A stretch of DNA of 64,000 bases from Squalus acanthias (GCA_030390025.1 CM059432.1:90460001-90524000), one strand, 5' to 3'. Positions 1 to 64,000 are shown, numbered from the stretch's first letter. The notes: generated from the sequence alone by a model not told the origin. A program made the numbers and translations.

Positions 1-72
1 TCTCGTTAAATGGCGGAGCAGGCTCTAGGGGCCGAATGGCCTGCTCCTGCTCCTATTTCTTATGTTCTTATG
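1..72 (+). mobile_element. CR1 LINE 3' tail
   Basis: AATGGCGGAGCAGGCTC...CTGCTCCT stem-loop followed by (TTCTTATG)n, the same tail as other CR1 copies in the window. Confidence 0.85.
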
Positions 73-2119
73 TTCCTGCTTTTTGTGGACAGGTCACACC
101 TGGGTAATTTTCCACTTTGTTGGGTAGATGGTAGTGTTGTAGCTGTACTGGAACAGCTTGGCTAGAGGCGTGGCTAGTTCTGGAGTACAAGTCTTCAGCA
201 CAACATCTGGGATGTTGTCGGGTTCTATAGCCTTTGCTGTATGCAGTGTGTTCTACTTGATATGTGGAGTGAATCAAATTGGCTTAAGATTGGCTTCTGT
301 GATGGTGGAAATCTCGGGAGGAGACTGAGACGGATCATCCACTAGGTGCTTCTGGCTGAAGATGGTTACCAACGTTTCAGCCTTGTCATTTGTAGTCGCT
401 TGCTGGGCCCCGCCAGCATTGAGGATGTTGATGTTCATAGCGCTCCCTCCTCCCGTTAGTTGTTTAATTGCCCACCACCATTCATGACTGAATGTGGCAG
501 GACTGCAGAGCTTTGATCTGATCCATTGGTTGTGGGATCGCTTAGCTCTGTTGATAGCATGGTGTTTCCGCTGTTCAGCATGCATGTCGTCCTGTGTTGC
601 AGCTTCACTAGGTTGGCATCTCATATTTTTAGGTATGCCTGGTGCTGCTCTTGGCATGATCTTCTACATTCCTTATTGAAGCAGGGTTGGTCCCCTGGCT
701 TGATGGTAATAGTAGAGTGAGGGATATGCTGGGCCAGGACTTTACATATTGTGGTGGAATACAATTTCTGCTGCTGCTAATGGCCCACAGCGTCTCATGG
801 ATGCCCAGTTTTGAGTTGCTAGATCGGTTCTGAATCTGTCCCATTTAGCACGGTGACGGTGCCACACAACACGGTGGAGGGTGTCCTCAGTGTGGAGACG
901 GGACTTCGTCTCCACAAGGACTTGTGCGGTAATAACTCCTACCAATACTGTTATGGACAGAGGCATCTGCGATAGGTAGATTGGTGATGACGAAGTCAAG
1001 TAGGTTTTTCGCTTGTGTTGGTTCTCTCTCCACCTGCCGCAGGCCCAGTCTGGCAGCTATGTTCTTCAGGGCTCAGTCAGTATTGGTGCTACCGAGCCAC
1101 TCTTGGGCATTGAAGTCCCCCACCCAGAATACATTCTGTGCCCTTGCTACTCTCAGTGCTTCTTCCAAGTGGTGTTCAACGTGGAGGAGTACTGATTCAT
1201 CAGCTGAGGGAGGGAGGCAACGTTCCAGCGGCCTGGAGGTCACGCGCAGTCCACTCACTGGCTTATACATGGAAGAAACCGTGCATGTGCGACAATTTGA
1301 ATGGGCCATGCAGCCAGTTAAAGGGACTTCGCAGGGAAAATAAAAATTAGCGGGAACAATGGAGGACGGTTGGTGTTAATCAGTTTTCCTTGCCTCTGTT
1401 TGACCAGATGCCATGGGGGTCGGAGTCAATGTTGAGGATTCCCAGGGCCACTCCCTCCTGACTGTGTACCACTGTGCCTCCAACTCTGGTGGGTCTGTCC
1501 TGCCGGTAGGACAGTACATACCCAGGGATGGTGATGGAGAAGTCTGAGACGTTGGCTGAAGGTTATGATTCTGAGAGTATGACTATGTCAGGCTGTTGCT
1601 TGACTGGTCTGTGGGACAGCTCTCCTAACTTTGGCGCAAGTCTCCAGATGTTACTGAGGAGGACTTTGCAGGGTCGACTGGGCTGGGTGTGCCTTTGTCG
1701 TGTCCAAATCTGATGCCTAGGTCGATGCCGGGTGGTCCGTCCGGTTTTATTCTTATTGTTTTTCATAGCGGATTCGTAGTGTTTTGATACAATAGAGTGG
1801 CTTGCTAAGCCGTTTTCAGAGGGCAGTTAAGAGTCAACCACGTTGCTTTTGGTCTGGAGTCACATTGGCCAGACTGGGTAAGGACGTCAGATTTCCTTCC
1901 CTAAAGGATATTAGTGAACCAGATGGGTTTTTACGACAATCTGGTAGTTTCATGGTCACCATTACTAATACTAGATTTTTTAATTCCAGAATTATTTAAT
2001 TCATTAACTGAATTTAAATTCCCCATCTGCTGTGGAAGGATTTGAACTCCTGTCTCTGGATCATTAGTCCAGGCCTCTGGTTTACTAGTCCAGTAACATA
2101 GCCACTATTTACTGTACCC
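73..2119 (-). mobile_element. Non-LTR retrotransposon (CR1/L2-group, second family), 5' part: tRNA-like head, APE endonuclease, start of RT; degenerate
   Basis: Broken minus-strand ORFs: SNIWRLAPKLGEL..PDIVILSES, VGDFN (APE motifs), later NDKAETLVTIFSQK. A/B-box-like head at about 2038-2107. Confidence 0.8.
1218..1361. mobile_element. hAT-type MITE inserted in the LINE
   Basis: Ends CAACGTTCC / GGGAACAATG; 8-bp flanks GAGGGAGG / GAGGACGG; related to 8893-9010 in the opposite orientation. Confidence 0.65.
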
Positions 2120-2954
2120 ATGCATTTGTATCAGACATTTGTATGACACCTTATTGATGAAGGAAGATGTGGGATTTGGTCTGTTTCGCCATCAGTATTG
2201 ATTGTCTCATATAGGATATAGTCGCTGACTCAGATGGAAAGTCAGGTGTGGCACAGCACCATACAGTTTCCAGCAATCAAGTGTTATGGCATTTCTGTCA
2301 TCCATCAAATTCTCTGCTTTGAAAACCGACTTCACCAAATAGAAGTGTTTTGTTCCCTGGTGCTGTGATCATGGATTTCAAACCTTTGAGGCATGATGTA
2401 TCATCAATTTTATCATACTTTCAGATACTGTTAAATCAGGGCTTCTCTTGAGTTTTATGAGAATTAACATTGTTGCTGTATCTGCCTCTCTCTTGCTCTT
2501 GGTGGAGATTGGGACCACTAGGCTGACCTGATTTAAGAAAAGTGTCTGGAAAGTGTAACCTTTTGTTCCTCAACTTGTCCCTACTTGTGACTTAAGTTCT
2601 GAGCAAAAAGTTTCAGAACCTATTGAACCTTTGGGTGTTGATGAGCTTGGTTTCTTTCACTCAAAATGATTACTGACTTTTGTCTCAGTACAGAAGGGCA
2701 GTGAATTGAGCATTTTGGTGGTAGACTCACTTATCTTGTAGACTGCTAAATGTATATGTCAACATCCTCCCCTATATTTTTGTCAAAAGTTGTGTCCGAT
2801 TTTACTTATGGCAAATCATGATGCTGATGTTCACCTGCCATCTCATAGTTTCTTCTACTGATGGGAAGTATCATTTAGTTGATGTGCACAGACTTGTCAT
2901 GTACACTTTAAACAAAAATGTCCATCTAATCAGTTTGCTCCAATTGGAAATAAT

Positions 2955-3703
2955 GGCCCAGAATTTGCGGCCAGCAGCGAAGCGAAGGTGTTCGCTGCTG
3001 GCCCCGAAGTACGCTTCACACAAGGATCTCGCAATCCCTGTGTCGAGAACTTCGGGTTTTCCGACCTTCAATTCAAATCAATGGAAGTTAATGGGGATTC
3101 CCTTGTGCGAGCTGCTGTGACGTCAACAGGCTGTCTAATCAGCCAATCAAAAGGCAAAATTCTCAGACAGTGAACAAGGAAGTGAGCAAGCCCTTAACAT
3201 TCTAACTTTAAAAAAAATGTTAGCACCAATCTTTGTTTTGCTCTCTATCATATGGGGAAAAGGCAAACCTGAAATAAAGATGGACAAACTATTTAAAAAA
3301 AAAGTAAATTTATTTTGAAAAGTTTCTTAATTTTAATATTAATTAAAATAGACAAATTTCATATAACACAAAATTTAAAATTAGTTTGCCAGGCCGTTAA
3401 CATTTGTTTACTAGTAATAACGCTGTTAAAAACCCCAGTTACATCTAATCCCTTTGTTTCTAACTTTTACTGGGGAATTTAACAGCGTACTTACTGTGGA
3501 CATGCCGAAGATTTCCTGATTTAGCTGATTACACAGATTGCCGGCTCTGTGGGGTGGGGTGGTGGGAGTGCAGTGGCAGAGCGCAGCCAGTTTTGGAGCT
3601 GTCATTGACAGACATGCTGTTAACGAAGTTGCGGTCAGTTTCAAAGGCGGAATGACGGTGAACGCTGCCAGTTCGCCGTCATCCCGACCGCAAATTCCAT
3701 GCC
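2955..3703. mobile_element. Harbinger/PIF-type MITE, family A
   Basis: TIR GGCCCAGAATTTGCGG / CCGCAAATTCCATGCC; 3-bp TSD AAT on both sides; reverse-complement similarity to 41846-42601. Confidence 0.8.
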
Positions 3704-4620
3704 AATATTTTTGATAAGTAGAAACAAGTGGTTGGCAGATTAGGTTGTGCATTGGATCTGTTTGTATTACTCCCTAGAATAGTGGGGCTCACCAGGAAAA
3801 GTTGGAGCTCTTTTTTTACGCTAGCCACATCTTGCAGCTGTCTGCATGGCAGTGACCTGGACGGATGTGCATGCTTTCACTAAGCATTTTGACTTTATAG
3901 CTCAGGTTTTGGCACTGCTGTCGTTCTACAATCATGAGTATTTAGGTCCCCCACCAATTTTTATATTACTTTTACATACTTTAATTTAAATAATAAGTTA
4001 CAATGTTAGATTACCTGCCATGGGTATGTTTCGACATTCTTTGAAAGAAATACATGGAAACTGGCCATTTGGCCCAACCAGTCTCACGTTTACCCTCCAT
4101 GCAAACAAAAGTTCCAATCACATTTACCCACCCTGTTTCCATATCCCTTTATCCCCTTTTCCTTTGTTCACATAGCCAATCTAATCTTGAACATTGAAAT
4201 AGGCCGGAATTTTGCCTACTTGGGCGGTGTCCGTGGTGGGTCGTGACCCCGCTGCAGGCTTCATCCCGCTGTTGAAAATGAACTTGCCTTAATGGGGCTT
4301 ATTAAGCCTGTCCACGTTACCCAGCCCAATTAGATGGAGCTGGTCTGGTGACATCATTCATGACTCGTTTTCAGCTGGGATCTTTAAAGGGGCCGTGGCC
4401 ACGTTACATTTGAAGTTTAATCTAGCAAAGTGGGTGTTGAATCTTTACAATAATATAATAAATTATATATGAGTGACAAAAATATTTAAATAATCTTATC
4501 ATTAAGTAATATGACACCATCTACAAATACGATCAAGAACATAATTTAAAAAGTACAGTTATTGGTGCTTTAGTCACATCTCAGTAACTGGTACAAATAA
4601 AAGATGTGTGTATAGGTAAT

Positions 4621-5364
4621 GGGCCGAAAATTGATCCCGGGACGCGAGAGTATGCACTGCGTACTCTCGCGTATTCCCACTCCAATTGCCGGTTTTCTGC
4701 ATGCCCTGCGCATGCGCTGAAAACCGGCAATTGCTCTTCCGAAAAGGGGGCGGGGCCGGAGTGCATCGCGTGCGCGCTACAGGCTGCGCGCACGCTGTGC
4801 ACTTCATGCTTTGGACGCGCAGGTAAGTACTGAAGATTTTGGAAATGTAAAAAGGAGGAGTAAGACCCGCTTTTAAGAAGGTAAGTAGTGAATTAAGTAT
4901 TTTTTTGAATTTTTTTTTACAGGTATATCTTTTTTATAGACTTTAAAGACAGGTAAGTTTATTTTTATAACTTTTTAAAAGATTTTAAATTTTTTCAAAA
5001 ATTTAATTTTTTATTTAAAATGGTTAATTTAATTAACTATACTTATTTTATTAATGTGATGGTTTTTTTTTTTAATTTAATTGAGGTTTAGCTGTTATTT
5101 TGGGGGGGTGTAAGATTCATAAGTCTCTCAGCCATGCTGTGAGACTTATGAATGGAAGATGGTGTGCTGCCATTGGCTCTAACTGAGTCACGTGATCCCA
5201 CAGCTCGCACGAATTAACTACGCCGCTGGGATACGCAAGCCCAGCACAGCTGATGTCTGGAACATCAATTTCGTGCGAGCTGGATCAGAAAAAGCATAAG
5301 CGAGGTGAGACATCGCGGGAAAGGCTTACCCCCGCGGGAACAGAGCGAGATCAATTTCTGGGCC
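4621..5364 (+). mobile_element. Harbinger/PIF-type MITE, family B (promoter motif / splice donor / hairpin type)
   Basis: TIR GGGCCGAAAATTGATC / GATCAATTTCTGGGCC; flanks AAT/ATT; same layout as 30282-31047 and 52849-53611 in reverse orientation. Confidence 0.8.
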
Positions 5365-5403
5365 ATTATATAAAATTTAGCAGATTTTAAATGTAATTGT
5401 AAA

Positions 5404-6140
5404 GGGGTGGATTTACAATCTTATGCTGGACTTGCAAAGATACTCCGTGTTCTTTGGCAGCTCGTCTAATGGAGGCATCAATATTGCGGGTTGCTGATGC
5501 CATTTAAAGGCAGCCTGCACCTCTTAAAGTCCTAAAAACTTCTCTCTACTCTTTACACTGACACACTTCCTTCTTTCATGCAGGGCCACCTTGCATGCAA
5601 TAACAGGGAGCAGGCAGCCATAGGAGGAGGGCCATGCTGCAACCATGTGATGTACCCACTTGAAGAATGGGTTATGGAGCGTGGTGTCTAGTGAGGCTGG
5701 AGGTTTAAATCATCTTCCTCCTTCCTTTCTCAATTAAATCTCACCCTTGCACATTATGCATGACAAATTTCTGGGGCTTTCAGAAGCCACTCACCTGTCT
5801 CTGCTTACCCATATCACAAAATTATAACTCTTGTCCCTTTCTTCCATTTCAAGTCCATAAGCTCCACACAGCCCTCAGGGAGCAGAAGTAAAAGAAGAGA
5901 GCAGCAATGCCACACAGGAAGCGTCATTGGACCTTGCCCTTACAGACACCAACTCAGAAACTGGCACCACGTATAATTCAGAGGGTAGTCTAGAGGGTTC
6001 TGCACTTAGGAGGGCTGTGTGGATTTCCATCAGTATTCTTATGTATGGAGGGCCCTAATATCTTCATCCGTACCCTGAACAGCAGGACTAAGATGCAAGC
6101 TGTCCCTTCAGTGAGCTGTTTCCTCAGCCATCATATCCTC
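5404..6140 (+). mobile_element. Degraded Harbinger remnant (Myb/SANT-like gene fragment)
   Basis: Near 5585 the sequence reads like ..ACNNREQAAIGGG, resembling exon 2 of the Myb-like gene at 32040. Confidence 0.35.
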
Positions 6141-6164
6141 CTGCCCATGGTCCTGCGCACTAGT

Positions 6165-6690
6165 GATGGGTGCAGGAGTGTGATAGAGTACTGTTCACTT
6201 GCCTGAATGGGTGCAGCTCCAACAACACTCAAGAAGCACAACACCATCCAGGGCAAAGCAGCCCGCTTGTTCGGCCACCCCCATCCACCAGCTTAAACAT
6301 TAACTTCCTCCATCACCCGCGTACCGTGCCTGCAGTGTGTACTTCGACAGCACCTCCCAAACCAGTGGTCCCTACCACCTAGAAGGAGTGCATGGGAACA
6401 CCGTTGCCTCCAAGTTTCCCTCCAAGTCACACACCACCTTGACTTGGAAATATGTTCTGTTTTTATTTCAGATTTCCAGCATCCGCAGTATTTTGCTTTT
6501 GACTTGGAAATATATCGCCGTTCTTTCATCGTCACTGGGTCAAAATCCTGGATCTCCCTTCCTAATGTAGGAGTACCTTCACCACATGGACTCAAGAAGA
6601 AGGCCTACCACCACCTTCTCGAGGGCAACTAGGATTAGGCAATAAATGCTAGCGATACCCATATCCTAAGATTGAATTAAAAAAAAAATC
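6165..6690 (+). mobile_element. Second-family LINE 3' end
   Basis: Tail GGGCAACTAGGATTAGGCAATAAATGC..poly-A; matches 36190-36585 and 38903-40265. Confidence 0.8.
6454..6498 (-). mobile_element. 45-bp Penelope-like fragment with 15-bp TSD
   Basis: TTGACTTGGAAATAT duplicated at 6439-6453 and 6499-6513; the insert is the reverse complement of the motif seen at about 12648-12700 and 18810-18860. Confidence 0.7.
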
Positions 6691-7036
6691 TCATGGGAGA
6701 AAGAGTCAAGTGTTTTGGGCCTTGGAATTCTGTTGTTTTTCAAGTGATTCCACCTTTTGTGAGATGACATTTCTGTTAATGTGCAAACACGGGAGGGCTT
6801 GCATGTGATTTGGAAACTGATCAGAGTCAGCCCAAACTTTTCAAGAGCTCATCTTGAAAGCTGCCATTCCTCAATGTCACAACTCCTGGGTAACAATTAA
6901 TTGTGCTGTATAGCAGGACGCTTCAGAGAAACAGCTTTATTATGAGTTAGATGAGAAAACTAGAATATAACAATCTTTCACACGGTATCAGTGGTATTCC
7001 TTTCATATATTATTTCGCCCTGATTTATTTTTATAG

Positions 7037-7156
7037 ACAAATAACTCGAACAACAGCGGATGATCAACTGCTGCATCACCAGATAGCAGCCAAGAAAATA
7101 GAAATAACAGTAGTTTACAAAAAAATAAAATTTGTGGAAAAAAAAGTTGACAATAG
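7037..7156 (+). CDS. Candidate internal exon of host coiled-coil protein gene (phase 2-2)
   Basis: TTTATTTTTATAG acceptor, AG|GTAATG donor, 120 bp open frame QITRTTADDQLLHHQIAAKKIEITVVYKKIKFVEKKVDN in non-repetitive DNA. Confidence 0.55.
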
Positions 7157-8892
7157 GTAATGGTCAGGCTAACCGGCATCCTATTGTATGTGTGTTTTTG
7201 TCATCCGCATATTTGTATAGCACATCTGTCTAACATCATGGGGCACTTAAGTAGCTTGTCTCTTTGTAATTAAGTCATTATGTACATTTGTACATGTGTC
7301 AGTATATTGGCGGTTTACTTCACATTCTAGTGTAGACACAAGTATTGCATGCATCAAACTTGGCACACAAGATGTTTTAAATATTTAACCGTTTTTAAGT
7401 GACAGTTTTAGGTTGCATTTTTTAACCCCTATTAGCTAAAGCAAATGTCTAACATTTGAAAAGAAGTCACTGAAGCATGATTGGATGTTGCTTAACAAAA
7501 AATGCACTGAATACTTATTTGGTAATGGCAATGTTTTGTTCTACTGAAACAACCTCTATAAAGCATGATGATAGTTAATCAAATATATAGGTTTACAAAT
7601 TATTTTAATTGAAAATATACTGCATTAATTGCTCGATAGCTTGAATATTAGAATTGTGGGGCTGCCACTGCCTACCTGGCTCTTTATTTCTTTTGCAATT
7701 TATAATTGATTGATATTCCCATGTACTATGCAGTTGAATTATTTATCACCTATAAACCCTTGGCTTACTAATTGTTTAATTTTAGTGGATGTAAGTGTTT
7801 TATTAAAATCTGAGTTGTCGTGTTCAGTAGTATATCAAACCTAAACACTACAGTGATGCATGGGGACGAGGCAACTGAAGTTGATCAGCTGCTGTTTGTA
7901 TTTTTATTGAAGTCCTTTTCGGCTGAAACAATAATTTCAGATTAAAGAGCTTGTTAGAATAATTTGATTAGTAGCATGTGGTTAGGCTTGTTTGATTAAT
8001 ATACCTTTTATAAACCTGACTAGAGAAGTCATTTTCATTAAAGATGTGATAACCTGATGTAACGAGAGATACCGCAGAGTAAAATGGAAAAACTTCTCCA
8101 TCACAATATCCACAATTCAATCGACTTCCTGATTTAAAACTATCATATGCACCAGGTGCTTAAGAAATTTGGCTGAATATTTGTTTTGACTAATCTATAA
8201 TATTTGGCAGGGTCAGTTAATACAGTAATGACAAAGCAAAGTACTAGACAAAAAAGCTGCTCCACAGACTTTTCCTCAACAATGTTCAGTTAATATACAC
8301 TAATAGATCACGAGTGCCATTGCAAAAGAGTGAGAGATTCAATGTGATTTCTGATGATAACCACAGTCATAAAGCACCCTAAATGCAATTGGAGACAGAT
8401 CCTGCGATCTGAGCATATGACGTTAGCGCAATTTTTCAGGATGCAGCAATAGGATTTAAGCTACCCAAATAATAGAATACTTCTCTTCAGTCTCTAACAG
8501 AATCTGGTTGATTTTCAAAATTATTTGAAGAAAGTAATGGGGACAAATTTTAAAAACTTTATTTAGGTAACATTTATATTGGGTGTTTTTTTTTTTTTAA
8601 ACCCAACTCATCTGGTGGGAATGGGCATGGGTTAGGCGGGATATTAAAATAGCGAAAATTGACATCGCACTGTTCCCACCAGAAACCTGCCAACTGCCAT
8701 TTTAATTCAGGAGCAGTCTCTGGTGGCAAACTCACCTGCCGGAAACCTCTGGCAATGTTGCCCTTTAAGAGTGTGAAGTGTTTGGATTTGAAATTTCTTT
8801 CTGGCTTTATTGAGAATATTATATAGATACATATCTATCATTTGTGTATGATATATCCGATCATTTACATATATCATAGTCACATACGCATA

Positions 8893-9010
8893 CAATGTTC
8901 CCTTTAATTTTTTTTGGGTGTGTGGCCCATTCAAAATACTGCACATGCACGGTTTTTCCCCATTTAAAAGCCAGTGAGCTGGCTGCGCGCGAGATCCAGA
9001 GTGCTGCAAA
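8893..9010. mobile_element. hAT-type MITE fragment
   Basis: Starts CAATGTTCCC; body is reverse-complement similar to 1218-1361. Confidence 0.55.
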
Positions 9011-9026
9011 GGATATACAGCACACT

Positions 9027-9027
<1 letters not shown>

Positions 9028-9069
<42 letters not shown>
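9028..9069. repeat. (CA)n microsatellite
   Basis: About 21 CA units. Confidence 0.95.
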
Positions 9070-9070
<1 letters not shown>

Positions 9071-9829
9071 TAGACATGCAACACGCAGCACACCAATGAG
9101 ACATGCACATGCAACTTGCGCACTCCAATGAGACACACACTCTCAAACTCGTGCGGGCGACACTCGCGCGCGGGGGCGACTCTCGCACGCGGGGGCAACC
9201 CCCCCTCACTCTCGCGCGCCTCTCTCTCTCGCGCTTTGTTTACAAGAAGTGAGGTTTCCAGCATACACCTTCTCAACCTCTGCTCCTTCCTCTTCAACCT
9301 CTCCTCAAACTGAACTATTTCCCTGCCTCTTATCCTTCCAGGCGGGGGTGTCATTCCTGAGTAACTGTAATTGCCTTTAAAGATTTCTTAAAACTATACC
9401 CCCTTGCTTTGGTCATTCTGACATTTTATAATTCTTAAAGCAGTACTTCTATCGCAAATACAGAGCTCTGAAAAGTCTATGGCTAACATATCGTTCCTCT
9501 CTTGCTCTGCTACAATGTTGGTATGACTATTTAGTTTAATTATCCATTTTATTTTGCAATTTCTCTGACCATGTCAAGGTTTTTTGGGGTTAGTTCTTTC
9601 CTCCTCATTCCCCCTGATTTTCAATGATAAAAATAGAACCTAAAAAATACACCTGTGTTTTAAAATTGGAAACAAAAATTGAATTTAATGATCTTTAACC
9701 ATACACTCTCATACTGTAATCCCTTTCTGACATATTTATCCAGTCCCTTTTTGAATATTTTAACATTATCCACTTCTACTGTCTGCTCAGACTTTTTGTT
9801 CCATACATTCATCGCTCTCTGCATAAAGT

Positions 9830-10480
9830 CATTAAATATAAAATGTCGGTTTTCACCCTGCTAAGCATGAATTTGTGCCCCTTTGCTGAATTTGTCATTA
9901 TATGAAACATTAAGGTTTAATTTTTCTATATCCCTTTTTAGAATGTTGAATACATCAATAAGGACACTGCTAAGCCACCTTTTCAACAGTGTCATAGAGT
10001 CATAACGGCACAGAAGGAGGTCATTTGGCCCATCTAGTCCGTGCCGGCTCTCTGTCGAGCAATCCAGTCAGTCCCATTCCCCGCTCTATCCCCGTAACCC
10101 TGCAAGTTTATCTCCCTCAAGTGCCAATCCAGTCTCCCCTTGAAAACATTGAGTGTCTCCGCTTCCACCACTTCCGTCGGCAGCGAGTTCCAGGTCCTCA
10201 CCGCTCGCTGCGTAAAAAAGTTTTTCCTCACATAGATATTCAGTTTCCGTAGCCCCTCCTTCTAACTCCTGTACTTCATCCAAGTTATCAATTTAGTGCC
10301 CTTCTGCCCACACTGTAATATGGTGACCATAATTGTACACGTATTCCAATCTGGGCCAGACCACAGCTTTGAACAAACTCATTATCATTTCCTGGCACTT
10401 ATGCTCTAGCCATCTAGACACACAATTTAAGATTTTGTTGGCTTTCTTTACTGTTGCCGCACACTGTACTGATGGTTTTG
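9830..10480 (-). mobile_element. Old CR1 3' fragment containing a younger CR1 3' end (about 9991-10232)
   Basis: Minus-strand ORFs VKKANKILNCVSR..PRLEY and MRKNFFTQRAVRTWNSLP; GTCATAGAGTCATA tail. Confidence 0.8.
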
Positions 10481-11547
10481 TACAATTTATCCACAATTGT
10501 TTCCAGATTCCTTTTTTGAGCTGTGTTCTGTAAACTAATATCATGGCTACACTGAAATTGTTGGCACTGATTGCAGCACTTTAGTATGCAGATTGTTGAA
10601 ATTGGAAAAATAATAGTGACAGTTTACTGTGCAGTGAATACTCAGTTTTAACTCTTTTTATAATTTGTGATGTCCATATAAATGTAAAGGTTAAATGTAA
10701 TTTAAAAGGTGGCTCAGTAATGCTGCACATTAATATATTAATGCCAGATTAATATAAATGTGCTGTTATTATAGTATTGTTGCCACCAGTGCTATTTTAA
10801 CAATCTTTGTGTGAATCTCTCACCTGTGCACTGCCAGTGCTATCTTCTCCTGGATTACCAGAGAGAGCATATATCTAGGTTCCAAACTTGCACATACCAC
10901 TGTCCCAGCCTTGTCATACAGTAGCCTTGATGTATGCATTCTAGGGCTATTAGATCTGGTCCCTGTCCTCAGCCATTATAGATTTACTGAATTCCAAGTT
11001 GTGTTCACAGGCAATATCCTTGAACAAACTCTTTTTACTTTGCCTTTCACAACATCATCCAACAATATAATCTAACCTGAATAAGCAAACACTCACATTT
11101 TCATACCTTGGCCTACACAGCCAATGTTAATTTAGCCATATGCCCAGCACTACAATGGGAAATGGACATTGCAGTCAGACAGTATAGAAAACATCTAAAC
11201 TATCTTAGTTTGGGTACTCTGTCAATATAATGAAAAATAAAGATTAGTGAAGCATTGATATTCTACCATCAAACATCATTGCTGTAATTTGTTCTAATAG
11301 CAACATGATACCCTGTCATATGTACAAAACATTCAGGAGAGATCTAGGGCAGTGTAATCACGCTAACATTTTCTCTGTGACCAACCTTGGTGCAGGACCC
11401 AAAATCCTAAAGCTGGCTCTGAGTCCCATTGCACCCAAATAAACAGTGGCAAGAAATTAAATTGATTGCACTACATGTATTTCATATGTGTAGTTCTGCA
11501 CATTCAGCTAAGTAATATTAGACTATCTGTTTGGAAAACACATTGTT

Positions 11548-12257
11548 GGTCCGGATTTTGCGATAGAAATAACGCTGAGGAGTAAATCGGACAACAACTT
11601 CTGGTCTCCGCCCATGTGCAGTAAAATGTGGAAATCTGGAAGTTGCTGTCTGATTTACCCTGCTCCTCCACAAGCTTTGGTACGCAGATACCTTGCCGAT
11701 AGGTTCAGCATTAAAATACATGACTGGCGAGAAGTTGTGGTACTTGCCCACTAGTTACTCACTAAACACGCCAGAAAAAGTTAGGGCTGGTGCAATCAGG
11801 TGTAAGAATTTTTAACTGCATAATAAGTCTTAATTACTGCCAAACAACCTCTCTAGCCCTGAAAATTTAATTTTACAAGTGTGCCGTTTCATTCCTTCAG
11901 AATGTAATTATTGTTGGAGATTTAAAAAAAAATTAAAATTAACTTTTTTTTCCTCTCTTACTTTTCCGTTCTTTATTTTTCTTTCTGAACATGATTTTGC
12001 ATTGAATTAAACATTCCAATTTATACTTCCTGGTTTGGACTCTGCGTATCACAGTGAGGATTCTTCAATTTGATTGGTTGCAGAGACACGCTGTTGCTTG
12101 CCCTGTTCACACACGACACAGATCCCCCGTAGAGGGTGCCACACTGAAAAGGATCTCTAAATACCGCAAGTTGGCGCTCAAAAGCCTGCAAAAAGTCTGT
12201 GAGCAGCTCTAAGCGTAATGAACGGCGAGTGCCGTTCCTTCGCCACTGACTGCAAAA
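11548..12257. mobile_element. Harbinger-type MITE, family A, right end truncated
   Basis: Left end GGTCCGGATTTTGCG; collinear with 41846-42601. Confidence 0.6.
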
Positions 12258-12647
12258 GTGTTATAAGAATTTGGAAGCTGCAAAAATACATATTGAAACT
12301 GACAAAAACTATGCACTAATTAACTACATAAGTTCATGTAGAATAATAACTGGAAAAGGTGAAACACAAAAATGCATTAAGATCTGAAGTTCTTGAGAAC
12401 AGCTGTAACTACATTCTCTTGTTTACGTCAGTCACTTGGCACATAGTCCCACTCGATTGAGCAAGACTGTCCCAGAGCGACTAAGTGTAATTTAATCATA
12501 TTGCTACAGTGGCCCATCACCAAATTTTCTGTGCTCACTAAATGCTGAACTATTAGCGCTGCATTTTTCTACCTACGACAGGGAGCTAAATGCAGTGAAT
12601 GGTAGAAGAGGCAATAAGAGCACATTTGCTACTATTTAAACAAAAAG

Positions 12648-13010
12648 AAAACACTGTGCATGCCTGAAAATCTAAAATTAAAAACAGGATATGCTGGAAA
12701 AAAACTCAGCAGGTCAGACAGCATCTGTGGAGAGAGAAACAGAGTTAACCTTTCAGGTTGATGACTTTTCATCAGAACTGGAACATTTTTAGAGGTTAAC
12801 AGTTTTTAAGCAAGTACAGAGTCAGGGGAAAGTGGGGAGGGGAGTGGGCAGGAAAGAACAAAGGGAAGGTCTTTGATGGGGTAGAGGGCAGGAGTGATTA
12901 AATGACAAAAGTCATGATGTTACAAGACAAAAAGGGGTGGTACTGGAACAATTAAAGAAACAAAAAAAATGGGTCCCGAGAAGGTGGAAGTTACGGCAGA
13001 ATAGCAGATG
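12648..13010 (-). mobile_element. Penelope-like element fragment with degenerate hammerhead motif
   Basis: Minus strand 12743-12780 reads AGTT-CTGATGA-AAAGTCATCAACCT-GAAA-GGTT-AACT. Confidence 0.6.
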
Positions 13011-13408
13011 AGGAGGGAAGCATGGAAAATCTGGCGAAGACTCCTGTGACTTGGAAATGTGGCGGAGAAAGGTGGGAAGACCCCAGGGGTGAAGACCACC
13101 CCGCCAGCCGTGTACTAATAGAAGATTCCTACCCCAAGCAGTAGCCCACACCTCCTCCACTCCCTGTGGCTCTGGTGCAGCATCCTCCATTACCAACACA
13201 TGCTGTCCGAGAAAATGGGAGCGGTGGTTAAGATCGATCGATTGATCTTTACTAATATTTCGTCTGTTCTATCTTCTATTTGTATATGTCCATTGGAACA
13301 CAGTTCTCATTTGCTAGCTGATGCAAGGAGGAATAGTTGTGATGTATCTAGCAATATAGATGCTCAACAGTTGATTTGTCATAAACCCCAAACATTGTTG
13401 AAGATGAT

Positions 13409-14111
13409 GGCCCTGAAATTGTAGTCTCCATGATGGCATACTTTTAGCGTACTGCTTCGTAATTCATTTGAAAGCCCCGCATGCGTAAAATCTGGAACTT
13501 GGGATCTGTCTAGGTACACCATGACAGATCATCCGAACTGCCTGAAAAATGAGTATATCTGGCTCAGAGTTGGGCTATTTGCCCAGCAATTGCCCACGCA
13601 ACTTTTACAGCTGGTAAAAGCAGGCATAGGGCCTGCTTAAATCAGCGTGAGGGTATATACAAGGCTTAAATAAAACATTTAAAAATCCAAAATGATGCCA
13701 AATGTGTATGCAAATATTGGCCTGGATTAAGATGTTTAAAATTATTTATCAAAAAATTAAATTGTTATTGAGGTTGGTGCGATGAAGGAAAATAAATTTG
13801 CCATTCAGTATATTGTTTAATTATTAAAATTCTGTACATTGTAAGATTATTTGGGGATTCCATTGCATATCAGGGGATTCCCTTTGTAAATGATTGCAAT
13901 GGAATCCTCCTTTGTCATTGGAGGACCGGGCCCACGTGATCCCAGGGGCGCTTCCGAACTGCCTGGGATCCGTGGGCCTTTATGCTGCCGTCCGCCTGGA
14001 GGCCTGAGATCGCAACTCTTCGCAGCCTGGGCGTCAGGAGGTACTTTCAGAATTGTTTCGTGGGGCAGAAACGTACTCCCGAGGTACGCCTCCGACCGCA
14101 ATTTCTAGGCC
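13409..14111 (+). mobile_element. Harbinger-type MITE, family B (diverged)
   Basis: TIR GGCCCTGAAATTG / CAATTTCTAGGCC; TSD GAT/GAT; hairpin 13855-13907; CACGTG near 13933. Confidence 0.8.
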
Positions 14112-15039
14112 GATATTTTTCCTGCATACAAAAAATTTAAAGGAGAGGGCCCTTTTGATTCCCCAAATGTATAAATGGTCTTACTCATTGAAATGCAATC
14201 AAACTGAGTGAACATATGAATTTTATTAACCAGAGTTAGCAATTGTAAAGCAATTTTATCTGAGTAGACTTTTAAAATTAAATATGCAATCACTTTCATT
14301 ACGGTTGAGGTGAACTATATGGCACAACAACGGGGTGTAACTAGGGAATTGAGAGCTGATTTTAATCCTATCCATTCAGTGGAATATGGGTGTGGATAAT
14401 TAAAATCAGCTGGGTGACCTAGCCACCGACGTCCCACCCAGACCCTACTGTTTTGAATTTTAACCCGCTCTTCTGAGGTGACAAGAACACCTGCCTGAGG
14501 CTGATGGGGTCCTTCTTTAAATATGCAGATCAGGGTCCAATGATGTCATCAGGCTTCGACTGCAATTTTAACTGGTGGCCATAGTAGGGAAGCCATTGTG
14601 GCTTTCCCGCCAGGTGTAGATAGTGGGAAGAGGATCTGGGGCCAGAAGAGTACTAAACAGGTAGGTTTATTTTTTACTTTCCTTGTGGGGTCAGGAGGAG
14701 CAGGAGTGCTCCCGAACACAAGACCCTCCCGAACTTTTCCCTGCGACTTACCACAGTGCTGGCGACTGTTCCTTCGGTGTCGGTCGGCGGCCTCTTGCCA
14801 CCCGAATTTCTGTTCCACCCGCTGGCCTGCTGCTGCTTTGCACCCTTTTTGCTTGGGCAGGTGAGGCTCGGGCGTTAAAATTGCCTGCGCCTCACACTTC
14901 TGAGTTCTTAGGGGTAGTTTGGTGATCTCCTCACATCACTCACCCGCCCGCCTGATTCCAAAATAAAATTGGGGCTATGGGATCGAAGACAGATATCTTG
15001 TGACCCTGGTAGTTACTGCAGCACAGAAAAACTTGGAAA

Positions 15040-15600
15040 ATCTTCGACCACACTTAGACTATTGTGTGCAGTTCTGGTCTCCATATTACAAAAAGGTATA
15101 GAAGCACTGGAGAAAGTGCAAAGATTTACAAGCATAACATCAAAACTGAGAGGGGACAACTATCAGAAAAGACTAAACAGGCTGGGGTTCTTTTCTCTTT
15201 TCTCTGGAAAAGAGGAGACTGAGGGGTGACTTAATAGAGGTTTTTAAATTATAAAGGGTTTCGATAGGGTAGGCGTAGAGAAGATGTTTTCACTTGTGAG
15301 GGAGTCCAAAACTAGAGGACATAAATATAAAATAGTCACCAATAAATCCACTGAGGAATTCAGGAGAAACTCCTTTACTCAGAGAGTGGCAAGAATGTGC
15401 AACTCGCTACCACGTGGAGTGGTTGAGGCGAATAGCATAGATGTATTTAAGGGGAAGCCAGATAAGTACATGATGGAGGAAGGAAAAAAATATGTTGATA
15501 GGGTAAGATGAAATAAGGTGAAGGAGGCTTGTGTGGAGCATAAACACTGGCATAGACCTGTTTGGCCGAATGGCCTGTTTCTGTGTGTAAATTCTAAGTA
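15040..15600 (+). mobile_element. CR1 3' fragment
   Basis: EALEKVQRFT..KTRGHKYK..RRNSFTQRV. Confidence 0.85.
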
Positions 15601-16497
15601 AAAATTGTACTGGAGAGCCAGTCACATTGTCTCGGGCAGCAATTTATCATTCAGATCTGCTCAAAAAATATTTTCACTAACACCCATCCCCCACCCCAGT
15701 TTTATGCAAAACTGTGATACTTGGGTAATTGTGCTAGACACAAACTAGATGTTCATAGGATTGTTATGTGGTGTCACACTTTTGTCAAATCTCATGCATT
15801 CCTTTATGCTATGCTATAGCAGCATGTGTTAGGCTATACAATAGCATAACCCAGATTTTAACTATGTTGCTCTGTGGGTTATACCTTGTAGTAGAGCAGT
15901 CGAAGTCAGGATGGCTGTAGGTGATTTTGAAGAAAATTAGACTTTTAGATATTAAGGCCAGAATTTTCTGGGGTCCGTGCGGGCGCGATTGGAGGAGGGT
16001 CGGATGGGAAATTTGAAATATCTTGCAGCCGGTCGGGAACCCACCATCATCCTGCCCCCACGCGCATTTCCTTCGCGTGTGTTTGCTGGGGTGGCAGCGA
16101 CATGACCAGCAGAGGCGGGCAACCAAATTCAAATCATTAACAGGTAGTTGTCAGATGCTTAAGCGCCTTTTTCAGCCTACCTTTCAAATTTCCCTGGCTG
16201 CCCACGGGATTCACGCAGCTCGGGAACCACGTCTCAGCCTGAGGTGGGAGTTGAGTGCCCAATCCTCCAGCTGATTAGATGATAGCATTAAATGTACTGT
16301 ACTATAAAAGCTCCACCTCACAGCTGGTCACTTTCCTCAGGCAAAAGCTGTTGCTGACTGCATTTAACTTTCTGCATGCTGCAAATGTTTCCAGCAAAGT
16401 CGCCATCCAGTCTCTCCTTATTGTTACAAACTATCACACCATTGACAGCTTGCTCCTCTGATCTCTACTTGACCTGCGATCTATTTCATCAACATGG

Positions 16498-16943
16498 GTG
16501 CCGTTTATACTGTGTCACCTTGGTCCTCAGAATCGGACCACGATGAGCCCCAATGCCAGCAGCACCAACAACAACCCCACCAACCTTCTCAACCACCTGC
16601 TACTGCACAGGACAGAGGGCATCAGCGCAGGGCTGCACCGCGCCGGAGGCGATAACCCCAACATGGTACACAGGCAGAGGATGAGCTTCTTCAACATGAC
16701 TGAGCAGCAGTGCCAAAGGAGGCTCAGGCTATTGCGCCAGGTCATCACAGACATTTGCGCATTGTTCCCAGAGGAGCGGCGTGGACATGCCTTACCAGTG
16801 GCTGTCAAAGTCACCAGCACCCTCGACGACTTTGCCTCTGGCTCCTTCCAGGGATCTGCAGCAGCCATTTGTGGCATCTCACAGTTGGCCGCCCACAGAT
16901 GCATCACGCAGGTCACTGATGCCCTCTTTGACAAGTCAGCCAA
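16498..16943 (+). pseudogene. Harbinger (HARBI1-like) transposase, N-terminal half
   Basis: [39 protein letters not shown]. Confidence 0.85.
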
Positions 16944-18599
16944 GAGGATACTGCCGTAGACATGGTAAAGGAGGAGGTAGTGGAGATACTTGATAGGATA
17001 AAAATTAATAAAGAGGAGGTATTAGAAAGGCTGGCTATACTTAAAGTAGATAAGTCACCAGGAGCGGATGGGATGCATCCTCGGATGTTGAGGGAGGAAG
17101 TCGCGGAGGTACTGGCCATAATATTCCAATCCTCCTTAGATACGGGGTGGTGCCAGAGGACTGGAGAATTGCAAATGTTATACAGGAAACTCTTTGGTAT
17201 CCGGCACCGACGGGACCGGGGTGGTGCCGGTTGAATAAAAATTCCAGATGACGGAGAGGGTTATCTACCGAGGCTATTTTTAACCAACAAAAATAAAAAA
17301 ATCAAGAAATGTGCAGCATACAGTAATTGGGTACTCACCTACAGAATGTTGTGTTAAATGGATGGTGGAAGATGCTTGATTAAGTACAGTACTGCCAGTT
17401 GAGGGTAATCCATAACTCTTTAATTACTTAACAGTAAAACAAAACTTATAAACGACTGTATACAGTACTGTAGTTGACTACACTTATTCCAAGTCAGCTG
17501 GTTCATCAGGAATATCCATGCCAGCTGGGTCATCAGGATCATGCACTTCAACAGATTCTTCAGGCACTTCCGCTGCTTCAACTCTTTTGGAAGCTTTCTT
17601 AAACATGTTGTGGATGTCGGCTTGCTTAGTGGACTCTTACCTTTTCTGTAGAAACATGGAATGCAGAATATGGAGTTGCATAATTTCTTGGGCAGAGTAG
17701 CAAGGCTGCCTTTCAGCAAATTGGAGGATTGAAGAAAATCCTTCTGCAGCTTTAGCCCAAGAAATCTCATCCTTTTCACTTTCCATCTCACTTTCCTTTT
17801 CTTTCTTTGGATTCAAAACACTCTCAATTATTTCATCATCACTTAGCATATGCACAACAGCAACTTCTCTATCTGCATCAACCCACTGCTCGATATCACT
17901 TTCACTGAGGTGACATAGAGGGTTTGCTGGGCCTACATTTTTCACCATGCCAGCCATTTCCATTATTGTACTCTTCTTGGGACGAACATTGAACCCATGA
18001 AATTCCTCCTCTGAAGAAGAACCTTCAGCAAACATTACAGAAGGCCACAATTTGCGCCAGGCTTGCCTCAGAGTTCCAGGAACATGCAACATTATAGATG
18101 GCATCTTTAATACTGTATTCCTTCTGAAATGCGTGAATGTTGCCATCTTGGTTTATCAATTTACGTAGGAAGTCTTTCTTGTAATGACACTTTAGATTTT
18201 GGATAACGCCCTGGTCCATGGGTTGTATGAGAGAAGTTACATTTGGTGGCAAATAAATGGTGAAAATATTTCCCGAAACCAACTTGGATTCATGCGGATG
18301 GGCTCTACAATTATCAAGCATTAAAATGCATTTGCTATCTTCAGGTTTCCCTATTTTACGGAAATGTTCCCTCACAGATGGAACAAAAATATGATGGAAC
18401 CAATAGGAGAAGATTTCCTTATCCATCCAAGCATTTTTTTGATCTTTGTACTCAACAGGTAAATGCCTCACATTTTTAAATGCACGGAGATTTTTATACT
18501 TCCCAATAACAAGAAGTGGAGATGCCGGTGTTGGACTGGGGTGGACAAATGTGAGAAGTCGCACAACACCAGGTTATAGTCCAACAGCTTTATTTGAAA

Positions 18600-18636
18600 T
18601 CACAAGCTTTCGGAGCGCTGCTCCTTCATCAGGTGA
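18600..18636 (-). ncRNA. Minimal hammerhead ribozyme motif (Penelope type)
   Basis: TCAC-CTGATGA-A-GGAGC-AGC-GCTCC-GAAA-GCTT-GTGA on the minus strand. Confidence 0.65.
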
Positions 18637-19002
18637 AGTGAAGAGATGCATATAGTCACAGCATATATCGTCAGAGAACACTGCCAGATGATTACAGTTA
18701 ATCTTTCCAACTGCCCTTTATCACACCTCGGCAGAGAGATAATCACGGCAATCAAAGGTGTGGATGGTATCCAAACAGGTCAGTCAGGAAAACATTACAT
18801 CAAAGACAATGTGGCAGATGCTGGGGTCTGTATGGAAAACAGAAAACTTTTTTTGCTGGAAATCACAGCAGGTCCGGCCGCATCTGTGTAGAGTGATTAT
18901 CTCTCTGCCGAGGTGTGATAAAGGGCAGTGGGAAAGATTAACTGTAATCATCTGGCAGTGTTCTCTGACTATATATGCTGTGACTATATGCATCTCTTCA
19001 CT

Positions 19003-19039
19003 TCACCTGACGAAGGAGCAGCGCTCCGAAAGCTTGTGA
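19003..19039 (+). ncRNA. Minimal hammerhead ribozyme motif (Penelope type)
   Basis: TCAC-CTGACGA-A-GGAGC-AGC-GCTCC-GAAA-GCTT-GTGA, followed by AATAAA at 19045-50. Confidence 0.65.
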
Positions 19040-21136
19040 TTTCAAATAAAGCTGTTGGACTATAACCTGGTGTTGTGCGACTTCTCACAATAACGAGAAG
19101 TTTAACCCGGTGTGATCCAGCAGCGTTCGCACATGTTAGTACGGTTACACAATCTTTATTTTTCTTGTAACCTGAAGCATTAGCCTCACTAGCCCCAGCA
19201 AGCGTTGATTCTGGCAAAAGCCTCCAAAACAAGCCAGTTTCATTGGCATTATATATCTGTGCTGGCGACAAATCATGTTGCTGCACAATCCGATTGAAAT
19301 AATCGCAGTATTCTTCTGCGGCGTCGTGATCAGCTGATTTCTTTTCCCCGGAAATATCGAGTCGTCGTATCCCGTGCCGTAACTTGAAGCACGTTAGCCA
19401 TCCCTCGGAGAAAGCACACTTGTCAGTGAGCTCCATCCTTTCATAGAAATCCTTCGCTTTCTCGATTAGCATGAGTCCGGAAAGTGGAACACCCTCTGAA
19501 TGCTTAAGAGAAAACCACTCATAAAGCACGGTATCCAGCTCTTCAAGCTTAGGCTTACGAAGCGTACGCCGTTTCTCTACACTCTTAGATGTCTCCGAGC
19601 TTGAATAAAACTTGAGAAACTTATCCTTCTGCGATTTGATGTCGTAGATTGTTGACGAACCGATTTTGAATTCATTCATAATGTTGATACGCTTCTCTTC
19701 CCTTTCTAGTCGTTGGCATATCTCGATTTTCTGTTATAAAGTTAACACCACTCTCTTCCTTTTGCTTGGAGCAGCTTTTGGGAATTCCATAATGCAAGAT
19801 GGGGGAGATAATTCACGATAAAGATGGAGAGACACACACAAAAATGGTGGCTCGGAAGAGACTACCAGCAGCGCGGGAGACACACAGTAAAATGGCGGAT
19901 CAGAAGAGACTACCGGCAGTGTGGGAGAATTAGACTCCTGTTATTGCGGTGTTCGGACTTCCCACAGCGCCGGGAAGCCGAGTAGTGGCACTTTGGAGAA
20001 CTACCCCCACTGACTAACTTGATGTTCGCGGGAGACTCGGACTCAGCAACATTGCCGGTTATTGGGGAGGAGTTTTCGGAGTATGAATTTTGCCGGTTAA
20101 TAGAGCATTCCTGATATTTAGGTGCCGTTTAAACGAGAGTTTCCTGTACCATTGTTCAAAAAAGGGTGTAAAGATAAACCCAGCAACTACAGGCCAGTCA
20201 GTTTGACCTCGGTAGTGGGGAAGGCTTTTAGAAACGGTAATAAGGGACAAAATTAACAGTCACTTGGACAAGTGTGGATTAATTAAGGAAAGCCAGCACA
20301 GGTTTGTTAAAGGCAAATCGTGTTCAACTAACTTGATTGAGATCTTTGATGAGGGTAATGCAGTTGACGTAGTGTACATGGATTTCCAAAAGGTGATCGA
20401 CAAAATGCCACAAAGTTGAAGCCCATGCAATAAAAGGGACAGTGGCAGCATGAATACGAAATTGGCTAAGTGATAGGAAACAGAGAGTAGTAGTGAACGG
20501 TTGTTTTTTGGACTGGAGGAAGGTATACAGTGGTGTTCCCCAGGGGTCGGTTCTAGGACCACTGCTTTTCTTGATATATATTAATGACTTGGATGTGGGT
20601 GTACAGGGCACAATTTCAAAATTTGCAGATGACACAAAACTTGGAAGTATAGTGAACAGTGAGGAGAAGAGTGATAGACTTTAGGAAGACATAGACAGGC
20701 TGGTGAAATGGGCGGACACGTGACAGATTAAATTTAACGCAGAAAAGTGTGAAGTGATACATTTTGGTAGAAAGAATGAGGAGAGGAAATATAAACTAAA
20801 GGGTACAATCCTGAAGGGGGTGCACGAACAGAGAGACCTGGGGTATGTGCGCGCAAATCGTTGAAGGTGGAAGAGCAGGTTGAGAAAGCAGTTAAAAAGG
20901 CTTACGGGATCCTGGTCTTCATAAATAGAGGCATAGAGTACAAAAGTGTGGAAATTATGATGAACCTGTATAAAACACTGGTTCGGCCCCAACTGGAGTA
21001 CTGTACCCATTCTGGGCACCACACTTTAGGAAGGATGTGAAGGTGCAGAAAAGATTTACGAGAATGATTCCAGGAATGAGGGACTTCAGTTATGGTGATA
21101 GATTGGAGAAGCTGGGGTTGTTCTCCTTGGAGCAGG

Positions 21137-21835
21137 GAACATAAGAACATAAGAACATAAGAAATAGGAGCAGGAGTAGGCCAATCGGCCCCTCGAGCCT
21201 GCTCCGCCATTCAATAAGATCATGGCTGATCTGATCCTAACCGCCAATCTACTATCTATCATAGAACCATCTCCTGCATCTAACAGAATTGCACACACGA
21301 AATAGGAGCAGAATCCGGCTACACGGTCCCTGGGCCCGCTCCACTACCCACAGGGCCATGACCGATCCGAACCTAGACTCATGTCCAAATTCCTGCCCGC
21401 TCCCCGTAACCCTTAATGCCCTTTACTTCTAGGAAACTGTCTATTTCTGTTTTAAATTTATTTAATGATGTAGCTTCTACAGCTTTTTGTGGCAGCATAT
21501 TCCATGGACCTACCACCCTCTGAGTGAAGTAGTTCCTCCTCATCTCAGTTTTGACAGAGCAGCCCCTTATTCTAAGACTATGTCCCCTAGTTCTAGTCTC
21601 ACCCGTCATCGGGAACATCCTCCCCGCATCCACCCGATCCAACCCCTTCACAATCTTATATGTTTCAATAAGATCGCCTCTCATTCTTCTGAACTCCAAT
21701 GAGTAGAGTCCCAATCTACCCAACCTCTCCTCATATGACCACCCCCTCATCCCCGGGATTAACCGAGTGAACCTTTTTTGCACTGCCTCGAGAGCAAGGA
21801 TGTCTTTCCTTAAGTAAGGACACCAAAACTGTATT
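21137..21835 (-). mobile_element. CR1 3' end inserted antisense into the + strand CR1
   Basis: ORF 21379-21783 (RFTRLIPGMRG..RNYFTQRVV); (AACATAAG)n tail at about 21138-21163. Confidence 0.9.
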
Positions 21836-22226
21836 GATTGAGAGGAGATTTGATAGAGGTGTTCAAACTCATGAGGGGTCTGGACGGAGTAGATAGAGGG
21901 AAACTGTTTCCATTGGCAGAAGGTTTAAGAACCAGAGGACACAGATTTAAGGTGATTGGCAAAAGAACCAAAGGCGACGTAAGAAAAAACTTTTTTACTC
22001 AGCGAGTGGTTAAGATCTGGAATGCACTGTCTGAAAGGGTGGTGGAGGCAGATTCAATCACGGCTTTCAAAAGGGAGTTGGATAAGTATCTGAAGGAAAG
22101 AAATTTGCAGGGCTATGGGGAAAGGGCAGGGGAGTGGGACTAGCTGAAGTGCTCTTGCAGAGAGCCAGCACGGGCTCGACGGGCCAAATGGCCGCCTTCC
22201 GTGCTGTAACCATTCTATGATTCTAT

Positions 22227-22935
22227 ATCAACTTTGCCACTGATGAAGCCAGTGTTACGGAGCGAGTACTCGGCTTTGCCACTCTGGCTGGCTTCCCACG
22301 GGTGCAGGGCGGCATCGACTGCACACGTGGCCATTAGGGCACCCATCATAACCCAGGAGTCTTTGTCAACCACAAGGGCTTCCACTCCTTCAATGTGCAG
22401 CTGGTCTGTAACCATAGGAAGATCATCATGCATGTGTGTGCCAAATTCCCTGGCAGCTGCCATGACTCTTTTGTCCTTTGCCAGTCCACCCTCCCTCAGC
22501 TCTTTGCTCCTCCAACCAGACTTTCCAGTTGGCTGCTTGGAGGAAAGGGCTGTCCACTGAAGACATGGCTCATGACACCCTTGAGGAGACCAAGTACTGA
22601 GGCCCAGGAGAGATACAATGAAAGCCACATTTCCACCAGATGTGTTATGGAGCAGACAATAGGCATACTCAAAATGCGCTTCAGATGCTTTGACAGATCT
22701 TGAGAAGCCCATCAGTACGCACTAGCCAAGGTCTCCAGAATCGTCATGGTCTGCTGCATCCTGCACAACATAACGCAGCAGCGAGGATTAGAGCTGCATG
22801 AGGAGCAAGGCACTGAGCGTACAGCCTCTTCAGAGGAGGAGGAGGAGAGGAGCTGGAGGAACCTGCAGGCCAGATTCCATCAGCACCTGAGCACATTGCT
22901 GCCCGGGAGGCCATGGTTGGCCTCATCATGGCCAG
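22227..22935 (+). pseudogene. Harbinger transposase, C-terminal half
   Basis: [30 protein letters not shown] (degenerate LGDxGYP), [25 protein letters not shown]. Confidence 0.88.
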
Positions 22936-23874
22936 ATTTACTTAAATTTACGCAGCACACCCATATGGCTGCCACATGCTGCGCCAGGTTGGCACCACCC
23001 CACAGCAACACCATAAAGGATCCCTATAATGACCAAGCCATGCCTTTCACACTGACCACCATTGCTGGAGGTACCGTGGTGATAAAAGATTTTTATGGTT
23101 GACAATACATTCACGGAAACTTGACATTAACGTTGAATAGAACACCCAGGTGACTACCCTTGTGAATCTACTTGTGTGTCAGATTTCTTTACGCGTGCTT
23201 CTATGAGGTGCTTCCCCTGTGGCTTCAGTAGAGGTAGAGGCAGCCTGCTCCATATGGAGGGAGTCATTGGAGAACCTGGGTGCAGCCCTCTGCCTCTGTG
23301 CAGTCATGTGTCCAACTGTTTGGAGCAATCAAAGTCTCCAATGCAGTGACTGCACACTCCTAGATGATCCTTCAAATGCAATGTGACCATGGCTCCATTA
23401 AATATCCTGGCTGAAAACGCGTCATTAGACCAGCACCATTTAATAGGGCTGGGTAACGTGCAGGGCGGGCTTAATAGGCCCCATTAGCGCAAAGTTGATT
23501 TCTGCAGCGGATGGAAGCAACAACGGGGTCGCGACCCGCCACGCCGACCGCCCGCACCCGACCCGCCCAGGTAAAGAAAATTCCGGCCTAAGTAACTGTT
23601 TTCCAATTTCTCCATACAAGTCAATCTCCTTTGGTATTGTCCATGGTGAATTGGAGAATACAATCTGTCACTCATGCACCTGATATCCTGCTGAAGCTGT
23701 TGCTGTCTACTGCCTTGTTCCCTGTTTGATGCTAATGTGACACAATTCGACTATGATGCTCCCATGTTTCCTTGCAATCTCAAACAGCATCCAATCCTTA
23801 ATCAATATTCTAAAATAGTAGCAATAATAAAAGATCTCTTCTAGAATAAACAAATGAAAAATGGAATTCATATG

Positions 23875-24615
23875 GGCCCTGAATTTCTGATCGGAGGCTT
23901 CCTGCGGGCGGATGCCTCCGATCAGCAAAAAATCTACGAACCTACCTGCTGGTCCCGGAGATACGGAGGCTTCCGATCCTGGGGCTCTCCTCTTGGAAAT
24001 GTGCAGAGGCCCACATATCCGAGGGGCGCATGTGGTTCGTAAGCACCCCTGGGATCACGTGGGCCAGCTCAACCAATGGAAGAAGGGAATCCCCCTTCAT
24101 ACTTTTGACAGTTCCATGCATACAGAACTGTCAAAAGTATGAATGGGGATGACTACAAAAATGTACCAACACACTGAAATCAATAAAAACCATTACATAT
24201 ATAAAATGGCATTTAATTAAATATGTTAATCAAAAATTTAATTTTTTGAATTTTTTTTATGTTTTAACGGGTCTCAATATAAACTTACCTTATTGGACAG
24301 GGTTTTTAATTTATAAGTGAGTGATAAAATCGTATTTTTCTATTTTTTTAAACTCTTATGCTAGTAAAAGCAGGCCTTTACCAGGTGTAAGAATTCTATG
24401 GCCTTTCAGCGGGCGGAAGTTGAGCAAATAGTGCTACTCTCCACCCGCAGAGGCACTTTTCTTGGGCATGCGGATGATCTGACAAGAGAATTCTTGACAT
24501 CGCAAGTTCCGGGTTTCAGCGCATGCGCTTTGCATGCCTAAATCCGAAACTTGCGCGGTCTCTATGGGCGCGTATGCACCTCGTACGCACTCGTAGGGGT
24601 TGGAAAATATGGGCC
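23875..24615 (-). mobile_element. Harbinger-type MITE, family B (diverged)
   Basis: Ends GGCCCTGAATTT / AAAATATGGGCC; TSD ATG/ATG; GATCACGTG, CCAAT, 19-bp-arm hairpin 24096-24143, ACTTACCT, GCGCATGCGC. Confidence 0.8.
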
Positions 24616-26529
24616 ATGATTACCTAAATCTATCTCTAAAATATTAAGCTAGTTTATGCTATTAAGTAAATTTTGAAAATGATAATTAATGAAATATTAC
24701 ACAGCAAAATATAAAAATGATCAGTCATCTAATGTAACTCAGTAAGATGTTAAAATGATAATTTAAAAAATTAATTGCAAGTATGGTTCTGTCAGTATGT
24801 AATTAAAATGAATTCATATTTCTGAATTAAATATAAACTTTGTATATTTATATTTATTAAATTAGTATTTATGAATTGAACATTTAAAAATAATTTACCA
24901 AAGATGGTTAAATATTTATGAAATTAAAAATGACATAACTTTTAAAAATTATTAAATGAATAAATATTTATTGAAAAGACTTGGTGAAATGCCAACTGAG
25001 TGGAATGGTGGGCGCTGGATGCTAGTATTGAAATCTCCCGAGAGGCAGTTGGGGCTGGATGCAGTGGGAATGACCTGGAGGCGCAATCTCGGGATGGATA
25101 CAGTTAGGAAAATGGAGCAGAATGAAGATGATTGGGGGAGGGGTGGGGTGGGTGGACATGAATTTTTTTTGTAATTAAAAATTATATAAATCTTATAAAA
25201 CTACCAACATGACAGGGAACTTCTTTAATGTAGCCCTGTTGAATTGAAAATTTCTTAGTAGCTTTCTAACAATCTTGCCCCTTCCTCCTCCTTCCCCCCC
25301 CCCACAAAACAAAACGCTATATGAAATATTTTGAAATTGTCTAATTAATTGGAGAAGAAATTTACACATTTTTGAAAGTATTATGTACTATTATAGTTTT
25401 CACTTGTTTACCAAATATTGAGCAGTTTGTACAGTTCTAACAGCCTGCATATTTGAGTTTATTATGACGCTGTGTAGATATGTTTAATTGATGTTAACTA
25501 TACTATGGCAGAACTCTGGATATGCCTTCAGGCAGTCATTCACTGGAATGTTTTGAGTATGTAACAGGTAGTTTATAAAATCGAGATTTGCAAAGGGATT
25601 ATATGAACACTAAATTATTGAATCCATTCCTTAGCTTCCAACTTAGCTTCCAAGACATGTAAATGAATGTCAGGATGAAAATTCGCCATGCATTGGTGCT
25701 CTGGACAACATTTACCCATATTGCGTGTAAGGTCTTGCTGTTTTTTCTCAGAACATTTATTCTGATTTCTTTCCTTATGCATGATTATAATCAGGTGTGC
25801 AGCATTTCAGCATGCTGGGATAGCTAGGAGTTACTGAACGTGAGAATGCCCTTCCTTTCCGCTTCCCAAATTGTGTTTGGTATATAATGTGGCAAGACAA
25901 CAGGATTCAGATAACCGTTGAGTTATCAAGACCTGAGGAACTTGCCTTCAGTATACTTTTTTTCCCACTTTCCCCCACTCTTTCAGTTATTCAGATATTT
26001 GTTCCTTTTCCTTCTTCCTCTTATCTTGCCCCCCTCCCCCCCCCCCGCTCCATCACTATTCAAAGTGTTAGGAGAGCTGCTCAGTTTGGCCCTGTAGTGA
26101 AGCCATGTGATCATTATGGGCCTGAACCCATTAGGGGTGCTGTGGGAAAGTTGTCCCATCAGGAGGTTAAAAATGCTGGCACAGCTGCACTCAGTTCCTG
26201 TCCTAATTGTCTTACTTCATAGCTATGTTTGGGGACAGCAGTTGAAAGGTTACATGGCACATCATATAGGATCTGCCATCTCCCTCTCATATTACAGCAG
26301 TGACAGCTCCTTATCCTTGTCTTTCCTTCTTTCCCTTGACATGAATGTAGACCCTCAAGATTCACAACTGACCGGCTCCTGAGAAACCCAAACCATATTC
26401 ACTAAATCCACTATAAATCTCATTTAACCTACAGTTCTGTAATTTGTGGCACCGACTTAAATTTTGAACCTGCTTTGTGACAAATATAGAATTTTTGTTC
26501 TGATAGACTTGAGAGTTTTATCCTACATA

Positions 26530-26890
26530 AACTCCAACTCATGCAAAACTCTCCGTCTACATCCTATTTGGCACAAGATCCAGCTCATCTATCACTCCTA
26601 ATCCTTGCTGACATCCATTGACGTCCCCTCAGTGTATTGAATTCCAATTCTTCGTCCTTGTCACTAAATCCTTTCACGGCCTTGTCCCTTTTTACCGTTG
26701 CAACCTCCTGCAGCCTTACCAACTCAAGTGGAAGGAGGAGAAACGCTCACTCATTGGTGGCTGGGCCTTGAGTCAATTTGCCCCCTCTGGAACTCCTTCC
26801 CTAAACTGCATTGTCTTGTTGCATTTCTCCCCACATTTAAAAACCTCCTTAAAATCTATCTCTTTGACTGTTTTCCATCACCTATTCTAA
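26530..26890 (+). mobile_element. Degenerate L2-like LINE 3' fragment
   Basis: Remnants resembling ..ITPxLxxxHWL..; PLWNSFPKL..FKNLLKIYLF. Confidence 0.5.
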
Positions 26891-26932
26891 CTCCACTCCT
26901 GGTATGAGGTTCCATGGGAGTTTTCCTACATA

Positions 26933-27215
26933 AGTCAGTAGGTTGTGAGTTCAAGCCCCAGTCCAGAATTTGAGCACATATATTAGGTTGACAGTTACGT
27001 GCAGTACTGAGGGACTGCTGAATTGATATAGGTGTTGTACTTTGAAAGAGACGTTAGACTGAGGTCCCATTGGACTTTTCAGGTGAATCTAAAAGATTGC
27101 ATGGCACTATTTTTCAAAGAAGAGCAAAGAGTTCTTGTATGTCTTGGCTAATAATTCTCATTCAAACAACATTACTAAATACAGACTATTCATTTGCTGT
27201 TTGTAGGACCTTGTT
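26933..27215 (+). mobile_element. Degenerate DeuSINE-type SINE
   Basis: GGTTGTGAGTTCAAGCCC B-box and diverged core, collinear with 35284-35755. Confidence 0.65.
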
Positions 27216-27682
27216 TTGCCTATATAACAACAGGTTCTATGGCCCCGACTGGGGTGGGGTTTTGGAGCGGGGATGGGGGGGGAGGAGTTATGGTCGGGAA
27301 ACCCGGAAGTGTGGGTTTTTATGTGTGTGTCTTCCGCATCTCCTCCCCACCCCCGGCCGGTTCCCCGTCTGAAAGCCTGCCTGATTGGCAAGCTTGGCTG
27401 CCTGTCGGGCATGTAAGGCCCAGAAAAGGGTGCAACCGAGGAGCAGGTAGGTTTAGTGATGAGGGGGTGTCTGTGATTGGGGGTGGTCGGGGGAGATCGG
27501 GGATGTGGGTGGGGGGGGGGGGCGTTTACAGGGTAAGCTTGTTGATCCTGCAGGAAACACTCCTGATCCTCCTGGACTACAAGCAGTGCTGTAAAGGTAC
27601 TTACCTTATGGATCCAGCTTTTCTTGCTTCCTTTTACCTGCCGGGTTTCCCATAACCCAGGAAACCCGACCAACCTGAGTAG

Positions 27683-30196
27683 AATATATTATTAAGGACG
27701 TGGTAACAGGGCACTTGGAAAATCACAATATGATTAGGCAGAGTCAACATGGTTTTTATGAAAGCGAAATAATGTTTGACAAATCTTTGAGTTTTTTGAG
27801 GGTGTACTTAACAGTGTAGATAAAGGGGAACCAGTGGATGTAGTATATTTGGATTTTCAGAAGGCATTTGCTAAGGTGCCACACATGAGGTTACACAAAA
27901 TTTGGGCTCATGAGATTTGGGGTAATATATTAGCATGGATTGAGGATTGATTAATGGACGGAAAACAGAGAGTAGGAATAAACAGGGTCATTTTCAAGAT
28001 GGCGGGATGTAACTGGTGTGCCGCCAGGATCAGTGCTTGGGCCTCAGCTATTTATAATCTATATCAATGACTTAGATGAGGGGACCGAGTGTAATGTATC
28101 CTAGTTTACTGATAAGAACATAAGAACATAAGAAATAGGAGCAGGAGTAGACCAATCGGCCCCTTGAGCCTGCTCCGCCATTCAATGAGATCATGGCTGA
28201 TCTGATCCAACCTCAACTCTAAAGAACACAAGAAGTAGGAGCAGGACCAGGCCACTCGGCCCCTGGGCCCGCTCCGCCACCCACAGGGCCTTGACCGATC
28301 CGAACTCAAACTCATGTCCAATTTCCAGCCCGCTCCCCGTAACCCCTAATTCCCTTTACTTCTAGGAAACGGTCTATTTCTGTTTTAAATTTATTTAATG
28401 AAGTAGCTTCCACAGCTTCCTGGGGTAGCAAATTCCACAGACCCACTACCCTCTGAGTGAAAAAGTTTCTCCTCATATCAGTTTTGAAAGAGCAGCCCCT
28501 TATTCTAAGATTATGTCCCCTAGTTCTAGTTTCACCCATCATTGGGAACATTCTCACCGCGTCCACCCGATCAAGCCCCTTCACAATCTTATATGTTTCA
28601 ATAAGATCGCCTCTAATTCTTCTGAACTCCAATGAGTAGAGTCCCAATCTACTCAACCTCTCCTCGTATGTCCACCCCCTCATCCCCGGAATTAACCGAG
28701 TGAACCTTCTTTGTACTGCCTCGAGAGCAAGTATGTCTTTTCTTAAGTATGGACACCAAAACTGTATGCAGTACTCCAGGTGCGGTCTCACCAATAGCCT
28801 ATACAACTGCAGCAATACCTCCCTGTTTTTATATTCTATCCCCCTAGCAATAAAAGCCAACATTCGATTGGCTTTCTTAATCACCTGCTGCACCTGCATA
28901 CTAACTTTTTGTTTTTCTTGCACCAAGACCCCCAGATCCCTTTGTACTGCAGTACTTTCCAGTTTCTCGCCATTAAGATAATAACTTGCTCTCTGATTTT
29001 TCCTGCCAAAGTGCATAACCTCACATTTTCCAATATTGTATTCCATCTGCCAAATCTCTGCCCACTCACCCAGCCTGTCTATATCCCCATGTAGGTTTTT
29101 TATGTCCTCCTCACTCTCTACTTTCCCTCCCATCTTTGTATCATCTGCAAACTTTGATATGTTACACTCGGTCCCCTCCTCCAAATCGTTAATATAGATT
29201 GTAAAGAGTTGGGGACCCAGCACCGACCCCTGTGGAACACCACTGGCTACTGGTTGCCAGTCCGAGAATGAACCATTTATCCCAACTCTCTGCTTCCTGT
29301 TAGATAACCAATCCTCCACCCATGCCAGAATATTACCCCCAATCCAGTGATTTTTTATCTTGAGTAATAATCTTTTATGTGGCACCTTGTCGAATGCCTT
29401 CTGGAAGTCTAAATACACTACATCCACTGGTTCCCCTTTATTCACCCTGTACGTTATGTCCTCAAAGAACTCGAGCAAATTTGTCAGACATGACTTCCCC
29501 TTCATAAAGCCATGCTGACTTTGTCCTATTAAATTATGTTTATCTAAATGTTCCGTTACTGTCTCCTTAATAATAGACTCCAAAATTTTACCCACCACAG
29601 ATGTTAGGCTAACTGGTCTATAATTTCCAGCCTTCTACCTACAACCCTTTTTAAAGCTAGGTGGGAAAGTAAGTTGTGAGGAGGACACAAAGTGGCTGCA
29701 AAGGGATATAGACCAGTTAAGTTGTTGAGCAAGAAGGTGACAGATGGAGTATAATGTGGGGAAATGTGAAATTATCCACTTTGTTAGGAAGAATGGAAAA
29801 CCAGAATATTTTTTAAAAGGTGAGAGACTATTAATCAGAGGGATTTGGGTGTTCTTGTATACGAATCACAGAAAGTTAACATGGAGGTACAGCAAGCAAG
29901 TAGGATGGCAAATGGTATGTAAGCCCTTATTGCAAGGGGGTTGGAGTATAAGAGTAAGGAAGTCTTGCTGCAATTATATAGGACTTTGGTGAGACCACAC
30001 CTGGAGTACTATGTACAGTTTTGGTCTCCTTCCCAATGGAAGGATATACTTGCCCTAGAGGGGGTGCACTGAAGGTTCACTAGATTGATTCCTCTAAGAA
30101 TTATATACATTTCAATGAGATCACCTCTCATTCTTCTAAACTCCAGAGAATATAGGCCCATTCTACTCAATCTCTTCTCATAGGACAGCCCTGGGT
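27683..30196 (+). mobile_element. Old CR1 RT fragment, interrupted by an antisense CR1 and ending in an inverted segment
   Basis: QHGF..LDFQKAF (27745-27870); resumes at 29653 (KLGGKV); 30094-30196 continues on the minus strand. Confidence 0.85.
28112..29652 (-). mobile_element. Young 5'-truncated CR1 with open RT reading frame (28312-29598)
   Basis: 428-aa ORF with [28 protein letters not shown]; (AACATAAG)n tail. Confidence 0.93.
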
Positions 30197-30281
30197 ACCG
30201 ATTCATGTTGTAGTACAGTTCCATAGAAACTAGACACTCTCTGATACCTTGCCCACTTTTTCATGTCTAAGTACAGACAAT

Positions 30282-31047
30282 GGCCCTGAAATTCGCCTCT
30301 CCGGCTTGCCGCGGGGGTAAGGATCGCGCGCGCACTTACCTACCGCGCTTGCCGTTGACCTCTGGGCCCACGGGAACTTCAGCTCCTGGGCCTGCTCCAA
30401 GTGCCGGCGCGCAGTGCTTGCGTGTCCCAGGGGCGCAGTTAGTGCGATGCATCCCCTGGGATCACGTGGGCCATGGAGAGCCAATGGCAGCAGACCATCT
30501 TTCATTCATAGATTTGACAGGAAGACCTGTCAAATCTATGAATTGAAATCGGCCCCAAAAGAACAGCTAAACTTAAAATAAATTTTTTAAAAAACCATCA
30601 CATTTATAAAATAACTATAAGTTAAATAAATTAACTACTTTAAACAAAAATTTAAATTTTTGAAAAAATTAAAATACTTTTTAACAGTGCTAAAAATAAA
30701 CTTACCTTTCTTTAAAGTATCTAAAAAAGATAAACCTGTTGAAATTTTTTTTAAATTATACTTAATTAACCACTTACCTTGTTGAAAACAGGTCCTGCGC
30801 CTCCTTTTTAAAAGCGTAGGTTCTTCAATACTTACCCTCCCGTAGAAACCTGAAAAAAACCCTAAGTTTGCTGCGTGCGCGCAGCCTCTACCGCGCACGC
30901 GGTTCACCTCTGAACCGCTCCCTTCACCAGACCGGAAGTTCCGGTTTCCCGCGCATGTGCAGTGCATGCAGGAAACCGGCAGTTCAGGACGCCTTACGGG
31001 TGAGTACACAGTGCGTACTCACCCGGGAAGGGTCGAATTTTTGGCCC
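30282..31047 (-). mobile_element. Harbinger-type MITE, family B
   Basis: TIR GGCCCTGAAATTCG / CGAATTTTTGGCCC; TSD AAT/AAT; close copy of 52849-53611. Confidence 0.9.
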
Positions 31048-31536
31048 AATACCTTTACAGGTATGGGCTGATCATCCCAATACTTAAATGACCCCATTCC
31101 CACAATTTGGGGCAGGGTGTGCTCTGACATCCATGGTTGGATGGGATTACCATTCTGCTGCACTTACACTAGTGGAGCAGTACCCATGGAACTTTGTATT
31201 TTGAAGCTCTGAAATCTTAGGGGGAAAAATTCAGTATCAACCATTTTGGGGCGTTAACATCACCCGGGCGCAAACTTTAGCGCCTAGCGCCGCGAAATTC
31301 AGTTTGAGCGCTAAATCAAGCGCTACACACTTATCTAAGGGCGCTAACGTCGGGGAGCCGGGCGCTACTGCAGAGCGCTGCTCAAGTTCAGGCGCTGTCA
31401 ATTACAAGTACTCAGACAGACTGGCGCCTTCCAGTTCTTAAAGGGGAGGTTTAATCATGCTGCACAGCCTCACTTTGATCATTGCTGCTTGTGACCTCGG
31501 CCTGCAAGGAGGCGCAATCTATCAACCACAAATCTC

Positions 31537-33400
31537 ATGACTGATCAGAGGCCCGGGAAGAGAGCTCGCCGGTTCGGCGACCAGGCATTGGAGGCTCTGG
31601 TTGCGGCTGTGGGACGCCGGCGGGCAGTGCTGTTCCCAGACACTGGCAGGAGGCCATCGCCGCAGGAGTTCAGAAGGATGTGGAGGGAGGTGGCCTCCAT
31701 GTTAACTTTCTGTGATTCGTGTACAAGGACACGTCTCGGCCAGAAGCGTGGTCCACAGGACTCAAACCCAGTGCTGCAAGAAGTTCAACGACCTCACTTG
31801 GGTGGTCAGGGTGAGTACATGCTTCAAAAACCTCAACATCCCACCATCTTAAACTCACTCTGTGCACAGACGGTATAAACTGCCAAATCCCCCACACTCA
31901 CCCAACAACTATGCCCATCTACTAAAAGTCACATCCACATCTCACGCCTTGCATACATTAACAGCTATTCAACTATGGTAGGCACATCTGCCAAACACAT
32001 GGCTGCACATTCACTTACACGCTGTCCTTTTTCTTCCAGGCCAAGCCTGCTCATAACAGGAGGGAGCAGCAACGCACGTGAGGAGGTCAGGCGGAGCTGC
32101 ACCCCCTCACACAGCTGGAGGTGCGAGTGCGCAGCATCATTGCGGCCGAGGTCGTGTGCGCTGTGGCAGTCTGAGAGGTCCACCCCCTTGGGGACAACAA
32201 CGGTATGCTCATCAGCTCTCCCTCTTCTCTCATACCACTTGCCCCTCACAACACAAGCCCTTCCCACTTTCCATCCAAGTGTACTGTCTCCATTCCTTGC
32301 TCCCTTCCTGCCCCCCCTCCCCTGACGTTAAACCCACTCTTGTGCCTTAATGCTTTCAGATAATCAGCCACCATCTGACCAGCCTGTCCCTCAGCCTCCC
32401 AGTGGTAGCGATGCAGGAGAGGAGGAGGAACACCAAGCCGGAGCCTCACTGCCTGTGTCTCCCGAGGGCGAGACATCCGATAATGGGGCCACGCGGTCGC
32501 TGGAGGGGAGCAGAGGAAATGGCTCTGATGTGGGTGAAGCTCCGGGACCCAGCGGGCTGCAGCAATGCCATCGGGAAAGGGAAGCTCGGGGGCCATCTCC
32601 CCGGAGGATGAGTATGCACACGAGTTCTGCTGCACAGGACTCAGATGAGGACCTCGGTGTCGAGGCCATGACCACACAGGCAATGAGCCTGCATACTGAG
32701 CTCATGGGTGCAATAGCAAGGGTGCCCGAGAGCATGGATGCACTGGTTAGGAGCGTGGAGGAGTCCGCCTGCAGCATTGTTCTCATCTCTGCACAAACCT
32801 TCGAGCCCATCCTTGGCACTTTGCAGAGGATGGCTGACTCTCAGAGACCTCATGCCGTGTGTCATGGGTGAGGTGGCAGCAGCTATTGCAGCACAGGCCG
32901 AGACAACGCAATGGCTTAGAGCTGTAATGTAGTCAGTGGTTGGTGGCATCCAATCTCAGACTGCTTTCATGCAGTTTCAGATTGATGCCACGCAAGCGCT
33001 GACTGCTGCCATCATTGCTGGGTCGCCCACAGTCCACCAGGGACCTCATGGTGCTGCAGCAGGCCAGCAATCTGTGCTCGAGCAGATTGCTCCAGATGCT
33101 GAGGTTCTACTCCGGGGGAGTGGCAGTGTGTCGGTCGAGCAGGAAGGTGCTGTCCTCTCTCAGGATGACAGCATTCCTGCTCCCACCACTGCCACTCCGC
33201 CATTGCACTTGCCGCAGCCTGTAACCCAGCCATCCCAGACTGCTGCCGACCATGCTGAGGTGGTGCAGTCTACAGCCGGGCCTTCCAGGCCTAGAGTTGG
33301 TTGAGGTCGTCCTGCAAGGCCATCTGCAGTCCCTGGCTCCCAGACTCAGCAGCCTTCCACCAGTCTTGCTGCAGCTACTGGGGCCACATTACGGAGGAGC
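31537..33400 (+). pseudogene. Harbinger Myb/SANT-like DNA-binding protein gene (3 exons, disrupted)
   Basis: KRARRFGDQALEALV..LF..WREVA..QCCKKFNDL; GT-AG introns at 31811-32039 and 32203-32359; exon 2 AKPAHNRREQQRT*GG; in-frame stops. Confidence 0.8.
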
Positions 33401-33761
33401 AGTAGGGTTGGGAGGGGGGAATTGCAAAGGGGAGGGAAATAATTGAGGAAGGCCCAGTAAATAAAATGTTAATAGCAAATGGGGGAGTGTGTGTACAAAA
33501 GTTGATGTGTTTGTAAATATATTGTTCAGTTTGGTAAGAAATAGTTCCGTTTGCTAAGAACCAGTTGTGTTTGTTCATAAATTGTTGTGTTTGTTTATTA
33601 TTGGTTGTGTTTGATAAGAGAGAGTTGTGCAGAGTAATAAATGTTTATTTCGACGTAGCAAATTTTGTGATGTTTCTCATTTGAGCTTTGCCCGGTGATA
33701 GGGGCTGCGAGCTGGCTGTAATGATGTGGTTGTTCTGCGCAAATGCCATGTGCTGTCTCAT

Positions 33762-34660
33762 TTATTGGAAGCGCTGTGTAATGAGGCGATCGCAAACGTC
33801 CCTTGCAGAAGCAACATTGATTAGCTCCCTCCTACGTTGGTGCTGCTCCTCCTCTTCCTCCTCCTCCGCCTCGTCCTCCTCCTGTCCCTCTTCATCCTCC
33901 TGAGGTGGACCTGCAATCCCTGGTGGCAATGGCTGGGCCCTCAGAATGGCCAGGTTGTGCAGCATGCAGCACACAACAATGAAAAGGGAGACTCGATCAG
34001 GGGAGTACTGCAGGGCTCCTCCAGAGTGGTCAAGGCAGTGGAACCGTTGCTTTAGCATGCCGATAGTCTGTTCAATCAGGTTCTTGGTGGCGCTATGGCT
34101 CTCATTGTATGCGTGCTGAGCAGGAGTGTTGGGGTTGCGGAGGGGTGTTATCAGCCAGGTTGCAAGTGGATAACCCTTGTCTCCGAGCAGCCAGCCGTGA
34201 GCTTCATGTGGTGGTTGGAACAGTGCTGGGACACCAGTCTGTCACAGGATGAGTGCAACGTGGCTGCTGCCAGGATAGCGGGCATTGACGGCGAGGATGC
34301 GCTGTCTGTGGTTGCACACCAACTGCATGTTCAGAGAGTGGTAGCCTTTGCGATTGCGGAACACCTCTGCGTTGTGATGTGGTGCCCGCAATGCCACGTG
34401 GGTGCAGTCAATGGCGCCCTGAACCATGGGGAAGCCTGCTATCCTTGCAAAGACACATGAGCGTTCATGCTGTTTGTCTTTGGTCATGGGGAATGAGATG
34501 TACTCCCTTCTCCTTCTGTAGAGAGCATCTGTTACCTCCCGGATGCAGCAATAGATGGCGAACTGTGAAATGTTTGCAATATCCCCTGTTGAAGCTTGGA
34601 AGGATCCACTGGCGTAGAAATTGAGAGCAACTGTGACCTTCACTGCCACTGAGAGAGAGG
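33762..34660 (-). pseudogene. Harbinger transposase lacking its N terminus
   Basis: [57 protein letters not shown]. Confidence 0.9.
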
Positions 34661-34799
34661 CCTACCGCTGGCCTTCTGCCTTTGGAAAATTCCTCCCCTA
34701 GCACCCCCCACTCCCCCCAGCGATTAAACAGTCCAGTGCATATTGACTATGATTTACATTACTGAGTATTCCCTTATTATTATTATTTCGCCTACCTCT

Positions 34800-35240
34800 A
34801 GTACGCCGCAGCCAGGAAATGGACCAGCTCTGTTTTGAAGGCATGCTATGAATCAGCCCTCAACGCATGAGCTGGAAACTTGTTCCATAGGTTTTCTGTC
34901 CGCTGGGAAAGAAGAACCTCATGACATCTAATCTAGTTTTGTCCTTGTGTAGCTTATACACATGACCCCTGGTCCTCCTTAGCCTATCTATTAATATGAA
35001 CACTGTCTAGTCCCTTCGTTATTTTAAATACCTCTATCAGCTCTCCTTAGAGTCTATGCATTCTTGGTTGAATAGACTCAGCTTTTTAAGATTAACTTGC
35101 CAACTAAGATGTTTTAAACTGGGTATCATTTTTGTGGCCCTCCTCTGACTCTTATCCAAAGCCTCTATGTCACTCACCATTTGAGGGAACCAAAGCTAGA
35201 CACAGTATTCTAAGTGAGGCCTAACCAAAGTCAAGGACAG
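34800..35240 (-). mobile_element. Degenerate CR1 3' fragment
   Basis: Reverse complement gives VRPHLEYCV..TRGH..FFxQR remnants. Confidence 0.6.
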
Positions 35241-35283
35241 AATGGTGTGTTTTGTTTTGTACTGAATTGTACTCAATTGTATT

Positions 35284-35755
35284 GTGTCAGCTGTGGCTCA
35301 GTGGGTAGCACTCTCGCCTCTGAGTCAGAAAGTTGTAGCTTCACAGTCCCACTCCAGAGACTTGAGCACGAAAATCTACGCTGACACTCCAGTGCAGTGC
35401 TGAGGGAGTGCTGCACTGTCGGAGGTGACGTTTTTCGGATGAGATGCTAAACCGATGCCCCGTCTGCTCTCTCAGGTGGACGCAAAAGATCCCATGGCAC
35501 TATTTCAAAGAAGAGCAGGGGCATTATCCCCAGTGTCCTGGCCAATATTTATCCCTCAAGCAACATAACAAAAACAGATTATCTGGTCATTATCACATTG
35601 TTGTTTGTGGGAGCTTACTGAGTGCAAATTGGCTGCCGCGTTTCCTACATTGCAACAGTGACTCCACTTCAAAAGTACTTCATTGGCTGTGAAGCACTTT
35701 GGGACATCCTGAGGTCGTGAAAGGTGCTATTTAAATGCAAGTCCTTTTTTTCTTT
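35284..35755 (+). mobile_element. tRNA-derived DeuSINE (SacSINE1-like), full length
   Basis: TGGCTCAGTGG A-box; Deu core TTTCGGATGAGA..AAAGATCCCATGGCACT..CCTGGCCAA; tail AAATGCAAGTC(TTTC)n. Confidence 0.88.
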
Positions 35756-35799
35756 TTGTTCATGAATTCTTGCAGATCTCATGATCTTTTCCCGTCGTC

Positions 35800-36130
35800 A
35801 GCGGCTTGACAGGGTTAATGCTGAGAAAATGTTTCCCCTGGCTGGGGAGTCTAGAACACAGGGTCACAGTCTCAGAATAAGGGGTCGGCCATTTAGGACT
35901 GAGATCAGGAGAAATTTCTTCACTCAAAGGGTTGTGAATCTTTGGAATTCTCTACCCCAGAGAGTATATTCAAGACAGAGGTCGATACATTTTTGGGAAT
36001 TAACGGATATGGGAATAGTGCGGGAAGGTGGAGTTGAGGTAGAAGATCAGCCATGATCTTGTTGAATGGCGGAGCAGGCTCGAAGGGCCAAATGGCCTAC
36101 TCCTGCTCCTATTTCTTATGTTCTTATGAT
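35800..36130 (+). mobile_element. CR1 3' end
   Basis: SRTQGHSLRIRG..RRNFFTQRVVNLWNSLP; (TTCTTATG)n tail. Confidence 0.88.
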
Positions 36131-36189
36131 CCCTCCATCAAGAACTTGCTGTTTTGAGGGTAGGCACATAATTATAATATAACTTAAAC

Positions 36190-36585
36190 ATCTACTCCGT
36201 CAACCACCAGCGTACCATGGCGGCAGTGTTTACTGTATATAGGATGTACTGCTGCAATTTGCCAAGGCTTCTTTGATAGCACCTCCCAAACCCGCAAACT
36301 CACCACCTAGAAGGACAAGGACAGCAGGAGCATGGGAACACCATCATCTCAAAGTTCTGTAAGTCACACACCATCCCAACTTGGAAATATATCTCTGTTC
36401 CTTCATTGTCACTGGGTTAAAATCCTGGAACTCCCTACCTAACAGCACTGAGGGAGCACTTTCATCACACGGACTGTAGTAGTTTAAGAAGGCAGCCCAC
36501 TACCACCTTCTCAAATGCAACTAGGGATGGGCAATAAATGCTGGCCTTCCCAACGACACCTATATCCTGAGGATGAATAAAAAGA
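36190..36585 (+). mobile_element. Second-family LINE 3' end
   Basis: GCAACTAGGGATGGGCAATAAATGCTGGCC tail. Confidence 0.8.
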
Positions 36586-38902
36586 ATTACAAGACAAAAA
36601 CTTAAACCTTTCACTAAAAGATTAAACCAAATGCTGCCACAAAATTGAACAAACATTGCAATAACATAACATGAACTGGTAATGTGAATTTAATTTAAAT
36701 TGTATTTTAGGGCCATACAAATTTGGAATGGTCTAGTCTGTGACTGTAAATGTGTTTTTCCTGTATGGTTGGGTGACACCACAAGGTGCATTCATGTAGA
36801 TTATTTTCATAATTGCTTTTTTACAACCCATTATATTTTAGCAAAAAATAAGGCTGAGATTTAGATAGAGTTCAGTACAGAAAACAACCAGTTTGTGACT
36901 TGAAAGAAATATTGTTTTCTCACATAACTGGGGGTTGTCCATTGATAGAGCGCTCTCACTTGACCTAGCATGCATGGAGTAGGTACCTCACCATGGTAAC
37001 CTTGGTCTTAAGACTTTCAAGGCAGTAAATCATTTGAACACTTTCCATGTAATACTTTTATTGGCTGTACAATTGAAATGTCATGCTTCACGAACAGAAA
37101 AGCTAGTAATTTCTTACGGGTGATTAAACTACCTCTATAATGTACGAGCATGGATGGAACGCTAATACTGCTGGTCAAAATAAGGTTCAGTTTTTCTTTG
37201 TAAAATCCTATAGCAGGCATGCTTTCCAGGTTGCTTTGTTTTATATTGCAGTTGCCAATGTTTTGATATATTATATTCATTCAGAAATCTATTACCAGCA
37301 CAGTGTCGTAGCTAGAGAAGTAAAGCATGCCTTGATTTTTTATTTTATTTATAAATACCACTTGGTAGAAGTTAACAGAAAACCCATAACAGCCATTAAC
37401 AGCAATCAAATTATCTTTCATGGCAAAACACTTGGTATTTCTGTTAAGAGAATAGTTGGGAAATATATTACACCCTGTCTGATTTAATGATGAATGTAAT
37501 GTTGCTGAAATTTTTTTTACATTTTGTGTAAAATTAATTTTAAATTTCAGATTGCTAAAAATAAAACCGCTTCTCCTCAATAAGTAATTATTCTGATAAA
37601 AACCCTTATCAGATTTCTCAAAACTCCCAAAATGCACCTGTGATCTGCTGATCTAAAGCACTGCTCAAAATCCACCCCCACCTGACACCCCCTTTCCTTG
37701 CCTCCCACTCTCCTATCGCGTTCCACTGGAGCATCCATTACTTTTCTTTTGTCTCAATTTTACTGTCTCCTACCCCAAGCACCCTAGGTGCTTCTGCCTC
37801 ATACCCGGCCCCTTCTACCCCTTGCTCCTTTCCTGCCCTGCCTTGCCCAGCTTCCTCCACCCTACCTTACCCTGATGCCTCCTGCATGCAGCAGCCCACA
37901 GCCACCATGCAAAACACTCCCACCCTACCATACCACTTCCCACCTGACACAAATAAGGCAAAGAACCTGAACACAAATGAGCCAAAAAACCTAAACAGAG
38001 AAGGAATAAATCAAAATAAAAACAAGAGACAGAAGTAAAAGAGCAGAAGGGGATAGAAGAGAACAGAAAGGGAGAGAGAAAACTAGACAAGAAGTGAGAG
38101 ACAATCAGAAGAGCAGACAAAGAAAGAACTCATAATATACCGATAAGACAAATGCTTCCTCTGACTTTCCATTGGCTCAGTCATAGGAGATACACTAGTG
38201 ATACAAAATTATTAAACAATTGAAAAGACACTGACCCAAACACCGACAACTAAAGAGAGTTGTTTCAGCCCTCAAAACATGCCAATAAATTTGATATTTC
38301 AAAACTAATTTTATTAAGATATCTGTCCTCATTTTCTAATGAAGTAGAAGTTGGAATATGTGTATGTTGGATCAATTTCTTCTGCTGCTTTTATATTATT
38401 GAAGCATTCAGTAATTGAATTGTTTCCTATTTATGCTGAGTCATTTTGTTTGTATTGTGGGTCAGATTTGATGACCGTGGGAAAACAGTATGCAATTTTT
38501 ATGCATATGTAGTTGCTCCAAACTGCTACTGCGTATGTGTAAATCTCACACGCGTAGTTACTGCAAAGTTTGTCAGTATGGATGGAACTTTTCCCGATGT
38601 CTATGGAAAGTCCAAACATTAGTGGAATTGGCTTGCTGGCTTGTACAAGTAGGCTAAGTGGTCAACTTGCCTACAGCTTGAGCCAGGCCCAATACCAAGT
38701 GTCACTGGTGAGAGATGCTTAGCTTTGCCTTTAGCAGTATTTTTTTAAATTTTATTTATTCATGGGATGTGGGCATCGGTGCCTGCCTTTTTATTAAGTT
38801 GTAGCACTGCTGGAAAGCCTAGGATTTGTGTTAAGTGAGGAGAAATAGCAAGTGTATCCTTATTTATTCAGTCGAGCCCATTTCCAGATGTGAAGGGATA
38901 TC

Positions 38903-40265
38903 TTTTTTATTCATTCACGGGATGTACGCGTCTCTGGCAAGGCCAGCATTTATTGCCCATCCCTAATTGCCCTTGAGAAGGTGGTGGTGAGCTGCCTTCT
39001 TGAACCGCTGCAGTCCGTGTGGTGAAGGTACTCCCATAGTACCGTTAGGGATGGAGCTCCAGGATTTTGACCCAGCGACGATGAAAGAACGGCGATATAT
39101 TTCCAAGTCAGGATGGTGTGTGACTTGGAGGGGTATTTGCAGGTGGTGGTGTTCCCATGCGCCTGCTGCCCTTGTCTTTCTAGGTGGTAGAGGTCGCAGG
39201 TTTGGGAGGTGCTGTCGAAGAAGCCTTGGCAAGTTGCTGCAGTGCATCTTGTAGATGGTACACACTATAGCCACGGTGCGCCGGAGGTAGGGGGAGTGAA
39301 TGTTTAAGGTGGTGGGTGAGGTGCCAATCAAGCGGGCTGCTTTGTCCTGGATGGTGCTGAGCTTCTTGAGTGTTGTTGGATCTGCACTCATCCAGGCAAG
39401 TGAAAGAAAGACTTGCATTTTTATTGCGCCTTACACGACCACCGGATGTCCCAAAGTGCTTTACAGCCAATGAAGTGCTTTTTGAAGTGGGGTCACTGTT
39501 GCAATGTGGCATCCAATTTGCGCACAGCAAGCTCCCACAAACAGCAACGTGATAATGACCAGATAATCTGTTTTTGTTATGTTGATTGAGGGATAAATAT
39601 TGGTCAGGACACCGGAGATAACTCCCCTGCTCTTCTTCGAAATAGTGCCATGGGATCTTTTACGTCCACCTGAGAGAGCAGATGGGACCTCGGTTTAATA
39701 TCTCATCCGAAAGATGGCACTGCCGACAGTGAAGCAGTCCCTCAGAACTGCACTGGAGTGTCAGCCTAGATTTTTGTGCTCAAGTCTCTGGAGTGGGACT
39801 TGAACCCACAACCTTCTGACTCAGAGGTGAGGGTGCTGCCAACTGAGCCACAGCTGACGCACTCAAGTGGAGAATATTCCATCATACTCCTGACTTGTGC
39901 CTTGTAGATGATGGAAAGGCTTTGGGAAGTCAGGAGGTGAGTCATTTGCCGCCGAATACCCAGCTGCTGACCTGCTCTTGTAGCTACAGTATTTATGTGG
40001 CTGGTCCATTTAAGTTTCTGGACAATGGTGTTCCTCAGAATGTTGATGGTGGGAGATTCGGTGATGGTAATCCCGTTGAATGTCAAGGGGAGGTGGCAAG
40101 ACTCTCTTTTTGGAGATGGTCGTTGCCTGGCACTTGTGTGGCACGAATGTTGCTTGCCCGTAATCAGACCAAGCCTGAATGTTGTCCAGGTCTTGCTGCA
40201 TGCGGGCATCGACTGCTTCATTATCTGAGGAGTTATGAATGGAACTGAACACTGTGCAATCATTT
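38903..40265 (-). mobile_element. Second-family LINE 3' part (RT C-terminus), split by a SINE
   Basis: MQQDLDNIQAW, YKAQVRSMMEYSPL..LSTIQDKAARLIG; tail with poly-A at 38903. Confidence 0.85.
39403..39863 (-). mobile_element. DeuSINE-type SINE, full length
   Basis: Reverse complement of the 35284 SINE; TSD CAAGTG at 39397-402 and 39864-69. Confidence 0.9.
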
Positions 40266-41845
40266 TGGTTTGAGAAACCCAATAAAACTTTTGCCTGAGG
40301 CAAGTATGATGCTTCTGATGGGACGTGTCAGGTACTTCTTCTTTCGGTGGGATTCTGCATTGTAAAGGAAGCACTAAACACCAGCATAGACCAGCTGGGC
40401 TGAATGGCCTGTTTCTGTGCTGCAAATTCTATGTACTAGTCAGCTCCTGTAAATAATCTGCTTGATACTATATTGATCTTTAGTTGTATTTGATTGGGAC
40501 ATTTGTGAAAATCTGGCAGTGGTATCTAATGGCATAAATGAAGTATTACAACACTGTAGTGTAATGTAAGATTTCCACGGGTATCTCAATTTACAGGAAT
40601 ATTTTTGTTATTCAGAAGAAACGCCTTAAGCCAATAATTTCCAATCTGAGGTTTTTCCATCCGCCTCCCCTCTTCTCTCCTTCCTTCCACCTCCCCTTTA
40701 CTTCTCCTCCCCGCCACCTGTACTCTTGCTTCTCCTCTCCTCCCGTGCACCTCTCCCCCTCACCATGTACCCTTTCCCCTCACATGCCTTGGTTCAGTTA
40801 TCTCCCTGCTCTCTAAACCTGAAAAGTGCGCTTGGCTTTGACCCTTGGTGTGCAACTCCATGGGAGACTGACTAATATTTTTTAAAATCTAGAATGGAGT
40901 AAATGGCAGGCAATATAGCAAATAAGAACCTGGGCCTTGAAAATCCATGTTCCAGCAGACTTTCTTCGTAAATCTGGCTGCTTGAGTGGCTGTAAACTTG
41001 ATGTTTCCAGGATGGCTTTCTGGGGCGGAGCTGACCCCTGCCCCTGTAAGAACATTGCTGTAAGAGGGCACAGGGCCAGCAGCTGTGACTCCTAAGTTGA
41101 GAGTTCTTGCTCCTGGGCCTTCAGTAGGGACTTGGCATATAATTGATGCTGGCACACCTGGTCTCACTAGGCTGGAACTGGGGCTCATGCAGGGGTATGG
41201 GTCTGGACCTTGAAGATGAGTGGTGGAGAATTTGTTTGGGCGAGTGGGCCGCTCAGGGTAAATAGGTTATTCTTTGGTGGTGGAGGGGGACCTGGCAAAT
41301 CCCCCATCCTCAAGCCAACAAGCCACTGCTAACATTTCTGCTGGCTCTGCTCCCTGACCCCGTAAGCTTTGGCGGGATCTGCAGCAGTGGCCGCGGGTAG
41401 TTGCATCCTGGTGCTGCCTCTTCCAGTCTGTTCCCTGTCTCTTTGACCAGCCCCCTAACCTTTTTACGATTATTCAGGCCCATTTTGGACCTGCGGCTTG
41501 TTTTCAAAGCTGTACACACTATATATTGTATTTGTTGATTGTTGTTGTAAATACAATCAGCAAATATAGCGTAAAGCACTGAAAACTTGCTTCAGGTTGG
41601 GAATGAGTTTGGAACAGGCCAAACTGGTGGGAAACAGAGTGGAGATGGTGTGAGAGACTGGGCTGAGCATGACTGGGTGGGAACATGCGAGAGTAGGGTA
41701 GGCTGGGAATATGGCATGGCATACCAGGAATGGAGCACAGAGTCTAAGTGGGCCACAAACCTGAGTCCCAAACTTCTGACAAAGTTGGAAAAATTATCCT
41801 TTTTGCTAATCTTTTACGTTTTACTTATTCTGAATTGTATTTAAT

Positions 41846-42601
41846 GACCTGGAATTTGCAGTGGGTAATGACGGCGAACTGTCAATGTTCGCCGTCATTA
41901 CCCTTCTGAAACTGACCGCAACTTTGGGTTTTAGCACATGCTCAGCTAAATGCGGAAATCCTGAAGTTGCAGTCAGTCATTCACTGCTCCCACACTAACT
42001 GCACTGTGGACCCTGTCCCCCCACCCCATAGCTGGCAATCAGTGATCAGTGTAATCAGTGACTCTGACGAAAACTTGGGCTTTTCCGTGGTAATATCGCT
42101 GTTAAATACCCCACTAAATGTTAAGCCTTGTTGGAATAGGTGTAACTGGGGTTTTAACAGCGTATTGACTGGTAAGTAAATGTTCTGGCCCTAAAAAACT
42201 AAATTTTATATTTGTGGAGTGTCAAATTTCTCCATTATGATAAATTACAAGTTTTAAAAAACTTCAAAAAAAATTAAAGTTTGTTCATGGGATTTCAGCT
42301 TCTACCTTATCCCCATGTGAAAGTCCCAATCTTTATTTCGCTCCCTGTAACATTTTTAAAAAGTCTGAATAAAAGCAGCTTCTCATTTCCTGGTTTCCTG
42401 TCTGTGAGAATTCTTCAATGTGATTGGCTGCGTAGACAGCTTGTTGACATCATTGCAGCATCGCACTAGAAATCCCTATTTCAGAGCGCTAAAATCAATT
42501 AAACGTTGAAAAAGGCAAATATCTTACCACAGCTGTGGGCAGCTTTCTTTGGGGCCAGCGGTGAGTGCCTTTGCTTCGCCGCTGACCGCAACTTACGGGC
42601 C
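41846..42601. mobile_element. Harbinger-type MITE, family A
   Basis: Ends GACCTGGAATTTGC / GCAACTTACGGGCC; flanks AAT/ATT; homologous to 2955-3703. Confidence 0.75.
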
Positions 42602-44664
42602 ATTACCTATGTGTAGCCAGCAGGCTAGCTGAAAAAATATTTTGGTTCAGTTACACCATTTTTTCTGATTGCTACATTTTTCCAACTTTTAGTTTCAGTT
42701 CTGATTTGTTGCAGCTAAAAGATGTTGAAGATTTTTTTTTGAATGATTTGCTTCAGTATCTGCTTTTTTATTGGTAGATTTTGATCACTAGTGATAGTAA
42801 GAGTGTTAATTTGTCATTTTTTCCATATATGAAAACAACTGCAATTACGTGTTTGTGTGTGTATAAGACAGAGCCTAAGAGACGCTAATGTGTAACACAG
42901 GAAGTGTAAAGTGACCATAGGAAATGCTCAGAGTCATACTGTATGCTATGATTCTGGGTATTTTCTGCACTCTGATTCCATATATTTTGGCTTCAGTATT
43001 TTAGAGTACTTTCCTAGAAAATTTTCAACGCCTCATGATCTACAGAATATCTTCACTGGCCCTAACATCTAGGTAAATTTTGGTAATGTAGCCTGGATAA
43101 CACAAAGATCTTTCTTTAAAAATTGTTTTGGCTATTGGATTGAAGCAAATTTATTGAACAATGGATGATAAAGTAAGTAAATAAAAGTAATTTCATACAT
43201 ATACATTTACAGTAGATATACTATACTAAACCTCAAGAGGAAATTTATAAATGATTGCAATCTCTATAGTAAAGTATTATTTAAAGTAAACTACTATTAT
43301 AGTTAACCTTTATATACGCAGTTATTCTTCTTGTAATTTTGCTAGTTGGCCTGACTTTGAAAGTTCCAAACCAACTCAATAATTTGAGTCGTCCACACTC
43401 GTAAATATTCATCCAACAGTTATGGATTTGACTAACTTTCAGTTAAATTCAAAAGTATCTGTCAGTCTTGCACATAACTGAGCAAATCATACAGTGTGTT
43501 TTTATTTGAATTTGGCTTGGCTTTTCCTACCAACCTATAGCCCCGAAGGCAGCCAAATAAGTATTTGCAACTTTTGTATTGAGTTACGCTGGAGACATGA
43601 CTTTGAAAGTAGCTGGTTTTTAAACTCCTTGGGAGTGAAATTCATCTTACGGGCAATAGCGAATCGGCAGCTTGTTTTACACTCTGCATGATTTTCCTTT
43701 CCATGTGTAAAACGGCTGCTGATTTGGCACTCCCATTTTGTGCTACTGCCCAAGACGAATTTCACCCCCTTTATGTACTGTGACTGAATTCAAGGAACCA
43801 CTACCAACCTAAAACTAAAGAAAAAGGCTCCATTTTTATCGCAGTATGTATAATATTACTAGCAGGTCTATCGTGGCATTGGTAAGTTTAAGGATGCTGT
43901 TTTATAAGGACATGAAGACTATATCATGTAATGTACAATGTATTGTTCTGCTGCTGAAGAATAGGTGTGTGTTTCTTTAATCATACAAGTTGTAATTGTT
44001 TGCATTCTTAAAGTCAGCGCTCGGGTCAGTTATAGGTCAGACAGCTCTGTTTTCTTTTTTAATGTTTAAGCCGACAGAATTTCATAAAAACACTTTGTCA
44101 CAATGCCCTTTAGACAGTCTTCTAGCAAGTATGCATCACATCCCAGGAGTTTGGCTTCATCGTCTACAATAAGTCTCACCTGGAGCTAGAGCAAGACATG
44201 ACATTTGTAGATGGCTAGCTTTGGACTGTGTGGGAAAGGGGGGGGGGGCCCTCTTTCTTGCCACCAGATTGGTTTGCAGAACTGGTTAGTGCTAGATTCA
44301 TATTCTTGGTCTGATATTGGTAGCCATTTTCATCATCCTATATGCTTGCCTGTTCATGAGATTTCTACAGTTGAACCAGCTACACCAGTGGTCTCCCCGC
44401 AGGCTATCATTATTCCAGTAAATGGAAGGGTTTCAGCTGTGGATGTGAGATAGTAGCCCCAAGTGTTAAATATTCTCCAGGAGGGCTTGTTACAGACACC
44501 ACCTGCTCAGTATTAGTAGCATTCCACCCATCATAGGAGGTTCCACAACTAAACTTAATGACTTGGATATATCACTTGCATGGACAAAACCAATAAATCA
44601 CCAGGGATGGATACTATATACGTGAGGGTGAGTCTGAGGTTGGTCACGTAGTGATATCTCTCAT

Positions 44665-44900
44665 ACCTGGTGTCCTGGCTAATATTTATACCTCAATCCA
44701 CGCCTAAAAAATACAGATTATCTGGTCATTGTCACATTGCTGTTTGTGGAACCCTGAAGAGCGTAAATTGGCTGCTGTGTTTCCTACAATACAACAGTGA
44801 CTACACTTATATATAAAAAAGTACTTCATTGGCTGTAAAGCACTTTGGGATGTCCTGAAGTTGTGAATCGTGCTATATAAATGCAAGTCTTTCTTTCTTT
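44665..44900 (+). mobile_element. DeuSINE-type SINE, 3' half
   Basis: ACAGATTATCTGGTCATT..AAATGCAAGTCTTTC. Confidence 0.8.
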
Positions 44901-45365
44901 AGTGGTGCTATTGAATGTCAGAGGGAGATGGCTGAGCTTTCTCTTGTTCAAGATAGTCATTAACTGGCACTTATGTGGTGTGAATGTTACCTGCCACTTG
45001 TCAGCCTAAACCTGGATGTTATCTAAGTTCTGCTGTAGGCTGGCATGGGCTGCTTTATTATTGGAGGGGTTGTGAATGGAAGTGACTACTGTGGCGTTAT
45101 CAGCAAACAGCCCAACTGCTGACATTATTGAGAGAATGTCATCGATGAATTGGGTGAAGATGGTTGGGTCAAAGACGCTTCCCTTAGGAACCGCTGCAGT
45201 GATATTGTTGGGGCTGTGATGAATGGCCTCTGACAACCACAAGCATCTTCCTTTGTGTCAGGTATGACTCCAGCCACTGGAGGGTTTTCCTATTAACCCC
45301 CATTGACTTCAGTTTTGCCTAAGCTCCTTGGTACCATATTCGATCGAATGCTGCCTTGATGTCGA
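44901..45365 (-). mobile_element. Second-family LINE RT fragment
   Basis: AVPKGSVFDPTIF..FADNAT..LQQNLDNIQ. Confidence 0.75.
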
Positions 45366-45815
45366 GCATAGATTCATCGGGATGATGCCAGAGATGGGAA
45401 ACCGTAGTTATGAGGAGTGATACGAGATACTATCATTATTTCCCCTGGAGCAAAGAAGGTTAAGAGGAGATTAAATTGAGATTTTTTTAAATTATGACTG
45501 ATTTTGATAGTGTGAATATGTGGTTATAGAGTTCGTGATGAGTGCTCATCAATTTAAAATTGTCACACAGAATGAGGAGAGAAGTTTGGACAAATTTCTT
45601 CACACATAGGGTTATTGGAGCATCAATTGCTTTGCTAAAAAGATTGGTTAAGGCAGAGACTGTTGCATGTATTAATGGAAAATTGGTTAAATATTTGATG
45701 CAGAAGGGGAGACAGTGGAGCCATGGGATTAGTTTAGATTGTTCTAGAAAAGAGCGGGCTCAGACATGATATGTTGAATAGCCTTCTTTTGTGCTGTAAA
45801 CTTCTATGGTTCTAT
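45366..45815 (+). mobile_element. Degenerate CR1 3' end
   Basis: LEQRRLRGD..NFFTHRV; TTCTATGG-type tail. Confidence 0.7.
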
Positions 45816-46626
45816 GCTTGTTAGAAAAAAGAATACCCTATGCGGTAGCTAATTTTCCTTATGTAATAGGAATTATATTTGTGCTCTTGAGGTGATTTGG
45901 TGATTCTCAAGAAATAATAATGAAAACTTTACTCTCAGGAGCAAATATTTCTGTGTTTTTTGTCTTTGCAGAGAAAAATGACTAATGTTAAGAGTGTGGG
46001 AAAAGACTAGTGAGTGAATGTCAGGCCCTAGCCTTGTATTATTAGCTAGAAATAAATAATGTCAAATGATCTTAAGATAAACATAAAATTTGATATAATT
46101 GCAGTGTTTATCTATAATAGGGTCAAACAATATTAAATTACTAGTGCTGTGAAGCGTTTAAAAAATTAATCTTGATTATTCACATGATTAAAAATTTTAA
46201 TTTGTTAATCTTGTTTTAATCACATTTAATTGATATAATTACTGCATCCGTTCTTTCAAGTTTGTTTTATATACATTTTTAAAAGTCAGAACAGAACCAC
46301 TTTAAATCGATGCAGTATTACTACAAACTGATAGTAAATGAAGAAATAAATGGAAAAAGGAGCACTTTTTAACAATGAAAACTAAAAACAAAGCCTCTCT
46401 AAATTGTAGCACAGCCTCAGTTCAGCACACTGAGCCGAGCCACACTGTGAAAAGGGCATCTAAACCCCTGTTGCCTGCTATTAGTTCCATCACAAATCAG
46501 CAAGTTTAAAAAAAAAAATCTTTAAGTTAAACCTTAATCTTTACATTCAGAAGCTGTGTAACTTGTACACCATGGGCTTGAACCACTCTGGAAATATGTT
46601 CACTGTGTTAAAATTCAGTAGACAAT

Positions 46627-46811
46627 GGCCTAGAAATTTGTCTCGGGCGGTGGCGCAAAATTGGCAGTATCGGATCGGCCGCCCTTTATTCGCAGCACCT
46701 GATATTTGGTTCCATTGACTGCAATAGACTGAATATCAGGTGCTGCATATAACGGGCGGCCGATCCGATACCGCCCATTCTGTGCCACCGCCCGAGACTA
46801 CTTGCTAGGCC
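46627..46811. mobile_element. 185-bp fully palindromic Harbinger-type MITE
   Basis: GGCCTAG...CTAGGCC; TSD AAT/AAT; arms pair almost to the centre CCATTGACTGCAATAG. Confidence 0.88.
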
Positions 46812-47022
46812 AATAACTCTTTTGGGTTACGTTCCAATATTCTGCAACAAGCAATTTTCCCATGTGTAGTTACTACGTATCGCCTTTTTGCTAATTATTA
46901 TGAACAAGAATTGGGCACCACGCGCCACGATGGTTTGCTCTGAGTAGAGCAAAGAACACGTGTTTATTTGACAGCGCCACCAGCAGAAGAGAAAGTCACA
47001 GTTCAGCAGGCTAAAGCTTTCA

Positions 47023-47655
47023 GGGGGAAAAATTGGGTTGGTTTGCGCCTCTCGTTACCGCCCCCAGAGGGTGCTAATGGGGCGCAAATCCCCTAGCGCC
47101 CGGGCGTGGCGCCGCTGCTGACACCTCCTGTGAAATTCAGCGTCATCACAAACTTCCCTTGCACCCCCTGACCTATCGCCGGATGATATGTCTGACAGGG
47201 TCAGGGGGGCGTTTTTGCAGCGGCGGCGGCACTAGTAAAAGGGACAGGTGTCGGGCGACCATTTTTTTTTGGCGGTCTGTTAGCACCTGCCCTCTTCCCC
47301 CTTTTTATGCGGGGTGCCGGCTGCGATCGCTCAGCCTGGCACTCCTCTTGAGTACCAGGCTGTTTTCACGGCACCCCGCTCCCCGGTGGTCTAGCAGCGT
47401 TAGGCCCCTCCCCTTTAATCAGGGAAGGAGGCCTGCAATAACGCGGCGCTATGTGACGCTGTTGCACGTAGCGCCGTGATATTCAGTTGTAGCGCCCCAA
47501 GAAGGAGGTGGAGCGCTACTGGAAGTGCTCCACCTCCTGCTTGGGGTGCTACAACTGAATTTCCGACGGAGCAGCACTAATTTTTTTCGGGGCGTTAAAA
47601 TTAGCGCCCTGGCGACATTAGCACCCCAAAAGGGGCGACACCCAATTTTTCCCCC
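47023..47655. mobile_element. Harbinger-type MITE, family C (GGGG ends)
   Basis: TIR GGGGGAAAAATTGGGT / ACCCAATTTTTCCCCC; TAGCGCC repeats; similar to 62294-63186 and to the left end of 31221. Confidence 0.8.
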
Positions 47656-48320
47656 TTAGCCTGTTGGTAAGCACAAACTTATTCCTACCTAGGTACTCTC
47701 TACATAACTTCCGCAATTGACACACGTTAAAAAAATTCATCTCCAAAAAATTAACACGTTAATTGCAGAAATTTACTGCGATTAATTGACAGCCCTATAA
47801 AATGCCAGTTTCTGAATGTTATTTTGATAGTTATGTTCTAACTAGTAAAGGATCAGCCATTGGCTAACACAGACTTTACGTTAAAATATTTAAAGTGGAA
47901 TTTAAATACAATTAATAACAACGTGTAGAAATTGATTATCATGGTAAGGTTTACAACTTGCTTTAATTGCTTAAAATAGCACTTGTCAGCTTTATGTTTT
48001 ATTGACAAACTTCATCGATTTATCTGATTTTTGGCTTTGTCTTGTCTCTGGTACATAAAATTCACATGCTGTTCAAATGGGAAATGGTTGTATTGATTTC
48101 CTTAACTTCAGCTGAAATGTTAAAGATTTTTGGATAAGCTTTCTCATTACTTAAGCCAAAATCAATATGAAAGAGCTTCTTTTAATGAAAGAGCAGTCTG
48201 AACACCTACTGTAGAAATGGAGTCCTGTTCATCCTTTGCCTTAAGTATTGATCACCTAGGTTGTTTTACTGACGTCCAATTGGTTCATATTGTGGTTCAG
48301 CTTTGTGTGTAAACTTGCAG

Positions 48321-48404
48321 CTTCAGAAAAGAGAAGACACGATACAGAGACAACAGAATGAAATCCTTTTCCTGCAACAGAAAAAAGATGTGTTCCTTGC
48401 TGAG
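48321..48404 (+). CDS. Internal exon of host coiled-coil protein gene (phase 0-0)
   Basis: TTGCAG acceptor, GAG|GTATAG donor, 84 bp: LQKREDTIQRQQNEILFLQQKKDVFLAE. Confidence 0.72.
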
Positions 48405-48725
48405 GTATAGTATCCAAAATAACTGCAAGCTAATCTGTGTGACTTATAATTATATTAAATAATTGTCGTCAATTTGTGATGTCATAATTACCAGTATAAC
48501 AATATGAGTAGTTGTGTGGGAGGCACACATAGGTTATTACAAGGGAAATGAAGGAATGATGATTTGAGTTTTCAGTTTGTGCATTGTGAGTAGTATTTTC
48601 CAATGCTGGAGAGGAGGTCAAGAATCAGTATCAGGTCTTCTCTTGATGAAAGTACATTCATAGTAATATTGATACATTTGCTTGGGTTACTGTGTTTATT
48701 TAATTATTTGCTGGATTCCTTTCAG

Positions 48726-48866
48726 CTTGAAGCAAAGGAACATAGGATTTACCATCGTCAACCAGAACAGCAAATCAGGAAGACTGAAGCCCATTGCAGG
48801 ACAGTTCAGCAAGAACAGAATGAACTAGATGTTGACTGCAAGTCACTTCAGCAGGCCCAACATAAG
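48726..48866 (+). CDS. Internal exon of host coiled-coil protein gene (phase 0-0)
   Basis: TTCCTTTCAG acceptor, AAG|GTATTC donor, 141 bp: LEAKEHRIYHRQPEQQIRKTEAHCRTVQQEQNELDVDCKSLQQAQHK; in frame with the previous exon. Confidence 0.72.
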
Positions 48867-50389
48867 GTATTCTGCATAGATATCATTAACTGCTCTGTAC
48901 TACATAAATTACCTAATTACCCATGGGTTAATTAAGTGAAATAGACTTATTGATATGTAGTCGGATACAAGTGTCATGTTACTGTGTTCTAAATTTATTG
49001 GTGTTCAGTTAATGGTCTTTTCATCTAAGCTTCCTAACTGCAAAATTTGTGGAGCTACATAAAATTACGTTGTAAACAGAACAGTATGGTTTTTTGACCC
49101 ATAACTGAAAAATTGTCTTTGTATAATGTGCGATGTATCGGCACTTTCTGAGCAGGGTATTCAGCTTCAGGACAACTCGTTTTTTCTGTTTTATTTCAAA
49201 CTTCAGTAAGTGTCATCGTGTTCAAAGCTAGTTGGTAATTGATTTATATAGTTTCTGTACATAAAGAGGGCAGAAAGAAGTCAATATTTTAAAAGCCTTA
49301 TTTACACTGGCAACAAGAAGTCACTGGAACAGAATAGTGTGTATTTTTGGTGCATTATTCCTCATTCCTATTTCCATGTCAGTGCAGCAGCGGTCAAATC
49401 TATCCAGATTAACTTGTGTTTATGCACTAAATTGCACTGAAATTTTTCTTTAAAATTGCCTAATGTAATCTTGCAGGGCTGAATCACTAATATTTTTTCA
49501 TCAACCTCAAATTCTGGAGGGACCATCCCAGTCTTGGTGATGATTCATTTATACCAAGGAATATTAGAATCTGTGCAATTGAAGGTGATAGAACAAGCAG
49601 CTGTGAAGTAGCCATCCTTTTGGAGTGGTTGGAGGCCATGAGCTAGTTTATATTAAAACTTTACATGCTAGTTTTGTTCATATATTGTATGGCACATATT
49701 GCTTGAAATTTAGTTGAAAATGTTTGTTTAAAGTGATATATTTTTAATTGCTGTGCTGCGAAAGTTTATACGGGTATATAATCTGATGAATTTCTAAGAA
49801 TAATTGGAGATTTTCCTTTCATAAGGATCTACGTATTATATTCATTATTTAATTAGTTATTGTTTCGCACAGATATTCATATTGGTATAAGCACACAAGC
49901 AACTAAGAGGAAATGTGTTCTGTACACAGTTACTATAATGATGCCAATATTACATTTGAAATTACTTGGAGCCATGCTCATCCAGAGAAAACTTTAATTA
50001 ATGTCAAATTTGTTACTGTTGTTTAAACATAGTTTAGAGTTAATCAGAAAATTGGAGTAGAATCTGAGTTAGCCCACTGACTCTTCTTCACTTCATGAAA
50101 CCTGATTGAAATCCAGTCAAGCTGATACAATAATAGTCTCTTTATACTCTATTGGTTGTAAGGGCTCTATGTGAAAAAAGTTTGGGTTGTCTCAAAATTC
50201 AGTTTCTGGTGCCATGCATCCGCAGTAAACACGTGGCAACAGATTGATACTAAGTTGTCAATCTCAATTAGGATAGGTAAGAATTTGAAAAGGTTCATAG
50301 TGTTGCAGTAGTAAGTGCTATTCTGAGGTCAGGTTAATGGGGTACATTTCCTCTGTTTACTATTTCTAGTGAAATCATCAACATTTGTT

Positions 50390-50805
50390 AGGCTGACACT
50401 CCAGTGCAGTGCTGAGGGAGTGCTGCACTGTTGGAGGTGCCGTCTTTTGGATGAGACATTAAACTGAGGCCCCGTCTGCTCTCTCAGGTGGACGTAAAAG
50501 ATCCCATGGCACTATTTCGAAGAAGAGCAGGGGAGTTATCCCCGGTGTCCTGGCCAATATTTATCCCTCAACCAACATAACAAAAACAGATTATCTGGTC
50601 ATTATCACATTGTTGTTTGTGGGACCTTGCTGTGCGCAAATTGGCTGCCACGTTTCCCACATTGCAACAGTGACCCCACTTCAAAAGTACTTCATTGGCT
50701 GTAAAGCGCTTTGAGACGTCCGGTGGCCGTGAAAGACGCTATATAAATGCAAGTCTTTCTTTCTTTCTTGCTTACTTTCTTGCTTGCTTTCTTGCTTTCT
50801 TTCTT
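50390..50805 (+). mobile_element. DeuSINE-type SINE, 5' truncated, with (CTTT/CTTG)n tail
   Basis: Core and tail match the 35284 SINE. Confidence 0.88.
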
Positions 50806-51675
50806 TCTATATAGTCTTGCTATAAAGAGCAAACAAAGGAAATCCTACTGTCTTGTTGATGCAGAACAAACAGACATTCTCTTTTGGGGTGAATTTCCTC
50901 CAGGCTTCTCTCGCTCCCCCGCCATAATTTACCAAATTATGTTCATCAAAGTTATGGCAGTGTAGTAGGAAATGCCCCGAGGAAATTCCTGGCATTTGTC
51001 ATTAGCTTGGTAGTACTGGGTGGAAAATAATGTAGTCCCCAGCATTATTACTCCTTAACCTTTAATACATAATTAACCCCCTCTTTCAAACTGTACAATG
51101 CCACATTTTAACTTTTGGTTACAATTATGTTGTGATTCTGGCATTGCTGCAAACACTAGATGTGTATTATACCTGCACCATTAACATTCAAAGTTTTTCA
51201 ATGAGGCTCTTGTAATGGAGGCACATTAATATAGTTGTGAATTTGTGCATGGTGACCAGTTTTGCTAACCTGATATTGTTTAAACAGCTAATCACGTTCT
51301 CTTCAAATTTCCCAATTTTTCTCCAATAGCAAGGTAGTTGATCTTGCTGGATTTCGAGCATGCTGTTTTTGTTTAGAAACAGTGTGGATTTCTTTAATTC
51401 ATCCAAAGAGTTGCAGCAAAGCACATAGAGGCTTATTAAGAAATCAGGTGCCAGTGTTACCTAAAATGGCTATTGAAAATGAAACATTTCTAGCAAAAAG
51501 GTTGCTGGATGAAGACTGAGACGTGTAATGGTTTTGTTGGATGGAAAGAATTAGCCAGACGTTCTCACTAAGGAGGCTGACTAATGGACTGGATTGGATT
51601 TATTTTTGCTCCTGGGTAGTTGACATGAGTAGATTTTGCAACTGTTTGTGTCTATTAATCCTTGAATTGTTTCAG

Positions 51676-51735
51676 GAACATCTAACAAATCCACAGCTTC
51701 TGCTGCCTGGAGAGCACAATGATCTCGACTGCTGA
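51676..51735 (+). CDS. Possible terminal coding exon of host gene
   Basis: TTGTTTCAG acceptor; phase-0 frame EHLTNPQLLLPGEHNDLDC*; no independent support. Confidence 0.25.
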   Translation, partial: EHLTNPQLLLPGEHNDLDC

Positions 51736-52424
51736 TTATTGCACAACAGTCAGAATGCAGCTTTGATTGGCTGATGTTAGGTATGCATGCATTTGTGTTA
51801 GCCAGCTGCCTGTTCTCTTTCTTCCCATAGCTGGGTGCTTCACTTAGCAGATCCAAACAATAATTTACAAAATTTTCTCCCCAGTGGCAGGGGCCCCTAA
51901 ATAGGCAACTGCTCCCCTTTGTTAGGAGTCTGGGAACATAGCGACATGCATTCAGTTTTAATATAATTTTAATATGGACAACAGACAGTTGCTAGGTTTG
52001 TCCTCGTCACTGAACTACAGATTATAGCATTTTGTGTTTGGTCTTTCTATTCCCCCCACCATACCACATTTTCAAGTTCCTTAACTGTTGTCTTCCCAAA
52101 CAGAAATCTTTGTTGATTTGTTTACTAGCGCAAGCTATTGTGGCCTAGAGTACTGTTGTGGCTTTTATTAATTATACACTGCAATGATTAGACTTGAGAT
52201 TCAGTTTTGCAGGAAGGAATAAGGTCTTGCCAGATTGTCCATTCTCCCCTTCAAAACTTAACTGCTGCTCCACAGTTCGACATTGAACAGCTCAGATAAG
52301 AACAGAAATAAAGCTTGGCCAGTGAGGGTATAGTTGAGGATACAGTGCTCTATTAATATAGAGTTTATTTGAATTCCCAGATGATTTCTCCATGTTCATA
52401 GGTTAGCACTTCTAGTACTTAAAT

Positions 52425-52765
52425 ATATTTTTTTCAGGGGAGGGGGAATTTCCTCTGGTGGAGGAATCATAACAAGGGGACATAATCTTGAAATGAGAGC
52501 TAGGCCAGTTAGGAGTTAAATCAGGAAGCATTTTTTCACACAAAGGGTGGTAGAAATCTGCAACTTTCTCCTCCAAAAGGCTGTTGATGCTTTGTCAATT
52601 GAAATTTTCAAGACTGAGATTGATAGAGTCTTGTTAGGTAAGGGTATCAAGGGATATGGAGAAAAGGCGGGTAAATGGAGCTATTGTACAGATCAGTTAT
52701 GATCTAGTAGAGTGGCGGAGTAGGCTCGAGGGGCTGAATGGATTATTTCTGTTCCTATGTTTCTA
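52425..52765 (+). mobile_element. CR1 3' end
   Basis: TRGHNL..KHFFTQRVVEI..GIKGYGEKAGKW. Confidence 0.85.
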
Positions 52766-52848
52766 AAAATAGCAAGAGAGACAGAGATCACCAATCTGAA
52801 GTTGAAAGGATGCAAAGTCTCTTGCTTTAGATTTTATTTAAACTTATT

Positions 52849-53611
52849 GGCCCAAAAATTTGGCTCCCTGGCTTCCCGCGGGTGCAAGGATCGCGCGCGC
52901 ACCTACCTACCGCACCTGCCGTTGACCTCTGGGCCCACGGGGACTTCAGCTCCTGGGCCTCCTGCAGCTGCCGGCACGCAGTGCTTGTGTATCCCAGGGG
53001 CGTAGTTAGTGCGATGCGTCCCCTGAGATCACGTGGGCCATGGAGAGCCAATGGCAGCAGACCATCTTTCATTCATAGATTTGACAGGAAACCTGTCAAA
53101 TCTATGAATTGAAATCGGCCCCAAAACAACACCTAAACTTCAAATAAACTTAAAAAAAAACATCACATTTTTAAAATAACTATAAGTTAAATAAATTAAC
53201 TACTTTAAACAAAAATTTAAATTTTTGAAAAAATTAAAATACTTTTTAACAGTGCTAAAAATAAACTTACCTTTCTTTAAAGTATCTAAAAAAGATAAAC
53301 CTGTTGAAATTTTTTTAAATTGTAATTAATTAACCACTTACCTTGTTAAAAACGGGTCTTGCGCCTCCTTTTTAAAAACGCAGCTTCTTCCATACTTACC
53401 TTCCCGGAGAAACCTGAAAAAAAACCTAAGTTCGCTGCGTGCGCGCAGCCTCTCCCGTGCACGCGGTTCACCTCTCAACCCCTCCCTTCACGAGACCGGA
53501 AGTTCCGGTTTCCCGCGCATGCGCAGTGCATGCAGGAAACCGGCACTTCAGGAGGCCTTACGGGTGAGTACACAGCGCGTACTCACCCGGCAAGTGCCGA
53601 ATTTTTGGCCC
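52849..53611 (-). mobile_element. Harbinger-type MITE, family B
   Basis: TIR GGCCCAAAAATT / AATTTTTGGCCC; TSD ATT/ATT; close copy of 30282-31047. Confidence 0.9.
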
Positions 53612-53869
53612 ATTATTTAAACTGCTATTATTGTTTAATTCATTAAAAAAAATCCATGATACTTTTTGTAAGTTTGAGGCTTGTCTTTTGACTTTTTTGG
53701 CAATGAAATTGTAATATTACACATAATAGGCTGCCAATTTAATACTGAACTTCAAGTTACATTAAATGTCTATTCCTAATAAATACATTCATCATAAAAG
53801 GAACAGCTTTATTTTTCAGAAGGGTGAAACCCAAGTTCAGGATTCTTCATTAGTGAAGGAAAACTCTGT

Positions 53870-54702
53870 GAGCTCGATTTAGTCAATGGGGACGTGATGG
53901 AGGCGGGACTCCCACTTTTTAGGTTGTAGTCCCGCCTCCATCGATTTGTGGCTAACCCACGCTACTTTCCCTTGATTGACCTTGTTAAGCCCATCTAGCG
54001 GGCTTAGCAGGCCAATTAGGGGACACCTGGATACTGGTGACGTCAGCGATTGACATTTCATCTGTCAAGAGCTTTTGACAGATGAAATATCAGTGCTTGA
54101 CAGCTCTGTGAAGCTGTCAAACACTGACAATCTGTCTTCTAACTTGAGTCCTTCTACTCAGACTCAGTTGGAGAGCTCTCCAGACCAGAAAGCAGAGGCT
54201 GCAGCTTTTGACAGCTCAGCGGCCATTCTGCTTTCTGTGCCGGTGAGCTGAGGGACTCCCGAGAACTGAAGGGAGGAAGCCTGGAGGAGAAAGTAAAGGT
54301 AAGTAAAACTTATTAAAACACTTTACACACACCAAACACACTTACCTCTGCACTCATGCACCCATTACTCACCTGTACACCAGACATCCCGACCCCTCCA
54401 AGCCCTGCAGACCGACAGTCTGCCTCGCTAACTTGGCGTGGTTTGGAGCCGTCGGGCAGCCCACACTTCAGGGCTAAAAATAGGGATTAGCCAAAAAATT
54501 GCCTGTTAACTACCTGTTAACAGGCAGTTAATTGGCACTAATCCTCTTCCCGCCTCGGGGAGTCGGCTCCCAGCACAGGTCAGGTACCCGCCTCCTGGGA
54601 CATTGGCATGGGGGTGGGATGGGTACGTGCCCCCCGAATCTGCAATTTTCACACCACTCCCACCTCCAAACCCGCCTCCACGGGGCTTGGAAAATCGAGC
54701 CC
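53870..54702. mobile_element. Harbinger-type non-autonomous element, family D
   Basis: TIR GAGCTCGATTT / AAATCGAGCCC; TSD TGT/TGT. Confidence 0.75.
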
Positions 54703-55976
54703 TGTGTGTTTTGTTCCGTCTGATCCTTTTAACTCTGCGTCCCTTACTCAGGGAATGAATACCTGCTGATGGCAGCTAAACAAAACATTCAAAGAGCTGC
54801 ATTTCAGTCCAGCAGAGCTGCATGGGACTTGCGAGCTACTGCTTGGCCATCCGTGCTCCCAAACATGATGATGGGCTCTTATGTGTGTTAGACTTCGGCT
54901 GACCAAGCTAAAATTCTACAATTTAAAACAAATTTCAACCCTGTGTGCACTGGATATTTTTGTTTTAGCTTCCAAATTATGTGGATATGTTATGTTATGC
55001 AGTGTAACATCTAAAGTATATTAAAAATCTTACATCTGCATACACATCCTGTCAACTTTTTCCATTATAAATTGCTATGTCTACATTTATAATGGAAACT
55101 GTCCTTTTAAACTTGTCACATTATGATTTCACACTCTGGCCGTGCATGATAAGTTTACTGGGACAGATTCCATTATGAATATGGGCATAGAAATTTATAA
55201 TGGAAATACATTCTATCCTTAGACTTATATATGACTTTAAAATGAGGACTGAATATCATCTACCTACCCTAGTCCTTACTCCTGCTCTCTAACACGCTTC
55301 ACCTGAGACTTGGGGCTGGATTTTGATACTGGGGCGGGTTGGGGTCGTGTCATCCGCATTTCGTGTTATCTACCCGACTGCAATTGGATGTGGGAGATTG
55401 ATGCAATTTTCACCTAATTGGGCAATTGAGTTCCAGCATGTGGGAAGCCATGAACTAATTAGTGGTTTCAGTCTGAAAGTCGCCTCTGATGATGTCATCA
55501 TTGCTGCTGAATTGCAGGTCAGAGACTGCCTGGCCTTTGCTGTGAGAGGACCTGGATGCAAAATGAGCAGCATCTCTAAGGAGAGAGAGAGAGAGAGAGT
55601 TTTTTTTGCATCCAGGTCCTCACCATCTCTGTTGTAATAGTGGACCTGCAGCTGATAGTCAGCTATCCAAATGTGCTCCCGCCAGGTTTCACAATCGTGG
55701 TTCAGAACAGGCGTGCTTCACGTAGATCAAGGGTTAAAATCACAAAGGCCTTTCAAAATGGCATTATAGAGCCAATTTAGTGCTTGTTAAGGGCCTTAAC
55801 AGCCTATCCCGCCTCTTAAAGGCGGGATGGAGTCGGGACCAGCAGACACGATTTAATGAAAATTGTGTGGAGGCGGGATAGAAACATAGAAACATAGAAA
55901 ATAGGTACAGGAGTAGACCATTCGGTCCTTCGAGCCTGCACCGCCATTCAATGCGTTCATGGCTGAACATGCTACC

Positions 55977-58913
55977 TCAGTACCCCATTCCTGCTTTCTC
56001 GCCATACCCCTTGATCCCCCTAGTTGTGAGTGTTATATCTAACTCCCTTTTGAATATATTTAGCGAACTGGCCTCAACAACCTTCTGTGGAAGAGAATTC
56101 CATAGATTCCCCACTCTCTGGGTGAAGAAGTTCCTCCTCAGCTCAGTCTTAAATGGCTTCCCCTTAATCCTTAGACTGTGACCCCTGGTTCTTTTTTTCC
56201 CGAACATTGGGAACATTCTGCCCGCATCTAATTTGTCTAAACCAGTCAGGATTTTAAATGTCTCTATAAGATCCCCCCTCATTCTTCTGAACTCCAGAGG
56301 ATACAAGTTCAGTTGACCCAATCTTTCTTGATATGTCAGTCCGGCCATCCCAGGAATCAATCTAGTGAACCTTCGCTGCACTCCCTCAATAGCAAGAATG
56401 TCCTTCCTTAAGTTAGGAGACCAAAACTGCGCACAGTACTCCAGGTGTGGCCTCACCAAGGCCCTGTACAACTGCAGCATCACCTCCCTACTCCTGTACT
56501 CAAATCCCCTTACTATGAAGGCCATCATTCCGTTTGCTTTCTTGACTGCCTGCTGCACTTGCATTCCCACCTTCAGTGACTGATGTACCATGACGCCCAG
56601 GTCTCGTTGCACCTCCCCTTTCCCTAATCTGCCACCATTCAGGTAATAGTCCGCCTCTCTATTTTTACCACCAAAGTGGATAACCTCACATTTATCCACA
56701 TTGTACTTCATCTGCCATACATTTGCCCATTCACCCAACCTGTCCAAGTCACTCTGTAGCCTCCTAGCATCCTCCTCATTGTTCACACTGCCTCCCAATT
56801 TAGTGTCATCCGCAAATTTGGAGATATTACATTTAATCCCTTCGTCCAAATCATTAATATATAATGTAAACAGCTGGGGTCCCAGCACCGAACCCTGCGG
56901 TACCCCGCTGGTCACTGCCTGCCATTCTGAAAAGTACCCATTTACTCCTACTCTTTGTTTCCTGTGTGCCAACCAGTTCTCAATCCACGTCAACACATTA
57001 CCCCCAATCCCATGTGCTTTAACTTTGCTCACCAATCTCTTGTGTGGGACCTTGTCGAAGGCCTTCTGAAAGTCCAAATACACCACATCGACTGGTTCCC
57101 CCCTGTCCACCCTATTGGAAACATCCTCAAAAAATTCCAGAAGATTTGTCAAGCATGATTTCCCTTTCACAAATCCATGCTGACTTGGACCTATCATGTC
57201 GCCACTTTCCAAATGGTCTGTTATGACATCTTTAATAATTGCTTCCATCATTTTACCCACGACCGATGTCAGGCTGACCGGTCTATAATTCCCTGCTTTC
57301 TCTCTCCCTCCTTTTTTAAAAAGAGGGGTTACATTGGCCACCCTCCACTCCATCGGAACTGATCCAGAGTCTAAGGAATGTTGGAAAATGATCGTCAATG
57401 CATCCACTATTTCCAAGGCCACCTCCTTAAGTACTCTGGGATGCAGACCATCAGGCCCCGAGGATTTTTCAGCCTTCAGTCCCATCAATTTCCCCAATAC
57501 CTTTTCCCGACTAATAAGGATTTCCCTCAGCTCCTCCCTCTTACCAGATCCTCTGACCCCTTTTATTTCCGGCAGGTTGTGTGTGTCCTCCACAGTAAAC
57601 ACCGAACCAAAGTACTTGTTCAATTGATCTGCCATTTCCTTGTTCCCCATTACGACTTGCCCTGTTTCCGACTGCAGGGGACCTACGTTTGTTTTTACTA
57701 ACCTCTTTCTTTTTACATATTTATAGAAGCTTTTGCAGTCCATTTTAATGTTCTCTGCAAGCTTCCTTTCATATTTTATTTTCCCTGCCCTAATCAAACC
57801 CTTCGTCCTCCTTTGCTGAGTTTTGAAGTTCTCCCAGTCCCCGGGTTTGCTGCTACTTCTGGCCAATTTGTATGCAACTTCCTTGGTTTTAATACTATCC
57901 CTGATTTCCCTTGTTAGCCATGGTTGAGCCACCTTCCCTTTTTTATTTTTACGCCAGACCGGGATGTACAATTGTTGTAGTTCATCCATGCGATCTCTAA
58001 ATGTCTGCCATTGCCCTTCCACTGATAGCCCCTTAAATATCGCTTGCCAATTTAACCTCGCCAATTCACGCCTCATACCATCAAAGTTGCCCTTATTTAA
58101 GTTCTGGACCATGGTCTCTGACTTAACTGTTTCCTTCTCCATCCTAATGTAGAACTCCACCATACTATGGTCACTCTTCCCCAGGGGGCCTTGTACCACA
58201 AGATTGCTGATTAGTCCTTCCTCATTACACAACACCCAGTCCAGGATGGCCTCCCCTCGAGTTGGTTCCTCAACATATTGGTTTAGGAAACCATCCCTTA
58301 AACACTCCAGGAAATCCTCCTCCACCGTATTGCTTCCAGTTTGATAAGCCCAATCTATATGCATATTAAAGTCACCCATGATAACTGCCGTGCCTTTTTT
58401 GCACGCACCTCTGATTTCCTGTTTCATACCCTCCCCCACCTCACCACTGCTGTTTGGAGGTCTGTACACAACTCCCACTAACGTTTTCTGCCCTTTGGTG
58501 TTCTGCAGCTCAACCCATATTGATTCCACATCCTCCAAGCTGATGTCCTTCCTAGCTATTGCATTAATCTCCTCTTTAACCAGCAATGCTACCCCACCCC
58601 CTTTTCCTTTTATTCTATCCTTTCTGAATGTTGAATACCCCTGGATGTTCAGTTCCCAGCCTTGATTGTTCTGGAGCCACGTCTCTGTAATCCCAATCAC
58701 ATCGTATCCGTTAACATCTATTTGCACAGTCAATTCATCCACCTTATTACGGATACTCCTTGCATTAAGACACAGAGCCTTTAGGCTTATTTTATTAACA
58801 TCCTTTGTCCTTTTAGACTTATGATTTAGTATGGCCCTTTGTGTTTCTTGCCTTTGTTTACTCGGCCTTCCCCTATTGTTTCTCACCCTTCTAACATTTG
58901 TTTCTGACTGCAT
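55977..58913 (-). CDS. CR1 ORF2: APE endonuclease plus reverse transcriptase, intact 978 aa
   Basis: [58 protein letters not shown]. Confidence 0.95.
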   Translation of the reverse strand: MQSETNVRRVRNNRGRPSKQRQETQRAILNHKSKRTKDVNKISLKALCLNARSIRNKVDELTVQIDVNGYDVIGITETWLQNNQGWELNIQGYSTFRKDRIKGKGGGVALLVKEEINAIARKDISLEDVESIWVELQNTKGQKTLVGVVYRPPNSSGEVGEGMKQEIRGACKKGTAVIMGDFNMHIDWAYQTGSNTVEEDFLECLRDGFLNQYVEEPTRGEAILDWVLCNEEGLISNLVVQGPLGKSDHSMVEFYIRMEKETVKSETMVQNLNKGNFDGMRRELARLNWQAIFKGLSVEGQWQTFRDRMDELQQLYIPVWRKNKKGKVAQPWLTREIRDSIKTKEVAYKLARSSSKPGDWENFKTQQRRTKGLIRAGKIKYERKLAENIKMDCKSFYKYVKRKRLVKTNVGPLQSETGQVVMGNKEMADQLNKYFGSVFTVEDTHNLPEIKGVRGSGKREELREILISREKVLGKLMGLKAEKSSGPDGLHPRVLKEVALEIVDALTIIFQHSLDSGSVPMEWRVANVTPLFKKGGREKAGNYRPVSLTSVVGKMMEAIIKDVITDHLESGDMIGPSQHGFVKGKSCLTNLLEFFEDVSNRVDRGEPVDVVYLDFQKAFDKVPHKRLVSKVKAHGIGGNVLTWIENWLAHRKQRVGVNGYFSEWQAVTSGVPQGSVLGPQLFTLYINDLDEGIKCNISKFADDTKLGGSVNNEEDARRLQSDLDRLGEWANVWQMKYNVDKCEVIHFGGKNREADYYLNGGRLGKGEVQRDLGVMVHQSLKVGMQVQQAVKKANGMMAFIVRGFEYRSREVMLQLYRALVRPHLEYCAQFWSPNLRKDILAIEGVQRRFTRLIPGMAGLTYQERLGQLNLYPLEFRRMRGDLIETFKILTGLDKLDAGRMFPMFGKKRTRGHSLRIKGKPFKTELRRNFFTQRVGNLWNSLPQKVVEASSLNIFKRELDITLTTRGIKGYGEKAGMGY

Positions 58914-58960
58914 ATTACTTCCCCCTGTTTCGCTACATAGGTTCCCCTTCCCCTGCCATA

Positions 58961-59465
58961 TTAGTTTAAATCCTCCCGAACTGCTTTAGCAAATATTACC
59001 CCGAGGACATCGGTTCCAGTCCTGCCCAAGTGCAGACCGTCCCTTTTGTACAGGTCCCACTTCCCCCAGAACTGGTTCCAATGCCTCAGGAATTTGAATC
59101 CCTCCCTCCTGCACCACTGCTCAAGCCACGTATTCAATCTCACTATCCTGTTCTCTCTATTCTGATTAGCTCGTGGCCCTGGTAGCAATCCAGAGATTAC
59201 TACCTTAGAGGTCCTACTTTTTAATTTAGCTCCTAGCTCCCTAAATTCTGCTTGTAGGACCTCTTCCCGCTTTTTACCTATATCGTTGGTACCTACATGC
59301 ACCACGACAGCTGGCTGTTCACCCTCCCTCTTCAGAATGTTCTGCAGCCGCTCCGAGACATCCTTGACCCTTGCACCAGGGAGGCAACATACCATCCTGG
59401 AATCTCGGTTACGGCCACAGAAACTCCTGTCTATTCCCCTTACAATTGAGTCCCCTATCACTGGA
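58961..59465 (-). CDS. CR1 ORF1 C-terminal SGNH/GDSL esterase domain (partial)
   Basis: VIGDSIVRG, CLPGA, HVGTND, DGLHL; the ORF track's upstream extension lies in flanking transposon DNA. Confidence 0.88.
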
Positions 59466-60025
59466 TGGAGGCGGACTTGTGCCCGCCCGCCAGTTTTTGC
59501 AATTTTAACCCCCCACACGCCTCCAAACCCACCTCCACAGGTCAATGAAAATCCAGCCCTTGGTCTCTGCGTGCAATTGTGATAAAGATAAATTTGAAAA
59601 TTAAAAAAAAAGCATGGCCATTACAAAACAACAGTAAGTTTAGGGACTGATTTTCTGACTATCAGGATCATTTCACCTGTTACATCTTAAAAGTAAACTG
59701 GTGGAATTTGGATTTTTGTGACAGTTCAGAATATGGGCAGAGCATGGAGTGTTCCTCTCTCCAGGTTTTTGAAGGCAGAAGAAAATGAAAGCAGGGATGC
59801 CAAGGAGGTTTGCTTGCACTAGAGATGGTCTGCCTGCATCCAACATTACCTAACATAGCCATATTTAAGGACCCAGGCAGAGCTGCCTGGTACTGTCTGA
59901 AGACAACTGTCTTTACAAGTTCATGTTCATCAGGAAGGCAGTGACAGAGTTGTGCCGTCTGCTGAAAGCTGACCTGCAGACAACTGCCACTATAAGGATG
60001 GCACTGCCAGTGGTAATAAAGGTCA

Positions 60026-62172
60026 ATAAAGGGAAAGGCCAATTTTACTAAGCTGAGATGTGATTTAGCAAAAGTGGACTGGAAACAACTACTTGAAGAT
60101 AAATCAGTGTCAGAGCAGTGGGAGGCATTCAAGGAGGAGATAGTGAGGGTCCAGAGCAAATATGTTCCCACAAAGAAAAAGTGTGGGACTCCCAAATCTA
60201 GAGCCCCCTGGATGTCAAGGAGCAGACAGGGTAGGATAAGGCAAAAAAGGAAGCTTATGTCAGATACCAAGAGCTAAATACTGCAGAAAGCATAGAGGAG
60301 TATAGAAAGTGCAGGGGTGAAATTAAAAAGGAAATTAGGAAAGCAAAGAGACGGCATGAAAAAATACTGGCAAATAAAATCAAGGAAAACCCAAAGATGT
60401 TTTATAAATACATAAAGCGCAAGAGGATAACTAGGGCCTATTAGAGACCTAAAAGGTAACTTGTGTGTGGAGGCGGAAGACGTGGGTATGGTTCTTAATA
60501 AATACATTGTGTCTGTCTTCACAAAACAGAGGGACGATGTAGACATTGTAGTTAATGAGGAGGAGTGTGAAATATTAGATGAGATAACCATAGTGAAAAA
60601 GGAAGTATTAAGGGGTTTAGCATCTTTGAAAGTAGATAAATTGCCAGGCCCGAAAGAAATATATCCCAGACTGTTGAGAGAAGTAAGGGAGGAAATAGCG
60701 GAGGCTCTGACCATCATTTTCCAATCCTCTCTGGCTACAGATGTGGTGCTGGAGGACTGCTAACATTGCACCTTTGTTTGAAAAGGGAGAAAGGGATAGA
60801 CCGAATAGCCAGTCAGCCTAACCTCGGTGATGGGCAAATTATTGGAATAAATTCTGAGGGACAGTATTAATTGTCATTTAGAAAGGCACGGATTAATCAA
60901 GGACAGTCCGCATGGATTTGTTAAGGGATAGTCATGTCTGACTAACTTGAGTGAATTTTTTGAGGAGGTAACAAGGAGGGTTGATGAGGTTAGTGAGTTT
61001 GATGTAGTCTACATGGATTTTTAGCAAGGCTTTTGACAAGGTCCCACATGGCAGACTAGTCAGAAAAGTAAAAGCCCATGGGATCCAAGGGAAAGTGGGA
61101 AGTTGGATCCAAAATTGGCTCAGTGGCAGGAAGCAAAAAAACAGATGTTTTTGTGACTGGAGGGTTGTTTCCAGTGGGGTTCCACAGGGCTCAGTACTTG
61201 GTCCCTTGCTTTTTGTGGTATATATCAATGATTTAGACTTCAATGTAGGGGGCATGATTAAGAAGTTTACAGATGATACAAAAATTGGCTGTGTGGTTGA
61301 CCGTGAGGAAGAAAGCTGTAGATATCAGTGGACTGGTCAGGTGGGCAGAAAAGTGGCAAATGGAATTCAATCCGGAGAAGTGTGAGGTGATGCATTTGGG
61401 GAGGGCTAACAAGGTAAGGGAATACACAGTAAATGGTAGGATACTGAGAAGTGTAGAGGAACAGAGAGACCTTGGAGTGCATATCCACAGATCCCTGAAG
61501 GTAGCAGGACAGGTAGATAAGGTGGTTAAGAAGGCTTACGGGATACTTTCCTTTATTAGCCGAGGCATAGAGTATAAGAGCAGGGAGGTTATACTTGAAC
61601 TGTATAAAACACTAGTTAGGCCACAGCTAGAGTAATGTGTACAGTTCTGGTCACCACATTACAGGAAGGATGTGATTGCACGAGAGAGGGTGCAGAAGAG
61701 ATTTACGAGGATGTTGCCAGGACTGGAGAATTTTAGCTATGAGGAAAGATTGGATAGGCTGGGGTTGTTTTCTTTGGAACAGAGGAGGCTGAGGGGAGAT
61801 TTGATTGAGGTGTATAAAATTATAAGGGGCATAGATAGAGTGGATAGGAAGGACCTATTTCCCTTAGCAGAGAGGTCAATAATCAGGGAGCATAGATTTA
61901 AAGTAATTGGCAGAAGGAGTAAAGGCGAGTTGAGATCTTTTTTCGCCAAGCGGGTGGTGGGGGTCTGGATCTCACTGCCTGAAAGGGTGGTAGAGGCAGA
62001 AACCTTCATCGCATTTAAAAAGTACTTGGAAATGCACTTGAAGTGCTGTGACCTACAAGGTTATGGACCAAGAACTAGAAAGTGGGATTAGGCTGGATAG
62101 CTCTTTTTCAGCCGGCACAGACACGATGGGCTGAATGGCCCCCTTCTGTGCGTAAATTTCTGTGATTCTATG
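60026..62172 (+). mobile_element. 5'-truncated, frameshifted CR1 ORF2
   Basis: TSD AAAGGTCA at 60018-25 and 62173-80; [25 protein letters not shown] tail. Confidence 0.92.
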
Positions 62173-62293
62173 AAAGGTCACAACTGCCATGAATTTCATT
62201 CCGGGTTACCACAGCTGATATCTGCAACTTCAGTCCATCTGCATTGCAGAGAAGCACCAAGCAGATCGTTGATCTTTTGTTCACCAGGACAAA

Positions 62294-63186
62294 GGGGTAA
62301 AAATTCAGTTGGTTGCGCCTCCCGTTAGCGCCTTAAGAGGGCGCTAATGGGGCGCAAAGCCGCTAACGCCCGGGTGCAGCGATGTTTGCGCCGCTCGGGA
62401 ACTTAACTAGACATTGTGCGGCGGCGCTAAACTTTACCGCTGCGACCACCTGCGCGCGCAGATTGTGACGTCATTCCATGGTGCAACGCCCTTGTGGCGC
62501 CCCGGAGCGAAAATTGAGTGGCGCCCCCTGCCTTACCGCCTGACGCTAGCAACGACAGGTTGAGGGGAGCGTTCTGCAGTCATGAAGGGAAAGGGGGAGC
62601 GCTATTTAAAGGTGACCGCTTCCTGTCTTTTATTGTTGGTGGCATTTTTGAACTACGCATTCTGAGAGAGAGAGGGAGAGACTTCTGGAGAGATTCAACG
62701 TTGTGTGAAGGAGTTTTGGGTACTGAGCAGCACTTTGCAGGTTCATTTTGATTTGCCATTCCTTGTATCGATTTAGCAGAGACTGTGGGAGCTGCACTCT
62801 GAGCTCTTTGCCTGGTACTCTCCATTGTTCTTTCCAGCACATTTGATGTGCAAGTCTCTCCAGGCCGAGATTCAAGGCTGCAATGAACAGGATGTGGATG
62901 GAAAGCAAGATTAACCATCCCCTTTAAGAACTGGCCCGTGCCATTGTGTGTGTGTTCCATTGCTGACTGACATTACATGAGCTTCGCCAGTGCTCTGAGT
63001 TAGCGCCTCACTCCTTGGCCTTTGCGCCTTAAGACAGGTGTGCAGCGCCTGATTTAGCGCTCCACTCACCTCCCGGGGCGGTAAAAGTGAAGTTTCCAGT
63101 CAGTGGCGATAATTAGCGCCAGGCGCTAATATTTGCGTCCAGACGATATTTGCGCCCCAAATGAGGCGCGACCTAATTTTTCCCCC
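62294..63186. mobile_element. Harbinger-type MITE, family C
   Basis: TIR GGGGTAAAAATT / AATTTTTCCCCC; flanks AAA/AAA; GGCGCTA arrays at both ends. Confidence 0.8.
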
Positions 63187-63627
63187 AAACACTTTTATCA
63201 GATTCCCTATGGCAAAGCAACAGTAAAATTAGAGGTACTGCAATTTGATTTGTGTTGCAAGATTCCCCAAAGTCTACAGCATTATTGATGGCACCAAAGT
63301 GCCCATTGGGCTCCTGAACACAATGCCATCGCATTCATGAACCACAAGGTCTTCCAGTCCATCAGTGTCCAGGAGGTCAGTGAGCAGCAGCACAGGATCA
63401 TTTATGTTATTGCATGTTTCCCAAGCAGCATTCTTTTACTTTTTATGGTTTATTTGAAAGAAGAATCAGACTTGAAGGATGGTTTCTAGGAGACAAGGCT
63501 ACATTCCGTAATCCTAGCTAATGCCACCCTTGTGAGGGCCATAGTCAGAATGTGAATGCAGATATGAGGCCCATGCAGCCACTTGGCTGATCATAGAACA
63601 GACTTGAAGCGGTATTTCAGACTTGAA

Positions 63628-64000
63628 GTGTCAGCTGTGGCTCAGTAGGTAGCAAACTCGCCTCTGAGTCAGAAGGTTGTGGGTTCAAGTCCCACTCCAG
63701 GGACTTGAGCACATAAAATCCAAGGCTGACACTCCAGTGCAGTGCTGAGGGAGTGCTCTCCTGTCGGAGGTGCCGTCTTTCGGATGAGACGCTAAACCGA
63801 GGCCCTGTCTGCTCTCTCAGGTGGACGTAAAAGATCCCAAGGCACTATTTTGAAGAAGAGCAGGGGAGTTATCCCCGGTGTCCTGGCTAATATTTATCCC
63901 TCAATCAGCAGCACTTAAAAAAAACAGATTATCTGGTCATTATCACATTGCTGTTTGTGGGAGCTTGCTGTGCGCAAAAATTACTGCCGCCTTTCTTTCT
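63628..64000 (+). mobile_element. DeuSINE-type SINE, 5' part to near the window end
   Basis: TGGCTCAGTAGG A-box, GGTTCAAGTCC B-box, Deu core. Confidence 0.9.

Follow-up and report, generated by a model that had tools for sequence, protein, structure and literature searches.

The stretch of Squalus acanthias DNA analysed here as a whole, called the window (64,000 nucleotides, GCA_030390025.1 CM059432.1:90460001-90524000), holds two exons of a coiled-coil gene, PMFBP1-like or EEA1-like by source names, together with a series of Harbinger-type elements, five of which had been described in an initial annotation as one MITE family carrying a promoter and stacked 5' splice donors. The features are as follows.

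48321-48404 and 48726-48866, + strand: exons of the shark host gene, the only host-matching exons
7037-7156, + strand: segment previously called a host exon; exon-like signals, acceptor at about the 99th percentile
4621-5364, + strand: Harbinger-type MITE, three-donor subfamily; TIRs; TSD AAT/ATT; donor strand is host sense
13409-14111, + strand: diverged member of the clan; TSD GAT; motifs of promoter type, donor absent
23875-24615, - strand: diverged member of the clan; TSD ATG; a single strong donor at 24283-24291
30282-31047, - strand: three-donor subfamily MITE; TSD AAT; antisense to host
52849-53611, - strand: three-donor subfamily MITE; TSD ATT; antisense to host
2955-3703, - strand: extra element of about 750 bp, like layout; TSD AAT; CRE and CCAAT, no donor
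11548-12262 (right end approximate), + strand: extra element, like layout; right end decayed; no donor
41846-42601, + strand: extra element, like layout; TSD AAT/ATT; one moderate donor CTG/GTAAGT, GT at 42172
53870-54702, unstranded: MITE of another Harbinger-type group; TSD TGT; facing donors with GT at 54299 (+), 54345 and 54372 (-)
14353-14975, unstranded: MITE-like, same group as 53870; no clean TSD; donor-like GT at 14661 (+) and 14751 (-)
27241-27690, unstranded: MITE-like, truncated, same group as 53870; boundaries set by eye; donor-like sequence at 27447 (+) and 27604 (-)
15956-23588, + strand: decayed coding Harbinger; TSD TAA; TIR GGCC.GAATTTTC; DDE_Tnp_4 remnant; nested inserts
31221-34698, unstranded: decayed coding Harbinger, convergent; TSD TAG; Myb-like gene on +, transposase on -

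The five elements (703-766 bp) proved real, with GG(G/C)CC..AATT-type termini in each, and the 3-bp TSDs claimed for them are exact in four (GAT, ATG, AAT, ATT), the pair at 4621 (AAT/ATT) having one mismatch. Their TIRs all start with GG(G/C)C, as in coding Harbingers, and the termini of the DDE_Tnp_4-bearing element 15956-23588 are similar to them; an extended palindromic target, A-N-N-Y [TSD] R-N-N-T, was found by eye on both sides of 4/5 elements and of 9/14 Harbinger-type insertions. The convergent element 31221-34698 matches DDE_Tnp_4 (E 1e-19 and 6e-11) as well as Myb_DNA-bind_5, the latter at E 0.008 and under its curated cut-off. A tblastn search with six pieces of Harbinger protein taken from the window returned no transposase or Myb coding match in any of the five, which by TIR, TSD and target site are best classed as non-autonomous PIF/Harbinger (Tourist-like) MITEs. 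Rather than the single family first proposed, they form a loose clan of 56-93% identity, present at eight elements per 64 kb in the window and including one pair, 30282 and 52849, that is 93% identical, each being 73% identical to 4621; 23875 and 13409 reach 56-64% to other copies, versus 55+/-2% in block-shuffled controls. As 4621 and 30282/52849 are collinear from end to end, they would have diverged as MITEs. The window yielded no coding parent for the 700-770-bp clan, and likeness to possible autonomous partners was confined to the TIRs, the coding-element ends that were compared showing no internal similarity.

Each end is followed inward by a CpG-rich stretch, with NRF1/ETS-like motifs at one end and CCAAT plus E-box or CRE at the other. 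Features of this layout in the 4621 copy are these.

4642-4672, unstranded: left subterminal palindrome; z -5.9; two-sided changes at 6/12 pairs, seven elements
4683-4733, unstranded: second palindrome, enclosing the NRF1-type GCGCATGCGC at 4708-4717
5115-5153, unstranded: internal hairpin; z -7.7; two-sided changes at 7/20 pairs, four copies
5172-5194, - strand: CCAAT box (5172-5176) and E-box CACGTG (5189-5194)

The motifs reported for the CpG-rich end were recovered (GCGCATGCGC at 4708, 24519 and 53515; CCGGAAGT at 30932 and 53496), as were CCAAT and CACGTG in all five copies; conservation did not extend to the reported GC box (7/10 and 5/10 positions). We take these motifs to be of NRF1, ETS, NF-Y (CCAAT) and E-box type, and GGTAAGT to be U1-complementary. 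Across the eight clan members, the NRF1-like 10-mer is present in seven, CCAAT stands 174-199 bp from its end in every one, and CACGTG occurs in five, with TGAC(A/G)TCA in two of the remaining three. Matches to NRF1 and E-box motifs are inflated, since these motifs are palindromic and sit in palindrome-rich DNA. Hairpins number 5 and 7, versus about 1.2 in shuffles, and the one at 5115-5153 is kept through compensatory changes; fixed-distance CCAAT and compensatory palindromes are more general in the clan than the three-donor stack. The arms of the 4642-4672 palindrome match 8/9 positions of the Myb-binding 9-mer of Harbinger3_DR, and 9/11 near-matches to this 9-mer fall within these MITEs. 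The left ends of donor-bearing copies have a CpG o/e near 1 (window 0.45); CpG transitions are in 4.3-fold excess between 30282 and 52849, which lies inside the control range (SINE 5.8 and 8.9; LINE 2.4) and hence gives no support for copies escaping methylation.

Splice signals were placed as follows.

4820-4828, + strand: donor site 1, CAG/GTAAGT, 4621 copy
4878-4886, + strand: donor site 2, AAG/GTAAGT, 4621 copy
4901-4922, + strand: strong acceptor-like tract, 4621 only; crude score 11.2 versus -2.5 (30282) and -1.4 (52849)
4950-4958, + strand: donor site 3, CAG/GTAAGT, with a T-rich run after it; the best conserved of the sites, shared by 23875
30830-30838, 30772-30780 and 30700-30708, - strand: donors of the 30282 copy, plus an outward one at 30334-30342
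53394-53402, 53336-53344 and 53265-53273, - strand: donors of the 52849 copy

Most of the donors listed at the outset were found where expected (4820, 4878 and 4950 on the + strand; 30830, 30772, 30700, 53394 and 53336 on the - strand), as were the single donor of 23875 and the lack of one in 13409. The third donor of 52849, put at 53286, belongs at 53265-53273, and the first of 30282, given as near-perfect consensus, actually reads AGG/GTAAGT. The three-donor cluster is present in 3/5 copies, and in 3/8 once 2955-3703, 11548-~12262 and 41846-42601 are added; two further clan members have one same-strand consensus donor downstream of the promoter motifs and three have none, yet all have transposed. 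Among the five, 3/4 donor-bearing copies are antisense to the host. Splicing from site 1 to the acceptor-like tract at 4901-4922 would remove a mini-intron of 100 nt and leave an exon of 30 nt before site 3. Recursive splice (ratchet) sites were considered and rejected: acceptor scores before GTAAGT sites run from -5.6 to 1.9, and the single strong acceptor, in the 4621 copy, precedes a weak GT.

The abundance of these donors is not random. Indeed, none of 1000 dinucleotide shuffles reached the strong-donor count of 4621, 30282 or 52849, and MAGGTAAGT occurs 11 times in 64 kb versus 1.25 expected, every one inside a Harbinger-type MITE, with two or more unrelated groups represented. Using a MITE mask drawn partly by eye and after the sequence was read, 13/15 of the strongest donor 9-mers lie inside the 17% of sequence that is MITE (P 7e-9), and 7/9 after removal of three related copies (P 3e-5). 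An unbiased scan of 12 non-redundant elements returned ACTTACC/GGTAAGT as top 7-mer (6/12 versus 1 in 46.8 kb; P 5e-7, uncorrected for the roughly 8000 k-mers). GGTAAGT is found 16 times in 10.8 kb of MITE, once in 46.8 kb elsewhere and never in coding Harbingers; 14/16 sites stand 200-430 bp from the end behind them, in several lineages inward of the promoter-type end, and 13/16 are one octamer, AGGTAAGT. The longer AGGTARGTTTA occurs at six places in two unrelated groups versus 0.08 expected. GGTAAGA/C/G together number 5 in MITEs versus 12 elsewhere and AGGTAA[ACT] 1 versus 16; GGTGAGT and GGTAGGT, both tolerated variants, show mild enrichment in MITEs. The enrichment matches the U1-pairing letters exactly, letter by letter.

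Between the collinear subfamilies GTAAGT is identical at 18/18 letters over a background of 72% (P 0.003-0.004), and conservation of the -3..+6 footprint as a whole is only marginal (24/27 and 25/27, P 0.01-0.05). The AT-rich centre surpasses the promoter motifs in conservation: this supposed spacer is the most conserved part of the element between 4621 and 30282 (84-90% over element positions 301-450), and none of NRF1, CCAAT and E-box was individually significant in that comparison. On this evidence the donor signals look preserved by selection.

Several readings of the sites were weighed. That they arose by chance and local duplication in AT-rich DNA is very improbable: a T-rich lead-in common to sites 2 and 3 makes them possible duplicates, and 30282 and 52849 are near-identical and hence non-independent, but the enrichment persists without related copies, covers groups devoid of detectable mutual similarity and persists in shuffles of the central region alone (P <= 0.001). 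We give as little credence to the idea that the host gene has exapted the 4621 copy as an alternative promoter plus first exon, joined by splicing to 7037 or to the true exon that follows. Its donor strand and the host-matching exons are both +, as had been claimed, its three perfect donors exceed the two weak host donors of the window (scores 0.7-0.8) and the 7037 segment has a good acceptor; however, 7037-7156 is unsupported as a host coding exon, with a stop at codon 9 in phase 0 (the host intron phase) and no match in 4 shark orthologues of the gene, the leader 5' of the donors has no open phase-0 frame into exon 48321, the 4621 copy shows no sign of special conservation, and antisense copies carry the same donors.

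Less easily dismissed, though still unlikely, is that AGGTAAGT acts at the DNA level as a site for the Harbinger Myb-like (trihelix) protein, or for a host factor aiding transpososome assembly, its likeness to a donor being coincidental. DNA is the simplest target of selection on a MITE, one identical octamer prevails, the extended match in two unrelated groups exceeds the needs of U1, the two strands of 53870, 14353 and 27241 carry sites that face each other, and the ORF1 GT1/Myb/SANT domain is described, in the parts of the literature drawn on here, as reading about 6-8 bases and binding subterminal regions (PMC9921582, PMC4055405). Yet 6.4 kb of coding Harbinger contain no GGTAAGT, not even at the two ends of 15956-23588, where the Myb-like protein must bind, and in the MITEs the sites are internal rather than subterminal. 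The subterminal palindromes hold a separate candidate Myb site, the enriched letters are those of the U1 complement, and a T-rich run is also typical after strong donors. It is rather doubtful, finally, that the MITEs are passive relics, i.e., deletion derivatives of a convergent two-gene Harbinger with non-coding first exons, whose inherited promoters and donors are now neutral. The convergent genes of 31221-34698 do imply an inward promoter at each end, MITE 62294 resembles an end of coding element 31221 (69% over 262 nt) and MITE 53870 one of coding element 15956 (62% over 88 nt), the facing donors of 53870 recall two fused first introns, and a weak CAG/GTAGTT at the transposase-side end of 15956 aligns with a donor of 27241. 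However, the window lacks a coding parent of the clan, no strong donor was found in the ends of 15956-23588, the 3/3 coding ends examined have none scoring above 3.1, and 4621 and 30282/52849 kept all 18 donor letters while diverging as MITEs.

We lean, at somewhat less than an even chance, towards a promoter and first-exon architecture retained for the element's own benefit. Of the portable promoter and first exon originally proposed, the motifs and U1 heptamers are real and non-random, while the stack is confined to 3/8 clan members and 7037 is, by sequence, no host coding exon; fixed-position promoter motifs with U1 heptamers conserved in one subfamily make promoter and first-exon-like anatomy a fair description. 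The GGTAAGT sites would be real 5' splice-site signals in a promoter, first-exon and intron-start arrangement, kept by selection acting on the MITE masters themselves, and the most plausible benefit would be that, by resembling an active CpG-island promoter, the ends stay unsilenced and accessible to the transposase. Where a copy lies in sense orientation, chimeric splicing to host exons would arise now and then as a by-product and not as a purpose. Against this reading, mobility of a DNA transposon requires no RNA. From the literature, MITEs would be moved in trans by a Myb-like protein together with a DDE transposase acting on TIRs and subterminal palindromes; in mPing, as far as the report is drawn on here, internal sequence tunes transposition, which favours our explanation, and the effect followed GC content and no specific motif, which counts against it (PMC9921582). 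More speculative, and improbable as a whole, is a convergent promoter mimicry in several independent shark Harbinger MITE families, in which CpG-island ends, NRF1/ETS/NF-Y/E-box motifs and perfect U1 sites at first-exon distance would recruit host transcription and U1, keeping MITEs unsilenced and mobile and seeding portable promoter and first-exon units across giant shark introns.

Among known systems, mPing/Ping/Pong and other Tourist-like MITEs are likewise short TIR elements with a 3-bp TSD and an extended target preference; in the portions of these reports used here, the rice Ping/Pong-type system moves elements by a Myb-like ORF1 and a DDE transposase, with internal sequence modulating transposition, and some MITEs donate promoter sequence or exons to genes (PMC2836001, PMC4055405, PMC9921582). 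Unlike mPing, the shark elements are 700-770 bp long, vertebrate, and carry CpG-island-type motifs and U1 sites regularly spaced from the ends. The target AAACACCWGGTCTTT of zebrafish Harbinger3_DR/Harbinger3N_DR fits the flanks seen at 9/14 insertions here, and its ORF1 binds element ends; the shark TSD is mostly AWT, not CWG, and the available parts of the Harbinger3_DR descriptions mention no splice-donor cassette (PMC3016246, PMC2836001). Coelacanth LatiHarb1 (PMC3787270), Harbinger-Snek (PMC8437027) and newt Harbingers (PMC5741667) show a like abundance, with many short non-autonomous derivatives in aquatic vertebrates and transcribed coding copies; promoter motifs or donors in non-autonomous copies do not figure in the sections of these accounts used here, whose coverage does not extend to sharks.

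A non-coding DNA transposon should need no donors, yet the U1 heptamer is the strongest common k-mer of the Harbinger MITEs here. If used, the sites would connect the mobility of cut-and-paste elements, or their escape from silencing, with transcription and U1, and sharks would have in them a dense supply of alternative first exons; if protein sites, they would define an internal motif recognized by a vertebrate Harbinger Myb-like protein. LTRs supply promoter and donor first exons, e.g., mouse MT, from retroelements needing their own transcript, and PGBD3/MER85 is a natural gene trap with an acceptor and a polyA site. The L1 and Tigger gene traps, as described in the part of the source drawn on, are also mobile elements with RNA-processing signals able to capture or start host transcripts, and these traps use an acceptor and a polyA site, whereas the shark MITEs would combine promoter-like ends with donors, as predicted from their sequence (PMC10901741).

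The strongest non-random feature of this stretch is the U1-complementary, donor-like signal, which reaches beyond the five 700-770 bp elements (starting at 4621, 13409, 23875, 30282 and 52849) of the initial annotation. MAGGTAAGT occurs 11 times in the window against 1.25 expected (maximum of 4 in 100 shuffles), with 11/11 sites inside Harbinger-type MITEs. The MITE mask covers 20 non-coding segments of Harbinger type, 10.8 kb in all, which were delimited by TIR/TSD scans and in part by visual inspection. When donors and acceptors are scored with crude matrices of vertebrate frequencies rather than with MaxEntScan, 13 of the 15 top-scoring donor 9-mers fall within the mask, as do 7/9 when 30282, 52849 and 23875 are left out. 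Only two lie outside it:

5794, minus strand, CAG/GTGAGT
8735, minus strand, CAG/GTGAGT

These two sites fall in repeat-like segments (5430-6000 and 8540-8790), possibly further Harbinger debris. An unbiased 7-mer scan of 12 elements longer than 400 bp, from which 30282 and 52849 were omitted as near-relatives of 4621, ranked GGTAAGT first. Over the whole window the heptamer has 16 occurrences in MITEs, 0 in coding Harbinger sequence (6.4 kb) and 1 in the remaining 46.8 kb. Neighbouring 7-mers mismatched to U1 at +5 or +6 showed no enrichment, and 14 of the 16 sites lie 200-430 bp inside their element, as measured from the end behind each one. The feature is real, statistically strong and carried by a known class of elements.

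Regarding the elements themselves, all comparisons were confined to the 64-kb window. The five are all present with their reported ends, the 3-bp TSD being exact in only four, and the motifs ascribed to them exist, with small slips in coordinates. They do not constitute one MITE family, as had been proposed, and are better described as a clan with identities ranging from 93% (30282/52849) through 73% (4621 to either) down to 56-64% for 23875 and 13409, block-shuffled controls giving 55%; relaxed BLAST chains the five together (E 1e-23 or better). Three further elements of ~750 bp (2955, 11548 and 41846) are linked among themselves (E 1e-76 and 1e-21) and have the same layout, their tie to the five being solely through AT-rich patches and motif positions; all are counted here as a clan of eight. 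Harbinger-like termini, the lack of any match to proteins from the window's coding Harbingers, and target flanks of the form A-N-N-Y [TSD] R-N-N-T, read by eye at 9 of the 14 insertions of Harbinger type, place the five among the non-autonomous PIF/Harbinger MITEs. Four tested features of this class are present. Rfam gave 0 matches at the gathering threshold. Pattern scans for relatives elsewhere returned 3 metagenome loci, alike only over the motif region (15-41 nt), and 1 unaligned bacterial-genome locus, all treated as chance.

Non-coding Harbinger-type segments make up ~17% of the window, which also holds decayed coding relatives:

15956-23588, decayed coding Harbinger, TSD TAA, termini resembling MITE termini
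22338-22703, DDE_Tnp_4 Harbinger transposase remnant
31221-34698, decayed coding Harbinger, TSD TAG, with a Myb-like gene (plus strand) and a transposase (minus strand) in convergent orientation
33762-34661, DDE_Tnp_4 Harbinger transposase remnant

Nested inserts split the first of these elements: pieces of CR1-type LINE sequence, and an element resembling Tigger/pogo whose frames at 18025-18573 and 18984-19733 carry CENP-B_N, HTH_Tnp_Tc5 and DDE_1 domains. In 31221-34698, the Myb-like gene, whose domain match (E 0.008) is under the cut-off, is spliced (donor 31811, acceptor 32039), and the transposase is devoid of its N-terminal part. Elsewhere, a CR1-type LINE whose open frame (55977-58985) spans 1002 aa interrupts a MITE at 55313-59559 (TSD TTG), and a Harbinger transposase remnant at 62190-63620 is broken by an 893-bp MITE (62294-63186, TSD AAA), which is a relative of the 31221 element's left end. 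Hairpin-like elements of Harbinger type and very small size (100-190 bp) are found at 46627-46811, 43632-43769, 38459-38575 and 50886-50990.

Within the MITEs, the three GTAAGT of 4621 are identical at 18/18 positions to those of 30282 or 52849, on a background of 72-74% (P 0.003-0.004); the wider donor footprint reaches marginal conservation in these comparisons, and the promoter motifs are less conserved than the AT-rich centre. The proposed stacked donor cassette holds for three of the eight clan members (4621, 30282 and 52849) but is not general to the clan. In a second MITE group (53870, 14353 and 27241), donor sites face one another on both strands, and AGGTARGTTTA is common to both groups (6 vs 0.08 expected); the multiple alignment of this second group, with 33% and 43% column identity, is uninformative. 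Conservation of an outward-facing donor close to the far end is weak, with scores of 5.7, 7.3 and 6.4 in three copies and below 5 in the other five. The promoter-type motifs, whose factor names reflect matches to consensus sequences, keep their places: a CCAAT box lies 174-199 bp from one end in 8/8 clan members, beside CACGTG in five and TGAC(A/G)TCA in two, and an NRF1-like 10-mer lies 63-89 bp from the opposite end in 7/8. Controls gave no sign that MITE copies are protected from CpG decay. Local inverted repeats are chained along the four elements tested (5, 7, 4 and 1 hairpins vs 0.65-1.3 in shuffles), and two-sided changes keep pairing at 6/12 pairs of the left subterminal palindrome and at 7/20 pairs of the internal hairpin; template correction of palindromes, without selection, could account for these changes.

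As the enriched letters are the U1 complement and the spacing fits a first-exon donor downstream of a promoter, GGTAAGT would act via U1. Selection would have acted on the MITE itself, given that the subfamilies are collinear and that the coding ends are without the donor motif, and promoter mimicry might, hypothetically, keep element ends accessible. A serious rival is that the donor-like AGGTAAGT is a DNA-binding site. Nine of the window's 11 near-matches to the Harbinger3_DR Myb-binding 9-mer fall in these MITEs, seven of them in the subterminal palindrome, which would be a separate candidate Myb site. The Harbinger3_DR site was not addressed in the literature among the matches listed. The text of the Codebook study (bioRxiv 10.1101/2024.11.11.622097) gives no MSANTD motif; its motif figure may bear on the Myb-site rival. 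Also a serious rival is that the donors are a parental relic; within the window, no coding parent of the clan was found among the coding-element ends compared.

Three further readings were rejected. A strand asymmetry of U1 sites and polyA signals, seen in the three-donor subfamily as 0 hexamers against 4-7, was not significant once composition was kept (P 0.09-0.28), the sites do not qualify as mobile recursive splice sites, and the strong acceptor of a supposed conserved internal mini-intron is confined to 4621.

With respect to the host, a coiled-coil gene, only two exons lie within the window:

48321-48404, plus strand, host exon
48726-48866, plus strand, host exon

The shark origin of the window shows in a 47-aa exon product, which shares 91% identity with a PMFBP1-like protein, as it is named, of Pristiophorus japonicus and 74-83% with three other shark proteins. 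Both exons have weak donors, and 48321-48404, which is in frame, may be a cassette exon because two shark orthologues have it and two (P0005 and P0006) are without it. If the orthologous gene models hold, the more than 48 kb upstream of 48321 would be a single host intron. The supposed host exon at 7037-7156, whose acceptor is good and whose donor is modest, meets a stop at codon 9 in phase 0 of the host intron and is matched by 0/4 orthologues. Among the five, four copies bear donors, one sense to the host and three antisense. On these sequence grounds, the specific gene-trap example, splicing from 4621 to 7037, is not supported.

Finally, among the matches listed in the open-access literature, nothing was found on shark Harbinger MITEs or on splice-donor/promoter cassettes in vertebrate Harbinger MITEs. 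The comparison drew on PMC9179366, PMC8437027, PMC9392472, PMC2836001, PMC3016246, PMC9921582, PMC3787270, PMC5741667, PMC10901741, PMC4055405 and the Codebook preprint. The target flanks of the present elements agree with the Harbinger3_DR target as quoted in PMC3016246.
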